Shown here: positions 1 through 64,000 of the stretch, piece by piece | How the letters are laid out: each line of letters begins with the position of its first letter | Position numbering within the stretch: the first letter of the stretch is position 1 | Assembly: GCA_035221665.1 (NCBI GenBank) | Contig: CM069155.1 | Coordinates: 30,380,001-30,444,000 of the forward strand | Direction of reading: 5' to 3' | DNA length: 64,000 nucleotides | Source of the DNA: Okamejei kenojei | Taxonomy: Eukaryota | Position numbers and translations under genes: made by a program | The notes under the pieces: generated by a model | Database searches by the model: none | Seen by the model: the letters and a program-made list of their open reading frames with translations, nothing else | What the model was told of the DNA's origin: nothing

Positions 1-356
1 AAGGATGTTACCTGGGACATTCACTATGAGAACTTCAGAGCTCGATGCATCCAGGAAATGACAAGGTTGGTTTTCTTTCTGCCCATCATTCACCCTCCCA
101 TCAGGAACGAGATCTATCGAGGAACTCGGGTGGTACAATATGGAACAAGCTGCCTGAGATAGCGGTTGAGGCAGGAGCAACAATAACATTTAAAGGACAT
201 TTGCACAGGTACATGAATAAGAAATGTTTCATGGGATATGGATCAAATGCAGGCTAATTGGATTAGCTTAGATGGGCATCTTGGACAGAAAGAGTTGGGC
301 TGAAGGTCCTACTTTATGTCTGCTGTGTGACTCTATGCTTTATGACCCTATCAACG

Positions 357-1612
357 TCAGCATGGATTTATGAAGGGGAAATCATGCTTGACTAATCTTC
401 TGGAAATTTTTGAGGATGTAACAAGTAGAATGGATAAGGAAGAGCCAGTGAATATGGTGTATCTGGACTTTGAAAAAGCCTTTGACAAGGTCCCACACAA
501 GAGATTAGTGTGCAAGATTAGAGCACATAGTATTGGGGGTAGAGTATTGACATGGATAGCGAACTGGTGGCAGGCAGGAAGCAAAGAGTATAAATTAATG
601 GGTCCTTTTCAGAATGGCACGCAGGGACTAGTGGGGTGCCGCAAGGCTCGGTGCTAGGACCTCAGTTATCTACAATATATATTAACGATTTAGATGGGGG
701 AATTAAATGTAACATCTCCAAGTTTGCAGATGACACAAAGCTGGGTGGCAGTGTGAGCTGCGATGAGGATGCTAAGAGCCGGCGGGGTGACTTGGATAGT
801 ATGGGTGAGTGGGCAGATGCAGTATAATATGCATAAATGTGAGGTATTCACTTTGGTGGCAAGAGCAGGAAGGCCGATTATTACCTGAATGGTGTCAGAT
901 TAGGAAAAGGGGAGGTGCAACAAGGCCACGGTGTGCAGGGAGCTAATGGGATGTTGGCCTTCATTGCGAGAGGATTTGAGTTTAGGATCAAGGAGGACCT
1001 AATTCAGTTGTACAGGGCCCTGATGAGTATTGTGTGCAATTTTGGTCTCCTAATTTGAGGAAGGACATTATTGCTATTGAGGGAGTGCAGTGTAGGTTCA
1101 CCAGGTTAGTTCCTGGGACCGACATATGATGAAGAATGGGTGGACTGGGTTTGCATTCACTGGAATTTAGAAGTTTGGGATCTTATAGAAACATATACAA
1201 TTCTTAACAGATTGGACAGGCTAGATGTAGGAAAAATGTTCCTGATGTTGGGAGGGTCCAGAACCAGGGGTCGCAGTTTAAGAATAAGGGGTAGGCCATT
1301 TAGGTTTGCGATGAGAAAAAAAAAATAAGGGGTAGGCCATTTAGGACTGAGATGAAAAAAAAATGTCACCCAGAGAGTTGTGAATCTGTGGAATTCTCTG
1401 CCACAGAAGCAGTGGAGGCCAATTCACTGGATGTTTTCAAGAGAGAGTTAGATTTAGCTCTTAGGGCTAAAGGAATCAAGGGATGTGGGGAAAATGAAGG
1501 AATGGGGTACTGATTTTAGATAATCAGCCATGATCATATTGAATGGCGGTGCTGGCTCGAAGGGCCAAAGGGCCTACTCCTGCACCTATGTTTATATGTT
1601 TTCTATGTTTCT
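357..1612 (+). mobile_element. CR1-type LINE, 5'-truncated and degenerate (RT through 3' end)
   Basis: Frameshifted ORFs give [37 protein letters not shown] and [10 protein letters not shown] (CR1 RT motifs); ends in a ctatgttt-type tail. Confidence 0.9.
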
Positions 1613-2516
1613 GTTTTCAACATGCTGAGTTTATATCTATGCATTTTATTTGATTTATTAATAGCTTCACTGCACATGCAGTTATGCAGATTCAGCACGT
1701 CACAATTCTATCCCATTTCTGCTTATGCACCTTTAAGCATTGGACAGCAATGTTGAAACTGAATTTATCGGCAGCCAATTCCACTTATTGTTTATTGCAT
1801 TAATGATATACCATGGATGCTGAATTAGGTTTACCTTTAGGTTTATTATTGTCACGTGTACTGATACATTGAAAAGCTTTCTTTTTGCATACTATCCAGT
1901 CAAATCAGATAATATTCTCCATTAATACAAGCAAGCCAAGCTCGAGTGCAATAGTTAGAGTGAAGGGAAAGATGCAAAGTGCAGGATATAGTTCTCAGCA
2001 TTATAGTGCATGAACCCCAGGATTGTCGGAATCATTTGGTTCATGCCTCGTGCAAAGGAAAAAAACATGCGATCCTCTCTCAAAAATAGCTCTTTTAGGC
2101 ACTGCGTGGGCAGAATTTCCATGGAAGTTCATATCAGTGAATTATTCCATTTCCTTGAATTTCCACCACTCCTTTTCTGAGGACTCCTTGCAAGAATTGC
2201 TCTGCTAAAATTCATGGCTTTTCCAGACAAATTAGAACGGATCAATGAGTGGTCCTCAAATTCTCAAGGGTTTCCCACAAGTACCTTATGAAACACTGGT
2301 GAGATTTTTGTGGAAGTATAGGGGATCGACACTAACCACCATGCTAAATTGTGGCCATTTTCTCGTTGGGAGTTTCACTCAGTTAATGTTATTGCCGTGT
2401 TTGGAAGTGTGGAATCGGAAGATCAGAAATTATTTTATTATTCCCAATGTGACATTATAAAATTACAAAGCCAGCTGAAAAAAGCTACTGACTTTTCCAT
2501 ACTTTAATTTACACAG

Positions 2517-2619
2517 TAAATTGACCCAGGACAACCGAGCAGAAAGTCCCCTCCCCATACTCCCAGTGCCAACTCCGGATGCAGAGACAGAGAAACTGAT
2601 CAAAATGAAGGATGAAGAG
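2517..2619 (+). CDS. SEPTIN5: Septin-5, penultimate coding exon ([34 protein letters not shown])
   Basis: Acceptor tttacacag at 2508-2516 and donor gtgagt at 2620. The translation closely matches the recalled vertebrate SEPT5 C-terminus ([34 protein letters not shown]). Not in the ORF track. Confidence 0.93.
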
Positions 2620-3523
2620 GTGAGTGGCTAAAGTGTGAAGAAAGATGAGTGTCTGAGGTGTGAAATCCACACCATGTAACTGAACAGTCTGTGACAATCG
2701 TGAGTCTGTTATTGGTGGCCACCTGTGTGAGTAGATTCACCGAAAATATTTAAACCACAGTTGTGTTTTTACTGTTTAATTTTGTTTGCTGTTCATTTTT
2801 TAATTGTTTTGAGACTTGACAGGAAGTAATCATTTGCAAATTAATCGAGATGAGATTTTGCCGTGATTAGCTTGAATATGGAATCACCAACAGTGGGCAG
2901 AGCCAGTTTGGTGTTGAAATGTTGTTCTTTCCCAGCAATTAATTCATTCCCTGTGCTCCTGAGTAGTGGGCTTTCTAATGACTGTTTATCTGGCTATAAA
3001 TAAGCTACAATTTCAATTTTCTGCCAGATATTAAACTGGATTTGCAAATGTATTGCCCAATGTAGGAACCACTCAAATTGGATTCCCATTGAATCATCAG
3101 AAGGTACAATTGGACAGATTGAAGTATACAAGGCCTATCCATACAAGAATTTGGAAACTTGGATTGTAACTTCAATATTAGCCTTTGGTCTCTGAATTGA
3201 CAAGGGAATCAAGTTGTCATTAAGGAATCTCCTTACCTTAGATGTTGAGATAATTTCTCATGTCATCTGCCAATCCTCATTGTATTTGAATATAATCTAA
3301 TTTCACATAGTATTCAATTTATGCAAACTCAGCTGTTTGCATTTTTCATTATCTGAATATGAATGTTCCCAAGCGTTTTAGACACTCATTATCCTAGTAT
3401 AAGGGATGTGTGGTTGTTGAACCAGTGTGTATTGTTCAATGATGGAAAAACCATTGCTGTTGCCTGTTGCTAGTGTGTAGCAGTACACTATAGAGCTCAG
3501 TAATTACACATTCCTTTCTGCAG

Positions 3524-3580
3524 CTCCGGCGAATGCAGGAAATGTTGCAACGAATGCAGCAGCAAATGCAAGACCAGTGA
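3524..3580 (+). CDS. SEPTIN5: Septin-5, last coding exon (LRRMQEMLQRMQQQMQDQ*)
   Basis: Acceptor ttcctttctgcag ends at 3523, phase 0 as required by the previous exon. Matches the SEPT5 terminus LRRMQEMLQRMKQQMQDQ; TGA at 3578-3580. Confidence 0.93.
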   Translation, partial: LRRMQEMLQRMQQQMQDQ

Positions 3581-3897
3581 GCGATGGACTGAGACTGAGC
3601 AAAGAACAAAGACTCACCACTTCAACCAAATCCAACAGGAGTGAGGAAGGTGACACAAGACGCAGGGCAAGCCCCTGGGGGAAATGCACTGTACAGAACG
3701 TGTCATGTGTTTCCTGTTATACTCTAGAGTCAGCTCAAGGGTCACCTTGTGTCTTGCCTACCCTGTATAGTGCCACCATATAATTTACATATCCTGCTTG
3801 TTTGTCTGGGTTTGTATTTAATATCTTGTCAGTACAATTTAACAACATTCAGAGGGATATCTACATTGGAATGCTTATGTGGAAAATACTCTTTACT

Positions 3898-3903
3898 AAT
3901 AAA
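3898..3903 (+). promoter_or_regulatory. Candidate SEPTIN5 polyadenylation signal (AATAAA)
   Basis: AATAAA about 320 nt after the stop, followed by GT/T-rich sequence. Later AATAAA sites (e.g. 6321) are alternatives. Confidence 0.45.
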
Positions 3904-6900
3904 TGTTTTCAAATGGGTCTGACTTCAGGTATTGGGTTTTTTTTAGGGTCAGGAGTGCACGTGCTGGCCCGTGAATAATTTTGTACACATTGACATCCCA
4001 TTTTTTTTCTGATAACCGCAGAGAAAAGCAAAAATGACAGTTTGCATTTTTCTTTAAGCTCTCCGTAACTTCATGCTAAGGTTACAATAGAAACCCATGA
4101 ATATTCTGTGCAAAGTTGCACAAAACTCTGCCATGCCTCAAAGCCTGTCCTTCAAACTCACCATAAAAATATAAGAAATAGAAATAAGTATAGTCCTTCC
4201 TTGCCCACTGGATCACCATTCACTATGATCATGGCTGATCTTCTACCTCAGTGCTGTTTATTAACACATGGCTATTTGCCAGCAAAACCCCCATATCCCC
4301 TGGTTCCCTTCATGTCAAGAGATTGGTGGGTATAGGAAACACGCTGCCACAGGATGTAGCTGACAGGTAGCATAACACCATTGAAAAAAAACTTGGAAAT
4401 GTACATGGATAGGAAAGGTTAGAGGGATATGTGCTAAACATGAACAAATGGAAGTAGCTTTGATGTGCCATCTTGGTCGGCATGGACAAGATGAACCTAA
4501 GGGAGTTTTTCCATGCTGTATGACTATGACGTTGTATCTATCAATCTATGCTTTTAATGAATAATGATCAAACAATGGAACCTGAATAAGAGTTCAGATT
4601 GGCAATGAGGAAGTTCATTGTGTATTGAATACAGGATTTCTCCCAGAATGGTTTCATGTCTATGTCAATTGAATAATTACTTTCTCGTTTCTGTGAACTC
4701 TGACTGCGTCGAAACCATTATTAAGACAAAACCTAGCTAATGTTTCAGAAGGCACAAAATTGTCCTTGGGGGTAGACATGAAAATATATCACAGCACTGT
4801 GTAAATGCATTTATCGTGCTTGCAACGTTTAATTCAGTTGACTTAATTGGACAGAATTTTGGAAGCAGATTCCAATGAGCACACAAATCACATTTAGCAC
4901 ATGCAATGGGAGACACATTTCAGTACCGAAGTGTGAGACACATTCCATTACTTCTGCAAGCCTTTTCCAGGCTTACAAACGTTCTCCTTGGAGAAAGTTC
5001 AGCCAGTTTCACTAGTATTTTTCACTACCATGCTTTTGATGATTGAGAGAAGAATTTGCATAAATTAGCTTTGCAATCCCTGTAAATTACAGAACGAAGG
5101 GTGATTTCAGAGAGTTTTGATCATTCTGAATGGAATTAATGGGATAGATAGAGGAACTTACTTGCTAAAGTGCTGTCAGACAAAGGTACTTAACATAAAC
5201 CAAAGTAATTCAGAAAAATAATTACGATTCACTTCTCCCCACAAGAGTAGTAGTAGCATGGGATACTTTCCTACAGTAAACAGTAGATTCTAAAGCAATG
5301 GTTAAATCTCAGATTCATTGATTACTGCTGTCCAGGGTGATAAAGGGATATGTGCCAAAGGTTAGTGAAAAGGTTATAATACAGATCACTTGCAATTTTA
5401 TTGAAAGATAGAACAGGTCTCGGTATGAATGGCCTACTTTTTTTAATATCGGGCATTGTTAAAAAGATGTAGAAATATCATTCATATTGTACATTTCAGG
5501 AACACTTCTAATGAAACACTTTGAAGATGTAGTCGCTGTTGGAAATCACAACAGATAATTAAGTGCCATATGGTTCCACATATCGTAATGAGATTAATAG
5601 CATGTGGTGTAATACAGTGATGATGCCTGAGATATAAATGTTGGCTGGAGAGTCGGAGAACACCTTGCTCTTCCTGGACCATCTGTGTCTACTTGAGGAA
5701 AAATTCTATTCCAATATTTAAACCTTACTCAGTTTACAGCTTACGCGTATTTTATGCTTCTGATAAAAACTAGGCAATCATGTCAAAAGGATGAAGATTT
5801 TATTTCCTGCTCCACCCCCCACCTGACTCAGCAGCTTTCAACTTATATTTCTCTGTAACTATTTGGTATTTGTGTATCATTAACAGGAAGGCCCTATGAT
5901 GTAGCACTCTACCTATTTTGCTGTCTGCCTCAAAAGAAGGCACAGAGTAGGGAGGTCACATCAAGCTGTAAATGGAAACAGTTTGGCATGGTATCTTTGT
6001 GGCATTACAGACAAGCCAAGCTTCTGTTGATATATTCTGATGAGCAGTTCAATTTCTACAACATTACACTCATTACAGTCATTGTAATATAAAAGGTAAT
6101 GTAATATTTATTAATGTTTGGATCAAAAATCTCACTCTTTGCTTGGTGTAGTGCATTACTCATTCCCTGTATGGTTCCCTGTGTTTTTATACTTCCTGTA
6201 AACAGGTGCATTTACTGAAGGCACACTGCATTATATCCCCTTGTAGCGACAATGTATCTTTTATCATTACTTAATGTAGAGCATTTTAATATATTTCTGA
6301 AAAGCCTACTGAACCATCTGAATAAATTGGCGTCATGCTTGTGTTTAGCATATCAATTCCAAATGCTGACATGAATCAAACATTATTTTGTTTATCAGTA
6401 GCTTTCATTGCAGGGCCTCGCAGAAGTACGGAGGCTTGTATTTATTTTTAAATGGATTTCAGAGCTTGTATCCCCAGCTGTAATGCTTGCCCTCGTGTTA
6501 TTAAAATACTGCCCTTATTCCAATAATTGGTGTGCTTTAAGGGCAGCATGAAAGTGACACTTGCTGTCAGGCTCTGTAAAGACTTAAAATCTATTAGAAA
6601 CACTTGTTTTTCATGCCAAGCTCCAGCAGGGCGACAGAGATAAAATGGTTGAAAAACTGCCAACTCATCTACAGAGCTGCATTGACTTGTTGTTCATTTG
6701 CAGCCAGCAATATTGATAAGTTGCTTTTGAACTAAAAGCCAAGACTATGTGCCAAGTATATTATAGCCTTTGCCCCAAACTAGACCAGGAAGAAAAAAAC
6801 AAATAACCTGTAGTTTCAAAAGGAAGAAGGCATTGCTATGGAAGGAAAAACATTATAAATTAAAGAAAATGTTGCCTTAATTTTAAATAAAACTGCAATC

Positions 6901-8420
6901 TTTACTTTTGATAAGAACTTCTACAGTTTTGCAGATGGAACAAAAAATGAATTGGAATTCCTGACAATATGTAAATATATCAAGAATATTTTTGGATTTT
7001 GCATTTGGAAGGGAGGCATCATCAAAAAAGATCAGTGGTATATTAAAAATTTAACCTAAGGAAATCTACGACAAACCAAATTATTGGAAATTAGCAGCAA
7101 ACGACAATAATTTTAATGAATCATTCTACCTATGAATGTGTGAGATAGTGTGGTAATTTGGAAATTGGCTATTCTTCTTGCATTCATATTATGAAGGGTT
7201 CCGTGAGGAGATCAACATGTTTATGATTCAAAAACTGTACATAAAAATAAGGCATATATGATGTAGGGTGGCGGACTTCAAAAATAGCCCCTTAGTCATT
7301 GTATTTTGTTCAGCAGGGATTAAATTAAATACTAACACATTCTTCTTTATCTCCAGAATATTGCTCTGTCTTTGGAAACACTTGGTAAAACTAATTAGTT
7401 TTATGGTTATATCTTCATAAAACGTGTTTTCACAGAATGATCTTTCAAAACAAAATAGGAATATAATTACTCCTAATATGTGGAATTTTGTCATTGTCAG
7501 TATTTTTAGCTAATGAGAAGTTTTGTTTTATCCATAGCAGTGCAGTATAGAATCCTTATGGTTCACTGATTCTAGCCTAATCTGTCGAACAGTTTCCTCA
7601 CAAAATAGCCTTTCATTCCAGGTTTCAGTCTCTGTCAGTCTTCCCTAATCTGTTTCCAGTGTTACCATCCTACATGAGGAGATCAATACTATGCAGTGTA
7701 CTCCAGTCTAGATCTCACAAATGTTACAAATACCGGACATGCAATCTCCCATCATATGAGATGAAGAATGAGAGTGGAGTGAAGGCAGGGCCAAAAATGA
7801 GGTTATTCGTGTCTCAGTTGGTAACATTCCAACCTTAGAAAATAGAATATAGAAAAGTACAGTATAGAAACAGACCCTACAGCCCACAATGTTCACGCTG
7901 AACATGATGTCAAGTTAAACTAATTACCTCTGCCTGCATGTGATCTATATCCCTTCATTCCCTGCACTTCAATGTGAATTCAATTTTCACCCAGAGACTT
8001 GAGCACATGAGGACACTGAAGCTGCATAAATGCAGTCATACCAAGATTGGTATAGCCGCATAAATGCAGTCATGCCAGGATTATATACAACACAATAAGA
8101 CCTCCTTGCTCTTACATTTACATCAATTTGAACTAAGGTTTACAAAGCATTTGCATTCCTAATCACTTGTTACACCATCATGTCGGCATTCAGTGTTGGG
8201 TTAATTGGCTTTCACTTGTGTGCAAGCACATTTTGATACAGTTCAACATCAACACTTCCCAAATATTCATAATTTAAAGTAATTCTGGATTTTTTTTTGT
8301 GCTCCAGAGTGTACAAACTTAAATTTCTTCACATGATACTCCATCTGCCATGTTCTTGCCCATTCACAGAACATGGCTTTATTCCCCTCTAAATCTTCTT
8401 ACATTCACTTCCACGCTCGC

Positions 8421-8731
8421 TTAGTTTAGTTTAGAGGTACAGCGTGGATACCGGCCCTTCAGCCCACCGGGTCCATGTCAACCAGCGAGCCCCGCACATA
8501 AACACTATCCTACTCCCACTAGGGACAATTTTTGATATTCATCAAGCCAATTAACCTACAAACCTGTACGTCTTTGGAGTGCGGGAGGAAAACGAAGATC
8601 TCGGACAAAACCCACACAGGTCACGGGGAGAACATACATACTCCCTATGGCACCTGTGGCCGTGATCGAACCCGGGTCTCCGGCGCTGCATTCGCTGTAA
8701 GGCAGCAACTCTACCGTTGCGCCACCGTGAC
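8421..8731 (-). mobile_element. HE1-like (tRNA-derived) SINE
   Basis: Reverse complement has a tRNA-like head with a B-box (gggttcgatc), the core ggtttgtaggttaattggc and a (ctaaa)n tail; many copies in the window. Confidence 0.8.
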
Positions 8732-9819
8732 GCTGCTTAGTGTTGCGTGAACATCAAACTGTAAAATATGTCATTTGGTCCACTAGGCCAAATTGTTGAC
8801 ATAGATCGTGAGTAGATGAGACCTCAAGCTGCAACCTCAGTGGATCCCAACAGTCGTAACCCGCCAACTTGAGAAGGATTCTCTCCAGATTTGCTGCCTC
8901 ACCCGCTGAGTTACTCCAGCATTTTGTGTCTAACATGAGAAGGATTTATGTATACCCACTCTCAGCTATCTGTTGATAACCAATTCTCAATCTCTGTCAG
9001 TATATTGCTCACAATTTCATGTACTCTAATTTGGTTGACCAATTTTCAGTGTGGGATTTTTCAAAAACCCAAACACAACATATCCATTGGTTCCTCTTTA
9101 CCAGTTCTATCATTGCATCGCAAATAACTCCAACAGCATAGACAAAAGTGATCTTTTCATAGGTCCACCCTGACTTTGACAATCTGATTTATTTTTTCAA
9201 TGAAATTTGTTAATACATAATTTATGAGAAATTCTAGTATTATCCCTTGCCACTGATGTTAAGCCAGCGGACTCGTCGTTCCTTGTTTTTGTTGTCCCTT
9301 TTATTAGACAGTGATGTCACATTTCCACTTTTCGAACCATAGGAAAAAGGTTCACAAAACAGAAATGTTGAGGATATATTATCTCTACAGCTTGTCCTTC
9401 AGAACTTTGTGATATAGATCTTTGGGTCCTTCAGAATTTTCAGCTTTTAAGCTCACCAATACTTATTTCCCCAGTTCCTTGTTCTTGCTAAACCCATTTT
9501 TTTCTGATGTTTCTAATAGGGTTTCTGTGTCTTCTGTATTGAAGATGGACTCAAAGTATATTTCCCCAGAGGTACCAAGATCAGAAGGCAGCTTCCCCCC
9601 ATCCAGGCCTGGGTAATACATGGCAGTCCCATCAGTGAAGACCATATTCCATTAATCAAGGCAAAACAAAATGGTAAATTAAATATTATCTTCTGAGAAG
9701 CATTTTAAGACACGTCAAGGTCAAGAGAGACCATAAAAATGAAAGTGTTTCTTCAGATATGGCATGTGGGAAGCTAGAGAAGATATTCCAGGTGCCCTGG
9801 CTGAGATATATACAATTTA

Positions 9820-9985
9820 CAGAAGCCAATTAACCTGAAAACCAGCACGTCTTTAGAATGTGGGAGGAACTGACGCATCTGGATGAAACCCGCGTGGTCA
9901 CAGGGAGAATGTACAAAAACCGTACAGACAGCACCCGTAGTCAGGATTGAACCCGGGTCTCTGGTGCTGTATTATTGTGCCGCCC
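9820..9985 (-). mobile_element. HE1-like SINE, partial
   Basis: Same core as the 8421 copy (agccaattaacct...tgtgggagg...gaacccgggtct). Confidence 0.7.
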
Positions 9986-10051
9986 TCTTAAGACTTCTAT
10001 CATCTCTCCTTAACCATGGACATTCCAGAGAATAGAGAATAGACAGAGAGA

Positions 10052-10357
10052 GGGGTGGCACAGCGGTAGAGTTGCTGCCTTACAGCGCTTGCGGCGCATG
10101 AGACCCGGGTTCGATCCCGATTACGGGTGTTGTCTGTATGGAGTTTGTACGTTCTCCCCGTGACCGCGTGAGATTTCTCTGAGATCTTCGGTTTCCTCCC
10201 ACACTCCGAAGACATACAGGTTTGTAGGTTAATTGGCTTAGTATAAGCTAGTGTGTGTAGGGTAGCGTTAATGTGCGGGGAACACTTGCCAGCTCTGACT
10301 CGGTGGGCCAAAGGGTCTGTTTCTGCACTGAACCACTAAAACTAAACTAAAAACTAA
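10052..10357 (+). mobile_element. HE1-like SINE, near full length
   Basis: A-box-like tggcacagcggtaga, B-box gggttcgatccc, conserved core and (ctaaa)n tail. Confidence 0.85.
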
Positions 10358-12612
10358 AACAAGGACTGATTAGGGATAGTCAGCACAGTTTTGTACGTGG
10401 GAGCTTGTGTCTCATGAATCTCATTGAGTATTTTGAAGCTGTAACCAAAAAGGTTGCTGAGGGCAGAGCAGTGGAAGTTGCCTATATGGATTTCAGCAAG
10501 TCGTTTGATGCGGCTCCAGATGGCAGGCTGCTCTGGAATGTTGGATCGCATGGGATTAGGGAGAGCTAGCTGACTGGATAGAAAATTGGCTTCATGGCAG
10601 GAAGCAGAGAATGATTGTGGAAGTTTGTTTTTCAGACTGACGACCTGTGACTAGTTGTGTGCCTCATGGATCGGCGCTGGGCCCACTGCTGTTTAGTCAA
10701 GAGTCAAGAGTCAAGAGTGTCATGTGTCCCAGGTTGAACAATGAAATTCTTACCTGCTGCAGCACAACCGAATATGCAAACACAGTATGATATGACAAAC
10801 GAGAGAGAGAAAAGAAAAGCTTAGTGTGTGTATATATCCATACTCACAACATACCCATATATATGTATATACACATACACGCATACTCAAAAAACAAAAC
10901 CAAACAGTGCAACATTAATAATAATAGTCTATTGTGGTTCAGAGCCTGTATGAGGTTGAAGTGTTTAATAGGCTGACGTTACAGTTTTCAGGCTCCTGTA
11001 CCTTCTTCCCGATGGCAGTGGTGAAAAGCGTGTGAGGCCAGGACGATGTGTGTCTCTGATGATGTTGGCTGTTTTTTTGAGGCAACGACTCTAATAAATC
11101 CCTTCGATGGTGGAGAAGTCAGAACCGGTGATGGAGTGGGCAGTGTTCACAACTTTTTGCAGTCTTTTCCCCTCCCAGACGTTCAAGTTGCTGAACCAGA
11201 CAATGATGCGACCAGTCAATATGCTCTCTACTGTGCACCTGTAGAAGATCAAGAGAATCCTCTTTGACATATCAAATCTGCATAACCTTCTCAGGAAGAT
11301 GAGGTTTCCTTATAATTGCACCAGTGTGCTGGGTCCAGGAAAGATCGTCAGAAATCTTCGGCACGGACTGGAAGGGCCGAGAGGGCCTGTTTCCATGCTG
11401 TAATTGTTATATGGTTAAATATGCACACCCAAGAATTTGAAGTTTTTGACTCTCTCCACTATCGTCCCATTGATATAAATAGGACTGTGGGTCCTCATCC
11501 TTCCTCTTCCAAAGTCCACAATCAGTTCTTTGGTTTTACAGATATTGAGAGCCAGGTTGTTGTGCTGGCACCATTTGGTCAATTGGTCGATCTCACCTCT
11601 ATAATCTGACTCGTCACCATCTGTAATTTGTCCCACAATGGTGGTGTCAGCGGCAAACCTGACGATGGAGTTCGCACTATGTCCGGCTACACAGTCATGA
11701 GTGTAGAGTAGAGCAGTGGGCTGAGCACGCAGCCTTGAGGTGCTCCCGTACTGATTGTTAATGAGGGTGAAGTTTATATCAACAATTTGGATGAGAACAT
11801 ACAAGGCAGGATCGGTAATTTTGCAGATGACACTATAGTGGGTGATATTGCAGATAGCAAAGATGGTTAACAAAGGTTACAGTAGGATCTTGATCAGTTG
11901 GGCAACTTTAATGCAGATAAATGTGAGGTGATGCACTTTGGGAAATGTAACCAGGCAGTACATTCACAGTAAACGGTTGAGCTCTGTGCAGAACAGAGGG
12001 ATCAAAGAATGCAGGTGCATAGTACCTGGAAAATTGAGTCAAAGGCAGATCAAGAAATCAGGAAGTCCCCCGGTATATTGGCCTTCAACAGTCGGGTATT
12101 GAGTACAGAAGTTGAGATGTTATGTACAAGGTGCTGGCATGGCCACATTTGGAGTATTGTGTTCAGTTTTAGATACCCTGCTATAGGAAAGATATTGTTA
12201 ACCTGAAAGGAGTGCATCTCCCTTTAGCTCAGGGCCTGAGCTATAGGGAGATGTTGGGCAGGGTAGGACTGCAGTCCTTGGAGCGTAGGGAGATGAGGAG
12301 AGATCTTAGAGGTGTGCAAAATCATGAAGGGAAATGATAGGGTAGATGCACTGAGTCTTTTAGCCAGACAAGGGGAATCAAGATGCAGAGGCCATAGGTT
12401 TTAGATGAGAGGGGAAAGATTTAATAGGAATCAGAGGGGCAACTTTTTCACACAGAGGGTGGTGCATATGTCGAATAAGCTGCCAGGGGAGGTAGTTAAG
12501 GCAGTAACTATAATAACATTTAAAATACTTTTGGACAGGTATATGGAGAGAGAAGGCTTAGAGAATATGGACCAAATGCAGACAGGTGGGACTAGTGTAG
12601 ATGGGACACCTT
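10358..12612 (+). mobile_element. Degenerate CR1 LINE interrupted by a Rex1-type insertion
   Basis: CR1 RT remnants on both sides (SQHSFVRGSLC..., FADDT..., GNFFTQRVV) rejoin collinearly across 10695-11770. Confidence 0.75.
10695..11768 (-). mobile_element. Rex1/Babar-type non-LTR retrotransposon, 3' fragment
   Basis: YTHDC..SIVRFAADTTIVGQI..WCQHNNLALNICKTKELIVDF..VERVKNFKFLGVHI; tcttgac tandem tail at 10695-10720. Confidence 0.8.
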
Positions 12613-13139
12613 TGGTGCACAAAAGGATGGAGAGACACACTTAAGGACACAAATTATGGAGTCATATAGCTACACATCAAGGGGCCCTTCAGCCTACCCT
12701 GGCCATACTGACCAAGTTGACATGGTGGGCTCGGTGCATTTGCCGAATTTGACCATGGTCCTCATTACCTCCCGAATTCAGGGTTGAGCAACAGTATTCG
12801 GTAACGATTTACTGGTGTTTTACACAGAATGAAACGCATTGTGTAGGTAGCAAACAACTATTCAAAACCGATGATAATGACACACGATTAGCGGCAAGAA
12901 GTCACACGGAGGGCTGTGGGACATCGGAGGCCACAGGTTTTACACTTTCATTCATGTCCAACTTGTACTGGTCGGCTTTCTCCAGCTCGCTGTATTCGGA
13001 TTTATCTGGGATGGTGTCAGGCCACAAGATATTTTCGTGTTTCTAGGAATTATTACTGAACCAAACAATGAATTTGCAGCAAGCCAGTCGATAAACTGGA
13101 AATTGCACCGAAGAGAGAACTCGATGGGGCTTTGCTGAT

Positions 13140-13260
13140 TTCGTGCAGTTTATCACGAAACTGGGCGGGGCTGCAAACCAACCGAGCTGTTTACGGCTAC
13201 CCCTGTCCCTTTATCAACCGGGGCAGTATCCTCTGACGCTGTGACGTCCTAACGTGGTCA
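13140..13260 (+). promoter_or_regulatory. Candidate GP1BB promoter (two GATA sites, GC box, CRE-like motif)
   Basis: TTATCA at 13150-13155 and 13211-13216, GGGCGGGG at 13163-13170, TGACGTC at 13242-13248, in CpG-rich unique sequence; splice donor at 13399. TSS not demonstrated. Confidence 0.4.
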
Positions 13261-14999
13261 CTCAAAACTGAAAATAACTGGAGTTTTTGAATTATTTTGG
13301 TATGAAATGCTTGCACACGCCTGTGCATTTATTTAATCTCGTCTTTTACGGGAGAAAATACATGCTGGAAACTAGGATACAAGTCAAGACACCGAAAGGT
13401 AAATTGGAGGGGGGTTAATGAAGCAAGTTCCACTAGGAATGATGTTTGGTCGTTTATAAACAATTAAATTGAATTCGCATTTTTGTTTTTGTATTGTTTA
13501 ACGGACAAGCTTGATTACCAATGGTATAAAATGTGATGTTTCAAGGAACCTTTTATTCGTGTAGTGTAGCTATGAGATGTCAGTTAAATTGATTATTGTA
13601 ATCGAAGCATTGGAATCCCGAACAAATTATGAGGCATTTCGCACACATGTGCTTGGAAATGTTTAAAGTCGCCTGGTAGCTTCAGCAGGGGTCCGCTAGA
13701 ACCCCGCAAGAAAAAACTCCCTAGAATCGTTTCCCCAGTGGATGCGCCAAGATTCAGCCCCAGTCGGTCACCAACGCGCCTCTGCAGCGCCGCAAAATCC
13801 TTATGCTTATGAAAACAAAATTTCGGAGTGGAATATCCTAAAGTAGTGCAAAAGTTCCAACTAAATTTATATATGCAACCAGCTGCAGAATACAAGTCAG
13901 AAACAATGGGTTATGCAGAATAAATTGGGGGTTCGCACCATAACCACTTAAAAAAACCGGTGGTATAATTTTTTTATTTATCTTGTAGAAATTATAAACG
14001 TGATTGGCTCGTTGTATTGATGCCTCATCGTGGCATTTCAGTTCATTGATTTTTTTTGGTGTGGCGTCAATGGTTAAATGATGGAAAAACGAGGTCCCAA
14101 AAGGTCTCCAAATCACGTTTCACCTTGTGTTGCTTTTTACATTCCTATGCCTGTGCCTCTTCTCCAGTTAGCGACTAACAAATAAGTATTTTGGTTCTGA
14201 TCAGCGGGACAAACCTGCCTGGCGCATCAGTAGAGGAGAAGCAACGGCATCTTTGCAAGGGAAGTTGGAAATACTCCCAAGACGGAAAACAACTGTGATT
14301 CCGTGAGGACCTTGCAGGATCGAAAGGTTAGTTGGTCAACGTTTAACATACGACACCGCTGTGCTCGGGTGACTAGTATCGGATATGAAGAACGGTCTCG
14401 ACCCGAAATGTCACATATCCATGTCCTCCCGGGATGCTGCCTGACCTGCTGAATTACCCCAGCCCTTTGTTTCCTTTCATCCACAAATGCTGTCTGACCG
14501 GCTGACTTCCTCCAGCCTTTTATTTTTTGCTCAAGATTCCAGCCTCGGAAATGTATTGTGTCGCAAAATATTGTGCAATGTGTTCTCTATTGAAATGTGT
14601 GCAATGGACTAGCTGCCTAGAAACCAAAGGATTATCTACTGAGCTGCAGCCGCGAGTGATATGTCTGTTCCCGCCAGGTGCACAGTCCTCGGTGATCCAA
14701 AGATATTGCAGAAATAGCAATAAATCCTCCCATCCTAAACGAAACTTTGAGACACAAGGAGCAAATGTTGAATATAATGTTATGACTCCTTCCTCCACAC
14801 CCCTCTCTCTCCCCCCACCCACTCACCCATCCCGCAGACGTGGCATCCTGTTCGACATTGCTAATTACCATTTTAAGATAAGCGCTCAACTTTTCAATTG
14901 TGTCTTCCTCACATCGACGTCTCTTTCACCGCCTAGTTTACAAGCTAACTTGTTACTTTCTTCCACATTCCCCACCCCTTCCACCCGCAGGTTATTACA

Positions 15000-15557
15000 A
15001 TGATGGGGCGGCGAGAAACGTTCCTTGTGTTTCTTTCCATGCTTCCGGCGGCGATCTTCCAGTGTCCAGAAACGTGCAACTGCACAGGGACCTCCGTGGA
15101 CTGCAGCGGTCAGGAGCTGAATGTCAGTACTCTTCCCAGGCGCTTTGTGAACACCATCACCGAAATCAGACTGAGCAACAACAAACTCTCTGCCATCCCC
15201 AACGGGCTCTTCGACACTCTGCATCACCTGAGGTCCGTGTCGTTGGACAATAACCCATGGGCATGCGATTGCGATATTTTATACCTGAGATCATGGCTTC
15301 TGAAACAAGAAGACCGATCCCCGTACAAACACCTGACGTGCTCCTCGCCCGCGGAGCTTCAGAGCAGGCGCATACTGTATTTAACCGAAGATGAAGTGAT
15401 CGCTACGTGTGACGACTGGTACTGTCGCATTGTTCTCATCTGTCAGATTGGACTGGTCGCCTTTATCGTCATCCAGGCTATTCTTCTGATATTCGTTATA
15501 AGGTTTTTGAGGAGATTTGAGGCTCTTTCCGAAGAGGCCATTCGGTCGTCAAAGTAA
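15000..15557 (+). CDS. GP1BB: Platelet/thrombocyte glycoprotein Ib beta chain, 185 aa (signal peptide, LRRNT, one LRR, LRRCT, TM)
   Basis: CPETCNCTGTSVDC, LSNNKLSAIPNGLFD, NPWACDC..LRSWL..PYKHLTC..P..L..R...YLTEDE...C and a hydrophobic TM segment. Lies directly downstream of SEPTIN5, as in mammals. Acceptor ccacccgcag ends at 14990. Confidence 0.9.
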   Translation: MMGRRETFLVFLSMLPAAIFQCPETCNCTGTSVDCSGQELNVSTLPRRFVNTITEIRLSNNKLSAIPNGLFDTLHHLRSVSLDNNPWACDCDILYLRSWLLKQEDRSPYKHLTCSSPAELQSRRILYLTEDEVIATCDDWYCRIVLICQIGLVAFIVIQAILLIFVIRFLRRFEALSEEAIRSSK

Positions 15558-15719
15558 ATTCGTCTTCACACGGACTGCCATCGACTCAGCCAATTGAAAA
15601 CCCTTTATCCGATCAGCACTCTTGACCGACCACCCGCGATTTCCATCAGCCGAAAAAAAGCCTCTTGGTTTAAATGCGCCGACGCTGGAATTCTGCGTTG
15701 CTGTTCTTTATACTTTTGA

Positions 15720-15975
15720 AGTTTAGACTTGAGAGATACAGCGCGGAAACAGGCCCTTCCGCTCAGGAGTCCGCGCCGACTAACCCGCACACTAGTTATA
15801 TCCTACACACTAGGGACAATTTACAATTTTACCGAAGCCAATTAACCTGCAAACCTGGAGTGTGGGAGAAAACCGTTGCACCCGGACAAACCCCACGCGG
15901 TCACAGAGAGAACGTACTGACAGGATCGATCTCTGGCGCTGCGAGGCAGCAACTCTGTCACGGCGCCACTGGGCC
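15720..15975 (-). mobile_element. HE1-like SINE in the GP1BB 3' region
   Basis: Same family core and tail as the 8421 copy. Confidence 0.75.
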
Positions 15976-18299
15976 GCCCTTCTTTCACCTCGTCCGATCG
16001 CTTGGCGGAAAATTCCTGCGGAAATGTAAAACAAATGACATCACCAATGCTGATGCAAAAACCATGAATACGTTAGCGAGTTTTAGCGCCCACTTCTAAT
16101 ATTGTCACCGAGGATTATCATTCACCGAGGATGACTTGCGCTACGATGTGATCAATGTAAAATATTTCAAGATTACAATTCTTTTCAACAACTTGATATT
16201 AAAGTACGGGTTAAGTAAACGCTGGCATTACGTTTATTATGATTGATACAAAGTGCATCAAGATGCAGACGAGAAATCACCAGTGATGCATCCACAAAGG
16301 AATCAAGTGCCGATGACTGTTAAAAATGAAATTCCATTGCGGCAGTCAATGTCATTTACACAACAATGAAAGTGATGCGAATAACGTTGTATGTCATTTA
16401 ACCTCTTTACAGTCGGATTTCTTCAATCAAAACACAAAGTGTTGGAGTAACTCAGCGGGCTGGGCAGCATCTGCGGAGGGAAATAGGCGACGTTCCGGAT
16501 TTCCCTCACGTTTCCAGCATCTGCATTTCATTGTACTTCAGTGTTATTTTTAACTGTTATTTTAAAACCGGGATACTTAAATTAATATCTCAAAATGTAT
16601 CGCATGTAATGTTCGAATGCAATTGCTTTCAGTTGTGTTTAGCCAAAAAAGGATCTACTAATGAAATCCTGAAATCACGCTATATTTAGCAGAGAACGCC
16701 TGACATTCATCGTAGGTCTGGCAGCATCTATGGGGAGAAAACGACTTAACGATTCTGATCAACGTGGCGACTTGCATCGCCTGTCTCAAAATGGCGATGC
16801 AAGTCGCCGACTTGCCACGTTATCTCTTTCCCTCCTCTTTGCTGTTTCTAGTTCAGATATCCAGCCATCTGCATTGTTTTGCTTTCACACTCTAACCACG
16901 AAATTGTGATTTAATTGAGATGTATTCAATATCAATAAAAACTCATCATTTTGAAATAGCTGCATCATTAAATTAATGAATGGGAAAATGTTATAACTGT
17001 AATGTGAGGTAATTGATTAAAGTGATTAGTAATCTATCAGGTTACTGTATTGATTTACTTTGGTGACGAGTTAATGATGAAGGGGACATTATATTAACAA
17101 ATCCCATCTGGGCGAAAATAATTGACTACACATAAAAAACAAAACTTGGTTGATTTCCTATACAATAGAGGAAGACTGTCTGGGTATTTCCAAATAAAAT
17201 TAATAACAATGGCAATGCTTGCTTCCAAATTTCCTACACAACAATTTCTCATGTTCTTGAGCACCTTCCAGAGGGATGGTATAATTTATATTAAATAGGT
17301 CTGGCATAGCTGAACAGGAAAACTTCTTTGCTGTTTTTTGCTCTTTCACCATTTCTCGTAAATTCTGTTAGTTTGGTTTTCCCATTTCCGTCCTTCTCAA
17401 TATTCCCTACATTTCCCATTAAAAAAAAATCAATTTGGCCTCTCTTTAAAAAAAAAAATCAGAAATGAGAAAGTTTAGATTGCTCAAGTTTCCACAGCCT
17501 TTCTCTGGGGTGGATATTCGGCGTGTCTGCTGCTGGGTTGGGTATCACGGGTAAACATGGTCATGGTGATGCTGTTTTCAGGTTTAAATTACCAGTCTAA
17601 TGGTGTGAAGGCGAGTTAGCTAAATTCACTCCTAAATGACAGAACTCCTATTCTTATATTGTTCTCCCTTCTAGATGACCGTTACTGGAAATAGTTTATC
17701 TGTATCTTTTTAGAATTCCTTATAATTCGGTTACATCACTTTTCGCCCTTTTGATCTTACCGTGACATAAAGTGTGCATTTGCAAGCTTCCCTCATAACT
17801 GGACCGATAAAAAATGTGAATAAACACAGAGCATGTCGGAAACACGCAGCAGGCCAGGCAGCGCTTGTGAAAAGAGAACAGTTACTGTTCCAGATCGGAG
17901 TCCCTTCGTCAAGGGATTAAGGGATAAGGAAACAGGAGAGACACTCAAGGGCAGAAATGGTGTGACATTTAATCCTAAAACAGTTGCGGGTCCCTTCCAA
18001 CTTTTTTCGTTAAGGATGTAGCCATACAGCATAAAAAAACAGGTCCATCGGCCGAACGAGCCCGCACCGATCAAAAACCAACCTTGCTACACTAAACCTG
18101 ATTAATGTCATTTTTTATTCTTCCAACATTTTCAGCAATTCCTCCCAGATTGTGCCGCTCAATCCTGGGATGAGAGGGTGTCCGATCATGAGCTACTCAA
18201 TAAACTAGACCAATGTTCTTTGTAGTTTATAAGAATAATGGATGATCTTACTGAATATGTATGATCCTTCAGGGGACATGACATGGCAGATTTAAACTT

Positions 18300-18475
18300 T
18301 AGTCTTTATACATTAGAGATAGGGATACAGCGCAGAAACGGCCCACGTGTCCGCACCGACCAGCGATCACAACGTGCACTACTTCTATCCTAAACACTAG
18401 GGACAGTTTACAATTTTACCGAAGCCAATTAACCTCCAAACCTGTCCGTCTTTGGAGTGTGGGAGGAAACCGAAA
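18300..18475 (-). mobile_element. HE1-like SINE, partial
   Basis: Core gaagccaattaacct...ggagtgtgggaggaaaccg. Confidence 0.7.
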
Positions 18476-18806
18476 ATGGATTTTGCAAGGTCAATGGACT
18501 GAAGACTGGGAGGAGTTGTTGAAACTGGAAAGGAAGAGGGTTGAGGCTTGGGATAATCAGTCATGGTCATATTGCATCGCGGGGCAGGGTTGAAACGTCA
18601 CGAGCCCTGCCTCTGCTTCTATTTCTTATGTTCTTTTGCCTCCAACATTCTGTATAAAGTCCACGGCATCTGTGATAAATTGCATCAAATAGTACTGTTG
18701 TAAATAAATGTTCTGCAATTTAACTTCAAACATCCGAATGACATCAATTTTATGTTTATCTGGGTTGTATATTTCTTCTTCGTGGATGAAGATAGGTTTG
18801 TCCAAT

Positions 18807-19190
18807 ATTCTTACAAAATTCTTAAGGGGTTGGACAGGCTAGATGCAGGAAGATTGTTCCCGATGTTGGGGAAGTCCAGGACAAGGGGTCACAGCTTAAG
18901 GATAAGGTGGAAATCCTTTAAGACCGAGATGAGAAAGACTTTTTTCACACAGAGAGTGGTGAGTCTCTGGAACTCTCTGCCACAGAGGGTAGTTGAGGCC
19001 AGTTCATTGGCTATATTTAAGAGTGAGTTGGATGTGGCCCTTGTGGCTAAGGGGATCAGAGGGTATGGAGAGAAGGCAGGTACGGGATACTGAGTTGGAT
19101 GATCAGCCATGATCATATTGAATGGCGGTGCAGGCTCGAAGGGCTGAATGGCCTACTCCTGCACCTAATTTCTATGTTTCTATGTTTCTA
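18807..19190 (+). mobile_element. Young CR1 LINE 3' end
   Basis: YKILKGLDRLDAGRLFP..GIRGYGEKAG with an intact 3' tail; nearly identical to 60180-60550 on the opposite strand. Confidence 0.9.
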
Positions 19191-20854
19191 TTCGGTAATC
19201 CAGTCGTTGTAATGGTGGGACCCACGAAGAATCACTGAGATATATTTCGAAGAAGCCCTCAGGTAACAATGTGATCATAGATTCAATGCAGAGTTTAAAT
19301 GCAGAGTTTATCTGTATATTTAATTGCAATGTTTAAATGCAGGGTTTATATATATTATGCTGTAATAATTAAGCCCAAGCTAAAAATGAGCATGCATCTC
19401 ATTTAACAAATCCATCTTATTGGAATAAGCAGATTTTTGCGCATAAATGCTTCTGACTTGCATTACACTTTTTGTAAGGAAGCATTTCCATTTATTACCC
19501 AGGTAATATTGAGACTCTCCCTCAAATTCTTTCAACTCCTTAATCTCCTTCACTCCACAATTGCATCATCCTTTTACTTCCCTGCAACATATTCTATACA
19601 TTCTATACCCATAATGTAACTATTTTAAACCCATTACCATTCTATTGACTCTCCTGCAATGAACACATCCCCTAAATCCTCCCGTGAGTTAAAATGGATT
19701 ATTTCAGTGCCACACCATTTCCCACTCGTCATGTCCATGGACGTTCTTATATACGTTTCCTCTTTCATTGTGATCTATTGGGTTTCCTAAACTAAACTAC
19801 TTTATTACCAGCAACAAACATTGTCTTCTCTCACCCAAACAATTCGCTTCTGTGACGAATAGTTAACGGTTCCAATACAGACTATTAAGAAATAGCATCC
19901 TATTGCCCACGTCCACTATCTCGAACCTTGACTCTCTTCTCGGCTGTTCGTATGTTAAGGCTCGCTGATAATTATGTGTGTCATCCACAGTAAATACTTG
20001 GGAACGCCCACTAACTTCATTCTCTAACTTGTTGAATCTGGTACCCAAAGCAACCTGAACAACTTTTTGCTGTCCCGTTGACATGGCGCTGAGACGTCGC
20101 TGTAGGTGATTGCTAACACCACAACAAAACTGAAAAACTGGGAGGGAAAATAATTCCTAACCCATTCCCATTGAAGGTTGGAAGATAAAGTCAAGCACCC
20201 CAATCTTGGATACCCAATAAAATAAACAGACAAAAGAAGCATTCCACTCAAAACTTTACTTTCCTCATTCCAGCTTCACCCTAGAGTAAAACTATCAGTT
20301 GGCCACTTCTTGCAGGCTAACATTGCAGGGTTTGATTTGTGCTAGGCAATCCTGACACCGCGATATGCTGGAAAATGTAGAAAAAATTTACATGATTTTG
20401 TTCAAGCTGACATGAAGAAGTAATATTAAATTAAATATTAAATATTTAAATATTTATTAAATATTAATATTAAAATAAACACTCTTCAATCTGTGGAATC
20501 TACAAATCAATAGATCTGTAGATGATACAACAAACCCATGGCGTTTCTAAGATTGGGATTTGGATTAAGTGTTATGGATTTAAAATGATAAATCTATGTC
20601 TTTATCTCGTCAGCGCAATTGGCTTATTTGTTGAATACTGTCAACATTATCCGATTTTGTTTCATGTTTCCACTTGCACAGGTTTTGCATGATACAAAGG
20701 AACAAATAGATACTGTAGCAGAATTAAATGTAATATGGAACGAGGATTTTCCTGTGAATCATAAATCATAAACTGATAGGTGGAATGGGCAAAGCACGAA
20801 GTGCTGGAGCAACTCGGTAACTCAGAGCATTCTATTTTATTATTTTTATATTAT

Positions 20855-21244
20855 TTATCATCGTTGAAAACAGTAGCGACGCAGTGGTGCTGGTTTCCGA
20901 GGGAGCGGTGACGGATGCACCACACAGCCCTGTCCCCCAGTTCCTGTGGACTTCCGCCGCTGGAAGAATATGATTTTGGTTTGTGTGCTTTATCGTAATT
21001 CCTTACAATGCTATGTTCGACAGTGATCGCAACTGCTACTGAAGTGTGGATGGCCGTTGGCTCGCTGGAATCTCATCCGCCCTTTGACAGGTCTTGTTTT
21101 TGCTCCTGCTGGGGGTCCACAACCCCCTCCTCACTTGGCAATCCAGGTGGGGGAGACGGTTTAGTCGCCGACTATCCGACCATGGAGCAAATAGTACGGG
21201 ATTACATGGTACCTGGGGCGGGGGAACTCCCCCCGACCTGACCT
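20855..21244 (-). repeat. ~390-bp dispersed repeat, copy B (possibly an RTE-derived non-autonomous element)
   Basis: Homologous along its length to 28541-28930 in inverted orientation; inserted within a Penelope-like repeat. Confidence 0.7.
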
Positions 21245-21337
21245 AATCTCTGAAGAACATGAATAGGCGATGTTTCGGGTCTGGGCCCGTCTTCAGACCG
21301 ACTGAAGTGGGGGTGGGGCGTGGGGGTGGGGGGGGGT

Positions 21338-21373
<36 letters not shown>

Positions 21374-21547
21374 GGGGGGGGGGGGGGGGGGCGGGGCGGT
21401 AATAATGGAAAAATAGGTGAGGGGTGGGGGTGGCAGAGTCTTTCGAAATGACAGATGGATGCAGGAAGGGCTTTTATTGGTTTGATGGCCAGTGATATCA
21501 GTGATAAAAAAGTGACAATGGGTAAGTAGAGAAGAACAGTGAAATAA

Positions 21548-22326
21548 CCATATAACAACCATATAACAATTACAGCACGGCGACAGGCCCTCTCGGCCCT
21601 TCCAGTCCGTGCCGACCATTTGTTTTCCCCTAGTCACATCTACCTGCACTCAGACCATACCCCTCCATTCCCTTCACGTCCATATACCTATCCACTTTAC
21701 TTTTAAATGTTAAAATCGATCCTGCCTCCACCACCTCTGCTGGAAGCTCATTCCACACAGCCACCACCCTCTGAGTAAAGAAGTTCCCCCTCACGTTACC
21801 CCTAAACTTCTGTCCCTTAATTCTCATGTCATGCCCTCTTGTTTGAATCTTCCCTACCCTCAATGGGAAAAGCTTATCCACGTCAACTCTGTCTATCCCT
21901 TTCATCATTTTAAAGACCTCAATCAAGTCCCCCCTTAACCTTCTGCGCTCCAAAGAATAAAGACCTAACTTGTTCAACCTTTCTCTGTAACATAGTTGCT
22001 GGAACCCTGGCAACATTCTAGTAAATCTCCTCTGTACTCTCTCTATTTTGTTGACATCCTTCCTATAAGTAGGCGACCAAAATTGTACACCATACTCCAG
22101 AATTGGTCTTACCAATGCCTTGTACAATTTTAACATTACTTCCCTACTCCTATATTCAATGCTATGATTTATAAAGGCCAGCACACCAAAGGCTTTCTTT
22201 ACCACCCTATCTACATGCGATTCCACCTTCAGGGAACTATGCACAGTTATTCCTAGATCCCTCTGTTCCACAGCATTCCTCAATTCCCTACCATTTACCA
22301 TGTAATTCCCTACCATTTACCATGTA
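21548..22326 (-). mobile_element. CR1 LINE 3' portion (second subfamily, atatggtt tail)
   Basis: 228-aa open frame RDLGITV..LYKALVRPILEYGVQFWSP..GNFFTQRVVAVWNELP; ~22-nt tandem duplication at its 5' junction. Confidence 0.9.
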
Positions 22327-23926
22327 GAAGTGTGAAGTCTGAGGTAGAGATATAGCTGAAAGGAGACGGGGGGAAGGGAAGCAGAATGTAGAAAAAAGAA
22401 AACGTAGAATGGGCTGAAAATGCAACGTAATTGCATTGAATATTTATATCTGGTATGATATATACATGCCTAATATGAGAAAGAAAGTCTGTAACTAACC
22501 ATTTGTATTTAATGTTGAAATATGTCCACCATTTCTGGTCAAACCAAAATATTGGTTTTCTTAATTTCATGAGAAATATCGAATAGTTTACATTCTGGTA
22601 AATACCTAAGGATCGCGTAATGCCGAAGGTAACAACAGCTGAATACAAATCCACAATCTGAATCTCTACACATTCCTGTTCAGATGACGCCAACCTTGAT
22701 TTGTAATCAAAGGACACAAAGTGCTGGAGTAACTCGTCGGGTCAGGCAACATCTCTGGAGAGCATGAATAGGTGACGTTACGGGTCGAGACTCATCATCA
22801 GACTGATTGTATTGGGGGGGGGGGGGGGGGGGTGTAGAGAAAGCTGGGAGAAAGCAGGAGAGGCAGGACAACGCGTGGCAAGTAACTGGTGGACACAGGC
22901 AAGGGAGTCTTTGATAGGCCGATAGTTGGAATAAAGGCCAGAGATTAAAACAAAAGGTGTGAGACAGAAGAATTGAAGAGTTACGAATTGTGAAGCCAGA
23001 GGAAGGAATGTAGGAAGATGTGGAGGAGGAGGGGGAGATGGGTGCTCGTGTAGCTGAGGCACAGGGATAGCGCGGTGTGAGGGAGAAAGTGGGAGTATTA
23101 ATGAATTCACGAATTTTAGATAACCTCTAACCCCCCTCCCCTCACACGTTCTGCCCCTCCACCGTTTCGCCCCCTCCCTTCCCTGTACCCCACCTGGACT
23201 CGCACCTATTTCTCTCCATCATCTGCCTATCCAAATCCACCCTAGTTTGTGTCCATCCGTCACATCCCACGCTCTGTCTACCTCCCCTCTCTCCCAGTCC
23301 CCGCACCCCCAACTACAATCAGTCTGAATAAGGCTCCCGACCCGAAGCCAGGAAAATGAAGAGCCATTAGTGAATAAGGCAGTAAACGAAAATGAATTGC
23401 GAACCGCGCCGTTTATCTGAAAAAAACCGAGACACTCTTTGTGTATGGAAGGGGAAATTAACGCAAACCAACAAAGAGCATTACGCAGATAATAACACTG
23501 TGGTTGCGCAGGGAAACTCTGGTTGCTCAGGAAAAGGGCTTCATGGACTGCACGTGGCTGATTTCTTGCTAGGAGCCCCGAAACTCGCTACCCGCTCCCC
23601 CAACCCCCGGCTCTAGATCCATGCTCCCAGAGACCCCCACCCTCTGGTTCCATCTGCCCATCCTCCGTCCATTATATGGCTGCATCTTAATTTGCTCTTA
23701 TTCTCTGCATGAATTTATCAGCTAAGCAAATGCACCACGTGTCCTGATTCTAGTGATAATGGTCATATTTCCACGATATGAAATCAACCGGGCTCCATTG
23801 TAAACACACATTGCCCGACTTATCACTCACCAGCATCGTAAACATGAATGTGAATTCAGCACATTTTCAATTTTGTGAGAGATATCAAAAATACAGGAGA
23901 AATATGGACCCGGTGATAATAAAGGT

Positions 23927-23932
23927 TTTATT
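23927..23932 (-). promoter_or_regulatory. Candidate poly(A) signal, IgL cluster 1
   Basis: tttatt on + (AATAAA on -), about 180 nt after the C-exon stop. Confidence 0.55.
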
Positions 23933-24109
23933 ACTTTGCCAGAAAGATACATTGATGGTTTTAACTTCAGAATGAACCAAATTGTGAGAATCGTAAAACT
24001 TAACGTACAACCTTTCTCATTGAAGCTGTATTAGACAAAACTTTTAGTAATTGTCTAACGATGATACACATTTTTAAGGAAGCAAAACAGAATACACAAA
24101 CTGCTTGGA

Positions 24110-24432
24110 TTACATGCAGCCGGATCTGGCGATGTTTTCATGCAGCGGGCTTGCCAGAGCCTCGTGTTTAACCACACAGGAGTAAAGCTCGTATGAGTTC
24201 CAGACTGGGGCTGACAGAGTCAGGTAACTGCTCGCACTGAACGTGTTGTCCGCCTCCTGCTGGACCCGGCTGGTCTCAACGCCATCACTTCTCGCACTGC
24301 CGTCCACAGTCCACTTAATGTCCACAACGCCCGGATTAAACCCGCTCACTAAACACACCAGGGTGGCGCTGTTTTTCCCCGAGATTTCGGCCTCCGAAGG
24401 TGCGAGGACTGACACCGCGGGGGATCGCGGAC
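24110..24432 (-). CDS. IGLC: Ig light chain type II (lambda) constant exon, cluster 1
   Basis: SPRSPAVSVL..ATLVCLVSGFNPG..W..TFSASSYLTL..WNS.ELYSCVVKHE..IARSGCM*; C1-set Cys/Trp and penultimate Cys present; acceptor tttctattttcag, phase 1. Confidence 0.95.
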
Positions 24433-25679
24433 CTGAAAATAGAAACAAGTGCAGGAAGGTGATGAACATCAACGTCTGAATCAAATTGCCCCTTTCTTCT
24501 GTTATTCTACAAATGGAAAATTTTCAAACAGTTGTCGATGTTTGTCCACCAGAATTTCATTAAGGATGGGTGACGTTTCCGGTCGGGATCCTTTTTTAAA
24601 GCCGGTCCCAACCCGAAACGTCACCCATCCTTTTTCTCGAGAGATGCTGCCTGACCCGCTGAGTTACTCCAGCACTCCGTGCCCATCTTTGGCGGGGTAA
24701 AAACCGGCATCTACAGGTCCTTTCTACACAGAATTTCATCAATGCAATTTGCACTTTTACAGCCTGGAACTCTGGAAATAATACCGGACCACAGTTTGGA
24801 AAATAGCCTCTTTGTAATATGTATGAATTATAGATGTTTTATATAAGAAAATAATTCAAACTAATCCAATTTTTATATTTGAAACTATCGACTCCCTTCA
24901 AATACACTTTTATGTCTGTTTAGAATGCATTTCGGTGTTTAGGCCAGAAAAGATGGCTCTGAATAGATGGAAAACGTAAAAGAAAGAATCAAATTGGAAA
25001 CTGCCACGGTGTAATGTATTGGATGGTTTCAAGACTGACATCAAGACTGACACTCAATCTGACATCCGGCGATATGTGCATTTACATGGAACAGATCCAA
25101 AATTGAAATATATTTTCAACTGTTCTGTCTGCAACTAAGCTGCAATATTTAGTATCCATTTCACCATCAGTTGCGTTTGCTTCTTTCTGAATGAATTTCT
25201 ACACTAATATTGATGGGTGGCAAAATAAAGGTTGATTTTCGTGCTTTCTGGACAAATCACTGCCTCATTTTCTCAACTCCGCTGACCATTTCAGCCACGC
25301 TCTCGTAGAGTTCTAATATACAGAGTAAATATTTCACCACGAAGATACAGATACTTTTATGCACCATTTTTGTTCAGATCTACATTCTGTCTTTCCGAAA
25401 CAGCTCCTGGGTCAGAGAGTCACGAAACCAACTGCATGCATTTTCTAACGAAACAACAAACTCACATTTTCTAACGAAACAATAAACATATTCTTTATAT
25501 GAACCAATTCTAAATTCACTGCAATTCATAACATGAAGCCAAAAATGACCAAGCTGATATTTATCTATCATCCAAAACCGACTGAAGTACGCCTCCCTTC
25601 ATTTTTTCTGTTTGTTAGATATGTCTGCACCTAGGTTGGCTGTACTGTTTCCGACATCTTTAGAGTGACTGAACTTCAG

Positions 25680-25952
25680 AACTACTACTTTAGCTGCAAA
25701 GCGCATTATCATGCAATTGAATCATCCTACCACAACCAGAAAGCAGTGCTGAACTACCATGTACCTCTTTGGTGACTCTCGGACTATCCTCGATCGGACT
25801 TTGCCGGTTCTACCTTGCACTAAACGTTATTCCCTTACCATGTCCGCTGTAAATGGCTCGATTGAAACCATGTAGTCTTTCCGCTGACTGGATAGCACGC
25901 AACAAAAGCTCGTCATTGTACCTCGGGACACGTGACAATAAACTAAACTGAA
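25680..25952 (+). mobile_element. 3' end of a non-LTR retroelement or SINE (gtgacaataaactaaac tail)
   Basis: Terminus related to inverted sequence near 1830-1900; family not determined. Confidence 0.5.
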
Positions 25953-26395
25953 TGGTTTATACGAATGATCGACACAACATGCTGAAGTAACTTGGTGGGT
26001 CAACCAGCATCTCTGGAGACAAGGGATGGGTGACGGTGACGACTCGAAACGTCATTCAACATGTTTTTCTCTGGAGATGCTGACCGACCCGCAGCATGTT
26101 GTGTCTATCTGTGAAAAGATGAAACCGGGCAATAGGGGAAGATAGACATTTATTATTTCCAGTTTTTACGGCGTCCTTACTCTACTCCTGTCTCAACTTG
26201 TCTGCTGCCGAATCTATCATCAGGCCTTTGCCAGCCCTAGCCTTGTATTCCTCTGACTGCCTTCAAAGATAAATTCTCGCAGTTGTGGTTGTCTCTTAAT
26301 AAATGGCTTCTGGAACTCCTTCCAAACTTCAACAACTTTTATTATCTTGTGAACTATGTGTGTAGAGATTTTAAAATTGCACTGCACCAATCACT

Positions 26396-26730
26396 AGTTT
26401 AGTTTAGTTCAATTTAGTTTAATTTACAGATGCAGCGTGGAATCGGGCCCTTCAGCCCACCGTTTGCATGGCGGCCATCGATCACCCGTTCACACCAGTT
26501 CTATGTTCTCCCAGTTTCTCTTCAACATTCTACACAATGGGGACAAATGAGATCAAACCCGTTAACTTGCAAACCTGCACGTCTTTGGAACGTGTGGGGA
26601 CACCGAGCACCCGGGGAAACCGCTGCGAGGTCGCAGGGAGAGTTGACGAACTCTGTAGAGGCAGCGCCCGTAGATAAGACCGGGTCTCTGTCTCTGTCTC
26701 TGTAAAGCAGCAACTCTAACACTGCGCCTC
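26396..26730 (-). mobile_element. HE1-like SINE in the J-C intron of cluster 1
   Basis: Family core and (ctaaa)n tail. Confidence 0.75.
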
Positions 26731-26967
26731 TCAGTCCCCTGTTTTGTCTGAATTTGTTTTTTCACTTGAACTAAATATTTGACCAAGTTCGGAGATATTT
26801 GCCTTTCCTTCCTGAAAAGTGAAAAGATTGAGCGATAAATTGACGAGCGCTTTGTAAACTGGATGAATCAAAAAGATGTGCGTGGATGCAAGGGAGATGG
26901 AAAGATAAAAAGAAGAAGTAAAAGCTGGTAATTGACATAGGACTGGTTGCATATTGTTAATACTTAC

Positions 26968-27294
26968 TGCCCAGATTTAGTTTGGTTCCCGTCCCGAAGA
27001 TATATCTACTATCGGTCCACATATAGCAGTAATAATCAGCGGCGTCTGTCGATTGAACGTTGGTGATGGTTAAATGCATTCTTGTCGATTCAACGGCACT
27101 GGTAAATCGATCAGGTATTCCGGTAGCTCTGGTCGTTCCATACCACACCAAGACTGGAGCGCTGTCGGGTTTCTGCCAGTACCAGCTCGGATAGGAAAAA
27201 GTCCCTTCTGATAGGGTGCAGGTGATCTTGACGGTTTGCCCCGGAAATGTGGAGATAGACGCGTCCTGAGTAACTGTCACCACCGCGCTTGTGG
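26968..27294 (-). CDS. IGLV: Germline-joined V-J exon, Ig light chain type II (lambda), cluster 1
   Basis: VTQDASISTFPGQTVKITC..SWYWQKPDSAPVLVWY..GIPDRF..DAADYYC-YMWTDSRYI-FGTGTKLNLG in one open frame; acceptor ttcctacag and donor gtaagt; no RSS between V and J. Confidence 0.95.
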
Positions 27295-27389
27295 CTGTAG
27301 GAAATACCAAATGAATGCTCAGAGCTCTTCGAAATATTTATGCAATGTAAGAATATACAACAGAATTAAGAATTGCGTGTTTTACTCAC

Positions 27390-27438
27390 TGCGAAGAAAT
27401 AACACCAGTACGGTCAGTCCTCGAACCCATTCAGCCAT
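27390..27438 (-). CDS. IGLV: Leader exon, IgL cluster 1 (MAEWVRGLTVLVLFLR)
   Basis: 49-nt exon, Kozak context gccATGG, phase-1 donor gtgagt; same length as the cluster 2 leader. Confidence 0.9.
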
Positions 27439-27513
27439 GGCGTAGGACAGTGCGGGGTCCCAAGCGAAAGGTTTCTGACAGAAATGTGATTCTCGGCTCT
27501 TTGGAGTCCGCAC

Positions 27514-27582
27514 CTTATGAACTCAAAAACATCGCAACGTCACTGTGCTTTAATTATTCATGCAAATTGCTGATCACGTGAC
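27514..27582 (-). promoter_or_regulatory. IgL V promoter, cluster 1 (E-box, octamer ATTTGCAT, CRE half-site, TATA-like)
   Basis: ATGCAAAT at 27560-27567 (+), CACGTGAC from 27575, ACGTCA at 27537-27542, cttatga at 27514. Confidence 0.85.
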
Positions 27583-27739
27583 GTAGAAATTACGGAATTA
27601 GAGGTTCATGGTAGACTGATGTTTGCCGAGCTCGCTCACTGCAAAGGGCTGAGAGAAACAAACGTATAGGGGAAGGTAGACACAAAATGCCGGAGTAACT
27701 GAGCGGGACAGGCAGCATGCCAGGATGGAAGTAATGGGT

Positions 27740-27767
27740 GACGTTTCGGGTCGAGACCCTTCTTCAG
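27740..27767 (-). ncRNA. Minimal hammerhead-ribozyme-like core in a Penelope-like repeat
   Basis: Minus strand reads CUGAAGA-A-GGGUC-UC-GACCC-GAAA-CG-UC: both core boxes, a 5-bp stem II and a palindromic ACGU helix III. Helix I is weak. Confidence 0.5.
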
Positions 27768-28540
27768 AGGAAGGCAGAGGAATAGAGATACAGCAGAGAT
27801 GCACAAGGCCGGGGTTGTCGTAGACTGCAACAGTTGAGGAATAGAAGGGCTTCAGTAGCCCAAATACAGGGGAACAATAAACAGACAATAGACAGGCAGA
27901 TAAGTGCGTGGATAATTGTATGGAAAATTCACAATTTAAAATGAGTTTTTCAAAACAAACACATGGCTCTGAGCCATATTCACTGTCTTATTACTTTTTA
28001 CCAAATATTTTAGGTTCTACTTGAATGATAGTTAAGTATTTTAATAGTAAACCAACCCGTGTATTTATAAACAAGCATTAAAGGATGGCCTAACATTCCA
28101 TAGCACGATTTCATCAACAGCGTGTTGCTTAAACAATATGTATTTTGCCGAATTAAAAGGCACAGTCGCTAACCATTCAACCATGACAGTGGAGGAGAAT
28201 GAGTCGCCGTGCTGAAGGACAACAACACGTTTTGTAATATCAATGTAATGGGGGGAGACTGATAATTGAATAACCACATGTTCGTTTTCTACCAATACAT
28301 ATGGCAAAATCGCTCGTTATTCCAGTTATTCTTTGTGGTCTAATCACTGAATCGGAAAGTCTAATCAAAATACCGAGATAAAATATTATGCAAAAGTGTT
28401 CCTGCAAACGGTTTGGCATATTTTCCATTCGCAGTTACCAAATAAAATCTCACAAATGTCGCTGCAAAGTATTTGAAGCGTTTTGGGTCACCAGTAGTCT
28501 GAAGAGTGCGTGATGGTGGATAATATAGTCATAGCGCTTC

Positions 28541-28930
28541 AGGTCAGGTCGGGGGGAGGGGTTCCCCCTCGCCACAGGTACCATGTAATCCCGTGCTACC
28601 TGCTCCATGGCCGGATTGTAGGCGACTAAACCGGTCCCCACTTGGTTTTCTAGGTGAGGAGAGGGCTGTGGACCCCCAGTTGGATGAAAAAACAAGACCT
28701 GTCAAGGGGTGGGTGAGTTTCTAACGAGCCATCCACACTTCAGTAGGTTACGATCACTGTCGCACATAACATTGTATGGAATGATGATAAAGCACACACT
28801 AATCCCATACTTTGAGCGGCGGAGGTCGGCAGCAACTGGAGACAGAGATGTGTGGTGCGTCCGTCATCGTTCCGGTTGAAAACCAGCACCACTGCTTCGC
28901 TAATATTTTAAACGATGATGAATGAATGAA
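28541..28930 (+). repeat. ~390-bp dispersed repeat, copy A (possibly an RTE-derived non-autonomous element)
   Basis: Homologous to 20855-21244; GGCGACTAA near the 5' end and a gatgatgaatgaatgaa tail. Confidence 0.7.
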
Positions 28931-29449
28931 GTTAATATGGGACAATCATAATCATAGGATAATATTATCATAATCATACGTTGCGAATTTCAAAGTCTGT
29001 GTAAAGGCCCCTTTAAGTAATTAGATCCGACTTTACCATCTCCTCTGGCAGCCTGTTTTAGTCATCAATCAATCTGTGATGTAAAACTTGCCCATCAGAT
29101 CAACTTCGACTAAATTTAAACTGTGCCTTTATTTTGATACTTCCAGCAGGAAAATAAGTTTTTGACACTTTATTCTAATATGTCTCTAAATATTCTAAAA
29201 GGCGACCACTCAGCCTTCGTCCAGCCTGTCCAATTTCACCACATATCGAATGTCCGCCAATCCAGACAACGTCCTGGAGAATGGTTCTCCTTCTCTCCAA
29301 TACTATCACATCCTTCATATCGTCTGGTAGTCTGACGAACGCACAATACTCCAAGTGAGACTGAAGCAGTGTTTGTTAAAATTGCAACATAACATCTCAG
29401 TTCATATATCATATTCATTATCAGGAGATACATGAGCATGTAAACTAGT

Positions 29450-30985
29450 AAATGCACGGTGGTCATGGTAGACTTCAATATGCAGGTAGACTGGGTCAAT
29501 CAGGTTGGTACTGGACCCTAAGAAATGAAATTTGTAGCGTGCCTTCGAGATGATTTCTTAGAGCAGCTTGTAGTGGAGCCTACCAGGCAAGAAGGCAATT
29601 TTGCGTTTAGTGTTATGTAATGGACCAGATTTGATTAGGGAACTCAAAGTAAAGGAACCATGAGGAGGTAGCGACCACAATATGATATATTTCAATCTGT
29701 AATTTGAGAGGGAGAAGGTGATTTCAGATGTGTTGGTATTGTAGCTGGGCAAAGGAGACTACAGGGGCATGAGGGAGGAGCTGGCTAAAGTTGACTAGAA
29801 AGGGACCATAGCAGGGATGACGGTGGAACAGCAATGGCGGGAATTTCAGGAAATATTCCAGAAGATGCAGGATCTTTTCATTCCAAAGAGGAAGAAATAT
29901 ACTAGGGAGAGCAAGAGACAACCGTGGCTGAAAAGGAAAGTCAAGGACAGTATAAAACAAAAAAAAAAGGTGTATAACATAGCAAAGATTAGTGGGAAGC
30001 GAAATGATTGGGAAGCCTTTAAGAACAACGGAGGGTAACTAAAAAGACAAGAAGGGGAGAACAAATGAAATACGAAAGTAAGCTAGCCAATAATATAAAA
30101 GAGGACAGCAAGAGTTTCTTCAGTTATATAAAAGGCAAGAAAGCAGCAAGAGCAGACGTTGGACCGCTGAAGAATGATGCAGGAGAAGTGATAATGGGAA
30201 ATAAATACATGATATTTAGAAGTTCACGATAAAATAGGCTAAAGTCAGCATGTCTTTGCGAAGGGGAGATCTTGCTTGACAAATTTGCTGGAATTATTTG
30301 AAGAAGTAAATAACAGGACAGTCAAATGAGATCTTGCTTATTTAGATTTTCAGAAAGCCTTTGATAAGGTGCCACGTGTTAGGCTGCTTAGGAAGATGAG
30401 AGCCCAAGGTATCAATAGGGACATACTAGTATGGATAGCAGGTTGCCTGGATGGCTGAAGACAAAGAGTGGGAATAAATGCGGCTTTTTCTGGTTGGCTG
30501 CCAGTGACTTATGGAGTTCCGCAAGGGTTGGTGCTGGAGCTGCTACTCTTCATGTTGTATATTAATGATTTGGACATGGGGATTGAAGGCTTTGTGGGAG
30601 AATATGCAGATGATGGAAAATAGGTGGAGGGGTAGATAGTGTAGAGAAAGCAGTGACTCTGCAAAAGGACTTCGACAGGTTGGGAGAGTGGGCAGAGAAG
30701 TGGCAGATGGGATATAGTGTAGCAAAATGGGGAGTCGTGCATTTTGGTAATAGGAATAAAGTCTTAGACTATTTTATAAATGGGATGAGAATCCAGAAAT
30801 CAGAGGTGCACAGGGACGGGAGTGCTGATTCAGGAAATGAAACTGCAAGTCGAATCGGTAGCATAGGAAACAAACTCATTGTTAGCATTTATTTCAAGAG
30901 GGCTTGTATACAAAAATAGGAATGTAACGTTGAGGCTCTATAAGGCACTGGTAAGGCCCCATTGGAATATTTTGAGTAATTATGG
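29450..30985 (+). mobile_element. Degenerate CR1 LINE with internal deletions (endonuclease to RT)
   Basis: Remnants DFNMQVDW, SDHNMI, QPWL, SQH.FAKGRSCLTNLLE and YLDFQKAFDKVP, with stops. Confidence 0.85.
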
Positions 30986-31659
30986 GTAAGTGTAAAGTGA
31001 GGCGACATAATTATTGTGTATTAATGTCTAGGGGACGGGAGGGGGGGGGGGGGGGGGGGGGGTCGTTATGACATCAACCCTCGGTACCCATTGGAAATTA
31101 TGCTGTGATAGGTAAATCGATCGTTGGTGTGGACTCGATGGGGTTAAGGGCCTGTTTCCATGCTGTATCTGCACTAAACTAAACTAATCTTTGACAAGCA
31201 TTGATCCCATGACTTCTCTGGCTTTAAGGTAAAGGACTTTTTGAAGAACTTTAGTGAAAATCCAACCATTAAAAATGTTTGATACCTCCAACAGCCAATT
31301 TGTCCGTGGCCTCGTCCACTATTGATCTCGAGATTCCACAGCATTTACACACACGCTGAAATCTTGTCGGCGATCAGGCGGTTTAGGATTAGCCAGCTCA
31401 TTCACTTGCGTCTAAAGCGAGCGGAAGTTAGGTTAAAATATGGTAGATTGTTTTATTTGATGCTGCCAAACCTACTGAGATCCTCCACCAATTCGTTTTT
31501 GTCCCGCTTTACAAATCTGAAATTGCTTTTATTATGTTTTTAATGTTTAAATAATTACCATTGTTTTTACGTCGGTATTAGGCTTGAGGTTTCTTGCCTT
31601 TCACATTTTTTTCTTATTTAACTGGTCCTGATTAACTGAATGGCCCTGAGTTGATAAAT

Positions 31660-33440
31660 ATATATTTTTTGTTTAATATTTTTATTAGAAGCATTCCATA
31701 TTATCTAAGGTACAACAGCACTTCAAATACAAATCAGACTTATCACAAACGTTGTACAGATATTACGGGATAATTTATATATGCTACTGTTTTTGATTTT
31801 TTTGGGAAGGTAAGGAAGTGAAAAAAAAGTAAAGGTATAAATCAATAATCAAGACGTTGTGATTAAATAATAATGATTATATAATAAAAAAATAAAAAAG
31901 AAAAAAGAATAAAGATAAACAAGAAAAATTAAAACAAATAAAAACAATTATAATATAATAAAAAATTTAAAAAAGGAATCTTAACATTGAATGGAACAGT
32001 TTCATCTAACAATATCTATTGAGAAGTGTATACATATCCCAATACTTTTTTCATCTAATCCTACACCAGGGTACTTATTGAGTTGCGGTGCTGAGCTCAG
32101 CTACCCCTTTAAGTAATCAATAAATGGAGACCATATTTGTTCAAAAAGTTCATATTTGTCCATTAGGCCAAACCTAATTCTTTCCAAATGCAACGTCTCC
32201 GACATTTTCACAGTCCACATTTTGATTGTGGGAGATAATGTTCCCTTCCAGAATTTTAATATTAATGTTTTTCCAATTATCAAACAGTAATCAAGAAAAT
32301 GTATTTGACTTACTGTTAATATTAAGCTTGAGTCAGGGACTCCTAATATTATTAACTTCAGATCAGGGTCCAATTTAGTTTTAAGAACCTCAGAGCTGAT
32401 TCCAAAAATATCAGCCCAATAACTATTAAGTTTTATGCATATTACAAAACTATGCATTAAGTTAGCTTCTAAATTCTGACATTTATCGCAAATAGAAGAA
32501 ATGTTAGGAAAAAATCTATTTAATTTCGTTTTTGAGTAGTGTAATCTATGTATTACTTTAAATTGTACCAAATTATGTCTGGCATTCAATGAGCATCGGT
32601 GAATACGTTGTAAACTTTCTCCCAAGTGTCTTTCATTATAGATAGACCTATTTCATTTTCCCATATCTGTCGGTATGATTTTGTTGTTGGGACATCCCTA
32701 TCCATAAGAGTATTATATATGCACGCTATTCATTTTTTTCTGTATTTGGGTGCTTGTTAAGCCACTCGTCCAATAATCCTGGCTCTCTATTCTTACAGTC
32801 TTGCATGTTTGACTTGATATAGTCTCTAATTTGTAAATACCTAAACAAGTTATTTGGGTGTAATCCATAGCTATCTTGTAATTCTTGAAATGATAGAAAT
32901 TTCCCTTTCCTGTAAAGGTGTTCTATCCTTATAATTCCTAAATTTTTCCAGTGTCTAAACCCCTTATCCAATATAGAAGGTTTAAATAATGGATTATTCA
33001 TAATTGGTAAACAGAGTGACATATTATCCAGATGTAAAGTATTAACTATTTGTTTCCAAATACGTATATTGCTATAAATTATAGGGTCATCCCATAAGTT
33101 TTTTTTTTGTACTTCACTTGGAGCAAGAAGAATCGAACTTATATCAAATGGTAAACAGTCTTCCATTTCCATCTTTAGCCAAGCTGGTTCCTGGTCCATT
33201 TTTACCAGCCAAAAATTCATATTCTTAATCTGAACCGCCCAAAAATAATATAGAAAAATTAGGTAACGCTAATCCTCCATTTATCTTGGATTTACATAAA
33301 TGTTTTTTACTTATTCTGTGATTTTTATAATCCCAAATAAGGCTGTTAATAATAGAATCGATTTTTTTGAAAAAAAAATTTGGGAGATATAATGGGATAG
33401 CTTGAAATAAATATAATAATTGTTGATAAACATTTTTGAT
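31660..33440 (-). mobile_element. L1/Tx1-clade LINE, 3' fragment
   Basis: LYLFQAIP..GGLALPNF; FRYLQIR; zinc-knuckle region QFKVIHRLHYS..CDKC....NLMHSFVIC..WSPFIDYL; A-rich 3' UTR. Confidence 0.85.
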
Positions 33441-34498
33441 AGTCAAAGGCCTTCAGAAATATTGACAATCTCTCGCGAGTTCAGACAGAGGGCGAAGCTG
33501 GAGATGGCGTTAACGATCCGTAACAGGTTTCCAGAAGAGATTTTAACATGATGCTCTCCTTGACTCATGCACGACACGTGTTGTTGGCGCTCCTGATTCC
33601 GATGAGGGCCTTGCTGTTCCAATCTAAGCCAGTCAGATCTGGGAAAGCGAACTTCAGTGGACTGGAAAACACATGTGCCGAGTACAGAGTCGTGGAAAGA
33701 TTCTGAAAAATCGAAGCGCATGAATTCGACAGAGCCTATAGTAGATTGCAGTGCGCAGACTATTCGACCTTATGTATTCAGGTAAGATAGGCATAAAAAC
33801 CTGGAGTAACTCGGCTGGTTTGGCAGCATGTCTGTGGAAAGGTAATATGTGATGTTTTGAGTCCAGATCTTTCCTTGGACTTATTCCGGGTGCGGCTTCC
33901 GAAGACAAATTGATCTTTCTATCGATAATCTTCTAGATGGAGGTTTAAGTGATACAACATCACCACCTACCGGTGTGAGCACATCTGCAGCGCTGCCAAC
34001 ACTGGGTGAGAGCTGGGAGTGAGAAATTGCGAGAGACCATACCCTAGGGCGCGCAGCGTCCGAGGTAGGGGGAGGGGGGAGTGGGTGTGGAAGGGGGAAG
34101 AGGGATGTCCCCCCTTCCCATGGTAGAGACTTTTTGAAAATTGATGTATTAAAATCATGTTTTTTAGCGCATTGTAGAAGTATGATTTAAATGTATTTTG
34201 TTTGAAAGTCTTTTGAAGAGGTAACTTTTTAACGGTGGGTGTATGGAACAAGCTGCCGTAGGAGGTAGTTGAGACCGGGACTATCCTAACATTTAAGAAC
34301 CAGTTAGATTGATACATGGATAGGATAGGTTTGGAGAGATATGGACCAAAAGCAGGTAGTGTAGCTGGGACATGTTGGCGGGTGTAGGCAAGTTGCGCCG
34401 AAGGGCCTGTTTTCATACTGTATCACTCCATGACTACATTATACCTCCACCATGCATGAATGCTTCAAAATCAAGTGGTCGAGTTTTATTGCTATATA

Positions 34499-35485
34499 TA
34501 GCAATGTTACAAAATTTTGAGATTTTAAAAATCAAGTCTGCAATTTATCCCATCAAAGCATAAAAAGAAGTTTAATTTGACACCTAATTCACTTTCATAT
34601 CTTCAGTATTAAAAAAGTTATGGCCCTTTTCATACTCGGGAAATTAGCATCATGTTCCCCATTGCCTTTCCATTGACTTAACTCAAAAGCTGTGATCTAG
34701 AACAGTCAAAAGCCCATAACTTTCTTAAAAATTAAGAGAACTCAATGAAATTTTCAGTTTTTATAGATTGAAGCATTCTGAAACAAATATGAAACAATCT
34801 TACTTGGATGACCTGAAATTATAGCATATAATTAGTTAGTTATCTAATTGTAGCTAATTACGAAATTCAATTACTAGATCTAAACATCTATCCATTTCTT
34901 AAGAAAAGAAAAATGATTTTAAATCTCATTTTCATGAATTTATAGGCCAAATGGAAGGAATTTAGTGTTTAATGCCTGTAAATTAATGGCCATTTAAATC
35001 AACTAGCGAGTGTGTTTTAGTGGAACGCGGTGGATTGGAACATTGCGGTTTGCGGTGAATTTAACCCACAGTCGGTATGAAAAATACAGCCGGTTCATAC
35101 ATTTTTTTTGTCCCCTTTTCGCAACATGAAAATTTGATTCAATGCGTCCTAAGAACCACGTTTTTATGTAAAAATAAACTGTGCACCTTATTTTATCGCC
35201 TACGTTAGGTCCGTTCTGCTGTCGGCGTTCAGAGCTTTAGAAAATGATTTTTAAACTACTCTAGTTAATAAATAATCTAGCGTAGTTTAAAAATAGCTTC
35301 ACGAATGAAATGTCGGTGCGATTTCTCTTTAGCGACGAAATCGCCCGACATGGATCGATTTGGACTGTCTAGGGAAAAACGGTATTTTAAACCCGTCCCC
35401 CTCTGAAAGGCGCCAAAGTCACGCACACGGGGAGCGGCAGAACTGCAGCGCCGCTAAAGGTAGGTATTGTAACATACCTACTATA
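34499..35485. mobile_element. Non-autonomous DNA-transposon-like element with imperfect TIRs
   Basis: Starts tagcaatgttacaa and ends ttgtaacatacctactata; second copy at 52542-53820. Superfamily not determined. Confidence 0.6.
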
Positions 35486-35969
35486 TACTCAAGCGTAGAA
35501 ACATGGAAAATAGGTGCAGGAATAGGCCATTTGGCCCTTCGAGCCAGCACTGCCATTCAATATGATCATGGCTGTTCATCTAAAATCAGTACCCCTTTCA
35601 TGTTTTTTCCCCCATATCCCTTGATTTCGCGAGCCTCAAGAGCTAAATGTAACTCTATTGAAAAAAACCCGTGAATTGGCTTCCACTGTGGCTGTGGCTC
35701 AGAATTCCACAGATTTGCAACTCTCTGGGTGACGAAAGTTTGTCCTCATCTCATTCCCAACCTTTCTTACCATTTATTCTTGAACTGTGACACCTGGTTC
35801 TGAACTCCCCCCAACATCGGGAACATTTTTCCTGCAGTTACAGTAAATACAAATCTAGCAGGCAAGCAGGATGCTTTCTCCAACCACCCCGGCGTTTCTA
35901 CCCAGTGCTTGGTACCTACCTCCAGCAGCCAATGGTTGCCCTCCAGGATACACTGAGCCGCAGCCTGAA

Positions 35970-36123
35970 GGGCCTGTCCCACTTAGGGGATCTTTTGGGC
36001 GACTACAAGCGACCGTGGTAACATATTTTGCTGCCGGAGGTTGTCGCGAGTTGTCGTAGGTGAATGCTAGTAAAACTAGTGTCTGACAGTCGCCTATAGA
36101 GTCGCCTCAGTGGGGACAGCCCC
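35970..36123. mobile_element. Harbinger-like MITE
   Basis: Imperfect TIRs gggcctgtcccact / agtggggacagcccc, with internal cgac/gtcg repeats. Confidence 0.55.
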
Positions 36124-36279
36124 ATAAAATATGTGCGTGGGAAAAGCGTAGATCAGGGGAGCCGCAACCAACTGCGTCACACGTTGTCCAGCCCACTCTC
36201 CAAGTCGCCGAGAGACAGAAAAAACCGTAGTAACATCCAATTTCCTCTCCGTGTCTGTGGACCGACTCCAAGCACCCAT

Positions 36280-36440
36280 TGATGGGTTTGTAGGTTAATT
36301 GGCCCTGTGTAAACTGCCCCCTAGTGTGCAGGGAGTGGATGAGAAAGTGGGATAACATAGAACCAGTGTTATCGGGTGATTGATGGCCGGCACGGACTCG
36401 AGGTGCCGAAGGGTCTGTTTCCACGCTGTGTCTTTGAACT
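36280..36440 (+). mobile_element. HE1-like SINE, 3' half
   Basis: ggtttgtaggttaattggc...gaagggtctgtttccacgctg. Confidence 0.65.
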
Positions 36441-36894
36441 AATAATATTGAAAATGTCAAGACTTTTACCTATCGGATTTGAACAAGGGGAATATTATAC
36501 CAAGGTTGCAGAGTATTTGAATGGCATTTACTGCATAATCCCTGAGGTTATTCTTTGTAAAGTGAAGGACAGAGTTCATCTCTACAAGTTTCATTTTTCG
36601 AAGTTAATTTGTGGTTTATATTTACCATCTTGCCTTTGCTTATTTGTTCCCGCGATACATGAATCCAAGACTTACATTTAATGATACACAAAATATCAAT
36701 TTAAAGAAAGATATCAACTAATTTCCGCAATTGAGTATGAATATCGATTTTGACAAATTGGGAGTATACAGATAGAATTAAAGCGGAAGTGAGTACAGGA
36801 AAAGTTCAAAAAGACTCTCGAATTAATGGGAAGGAATGTTTGAGAAGGGTAAGAGAGTAAGGTCAGGGCCAATAGTGACCGCAGTGAGAAGGGA

Positions 36895-39235
36895 GGTGAA
36901 TATTCAATGGTATATGTACTATCGAAAAAACCGACAGGTTGGAAGAGGGAGTGGGGTAGCTCTGTTGGTGAGGATTGTAATTCAGTCATTTGCGAGGGGT
37001 GACATAGAATCAGGAGATGTAGAGTCAGTATGGATGGAACTGAGAAATAGTAAGGGTAAAAATAACTTAATGGGTGTTATCTACAGGCCCCTGAACAGTA
37101 GCCTGGATATAGGGTGCAAGTTGAATCCAGAGTTAAAATTGGCATGTGTTGTTATGGAAGATTTCAACATGCAGGTGGACTGGGAAAATCGGGTTGGTAC
37201 TGAACCCCAAGAAAGGGAGTTAGTGGCGATGGATTCTTCGAGCAGCTTGCAGGGATGACAGTGGGATTCTTAGATACCCTAGCACGGATGACAGTGGAAC
37301 AACAATGGCAGGTATTTCTGGGAATAATACAGAAGGTGCAGGATCAGTTCATTCCAAAGAGGAAGAAAGATTCCAAGGGGAGTAAGGTGCGACCGTGGCT
37401 GACAGGGGAAGCCAGGGACAGCATAAACAAAAAGAAAGGTACAACAGAGCTAAGATGAGCGGGAAGCCAGAGGATTGGGTAACTTTTGAAGAGCAACAGA
37501 AGATAACTAAAAAGACAATATGTGGAGAAAATATGAGGCACGAAGGTAAGCTGGCCAGGAATATAAATGAGGATAGTAAAACCTTCTTTAGGTATGTGAA
37601 GAGGGAAAAATTAGTTTAGACCAAAGATGGAGCCTTGAAGACTGAAAATAGTGAATTTATTGTGGGAAACATGGAAATGGGAGACGAGTTGAACAGGTAC
37701 TTTGGATCCATCTTCACTAATTATTAACAGATTAACCCTTATTAATCCATGTAGTGGATCATTCACAAACAATCTTCCTGATGTAGTGGTGGCCAGAGGA
37801 TCTAGGCTGACGGAGGAACTGAAGGAAATTCACATTAGGCTGGAAATGGTGTTGATGGGACTGAAGGCTGATAAATCCGCTGGGCCAGAGCGTCTCCATC
37901 CCAGAGTACTTAAGGATGTGGCTCTCGAAATCGTGGATGCATTGGTGATCATTTTCCAATGTTCTATAGAATCAGGATCAGTTCCTGTGGATTTAAGGGT
38001 TGGTAATGTTATCCCATTTTGTAAGAAAGGCGGGAGAGAGAAAACAGGGAATTATAGACCAATTAGCCTGACGTCGATGGTGGGGAAGATGCTGGATTCA
38101 ATTATAAACGATGAAATAGCAGCACATTTGGATAGCAGTAGCAGGGTCGGTCCGAGTCACCATGGATTTATGAAGGGGAAATCTTGCCTGAATAATCTTC
38201 TGGAATTTTTTGAGGATGTAACTGGGAAAATGGACAAGGGAGATTCAGCGGATGTAGTGTACCTGGACTTTCAGAAAGCATTTGATAAGGTCCCACATCG
38301 GAGATTACTGGGCAAAATTAGAGCACATGGTATTGGGGGAAGGGTGCTGACATGGATAGAAAATTGGTTGGCAGGCAGGAAACAAAGAGTAGGGATTAAC
38401 GTGTGCCTTTCAGAATGGTAGGCAGTGACTAGTGGGGTACCACAAGGATCAGTGCTGGGACCGCAGCTATTTACAATATATATTCATAATTTAGAAGAAG
38501 GGATTGAAAGTAACATTAGCAGATTTTCAGATGACACAAAACTGGGTGGCAGTGTGAACTGTGAGGAGGATGCTGTGAGGATGCAGGGATGGACATGTTG
38601 GGTGCGTGGATAGATGAATGGCAGATGCAGTTTAATGTGGATAAATGTGAGGTTATCCACTTTGGTGGCAAAACAGAAAGGCAGATTATTATCTAAATGG
38701 TGTCAAGTTGGGAAAAGGGGACGTACAATGGGATCTAGGGGTCCTTGTTAATCAGTCAATGAAAGTAAGCATGCAGGTACAGCAGGCAGCGAGGAAAGCG
38801 AAAGGCATGTTGACCTTCATAACAAGAGGAGTTGAGTATGGGAACAAAGAGGTTCTTCTGCAGTTGTACAGGGCCCTGGTAAGACAACACCTGGAGTATT
38901 GTGTGCAGTTTTGGTCTCCAAATTTGACGAAGGACATTCTTGCTATTGAGGAAGAGGAGCGTGGTAGTTGACGACTGTGTTTCCTCTCTTGTGGTTACAC
39001 TCCAAAAATTTAGAATTAGCTGGAAACATCCACGTTGGCGTATGTTCATTTCTTTGATAACCATGCATTGCTATATGTTTTGATACCAAAAATATGCACA
39101 AATTCATAGGTGTCAGAGGTTATGGGGAGAAGGCAGTAGAATGGGGTTAGGGGAGCGAGATAGATCAGCCACGATGGAATGGTCGAGTAGACTTGATGGG
39201 TCGAATGGCCTAATTGGGGCCTATTCCTTATTACA
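36895..39235 (+). mobile_element. Degenerate CR1 LINE (endonuclease plus RT)
   Basis: GSGVALLV..ESVWMEL..GVIYRP (APE); NYRPISLTS..HGFMKGKSCL..YLDFQKAFDKVPH; PQGSVLGP; FSDDTKL; interrupted near 38960-39105. Confidence 0.9.
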
Positions 39236-40015
39236 TGACCAAATTCGATATATCTTGATGGGATTCATTTTCACGTTCTAACACCTCTAAGTATGACATT
39301 GCTGTAAAATGCATTGCTAGGTTTTTCACTACCTAACCTACAGATTTATTGTTTTCTTAAATAATTGGGGTAGATTAACTTCGTAAGGTTTGGTATCATT
39401 CGATTCAAGCAATGTGCGTTTAATGTCATTCGTGGTCAATGTATCACTTTGGAGTTATTTTACATGAAGCTGACTGCAATACCCCAGACGATGGGCGGAG
39501 AATATGAGTCTGAAGAAGGGTCTTGACCCATCACCCATTCCTTCTCTCCAGAAATGCTGCCATTTTCCCGCTGAGTTACTCCAGCATTGATGTCTACCGG
39601 CGATAATGAGTCCCCTTTCTTTGGTGTCACCCACGATAGACATTAGGTGCAGGAGTAGGCCAGGAGTAAGCACATTTTCCACTGAAATAACAAAAGTTCT
39701 CAAAATTATTGAAAATTAATGTCGATACTTCCACATTAACGGGAGGTCTCATATATGGATGACTGCTTGATATTTTCATGCTGTGATTCCAGATTTGACA
39801 ACGACATGGATGGGAGTCTTTGCAGGTCCGAGAACAATCCAATCCATCCCGTTCTCCATCTTATTTCCTCGTGACCTATTCGCTCACAATGCCAATTAAT
39901 GCTCCTACATTAACTGAAATTTACAATGGCCAATTAGCCCAACAACCTGCACGACCCTGGGGTGTGATGAGAAATTGGAGCCCACTGAGGAATCGGGGGT
40001 GGGGGGTGGGGGGGT

Positions 40016-40047
<32 letters not shown>

Positions 40048-42550
40048 AATGGGGTACCGTCACAGGGAGAAGGGGAAAATAGCGCAAAGACTGCATCGGA
40101 GCTCAGGGTTCAACCCAGTTCGCTGGAGGTCCGAGCCAAATGGTCTACCTGTAGCGCCACCGCCGTCCACACCAGGGTATTCCCATCGGTGGAGTGAGAG
40201 CTGACTGAGATTCCTTTAGATTACGATTTAATCTCCTGCAGGATCCATGGGCTCATTCATTTGAAAGAAGATTCTGGGGCTAAAAGTGAAGACTAACTAC
40301 AATTTTATTTATTTCAATTATCTGATGTTTCATTTTTGGACACACCGATCTGTTCTGTAGTCATGCCTACTATGTTCAGTTGTGCTGAAGCAAAGCAATA
40401 ATTTAATTGTCCTATCAGGGACACATGACAATAAACTCTCTTGAATCTTGAATCTTGAATCTTTTATATTTCATGTTTCATATTTTATTCATATTTTAAT
40501 TGAATGTATTTGCTTTCCTTTGAATTAGATTTACTTAAATCTATTTCTGTACCTTTAATTGCTTCTGAATGTCAGAAAGGTTTAGATACATTGAAAGATC
40601 TCCACTAGTTTCACAAACATTCAAAACTAGGTGACGACATTCCCATTTTGTCAAGACTTTCAGGATGCGCTTTCTTGGACCACCACATCGCTCGCAATAT
40701 ATTATTCAAGGATCAGCTTCTCTCAAGCTCGTTTCGGGGACAGTTTTGGCCGTTCAAAATGCCCTTCCAAGTCCATTAAGACGACGTTCCGTGAATGTTG
40801 AATGCGGGTGGCATACAAGGGACCCGACTCGGGAATCCTGCGACGACAGAAGATTTCTTAATTCTTCACGGTCAAATCCACATGCTATTATTTTGCTCAC
40901 TCACTTAATCCGTTTGTTTCTTGTTTTCACCCAGTTTACTCCCCCTCGTAACGTTTTACGATCTGCGCCTCTCCCTGTTCTGACTGGAAGGGAACTCCGT
41001 TAATCCAGCTAATGAGAAAACCCTGGATCATCGCATCCCGCCCCATGCTTCCGATCCAACTGCAACCCCATAGTTCATTCAATTTGATTTGAGGAGCATC
41101 TCACCCATTGTGGAATCGATTTCTTATCGTCATAATGTGTCACATCTCAATGCTGAATGCTGTAACGAATCTCGTTTCTAGTGAAAATCATCTCATTTAT
41201 CCCTTCCTTTCGAATGTATAGTATTCCAGTGAGATACAATGTGTGGGGAGGAACTGCAGATGCTGATTGAAACCGAAGATAGACACAAAAAGATGGAGTA
41301 ACTCAGCGGGACAGGCAGCATCTTTGGAGAGAAGGAATGAGTGACGTTTCGGTCGAGACCCTCCTTGAACACTCATTCCTTCTCTCCAGGGATGCTGCCT
41401 GTCCCGCTGAGTTACTACTGCTTTTTGTGTCTATCCAAGTTAGATACATGGCTGTGTATTAAAAGTGTGAAATTCTAAACAGATCTACACAACTCTCCTC
41501 CATGTCTAACTGATCCCATGTGCCCAACCCTCACCTTCCCCACTATCAGTTTCCGTAAATGCAGCCTCCCGTGTCTCTACATATCATCTCCTTCTGTGTC
41601 TAAACCCACGCCCCCCCCCCCCCCCCACCCCCGCCCCCGGCCTATTTCTTATTTTTGCTTCTATCAGTGCGTGCATCCGGATTATTTGTGAGGGGAGGTA
41701 GTCAATATAAAGAGCTAAGAGTGGGGGTGGGATAGGGGTTGGCTGGTGAAAAGGGAAATTAGTTAAGAAGGGGCAGAAGGTGCCATGTTAAAGAGGGGGA
41801 GTGATAGAGTCGGGAGAAAGCTGTTGGTGGGTGGGTGATAGAGACTGATACACTGAAGATAGACACAAAATTCTGGTGTAACTCAGCAGGACAGGCGGAA
41901 TCTCTGGATAGAAGGAATGGGTGACCCTTCCTCACACTGAAGAGCAGACAAATATGCAGAGATGCTTGCTGGTAGACAAAAGTGCTGGAGAAACTCAGCG
42001 GGTGCAGCAGCATCCATAGAGCGAAGAAAATAGGCAACGCTTCGGGCCGAACCCCTTCTTCACACTGAGTTTCTGAGTTTCTCCAGCACTTTTGTCTACT
42101 TTCGATTTGTTGCCTGTCCCGCTGAGTTACTCCAGCATTTCGTGTTTATCTTCAGTGTAAACCAGCATCCGTAGTTCCTTTAATAGCCATTGATTGTTCT
42201 TTCCCGCCGTAACCCACCTAGAATGACTTTAAAAAGACAAACTTGGATTAGTTTAATTCGGCGCCATGGCCTGGAAATACAACCATGGCGAATGAACCGT
42301 TCGTGTAGTGCATCGTTTCCGTCCTAACTGTTGTAAAGTTATTTAGCTGAACTTAAAACTTTTGCTAACATATTTACTAATGTATTAATGCATATTTAGG
42401 ATATCATTGTTTTGGTACAAAATAGTCGTGTAATGCAGGGCGATAAACGAGACATTATTGCTCTCCCCACCTTAATAAATTACATTGTGCAATTGCTGTG
42501 ACTGAAACAATCTATAAAAGAAAACAGACATGTAATATCTGAGCGTGAAT

Positions 42551-42556
42551 TTTATT
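42551..42556 (-). promoter_or_regulatory. Candidate poly(A) signal, IgL cluster 2
   Basis: tttatt on +, about 40 nt after the C-exon stop. Confidence 0.45.
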
Positions 42557-42592
42557 TCCAAATGTATCAATTCAAGACATCATATTTTTGAA

Positions 42593-42915
42593 TCATGCAC
42601 AACCAGATCTGGCGATGTTTGTCTTCAGTGGGTTTGCCTGAGTCTCGTGTTTAACCACACAGGAGTAAAGCTCGTGTGAGTTCCAGTCTGACGCTGGCAG
42701 AGTCAGGTAACTGCTGGTACTGAACGTGTTGTCCTGATCCTGCTGGGCTCGGCCTGTGTCGACGCCATCACTTCTCGTACTGCCATCCACCGTCCACCCA
42801 ATGTCCACAACGCCCGGGTTGAACCCGTTCACCAAACACACCAGAGTGGCGGTGCCCTTTCCCGCGATTTCTTCCTCTGAAGGTCCAAGGACGGACACCG
42901 CGGGAGGCTGGGGAC
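42593..42915 (-). CDS. IGLC: Ig light chain type II (lambda) constant exon, cluster 2
   Basis: SPQPPAVSVL..ATLVCLVNGFNPG..W..DWNSHELYSCVVKHE..IARSGCA*; acceptor tttctattttccag; 323 nt, same as cluster 1. Confidence 0.95.
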
Positions 42916-45291
42916 CTGGAAAATAGAAAGAAGTACAGCATAGTGAATTATTAACGCTGGCCTTCCGAATCAAGTGTTTACTTTGTTTCCCCAGATTCCA
43001 GAGATAGAACATTTGCCGTATTAGGGAACATTCAGAAGGCGGGGATGCAGTGTCTAGATTTTAGAGCAATGAATTATATTCGCATCGAAACAGGCAAACT
43101 CCTTTCGTGCCTTGACGTTCCGTTGACATCTGGAAGTAACGGGCCGTCTACTCCTGTTCCCGTTTGTTATGTTTTTATTTCCACTATTTTATAATTAATA
43201 TAATTTTGCAAACACGTGAAAATGTTTGTGCAACAGAAGATCATTACTACAGTTTGTCCAAAGGTCTGGAAACAATTCAACGATTAACATAAGAATAAAT
43301 CAACGATTTTAGGTAGATATTCCATCCTTGAAATTAAATGCAGCGAGGTTTGGAGATTAGCAGCCAAACTCAAAATATTTAACTGTGATCAATGCCGATT
43401 GGTTTCCGCAACAATTTTATGAACCCTTCCCAGATGCATGCCCGGCGTGCTGACCCGCTTACCAAAGTGCTGAGCACTTTGCGTTTCATTCAGAATTTCA
43501 AACTCTACAGTTTTCTGTATCACCCTTCTATCGCTGTCTTAAAACAAACTTCACACAGTTCACACAGCGCACGTGTAAATATCACAAAAAGCGGTTAATA
43601 CAGTCGCAGCAACATTTATTTATTTTGATCAGCACCTGAAAAAGCACGGATCTTTAATTTTATTGTATGGAAGGTTGAAAGCCCCAATCCGTGTCAACCT
43701 CAAACTCGTCACTAATTCCATTTTGTCCGCACGGTCCAGAATAAAGGAAGATTGTTGATTGAAATATCCAGCGCGATTGAAATAATGAGCAGTTCTTAAT
43801 GTCAGTTTATCGTCAGCCCTTCAAAAGTATAATAAAATACTTAATTGACTCCTTACCAATGGAAGCTTTGAAGATATAGATATTAAAAAATGTAAATATT
43901 GTACAAAATACATGCTTCTTTATATTCGACGTACCACATTCCAAAGTAATGCAGCCAAACATTATATCTATCGCGACAGCATCAACATGTTCAGTGCTAT
44001 TTGACTGAACAACTGGCATTGCCCAATACAAAGGTATTCAAATAAAAGTGAACGAAAGTGAGTGACATGCCATCCCCTGAAGTGTCAATCAGAAAATGCT
44101 CACGAAGGTGTTTAGTGTGAAATAAAATAGCGTCGTTTGCAGATTTTATAATTGTGTTTTTAGTATTTGCTGGCAATGAGCTTCGGCTCGGAAGTCAATT
44201 CGAAATGTATTTCCTCGTCGAATGTCACAGCAAAATGCCTCATAAGGCATTGTTAAACACAGTCAGACAATTTACGTAGAATAACAAATGAGGGGGGGGG
44301 GACCATTAGGCAAAGAGATAGATTTCATGAGCATGTTAAGGATGAAAAGAGAGGTAGGAAGCATGAGATGCTTGAGGGGTAATCCGGAGTTTTGATCTTC
44401 ATGGTGACAATAGGTGACAATAGCGTTGGCGATTAAGCGGCCAAATTTAGAGAAAGCCAATGCCTCAGAAATTCCTGCGATTAGACAACCATCCCACGAC
44501 TGTGATAACAAAATTAGATTTTTTTTTTAATCTAGTGGTTACTTAGACATGAACAATGAACAAGTGTACATCAGCACGACGCGATAACGGAGATTTCCAT
44601 ACTCTCGAGTATATAGAATATAGAAAGAGAAAGATTCAGGAATAACAAACGCGAAATAGGCCGATATTGCACTGGCGGAACCAGCAGTTCTCTACTTTCT
44701 TCTGTGCGTCAGTGACGCTTTCGATCACGATTGCTTTTGCTACATCCACACTTAATCATTCCCTTCTGTTCTCAAGGCTGAAACGCTCGATAAGAGGATC
44801 TACCTAATAAGCGATTCGTGCGCCCGCTCCAAGTTTTTAAACACGGAGGCATAAGAGATGGCAGATGCTGCAAATGCTGCAAAACAAAAACAAACTGGTG
44901 GAGGAACTCAGGGGGTCAGGCGCCATCAGCGGGGGCCTCGTTATACCTTCTCCCGATGCAGAGTCTCAACCTGAAATGTGGACCAGCTCTGTGTCTCCAT
45001 AGATGCTGCCTTGTCGCTGACCGCTCCCACCTGCTCGTTTATTTTCCCCACCTTGAACTAACAGGAAGTGTCCTTCGCGTTTGACTTTCTTTAACTCTCA
45101 CTCGCGGCTACTCACATATCCTGCGTTAATACATTAAACTAACAGAAATTTCAACTTAAACCCAGCGACTTTATTCGCCCGTAATATCGCAAGACTTGGA
45201 GGACAACTTGTAGAGCGCTTTGAAAACCGGATCAAGTTGAAAGCGGACGGTTGCATTGTGCTGAATTTCAGGTAGTCATTATTGTACTTAC

Positions 45292-45624
45292 TGCTTAGAT
45301 TCAATTTGGTTCCTTTCCCGAAGCCAATATTTCCAACTAAACAGTAATAATCGGCGACATCCTCAGATCGCAGGTTGGTGATGGTCAGGTGCATCTTATT
45401 GTTCGGATCATCCACGGTACCGGTGAATCGATCTGGAATTCCAGAAGCTCTGGAGCTCTCATACCACACTAAGACCGGTGCGCTGCCGGGCTTATGCCAG
45501 TACCAACTAGTGTAGTAGCTGCTCATCTGGGCTCCTGAGAGAGTACAAGTGATCTTGACCGTTTTCCCCGGAGAAGTCGAGATGGACGTAGGGTCCTGAG
45601 TCACCAAAGTCTCTGCGATTGAAG
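45292..45624 (-). CDS. IGLV: Germline-joined V-J exon, Ig light chain type II (lambda), cluster 2
   Basis: VTQDPTSISTSPGKTVKITC..SWYWHKPGSAPVLVWY..GIPDRFTG..EDVADYYC-LVGNIG-FGKGTKLNLS; acceptor tttcaccag and donor gtaagt; no RSS. Confidence 0.95.
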
Positions 45625-45714
45625 CTGGTGAAATAACAAATTAATATTTGTAAACATACAATCTATCAGCAGAATGCAATGAGCAGCTCACTGATAATTA
45701 TGTTTTCTACTTAC

Positions 45715-45763
45715 TATGGAAGCAGAACACGACCGCGGCCAGAAGGCGAATCCATTCAGACAT
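45715..45763 (-). CDS. IGLV: Leader exon, IgL cluster 2 (MSEWIRLLAAVVFCFH)
   Basis: 49-nt exon, accATG, phase-1 donor gtaagt. Confidence 0.9.
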
Positions 45764-45839
45764 GGTGAAGGAGGTGGTGAGGGTCAGAATCTAAATGTTT
45801 TCCAACAGAGGTCCGTTTCTGGTTCTTTAGAAATCTCCC

Positions 45840-45908
45840 CTTAAGAACTCCTCAACATCACAACGTCACCGAGTTTTAATTATTCATGCAAATCTCTATC
45901 CACGTGAC
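45840..45908 (-). promoter_or_regulatory. IgL V promoter, cluster 2
   Basis: ATGCAAAT at 45886-45893, CACGTGAC from 45901, ACGTCA at 45863-45868, cttaaga at 45840. Confidence 0.85.
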
Positions 45909-47104
45909 ATCGAACTACTGGAGTGATATTGACAAATCATCGGGCTGTTTTCTTGCATGGTCGTAGGGTAGAGGGCGGAGGGTATAGGTAGAATCATAGA
46001 GGACAACAGAAGAGTAGCAAATTGCATGGCCAGATGTAGGAACTGCTATGTAGTCAGTGGGTAGACAGGCAGATATATTATGTGCATAAACAGAAAATAC
46101 TAGGGATGCTCAATACCTCAGAGTATACATGTGAAAAGTACGTTCACTTTTGTTAAAACAATAAAGCTTCACCAGAACCAAAGAAACCAGCTCTTCACAG
46201 ATGCAACCGAGTGTCACCATCATTTACTGTTTTTTATTTCAGATTTCCAATGTCGCAATTTTATTTTCATTTTCAACTTTGTATTTTTGGTTGCGAACTG
46301 GAAAGAGTGAAAAAAAACACGTTGAAGATTTTACGAAGATTTTTGAAATTAATTTTAGCCTTAATTTGTGGAAACTTTATAAACTATGATTTTCTTTGCA
46401 GTTGTTGCCCACACAGATAAAATGCTATGGATCGTTTATGGCACCGCATAATCTTTGCAGCAAACCACCATATTCATTGTGCTTGGAGAGTTTAAGCTTC
46501 AAAACAGTTCTCAATGTGTATATGTATATTTTTAGGTTATAATACTGTGTGACGAGCTAACAATTCAGAGGACGTTCCTGCCATTTCCGTATTTATCGCC
46601 ATAGGACTGAAAGCATTAATACTTCAATTGTCAACTCGAAATGCTCAGGGCCGATTGATGGTCAAGAGAAAATAAGACGCTGAATATCATTGCAATGAAG
46701 ATATGAGAAAGAAAATTGCGTTTTGCACAATTACATGAAAACACGATAAATCCTTGAAACACATTTGACAAAATAAAAGGCCCATGGCCTCCAAATCTTG
46801 ATGCATTTGTCATTGTGGGCGATAATATAATGAAACATATTTCTGAATGGGTAAAACAACAAATCGGAAAATAAGGACACTTGGAAACTTTGGAGTTAAG
46901 TTGCTTCAATTGGGTAGCCTAAGATAAGTATCAAGAAATTACAGAGTTTAGAAAAATAATTCATAGAGTCATAGAGGGCTACAGTGTGTACACTTCGGAT
47001 CAACTTGCCCACACCAGCCAACAATGCCCCAGCTACACTAGTCCCACTTGCCTGCGTTCGGTCCATATCCCTCCAAACCTGTCCTATCCACATGTCTAAC
47101 TATT

Positions 47105-47399
47105 TCGTAACCAGTCTGGCCGGTGAGGTAATTCTGAGGACTGGATAGGCACGCGTGACTTGGATTGGTGCTTTTTCAGTCTTCAACGCACCGGATAGCG
47201 GACGTAACATTAATGGCTTGGAACCATCTTGTCGTTGAATTGGTACTGGCTAAATGGTTGATATCGCTGCTGATCAGTTCCGTGACGTTAGATTGTATGC
47301 GGAAGGCACAAACTACACCACCAAGTTCCACCAACCATGTTAGCTTTGCGCTCCGCCGCTGGACATTTGGCTGCATTCACATTCAGAGAGGAATTTGCT
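47105..47399 (-). pseudogene. Possible highly decayed Ig C1-set exon
   Basis: SAKLTWLVE...F...VED*KSTNPSHAC resembles SATLVCLVS...F...ASDWNSHELYSC; acceptor-like ttttctcag upstream. Pattern match by eye only. Confidence 0.25.
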
Positions 47400-48400
47400 C
47401 TGAGAAAACGCGGCACAGGAACCCCAACTGATCCATTTGAGTAAAATATTTAATTGTGTGTTTCTTTTAATATCATACGATTATTTAAAAATGTTGGAGA
47501 CTTTCTGATGTAGTGATGTTTAAGAAGGAACTGCAGATGCTGGAAAATCGAAGGCAGGCAAGAATGCTTGAGAACCTTCTTCAGACCTTTTTCAGGCTCG
47601 AAAAGGTTCTCGACCCGAAACATCGCCTATTTCCTTCGCTCCATATATCCTGCCTCACCAGCTGAGTTTCTCCAGCATTTTTGTCTACCTTCAGATGTAG
47701 TGATCTATTTTACAGTTATAATAGATGACAAATCAGGAGGTGGGTTTTGCAATCTATTTCAGTGAAGTTTACAGATGGAAATTCTTATGATTCCTTCATT
47801 TCATCCAGTTAAATTTTGCAAGAACCATGTAATTATGAATGAAAATGCTGTATATCGGATATAACCAGAAAAAGGCTGGAAACAGTTAGTAGGTCAGATG
47901 GCACCTATGATCACATAAGTAGAGGAGACTTTTCAGAACCATGGCGTTTGGTTTCTTCGGGAAATCATACTTTCACAGTCTCAATTAAGTAGGGGTGTTA
48001 TTTTAGCTGGTATTTGATCAATTTCCTTCTTTGACTCAATTTTTTATCTCCCATTTATTCTCCTTCCACTTCAGATGCGATCCATAACATCCATTTGAAC
48101 AGGGGTCCTGATCCGAACTGTTATCTGTCAATTTCATTCCTCAGAAGCCGCCTGGCCCACTGAGTTCCTCCAGCACTTTGAGTTCCTCTTAAGATTCCAC
48201 CAAAAGCACTCTCTTCAGTCTCTATAAAGTTAACACTTTCCTGTTTCGATGTGTGCTGTTCAATCTATTTTGCATTCCCGGCACACACCGGGATGACCAA
48301 ACAACACTGCACCATTTTCTTACCTCTCTATTCAACATATAATTACGTTGTGTAAACGATTAGGGATGTCCATGATACACCAAATAATATAATGCAGGTA

Positions 48401-50040
48401 CCATATAACCATATAACAATTACAGCACGGAAACAGGCCCTCTCGGCCCTTCCAGTCCGTGCCGACCATTTGTTTTCCCCTAGTCCCATCTACCTGCACT
48501 CAGACCATACCCCTCCATTCCCTTCCCGTCCATATACATATCCACTTTACTTTTAAATGTTAAAATCGATCCTGCCTCCACCACTTCCGCTGGAAGCTCA
48601 TTCCACACAGCCACCACCCTCCGAGTAAAGAAGTTCCCCCTCGCGTTACCCCTAAACCTCCGTCCCTTAATTCGCATGTCATGCCCTCTTGTTTGAATCT
48701 TCCCTACCCTTAATGGGAAAAGCTTATCCACGTCAACTCTATCCACGTCTATCCCTTTCATCATTTTAAAGACCTCAATCAAGTCCCCCCTTAACCTTCT
48801 GCGCTCCAAAGAATAAAGACCTAACTTGTTCAACCTTTCTCTGTAACATAGTTGCTGGATCCGAGGCAACAGTCTAGTAAATCTCCTCTGGACTCTCTCT
48901 ATTTTGTTGACATCCTTCCTATAATTAGGCAACCAAAATTGTACACCATACTCCAGAATCGGTCTCACCAATGCCTTGTACAATTTTAACATTACTTCCA
49001 TGCTCCTATATTCAATGCTCTGATTTATAAAGGCCAGCACACCAAAGGCTTTCTTTACCACCCCATCTACATGCGATTCCACCTTCAAGGAACTATGCAG
49101 TTATTCCTAGATCTCTCTGTTCCACAACATTCCTCAATTCCCTACTATTTACCATGTACGTCATATTTTGATTTGTCCTGCCAAGATGTAGCACTTCACA
49201 CTTATCAGCATTAAACTCCATCTGCCATCTTTCAGCCCACTTTTCCATATGGCCCAAATCGCTCTGTAGACTTTGAAAATCTACTTCATTATCCACAACA
49301 CCACCTATCTTAGCATCATCTGCATACTTACTTATCCAATTTTCCACCCCATCATCCAGATCATTGATGTACATGACAAACAACAGTGGACCCAACACAG
49401 ATCCTTGAGGCACCTCACTGGTCACCGGCTTCCAACCAGACAAACAGCCATCCACCATTACTCTCTGAAATCTCCCATTCAGCCACTGTTGAATCCATCT
49501 TGCTACTCCACCATCAACACCCAAAGATTGAACCTTCTTAACCAACCTTCCATGGGGAACCTTGTCAAAGGCCTTACTGAAATCCATATAGACAACATCC
49601 GCTGCTTTACCCTCATCAATTTCCCTAGTAACCGCTTCAAAAAATTCAAGAAGGTTTGTCAAACATGACCTTCCAGGCGCAAATCCATGTTGGCTGTTCC
49701 TGATCAGACCCTGTTTATCCAGATGCTTATATATATTATCTCTAAGTATCCTTTCCATTAATTTACCCACCACTGACGTCAAACTAACAGGTCTATAATT
49801 GCTAGGTTTATTCTTTGAACCCTTTATAAACAATGGAACAACATGCGCAGTACGCCAATCCTCCGGCACTATTCCCGTTTCTAATGACATTTGAAATAAT
49901 TCTGTCATAGCTCCTGCTATTTCTACACTATCTTCCCTCAATGTCCTAGGGAATATCCTATCAGGACCTGGAGATTTATCCACTTTTATATTTTTCAAAA
50001 GTGTCAGTACTTCCTCCTCTTTGAATCTCATAGCTTCCAT
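48401..50040 (-). mobile_element. CR1 LINE, 5'-truncated, RT nearly intact
   Basis: 315-aa and 202-aa ORFs: [36 protein letters not shown]; same subfamily and tail as 21548-22326. Confidence 0.93.
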
Positions 50041-51103
50041 AAATTTACCAAGTAATTTAAAAACCTAACACATTGCTATTTTTCTTTGCTGGACGATTGA
50101 ATGAAAATAGAAGGACGTGCTTTTGAGAAGTTGACAAATGCCGCAATCATACCTTTAGTATACCACTTAGCATTAGTCTCCTTTTTAAAGTAATGCTATT
50201 AATGCCTTGAGTGCAGTCCAGGGAACATTTTTTACACGATAATCTGAAACAGGCAGGATTGTTGCGGAAGACTGGACGGGCCAGGTTTGCACCTGCTGGA
50301 ATTTAGAAGATCGCGAGGGGATTTGAATGAAACGTAAAATCTTGAGGAGTCTTGATAGAACATATTATTAAGAACACTACGGCACAGGAAGAGCCCCCTC
50401 AGCCCACTGACTAGATGCCATGGCCAACCTTTATCTGCCTGCATATAATCAATATCCTTTCATTCCCGGCATGTCAATATGCCTATCCAAAAGTAATTTT
50501 AAACGCCACTAATGTACTTACTTCAACCACCACCCTCGACTGCGGGTTCCAAGCACTTACTACCCTCTGCGTATAAACATTGCTCCGCATATATCCTTTA
50601 AATTTAGAAATACTGTATCGAGAGGTCAGGTTCCTGCTTAATATTAACGGAGGGTGGATGTGGGGGATGGGGGGTGGGGGACATCCATTTCTGTCAGGGA
50701 TGAGGCGCTGGTTTCCCTCTCACCGTAGTTCATATATTTTGGAAGGCGGAAGTAGATGGATTCCCAACTCTATATAATCATGATTTAACAAAAAAATGAA
50801 GTTCATTCTCCTCCTATGTACTCATTCAATTGAGAATGTGGAGCGAACAGAAAACCGATTCATGTGCAATCAGTCTAAATAGAGGATTAACGCAGATTCA
50901 GTGGTGCTTCTGCGTTGTAACTTTCTATGACTATTTAAACCTCCTCCAGCAGGTCTGCCGCCAGTCGCAAGGCTTCTTCACTTTATTTTCATCGACACAT
51001 CTCAGCCTCATCCATTTCTCATGGTCCCCTCTCCGTTCCACATATATCTATTCCGCGTCTGCCACGCATGCCACCCTTTGTATACATTTATGTGGGGATA
51101 GAT

Positions 51104-52082
51104 CAGGGCCGGATTTAGGTGAAGAGAGGCCCTAGGCCATTCCACTTGTGAGGCCCATCCCAATGCCCCACCCCCACGAGGAGAGGAAGATGGAAGAGTC
51201 CACCAGTTTGACACCGATGTGCAACCGAGCGTGGCCAATGAGATACGGGCTGGAAATCTGCGCTTTTTATTTATTGCCAGTGCTAGTGTCGAGTTATTGG
51301 CTTAAAACACTATTATTCTGAAATGGAGGGGGAAAATTACTGAAGTGGTGATTAGAGACGACAGTGCGTTGTGATAGCAAATGTAAGAAAGGCCAATGAG
51401 AGTGTCAAAAATATTATACACCAGACCCGCACGATGCTTTTCAAAAAGGGGGGTGGCATGGCAGGATTACAAATGTTTTATGTGAAATAAGTGCACGCAG
51501 CGCATATCACAAGCGTGAAGCTCAAAGACCCTGCGGCCAGGGTTCAGGGCCCGCTTAAGGGCCCTGGAAGCTCCGGGGGGTTAGATGCTCTCTGGTGCAT
51601 TCTGAACCTTACTTTGGAGCATTTTTGCACCAAATTGGTAACCAATATTTCAGAAATAATTTTGGTTGAGTCAAGAGTAATGAGTGGTTCGAATGGGATT
51701 ACTGGGCTCTTTGTTGTATATATTTTAAAAAATCAAGAATTGAAGCTGTCCTTGTTTTAATAATCAAGTTGTACTGTAAAATTTTATGTAAAATGTTATA
51801 AAGGAGCATGCAAACATTGCAAGCAAAATATTTTAAGTTATGGTAGTAAATAAAACAATTTTTTAGAAAATGTTTTGTGTGTTGATTTGAAAGTGCTCCA
51901 AATGTTTTTTCTCGAGATTTGTTTTACTGGGAAAAAATACACCTTGACCGGAGGCCTCCTAGATTTTGAGGCCCGAGGCTTCAGCCTATGAAGCCTATGG
52001 GTAAATCCGGCCCTGCCAAGGCTCCCCTAGATCTCGAGGCCCGAAACCTAAGCTTGTGAAGCTTACACGGAAATCCACCCTG
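51104..52082. mobile_element. Non-autonomous hAT-like DNA transposon with an 8-bp TSD
   Basis: TIR CAGGGCCGGATTTA at 51104-51117 and TAAATCCGGCCCTG at 52002-52015, plus a second degenerate right end ending 52082; TSD GGATAGAT at 51096-51103 and 52083-52090. Confidence 0.8.
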
Positions 52083-52541
52083 GGATAGATAGGATTCATG
52101 CAACAGAGTATTGTAGCCAGAGAGGGAAATCAAGAATCAGAGGAAATTGGTTTAAGGTGACGGGAAATATTTAAAAGAAATCTGGGGGGGGGGACATTTC
52201 CACACAGTGGGTGTCGGATGTATGAAATACGTTGTGATATGAGGTAGTTGAGGCAGGTAATCTAACACAAATTCAAGGACACAGACAAATACATGGGCAG
52301 AAAAGGTTTATAGGGATATGGACCACATAGGGGCACGTGGGACTAGCGTAGATGGGGCATCTTGTTGTTTCCATCTTGTTCATGTATTATCCAATAAAAC
52401 CTGCTGAGATGTTGAAATCCAAAATCAATACATATTTCCCAGGTTGTTAAGATTGTGGATATTCCATATCGAGATGCTCGATTACTATTGCCGAAAAGCC
52501 ATCCTGATTACTACGGCATTTACACTCAACTTGGTGTGATA

Positions 52542-53820
52542 TAGTAGCAATGTTACAAAATTTTGAGATTAAAAAAATCAAGTCTGCAATTTAGCCCATC
52601 AGATAGAGCATAAAAAAAAGTTTAATTTGACACATACTTCACTTTCATATCTTCAGTATTAAAAAAAGTTATGGGCACTTTCATATTCGGAAATGAGCAC
52701 CTTGTTCCCTATTGCTTTTCCATTGACTTAACACAAAAGATGTGATGGAGCACAGTCAAAAGCCCATAACTTTCTTAATAATTAAGAGGACTGAATGAAA
52801 TTTTCAGTTATTATAGATTGAAAGCATTCTGAAACAAATACAAAACATCTTACTTGGATGACCTGAAATTAAAGCATATAATTAGTTATTTACCTAATTG
52901 TAGTTAATTACAAAATTGACCGTGGTGAAGGAAATAGTAATAAACACTCAGACTGCCTTGAAAATTCAAAAATGTGATAATCTCAAGATCAGAACTTTAA
53001 TATTATTGTATATGCTCAAATCCGTAACAGATAAGTAAATAAATTACAATTTCTAGCAATACCCTTTATGGAGAAGATCAGTTGCAAGCTGGTACATTGG
53101 CATATCATAATCAGTAGCATCATCATACTCCTCAGATTGTAACCATTAACCAAGTCTGTACACCTTGGTTTTCCTCAACTTTTCAATTTTGGCATTGTAA
53201 ACTGCAAGTTTTTGCTCTTCAAACCACGCATGACATGCCTTTCTACCCACTACTGTCCTGTAGATTCCATTTCTTAAGAAAAGGATATATTTTTTAAATA
53301 GCCTAAGTATCCAAATAACAAACTAATCCCATTCACACAAGAATTCACAATATAACATGATTTTTAAATCTCACTGTCATGAATTTATATGCCAGATGGA
53401 AGGAATTTAATGATTATTTCCCATAAATTAATCTAGAAACATCCCCAATATAATCAAAATTATTTTTTTTCTGCACAATACATGGGGCTTAAACTGATAT
53501 TTAGTATAAAAATATTGTCAATGGATAGACAATTATACAAAATATAGACGATTTAGATGCTCTTATGACTTGATTGTCCAAAGATAAAGCATTTAAATCA
53601 TCTTGCAAGTGGGTTTTTCAGGAATGCGGTCGATTGGAACGTTGCATTTGCAGTAAATGAACGCCATATTGTCAGGAAAAACACTGCCGGTTCATGTGGG
53701 GCCCAAATCAAATTTTCGCAACGTAAAATTAGATTAAAGCCATCCCAAGAAGCAAGTTTATATGTAAAATAGACGACACCCTTTGGTTTGTTCTGTTCTC
53801 GAACCGTCACGTTGCACGCT
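52542..53820. mobile_element. Second copy of the TIR element at 34499, longer internally and truncated on the right
   Basis: Collinear high similarity to 34499-35200, with extra internal segments. Confidence 0.65.
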
Positions 53821-54192
53821 TTGAGGACGTTCGAAGTCATTTTTCCACTCCCTGTCTCACGGTGCGAGTTGACCCATGAAATTTGAGGAAGGACATTCTT
53901 GCTATTGAGGGAGTGCAATGTGGTGGTTGACGACTGTGTTTCCTCACTTGTGGCTACACGCCCAAAATTTAGAATTAGCTGGAAACAGCTTTGGACACCC
54001 CGAAGGGAATGTGATCCACATTGGCGCATGTTCATTTCTTTGATAACCATGCATTGGTATATGTTTTGATACCAAATATATACACAAATTCGTAGGTGTC
54101 AGAATTTATGGGGAGAATGCAGTAGGAAGGGGTTAGGGGAGAGAGATAGATCAGCCACGATTGAATGCTCGAGCATACTTGATGGGCCGAAT

Positions 54193-55049
54193 AGAGAATA
54201 GACAATAGGTGCAGGAGGAGGCCATTCAGCCCTTCGAGCCAGCACTGCCATTCAATGTGATTATGGCTGATAATCCGCAATCAGTACCCGGTTCCTGCCT
54301 CTCCCCATATCCCCTGATTCCGCTATTTTAAGAGCCCTATTTAGCTCTCGCTTGAAAGCATCCAGAGAACCTGCCTCCACCGCAATCTGAGGCAGAGAAT
54401 TACATAGACTCACCACTCTCTGTGAGAAAAAATGTTTCCTCGTCTCCGTTCTAAATGGCTTACTCCTTATTCTTAAGCTGTGGCCCCTAGTTTTGGACTC
54501 CATCACCATCGGGAACATGTTCCCTGCCTCTAGCATGTCCAAACCCATAACAATCTTACATGTTTCAATGAGATCGCCTCTCATCCTTCTAAACTCCAGG
54601 TGTACAAGCCCAGTTGCTCTATTCTCTCAGTATATGACAGTCCCGCCATCCCGGGAATTAACCTTGTAAACCTACGCTGCACTCCCTCAATAGCAAGAAT
54701 GTCCTTCCTCAAATTAGGGGACCGAAACTGCACACAGTTCTCCAAGTGTGGTCTCACTAGGGCTCTGTACAACTACAGAAGGACCTCTTTGCTCCAATAT
54801 TCGATTCCTCTTGTTATAGTGGCCAGCAAGCCATTCGCTTTCTTCACTGCCTGTTGTACCTGCATGCTTACTTTCATACACTGATGTACAAGGACCCCCA
54901 GATCCCGTTGTACTTCACGTTTTTCCCAAATTGACGCCATTTAGAGAGTAATCTGCCTTCCTGTTTTTGCTACCAATGTGGATAACCTCACATTTATCCG
55001 CATTCAACTGCAGAAGGACCTCTTTGCTCTTATACTCAACTCTTCTTGG
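54193..55049 (-). mobile_element. CR1 LINE 3' fragment
   Basis: LYRALVRPHLE..RRFTRLIPGM..FFSQRVVSL; ctatt tail. Confidence 0.85.
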
Positions 55050-55205
55050 TATTTTATTTTGGAATCACAAAGACCCCGCCAGCATGCATGCACGACATAT
55101 CGTCGCGCGCATTTGCCTCGACAAGCTAGGGGGGGAGTGCGCTCTCTCTACCAGCTCCTTCAAAAGGCCGTTGAGGTAAGTCCACTAACCTTTACTTGGT
55201 ACAGA

Positions 55206-57018
55206 ATGGACTCCAAAGGCAAACGGAAGGCGACACTCTCCAGGAGCCGCGGGTCATCGACTAGCCAGCGGCCCCTTTCACCGGAGCTGCGAGCACCACC
55301 GGCAGCATCCGGGCGGTCAGGGGTAAGAGTGCGGAAGTCGGGTGCTTCCGTTACACCAGCGCCCGCTTATCACCTGAATGGATGTCCGCACAGGAGCTGG
55401 ATATTACCGACCCAGACTTCGTGCCTCCATCCCCCAGGAAGCGGGGGAGCAGACAGGTACGTGGACAGGTGCCTTGCTTGTCGCCAGCGACCTCACCCCG
55501 AGTTGCAGTGGATCCACGGGGACCGGGCCGGGGAACGGCTGCACTACAGGGGAGCCCAGCAGCCGCAGCACGCCATGTACAGCTGCCGGGGATATCTGTC
55601 GTAGGGCAGTCTGGCAGAGCTACTGCTGCATTGAACAGCCCTGCAGGAGCAGGTGCTGCCGGCACAACACCTCGTCAGGCTGCGGTCAAGGGCGCCGGTG
55701 GCAGCAGTAGATGGTCGGTTAGCTTAGCTCTGGCAGCTGCCGACCATGCACCTCCACGCAGAACATTGGGCGACAGTGGAGGTAAGCCTGCACGGACTCC
55801 GGGGAGCCAAGTTCCAGGGGCCGGCGCCGATTCATCTCCACTGCCTTCCTACCAGGCAGGAGGGCCGCCACAGTCTGCTCAAAGGCCGACAAGCAGAGAG
55901 TCTATGCGGGAGTCGTATGAGCCTACAGGGGCGGTAGGCCATGACAACATGCCTTCGGACCCTAATCTGCATCTTACGGAGGTGTGGTCCATTGGTAGAA
56001 GCCCCAGAGAATTTGCAGAGCCTGGGGAAGTTGGCTTGTCCACCGCGAGTAGTGGGGACAGTCGCATTGAGCGGTTGGAGCTCTTGGTGGAGCAACTCCT
56101 CCAGCGGGACAGAGACTGGGATGAACGGGAGTCTCGGGCTCCTACTAGCCACGCCAGGAGCCCGCTCAGCCTCTCGTCTTCTCCAGCCAGGAGTGCCAGC
56201 AGTTGTCCGGCCGCTGCCTTCGAAGACGACCCGGGACTGCCGGAGACCGCAGAGCCGGTACACGATGAGGATATGCTGGACGTGGTGGGTAAATTTGCCA
56301 CGGCTACACACACTGGGGAACCCCTGCACCACAAACTGGCAGGCACCATTAATTACCTGACCACTCACCAGCTTCAGGGTCAGGTACTTAATGAGACCAT
56401 GGATAAATTTAAACCACCTGAGAACTGCATCAATCTCAGTGTTCCTACGGTTAATGCCCAGATCTGGGAACACTTGAGCACGACCACCAAGATGCAGGAC
56501 GTCCGTCTCCAGCGGATCCTGAAGCTCCTCTCGATGGGCATTACGGCGTATGCCAGGACCCTCGATGGGATAATGTGTCCAGCGAGCAGCAGGATGCCCT
56601 GGCACTTCTCTGCAACGCCCAGTTTGAAATCAACTGCCTGCGCAAGAGCTCCATCCGGCCCACCCTCAACCTGAAATTTGCGGGGTTGTGCCGTCCCTCC
56701 AGCGCTCCACCACCTCATCAACTGTTTGGGGAAGACCTCTTCAAGCAAGGCAAAGATTTCGACGACGAGGCCAAAACTGTGGGCCTTATGAAACCTCCCC
56801 CGGCTAAAGTCCACCCATATCACCGTCAAGAACCACACACTACTTGGAAGCAGCGCCAGCCGGATAGGACACCAAGGACCTATCCGCCTCCACTTCCCCA
56901 ACCGCAGCGGCCTTTTTTAGGGCAAGGCCTGCAGTGGCCCGCATGGAAGATGCGGCCACTGTCACGACAACCACCGCAACGTCCCCCCAAAACACCATAC
57001 GCCAGGACCCGCTGTTAA
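55206..57018 (+). pseudogene. DIRS ORF1 (gag-like), frameshifted
   Basis: Long low-complexity ORFs (430 aa and 147 aa) including FKPPENCINLSVPTVNAQIW and LFGEDL, upstream of RT. Confidence 0.7.
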
Positions 57019-57059
57019 CCTTGGAGGTAAGGGGGTCTGGTTCCTCTCAGGCAGTAGCA

Positions 57060-58270
57060 CTTCTTCCTGCACAAGTCGGGGGACGGTTGCGGGCATTTAG
57101 GGGAGCTTGGAATACAATCACCACTGACGAGTTTATTCTACAAAGTGTTCACGGTTATGTCATAGAATTTATTGATGGTCAACTTCCCCCTACCCAGCAT
57201 GCACCTCAGCGATATTTTACACTCTCTGCATCGATTTAAAAGATGCATACTATACAGTTCCCATCATAGATTCACACAGAAAGTTCCTGAAATTTGTCTG
57301 GAAGGGACAGTTTTGGCAATACAAAGCATTACCTAATGGGCGCACCACGGCCCCCAGACTATTTACCAAATTAGTGAAACCTATATTGGCCCTCCTTCGA
57401 CAACAAAATTATATTGTCATGGCGTATTTAGATGATATCCTTATCGTGGGTCAGACCCTCCAATTGGCTACACTGGCAGTTACAGTGACCAAATCTTTAT
57501 TCGAGAAGCTAGGGTTTGTAACCCATCCAGACAAATCCAAACTGCACCCCTCTCAAATTATGGATTACCTGGGTTTCACCCTTGACACAACCTTAATGAT
57601 GATCACTATCCCGACCAACAAAGCTATCGCCATAAAAGATATGGTGATAGCAGCCTTGCTTGCGCCAGGGTTCTGACTATCCGGCAAACGGCAAAGGTGA
57701 TTGGGAAGCTGGTAGCTACATTCTCAGCCATGCAATTCGGACCGTTACATTACCAAAATTTACAAAGAGCAAAGATTGCAGCATTAAAAGCAAATGCTGG
57801 GCACTTTGATTGACCAATCCGGTTGCCACAACAGGCTAGAGCTGAGCTACAATGGTGGATTGACAATATTAGTGAGTGTCACAGACCCATCATTGTTAGC
57901 AACCCATCCGTCGTGCTACAGACTGACGCAAGCGCACAAGGCTGGGGTGCAACTGACACCATGTCCATTTCTGGTGGCAAATGGGACCCTCACGAGTCTA
58001 CCCTCCTCCAGACACAAGGGATAAATTACTTGGAGATGTTAGGGGTTTTCCATGGACTACGGGTTACTGTACTAACTCACGGGACTTACATGTCCGCCTC
58101 CAAATAGATAACACAACGGTGGTGGCTTATATCAATCATATGGGTGGTATCAGGTCGTTATCTTGTGATGAATTGGCAAACACAATTTGGCACTAGTGCA
58201 TCGAGAGAAATATTTGGATCACAGTGACCTATTTGCCAGGGAAGCTCAATACAGTGGCGGACACCAGGTG
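57060..58270 (+). pseudogene. DIRS reverse transcriptase and RNase H, disrupted
   Basis: VGGRLRAF..W; IDLKDAYYTVP; MAYLDDILI; LQTDASAQGWGA; INYLE; IDNTTVVAYINHMGG; frameshifts, stops and an apparent deletion near 57230. Confidence 0.88.
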
Positions 58271-58274
58271 ACGA

Positions 58275-58620
58275 GTGTTCAATGACAACATCGAGTGGAT
58301 GTTGAACCCCCAAATCTTTGCTGAAATTATAGCTCACTATGGGACACCAGATATTGACCTCTTTGCATCCAGGTTGAACCATCAGATACCAACGTATGTG
58401 TCTTGGGAACCAGATCCTGGGGCAGTAGCTATGGATGTTTTTTTCTCTCCATTGGGGGAAATGGTTTTGCTACGCATTTCCCCCATTCTGCCTCATCAGT
58501 CGGGTATTGCAGAAAATTCAACTGGATTCTGCAACTGGCATTTTGATCATACCCGACTGGCCTACACAGCCATGGTATCCGATGGTCCTCAAAATCTTGA
58601 AAGATCCATGGCTTCAGATT
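58275..58620 (+). pseudogene. DIRS DNA N6-adenine methyltransferase-like domain, frameshifted
   Basis: EWML..GTPDIDLFASRLNHQ..YVSW.PDPGAVAMD and YAFPPF..VLQKI..LIIPDWPTQPWYP. Confidence 0.8.
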
Positions 58621-58699
58621 GGTCAAGGCCGGCATATCACCAAGAGCCATGGAACTCATCTTAGCATCATGCCGAGCATCAACCAGGAGGCAGTACCTC

Positions 58700-59542
58700 A
58701 CACAGATCCTGAACCAACACGACCTCCAACTCGGCAACAATCCCTGATGTCCTGGAATTCCTAGCAGGCCTTCATTACGATGCTGGCCTTAACTACAGTG
58801 CCATCAACAGCGCCAGGAGTGCACTGTCCTCATACCTGGACATAGGTATAGGCTCCAACCACATGGTGTCTAAATTCATGAGGGGAGTGTTTAACACCAA
58901 CCCTCCAAGGCCCAGATACAACTTCACCTGGGACGTAGGGATCGTTCTGACCCTACTGAGGATCTGGTGTCCTATGACCGAGTTACCACTCAAACAGCTC
59001 ACCCTCACAGTGGTGATGCTGATGGCACTGACTACAGCTCAACGTGTCCAGGCATTACAAAAGCTGTGGCTGGATAGCATGGTCTCCACCCCTACACAGG
59101 TGACTTTCTTTGTCCAGGACCTATTGAAGCAGCACAGACCTGGGGCTCATGGGCTGCAGTTGGAGTTTCGGGCGTACCCCACTGATGCCACCCTCTGCAT
59201 AGTCACCCATCTTCGCCTCTACATCCGCAATACACGAACCATCCGGAAGATGGGGCAGGGGTCCTCATCAGCCACAAACCTCCGCATCACCGGGTGACTG
59301 TGCAGACTATCGCCAGGTGGTTCAGGGCAGAGTTGGGTGCAGCAGGAGTAGCTACTAACATTTTTAAATCTCACTCTACTAGGGCTGCATCCACATCAGT
59401 GGCGAGGGCCATGGAGGTGCCCATGGACCACAACCCCGCCACCGCGGGCTGGGCTAGTGAAGCAACCTTCCAAAGGTTCTACAACAAACCACTGGTAGCC
59501 CCCGCAACGTTCACAGAAGCCGTGCTGGGAGCCGCTCAGTGA
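58700..59542 (+). pseudogene. DIRS tyrosine recombinase, frameshifted
   Basis: YSAINSARSALS, RPRY..TWDV, ALTTAQRV (catalytic R), HSTR (HxxR), AGW..TFQRFY (catalytic Y). Confidence 0.9.
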
Positions 59543-60176
59543 ATGTTTGTCCCCGGGTTCGGGGTTATTTATTTGTTATTATTTGTGCAATAAATATGCA
59601 TTATTTTTCAGCCTGTTCAGACTGGACTGCATTAACAGCCTTCCTCCATCAGGATTGCGGCAGTGTGTTAGCATGGACGTTGTCCAGGGCGTGAAATCAC
59701 AGAGCTTTGAAATCTTCATGAAGTCACTCACGTGACTCAAAAATAAAATAGTAAGATTAAACGAGAACTTACCAAGTTCGAAGGTTGATCTCTATTTTAT
59801 GAGGAGTTGCGGTGAGGGATTTCATGCCCTGCGCTCCCACCCTCTATCATAAGGTCAACTGGTATGTTCTATGTTCTTAATCTTACTATTTCCAGACATG
59901 GTGCGTTCTGTGATTCCACACCGCTGCTTTGAAGGATGTTGCGCATGCGTGCTGGTGGGGTCTTCACGAAATCCCTCACTGCAACTCCTCATAAAATAAA
60001 GATCAACCTTCGAACTTGGCAAGTTCTCATTTAATTTTGCTATCAAATGTTATGGGTTATGGGTGTTATCACCAACCTGTGATAAAGAAGCACATTCCAG
60101 TGATAACAAAAGCTACCAAAATTATTTAAGATAAATGTCAATACTTCCACATTAACGGGATGTCCCATATATGAAC

Positions 60177-61075
60177 ACAGAAACATCGAAATTAGGTGCA
60201 GGAGTAGGCCATTCGGCTCTTTGAGCCTGCACCGCCATTCAATATGATCATGGCTGATCATCCAACTCAGTATCCCGCACCTGCCTTCTCTCCATACCCC
60301 CTGATCCCCTTAGCCACAAGGGCCACATCTAACTCCCTCTTAAATATAGCCAATGAACTGGCCTCAACTACCCTCTGTGGCAGAGAGTTCCAGAGACTCA
60401 CCACTCTCTGTGTGAAAAAAGTCTTTCTCATCTCGGTCTTAAAGGATTTCCCCCTTATCCTTAAGTTGTGACCCCTTGTCCTGGACTTCCCCAACATCGG
60501 AAACAATCTTCCTGCATCTAGCCTGTCCAACCCCTTAAGAATTTTGTAAGTTGCTATAAGATCCCCTCTCAATCTCCTATATTCTAGAGAGTATAAACCG
60601 AGTCTATCCAGTCTTTCTTCATAAGACAGTCCTGACATCCCAGGAATCAGACTGGTGAACCTTCTCTGCACTCCCTCTATGGCAATAATGTCCTTCCTCA
60701 GATTTGGAGACCAGAACTGTATGCAATACTCCAGGTGTGGTCTCACCAAGACCCTATACAACTGAAGTAGAACCTCCCTGCTCCTATACTCAAATCCTTT
60801 AGCTATGAAAGCTAACATACCATTCGCTTTCTTCACTGCCTGCTGCACCTGCATGCCTAATTTAAATGACTGGTGTACCATGACACCCAGTTCTCGCTGC
60901 ATCTCCCCTTTTCCTAATCGGCCACCATTCAAATAATAGTCTACCTTCCTGTTTTTGCCACCAAAGTGGATAACCTCACATTTATCCACATTATACTGCA
61001 TGTGCCAAATATTTGCCCACTCACCCAGCCTATCCAAGTCACCTGGCAGTCTCCGAGCATCCTCCTCACAGCTAA

Positions 61076-61129
<54 letters not shown>

Positions 61130-63265
61130 AGCTTTGTGTCATCCGCAAACTTGGAGATATTGCCTTCAATTCCCACATCCAGATCATTAATATATATTGT
61201 AAATAGCTGGGGTCCCAGCACTGAGCCTTGCGGTACCCCACTAGTCACTGCTTGCCATTGTGAAAATGACCCGTTTACTCCTACTCTTTGCTTCCTGTTT
61301 GCCAGCCAGTTCTCTATCCACATCAATACTGAACCCCCAATGCCGTATGCTTTAAGTTTGTATACTAATCACTTATGTGGGACCTTGTCGAAAGCCTTCT
61401 GGAAATCCAGATACACCACATCCACTGTCCTCTATCCACGCTACTAGTTACATCCTATCAAAATTCCACAAGATTCATCAGACATGATTTACCTTTCGTA
61501 AAACCATGCTGACTTTGTCCAATGACTTCACCACTTTCCAAATGTGCTGCTATCCCATTTTTAATAACTGACTCTAGCAGTTTTCCCACTACTGATGTTA
61601 GACTAACTGGTCTGTAATTCCCCGTTTTCTCTCTCCCTCCCTTCTTAAAAAGAGGGGTTACGTTTGCTACCTGCCAATCCTCAGGAACTACTCCAGAATC
61701 TAAAGAGTTTTGAAAGATTATCACTAATGCATCCACTATTTCCGGAGCTACTTCCTTAAGTACTCTGGGATGCAGCCCATCTGGCCCTGGGGATTTATCG
61801 GCCTTTAATCCATTCAATTTACCCAACACCACTTCGCGACTAACCTGGATTTCACTCAATTCCTCCTTTGATCTGCGGTCCCCTGCTATTTCCGGCAGAT
61901 TAGTTATGTATTCTTAAGTGAAGACGGAACCAAAGTAGTTATTCAATTCGTCCACCATATCCTTGTTCCCCATGATCAACTCACCTGTTCTGACTGCAAG
62001 GAACCTACATTTGTTTTAACTAATCTCTTTCTCTTCACATATCTATAAAAACATTTGCAGTCAGTTTTTATGTTCCCTGCCAGCTTCATAATCTATTTTT
62101 CCTTTCCTAATTAAGCCCTTTGTCCTCCTCAGCTGGTCTCAGAATTTCTCCCAGTCCTCTGGCATGCTGCTTTTTCTGGCTACTTTGTACGCATCATCCT
62201 TTGCTTTGATATTATCCCTGGTTTCCCTTGTTATCCACGGATGCACTACCTTCCCTGGTTTATTCTTTTGCCAAACTGGAATGAACAATTTTTGTAGTTC
62301 ATCCATGCAGTCTTTAAATGTCTTCCATTGCATATCCACTGTCAACTCTTTTAGAATTAATTGCCAGTCAATCTTGGCCAATTCACGTCTCATACCCTCA
62401 AGGTTACCTTTCTTTAAGTTCAGAACCATTGTTTCTGAATTAACAATGTCACTCTCCATCCTAATGAAGAACTTGACCATATTATGGTCACTCTTGCCCA
62501 AGGGGACATGTACAACAAGACTGGTAACTAACCCTTCCTCATTACTCAATACCCGGTCTAAAATAGCCTGTTCTCTCGTTGGTTCCTCTACATGTTGATT
62601 TAGATAACCATCCCGCATACATTCCAAAAAATTCTCTTCCTCAGCACAACTGCCAATTTGATTCACCCAATCTATATGTAGATTGAAGTCACCCATTATA
62701 ACTGTTTGCCTTTGTTGCACGCATTTCTAATTTCCTGTTTGAGACCATCTCCAACTTCACTACTACTGTTAGGTGGCCTGTACACAACACCCACCAGAGT
62801 TTTCTGCCCCTTAGTGTTTCGCAGCTCTACCCGTACCGATTCCACATCCTCCAAGCTAATGTCCTTCCTTTATTGCGTTAATCTCCTCTCTAACCAGCAA
62901 CGCTATCCCACCTCCTCTTACTTTCTCTCTGTCCCTCCTGAATATTGAATATATTTGGATGTTCAGCTCCCAGCCTTGGTCACCCTGGAGCCATGTCTCC
63001 GTGATCCCAACTATATTATAATCATTAATAGCTATCTGCACGTTCAACTCATCCACCTTATTACGAATACTCCTTGCATTGAGACACAAAGCCTTCAGGC
63101 TTGTTTTTACAACGCTCTTATCTCCTGTACAATTATGTTGAAAAGTGGCCCTTTTTGATTTTTGCCCTGGTTTTGTCTGACTGCCACTTTTATTTTTCAC
63201 CTTGCTCCCTATTGCTTCTACCCTCATTTTACACCCACCTGCCTCTCTGCTATTGTACCATCCCG
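60177..63265 (-). mobile_element. Long, young CR1 LINE (APE endonuclease through 3' end) with frameshifts
   Basis: [51 protein letters not shown] and the CR1 3' tail. Confidence 0.93.
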
Positions 63266-63496
63266 CTGCCAAATGGTCTACCTGCAGCGCCACCGTAGTC
63301 AACACCCGGGTATTCCGATCGGTGGAGTGAGGGCTGACTGAGATTCCTTTAGATACTATTTAATCTCCTGCTGGACCTATGGGCTCATTCATTTGAAAGA
63401 AGGTTCTGGGGCCCAAACTGAAGACTAGCTACATGTTTATTTATTTCAAATTTCTGATGTTTCATCTTTGATATTTCATGTTTCATATTTTATTCT

Positions 63497-64000
63497 TTTT
63501 TTAAATAATTTATTTATTAGAAGTAAGTACATTACACTTTAATGGTACCTTTTTACAGGTTCCCAGAGTTATTAAAACATTATTTGTACAACTTCCTTTA
63601 AAAAAAAAATTTTAGAAGAAATGAGAATGAAAGAAGTAGTGAAGAGTAAAGAATACTCGAGTGAGTGTAGAGTGAAGAAAGAAATAAGTGAGAAAGTAAA
63701 GCAGAAAGGAGATTCTCCCACGCAACAAGTCGATGTTTTTTTTAAATATTCTTAATCATTTTTCAGTCAAACCCAGAATGTTTAATTTTATGATGATGTT
63801 ACACCGCATGATTCTACAAGGTCAATGAATGGAGACCACCTAGTTAAGAATTGGTCTTTTTTTCTATTAGGAGGAGTCTCATTTCTTCCAAATGGGCCGT
63901 TTCCAACATAGTACCAATCCACATTTTGAGTGTTGGTATAGTAGCCTTTTCCAGAATTTGAGTATGAGTTTTTTCGCTATTATTAAACCATAATTAAAAA
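63497..64000 (-). mobile_element. L1/Tx1-clade LINE 3' end, running off the window
   Basis: Minus strand encodes ..KMWIGTMLETAHLEEMR..RWSPFIDL, homologous to the 32101-32625 C-terminus; T-rich tail at about 63497. Confidence 0.75.

What the first reader, a model, noticed from the sequence alone, without database searches (positions are those of the whole stretch)
2517..45908. Lambda-type IgL clusters sit directly beside SEPTIN5-GP1BB, genes linked to IGL on human 22q11
Seen: SEPTIN5 then GP1BB on +, and 8.5 kb later the first of at least two convergently transcribed type II IgL clusters. Known: human SEPTIN5-GP1BB-TBX1 and the IGL locus are both in 22q11.2, and chondrichthyan Ig clusters are usually dispersed. 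Inference: this may be the ancestral lambda location, giving synteny support for type II = lambda orthology. The Ig clusters occupy the position where TBX1 follows GP1BB in mammals; I saw no T-box exon in the window.
Basis: partly seen in the sequence, partly recalled or inferred. Interest (0 to 1): 0.7.

Follow-up and report, generated by a model that had tools for sequence, protein, structure and literature searches.

The report
Skate lambda antibody locus encloses HIRA–GP1BB
In this skate-like genome the pre-joined lambda-type antibody light-chain genes form two facing arrays, each with its own variable-gene family, around a block of genes from the human DiGeorge region (HIRA to GP1BB); the layout is likely shared with sharks and likely marks the old home of the lambda locus, although calling this chain type lambda is already accepted.

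Summary
Observation confirmed: SEPTIN5 exons and GP1BB (+), then 8.55 kb later two intact, germline-joined VJ–C type II light-chain clusters (−). The window is the edge of a larger structure. All close C-exon matches (40 places) lie in 1.35 Mb of contig C25, as two convergent arrays around an intact HIRA–C22orf39–UFD1–CDC45–CLDN5–SEPTIN5–GP1BB block in human order. The arrays carry different V families (mean 47% identical), both found in sharks and rays. GP1BB and these genes share a chromosome in 16 of 16 testable elasmobranchs; in bamboo shark the gene numbered next to GP1BB is a light chain of the same V family as here, which argues against a misjoin. The human IGL flanks PPIL2, TOP3 and GNAZ lie 0.2–1.1 Mb away, and HIRA, a published tetrapod lambda marker, lies 37 kb from one array. 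TBX1 is 9.3 Mb away, with a clathrin gene (CLTCL1-like) as its upstream neighbour, so the HIRA–GP1BB block moved in one lineage; which lineage is unresolved. Type II = lambda is already accepted; the synteny and two-array layout were not found in the papers I could search. The C-domain tree does not decide the isotype.

The parts
1..66 (+). Septin (SEPTIN5) internal exon, 3' part; gene begins upstream of the window (C25 30.366 Mb)
   Evidence: Pfam Septin match C25:30379920-30380066
2517..2619 (+). SEPTIN5 penultimate coding exon
   Evidence: AG/GT boundaries, open frame; name from recall and position
3524..3580 (+). SEPTIN5 last coding exon with stop
15000..15557 (+). GP1BB coding sequence, 185 aa
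   Evidence: named GP1BB homologues; LRRNT/LRR Pfam
24110..24432 (-). IgL cluster 1 C exon (C1-set)
26968..27294 (-). IgL cluster 1 germline-joined VJ exon, V family A
   Evidence: no RSS
27390..27438 (-). IgL cluster 1 leader exon
27560..27567 (-). Octamer promoter motif of cluster 1
   Evidence: motif recalled
42593..42915 (-). IgL cluster 2 C exon (C1-set)
45292..45624 (-). IgL cluster 2 germline-joined VJ exon, V family A
45715..45763 (-). IgL cluster 2 leader exon
45886..45893 (-). Octamer promoter motif of cluster 2
   Evidence: motif recalled

Best explanation
The window is the inner edge of a single 1.35 Mb locus of germline-joined lambda-type (type II) light-chain clusters, arranged as two facing arrays with different V families around an intact HIRA-to-GP1BB gene block; this layout likely predates the shark-ray split, and the surrounding region is likely the ancestral neighbourhood of the jawed-vertebrate lambda locus. 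Each leader-VJ-C unit is an open frame with its own octamer in family A (shown), so it would be transcribed without RAG rearrangement, with diversity coming from about 30 different pre-joined VJ exons plus somatic hypermutation (established for type II chains; not tested here). History, inferred: two seed clusters came to lie on opposite sides of the block in opposite orientation, each expanded by local tandem duplication, their V exons diverged into families A and B, and their C exons were likely kept alike by sequence exchange within lineages. The HIRA-GP1BB block moved as a unit in one lineage (here inside the Ig locus; in human between CLTCL1 and TBX1); I put it at about even odds, slightly in favour, that lambda-beside-HIRA is the older state.
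For: Layout: 40 C-exon places on C25, 27 left of the block (23 on +, 4 on -) and 13 right of it (all -). Block order and strands match human: HIRA(-), C22orf39/PANTS(-), UFD1(-), CDC45(+), claudin(-), septins(+), GP1BB(+) (human order in the PMC4487986 supplement). Last + C exon to first HIRA match 37 kb, no N between. V families: 19 left matches at 39-51% to window V2, 13 right matches (12 at 65-100%, one broken); A-B identity mean 47% against 77% and 68% within; tree support A 100/99, B 91/89, each with sharks and batoids; both families in 16 of 23 source labels. Regional markers: cyclophilin-domain PPIL2-like gene 28.93-29.10 Mb, TOP3 28.54 Mb, GNAZ 28.15-28.24 Mb; HIRA/MRPL40 and GNAZ/RTDR1 are the published tetrapod lambda markers (PMC4762898 section 15), TOP3B likewise (PMC9614664 passages). 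Isotype: both V families score higher on human V-lambda than V-kappa domains (101 vs 60 bits; 83 vs 55-63). C exchange: shark-batoid C identity is 70.3% whether V families match or not, while V identity is 66.4% vs 49.5%.
Against: Accession order is only a proxy for position: 6 of 13 species showed no IgL accession near GP1BB among the 1-6 looked up each, and TBX1 is within 26 numbers of GP1BB in 2 of 15 species (Pristis, Stegostoma). The exact human junction is not kept: no C-exon match lies between TOP3 and GNAZ, where human IGL sits (human order recalled). IFT81, the neighbour of sturgeon and gar lambda (PMC5985310), is 11 Mb away; SMARCB1 and MIF-family genes are 2.4-4 Mb away. The right flank is RPLP0/paxillin across a scaffold gap. 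'Flanking' in PMC4762898 includes human, where HIRA is megabases from IGL, so it does not prove adjacency. My C tree leaves the link to tetrapod lambda unresolved (81/45) and has no shark or tetrapod kappa; the V tree has no kappa and its non-shark rows are unnamed. The 119 proteins were selected by likeness to a batoid family A C exon, which may bias the C-identity comparison. No holocephalan or bony-fish gene order was seen. MRPL40 was not found by my partial scan.
Confidence: 0.72

Rival explanations
1. The human order (CLTCL1-HIRA...GP1BB-TBX1) is ancestral, and the HIRA-GP1BB block was transposed into the lambda locus in the cartilaginous-fish line, splitting and partly inverting it. GP1BB and HIRA adjacency then says nothing about the jawed-vertebrate ancestor; only the looser PPIL2/TOP3B/GNAZ linkage does.
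For: A clathrin heavy-chain gene is the nearest recognised gene upstream of TBX1, about 290 kb away across repeat-rich sequence, with the block missing between them; an insertion with inversion explains two facing arrays; human and mouse both have GP1BB next to TBX1.
Against: HIRA/MRPL40 are reported beside lambda in Xenopus, chicken, mouse and Anolis (distances not given); GP1BB-TBX1 adjacency is not shown in zebrafish (chr 8 vs chr 5, confounded by genome duplication); no Ig remnants were found in 200 kb upstream of TBX1 at 39.44-39.64 Mb.
Confidence: 0.4
2. The two arrays are two separate ancient light-chain lineages that share C exons by exchange; only one (or neither) is the strict orthologue of tetrapod lambda, the other being elasmobranch-specific or related to lambda-2.
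For: A-B V identity 34-58%; the V tree does not join A and B into one supported clade apart from the unnamed lambda-type rows; an exact octamer lay within 750 bases upstream in 9 of 9 family A loci but 1 of 19 family B loci.
Against: Both families best match human V-lambda, both are fully VJ-joined, share one C type and one locus; human V-lambda subgroups differ about as much (recalled).
Confidence: 0.15
3. The GP1BB-IgL junction is an assembly misjoin in repeat-rich sequence.
Against: No N in the window; family A IgL ids are next to GP1BB ids in independent assemblies of Chiloscyllium punctatum (1 apart), Mustelus (1), Amblyraja (3), Heterodontus (3), Heptranchias (7).
Confidence: 0.03

Closest known systems
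Chondrichthyan type II / NS3 / lambda light chains (Criscitiello and Flajnik 2007, not read; as summarised in PMC5192425, PMC4279169, PMC5985310)
   Same: One V, J and C per cluster; all VJ germline-joined; C exon 63-95% identical to the 119 hits, nearly all named elasmobranch 'lambda-1-like' proteins, incl. sandbar shark lambda.
   Different: The passages I read give no chromosomal position, flanking genes, two-array layout or two segregated V families; PMC12227049 says the genomic distribution of the clusters is not well known.
Tetrapod Ig-lambda locus (human 22q11.22; Xenopus type III)
   Same: Same marker genes nearby: HIRA, GNAZ (PMC4762898), TOP3B, PPIL2, YPEL1 (PMC9614664 figure key); V exons most like V-lambda.
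   Different: Clusters of pre-joined genes rather than a rearranging translocon; locus is split by the HIRA-GP1BB block; it does not lie between TOP3B and GNAZ.
Sturgeon lambda and gar C-lambda pseudogene beside IFT81 (PMC5985310)
   Same: IFT81 is on the same chromosome, C25.
   Different: IFT81 is 11 Mb from the arrays, so the immediate neighbourhood differs.
Human 22q11.2 (DiGeorge) core, CLTCL1-HIRA...GP1BB-TBX1...TANGO2
   Same: HIRA-GP1BB block intact in order and strand; TBX1 and TANGO2 within 0.55 Mb of each other.
   Different: The two parts are 9.3 Mb apart here and on different chromosomes in Hypanus and two Mobula species; a clathrin gene lies directly upstream of TBX1.

Membership tests
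Chondrichthyan type II (lambda) IgL | Cluster of one leader, VJ and C exon | tested here: met
   Two intact clusters, 232 and 234 aa
Chondrichthyan type II (lambda) IgL | V and J joined in the germline, no RSS | tested here: met
   30 of 32 V matches on C25 read V into J with no RSS (28, 2 in the window); the other 2 look broken or partial and were not parsed
Chondrichthyan type II (lambda) IgL | C exon groups with known type II C exons, apart from sigma and sigma-2 | tested here: met
   Window C exons inside a batoid type II clade 98/97; own sigma-like and sigma-2-like C exons separate, 44-47% identical; sigma labels rest on recalled motifs
Vertebrate lambda isotype | V domain closer to V-lambda than V-kappa | tested here: met
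   101 vs 60 bits, 83 vs 55-63 bits; lambda/kappa labels of the PDB domains recognised from their sequence, recalled
Vertebrate lambda isotype | V or VJC phylogeny with all five isotypes | tested here: inconclusive
   A, B and unnamed lambda-type rows separate from sigma/sigma-2 at 95/83, but no kappa or lambda-2 V rows were available
Vertebrate lambda isotype | C-domain phylogeny with tetrapod C-lambda | tested here: inconclusive
   Support 81/45, no shark or tetrapod kappa; known to be poorly resolved
Vertebrate lambda isotype | 23-bp spacer RSS on V | not testable with these tools
   No split V gene exists among those parsed
Vertebrate lambda isotype | Linkage to HIRA/MRPL40 and GNAZ/RTDR1 (and TOP3B) | tested here: met
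   HIRA 37 kb, TOP3 0.77 Mb, GNAZ 1.1 Mb from the left array; MRPL40 not found, RTDR1 not searched
Vertebrate lambda isotype | Position between TOP3B and RSPH14/GNAZ as in human | tested here: not met
   No C-exon match between 28.24 and 28.54 Mb (lower-bound search)
Vertebrate lambda isotype | Linkage to IFT81 as in sturgeon and gar | tested here: not met
   Same chromosome, 11 Mb away
Functional light chain | Expression in B cells and pairing with heavy chain | not tested
   No RNA data laid

The most novel reading that the evidence does not exclude
Sharks and rays keep two ancient lambda sub-loci, facing each other and swapping C exons while their V families stay apart, and the core of the human DiGeorge region (HIRA to GP1BB) originally lay inside or beside the lambda locus and was moved between CLTCL1 and TBX1 only in the bony-vertebrate line.
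Probability: 0.3. Interest if true: 0.7.

Novelty: new variant of a known kind. Interest (0 to 1): 0.5.

Why it matters
It gives tree-independent support for the lambda identity of shark type II chains, where C-domain trees are known to fail, and shows that this isotype's clusters sit in one locus rather than scattered. Two V families held on opposite sides of a housekeeping block offer a testable setting for how pre-joined light-chain clusters are chosen and kept alike. It also marks the GP1BB/TBX1 and CLTCL1/HIRA junctions as old rearrangement points of the 22q11.2 region.

Tried and rejected
The T-box gene at C25 26.47 Mb is not TBX1 (best PDB hit TBX5, weak); TBX1 is at 39.74 Mb (58 of 60 residues identical to PDB 4a04). 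A simple recent inversion of one array is rejected because the two sides carry different, old V families. PDB search with the C exon was dominated by multi-domain heavy chains; the representative search gave unnamed rows only; the Atlas named lambda-C and kappa-C clusters alike at 0.97: none decides the isotype. The exon scan of 100 kb upstream of TBX1 found nothing clear. PMC9614664 supplements give no HIRA or TOP3B positions; the elephant shark supplement text had no IgL, HIRA or GP1BB hits, though files or figures I could not see may bear on this; PMC7677710 has no IgL passage. Three look-ups of earlier scan findings returned nothing. Six papers were not held: Criscitiello and Flajnik 2007, a 2017 shark light-chain paper sought by a recalled PubMed id, Ohta 2019, Matz 2021, Flajnik 2024, Saha 2014; any of them may already report the linkage or the two V families.
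Full report
1. Observation. The window (G000:C25:30,380,001-30,444,000) has no N. It holds the last exons of a SEPT2-group septin (the name SEPTIN5 is from recall and position), GP1BB at 15000-15557 and two minus-strand leader-VJ-C clusters with canonical splice sites, octamers and open frames of 232 and 234 aa. GP1BB and the first C exon end 8.55 kb apart. No T-box match falls in the window. Closest named relatives of the C exon are skate proteins at 94-95%, so the genome is skate-like.

2. The locus. A C-exon search gave 107 matches; 41 of them (40 places) lie on C25 between 29.316 and 30.658 Mb, including the 33 best; the best match elsewhere is 45% identical (150 of 184 candidates scored). 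Twenty-seven places lie left of a 530 kb interval (23 on +, 4 on -) and 13 right of it (all -); the window clusters are the first two of the right array. Some are broken, and one is a 97% copy of cluster 1 starting at a scaffold gap, possibly an uncollapsed haplotype. The interval holds HIRA(-) 29.909-29.977, a PANTS/C22orf39 exon(-), UFD1(-), CDC45(+), a single-exon claudin(-), a second septin(+), SEPTIN5(+) and GP1BB(+), the human order and strands (positions in the PMC4487986 supplement; strands recalled). I fetched about 350 of the 530 kb; MRPL40 was not found. HIRA lies 37 kb from the last + C exon with no gap between; one 500-N gap lies inside the block at 30.27 Mb.

3. Two V families. 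A V search gave 40 matches, 32 on C25: 13 on the right (12 at 65-100% identity, one broken) and 19 on the left at 39-51%. Twenty-eight fetched V exons and both window exons read straight into J with no RSS; two matches were not parsed. Identity is 77% within A, 68% within B, 47% between. In a 38-row V tree A (100/99) and B (91/89) each contain sharks and batoids; of 119 related proteins 74 are A and 45 B, with both in 16 of 23 source labels. Across the shark-batoid divide V identity follows family (66.4 vs 49.5%) but C identity does not (70.3 vs 70.3%), and different-family C exons within a lineage are closer (75.5%). I read this as exchange of C sequence between arrays; the sample was chosen by likeness to one C exon, so this is tentative.

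4. Other species. No other genome could be read, so I used contig lengths and accession numbers. GP1BB and type II chains sit on a contig of the same length in 16 of 16 elasmobranchs with chromosome-scale records for both. Left out: Scyliorhinus torazame (draft scaffolds, different lengths), Rhincodon, Stegostoma, Callorhinchus (no IgL hit), S. canicula, Rhinoraja (no GP1BB hit), and four species without contig data. In Chiloscyllium punctatum the GenBank ids are GP1BB GCC28657, a family A chain GCC28658 and a family B chain GCC28643, which reproduces the B - block - A layout if ids follow position (assumed). An IgL accession lies within 24 numbers of GP1BB in 7 of 13 species: family A in C. 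punctatum (1), Mustelus (1), Amblyraja (3), Heterodontus (3), Heptranchias (7); family B in Hemiscyllium (7) and C. plagiosum (24). Six species (Pristis, Leucoraja, Hypanus, Hemitrygon, Carcharodon, Cetorhinus) showed none among the few looked up; RefSeq order is a loose proxy, as C. punctatum's RefSeq ids are 179 apart.

5. TBX1. It lies at C25 39.74 Mb, 9.34 Mb from GP1BB, with TANGO2 at 40.27 Mb. The nearest recognised gene upstream is a clathrin heavy chain on the minus strand at 39.44-39.45 Mb (CLTCL1 by position, inferred), with a scaffold gap 14 kb before TBX1. In human the HIRA-GP1BB block lies between CLTCL1 and TBX1. TBX1 is on a different chromosome from GP1BB and IgL in Hypanus and two Mobula species; its accession is within 26 of GP1BB in 2 of 15 species, which is ambiguous. 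So the block moved as a unit in one lineage. Zebrafish (gp1bb chr 8, tbx1 chr 5) does not settle the direction.

6. Synteny with lambda. Left of the locus lie C-type lectin and Hairy-orange exons (29.21-29.26 Mb), a PPIL2-like cyclophilin gene (28.93-29.10), a weak Yippee match (28.87, E 0.007), TOP3 (28.54; TOP3B by position) and GNAZ (28.15-28.24); 28.55-28.79 Mb was not examined. PMC4762898 (section 15 read) uses HIRA/MRPL40 and GNAZ/RTDR1 as lambda markers in tetrapods only; PMC9614664 (passages) anchors on TOP3B and MIF. Against an exact match: IgL is not between TOP3 and GNAZ; IFT81, the sturgeon and gar neighbour (PMC5985310 passages), is 11 Mb off; SMARCB1 and MIF-family genes are 2.4-4 Mb off; the right flank is RPLP0 and paxillin across a gap. 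The neighbourhood is conserved; single junctions are not.

7. Isotype. Both V families score higher on human V-lambda than V-kappa domains. The C tree nests the window exons in batoid type II but leaves the tetrapod link open, as PMC5985310 section 29 reports for C trees in general. Sigma-like (C28) and sigma-2-like (C26, C581) clusters lie elsewhere (labels from recalled motifs).

8. Mechanism. Shown: intact pre-joined clusters, two arrays, two V families, the enclosed block. Established knowledge: type II genes are all germline-joined and diversify by hypermutation (PMC5192425, PMC4279169 passages). Inferred: two oppositely oriented seeds, tandem expansion, C-exon exchange, an age before the shark-ray split, and (about even odds) lambda beside HIRA as the older state.

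9. Novelty. Ten searches of the held library found no paper placing shark or skate lambda beside HIRA or GP1BB, or describing the two arrays. Seen as passages: PMC9614664, PMC12227049 (plus supplement hits), PMC3308330, PMC5192425, PMC4279169, PMC13320880, PMC7677710, PMC4487986 (plus its whole supplement); named sections: PMC5985310 s29, PMC4762898 s15; supplement search only: PMC3964593. Six key papers were not held, so prior publication is not excluded. Verdict: real, conserved, a useful corroboration of an accepted orthology, with an undescribed-looking two-array layout. Interest 0.5.

Noticed in passing
window 54900-59600 (+): GC-rich element with a long gag-like ORF, a reverse-transcriptase ORF (RVT_1) and a recombinase-like ORF by eye: likely a DIRS-type retrotransposon; related ORF at L008:7397-8431.
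   Followed up: partly
L080:1340-10000 (C25 30.525-30.534 Mb): 97.2% copy of window 21.5-30.2 kb including cluster 1, starting at a 500-N gap, many small indels and an apparently shifted J: possible uncollapsed haplotype or recent duplication.
   Followed up: partly
C25 30.193-30.236 Mb (L073, L074): A second SEPT2-group septin between the claudin and SEPTIN5, not present at this place in the human list.
   Followed up: partly
L056-L057 (C25 30.03 Mb, -): Exons resembling an FKBP/TPR protein between C22orf39 and UFD1 by eye; no Pfam match.
   Followed up: no
L081-L099 (family B V exons): An exact octamer lay within 750 bases upstream in 1 of 19 family B loci against 9 of 9 family A loci; longer leader introns or a different promoter are both possible.
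   Followed up: no
L076, L079 (C28): Sigma-like light-chain V and J appear joined in one frame in L079 and nearly so in L076.
   Followed up: no
window 43554 (+): One RSS-like site (23 spacer, 2 mismatches) in the J-C intron of cluster 2, the only one in the window scan; probably chance.
   Followed up: no
L002-L003 (C25 36.72-36.73 Mb, -): A divergent T-box gene not assigned to a subfamily.
   Followed up: no
L021-L030, L121-L140 (C25 39.47-39.73 Mb): About 260 kb repeat-rich stretch without recognised genes upstream of TBX1, a candidate regulatory desert.
   Followed up: partly
L064-L066, L070 (C25 29.21-29.27 Mb): C-type lectin exons and a Hairy-orange gene directly left of the family B array.
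   Followed up: partly
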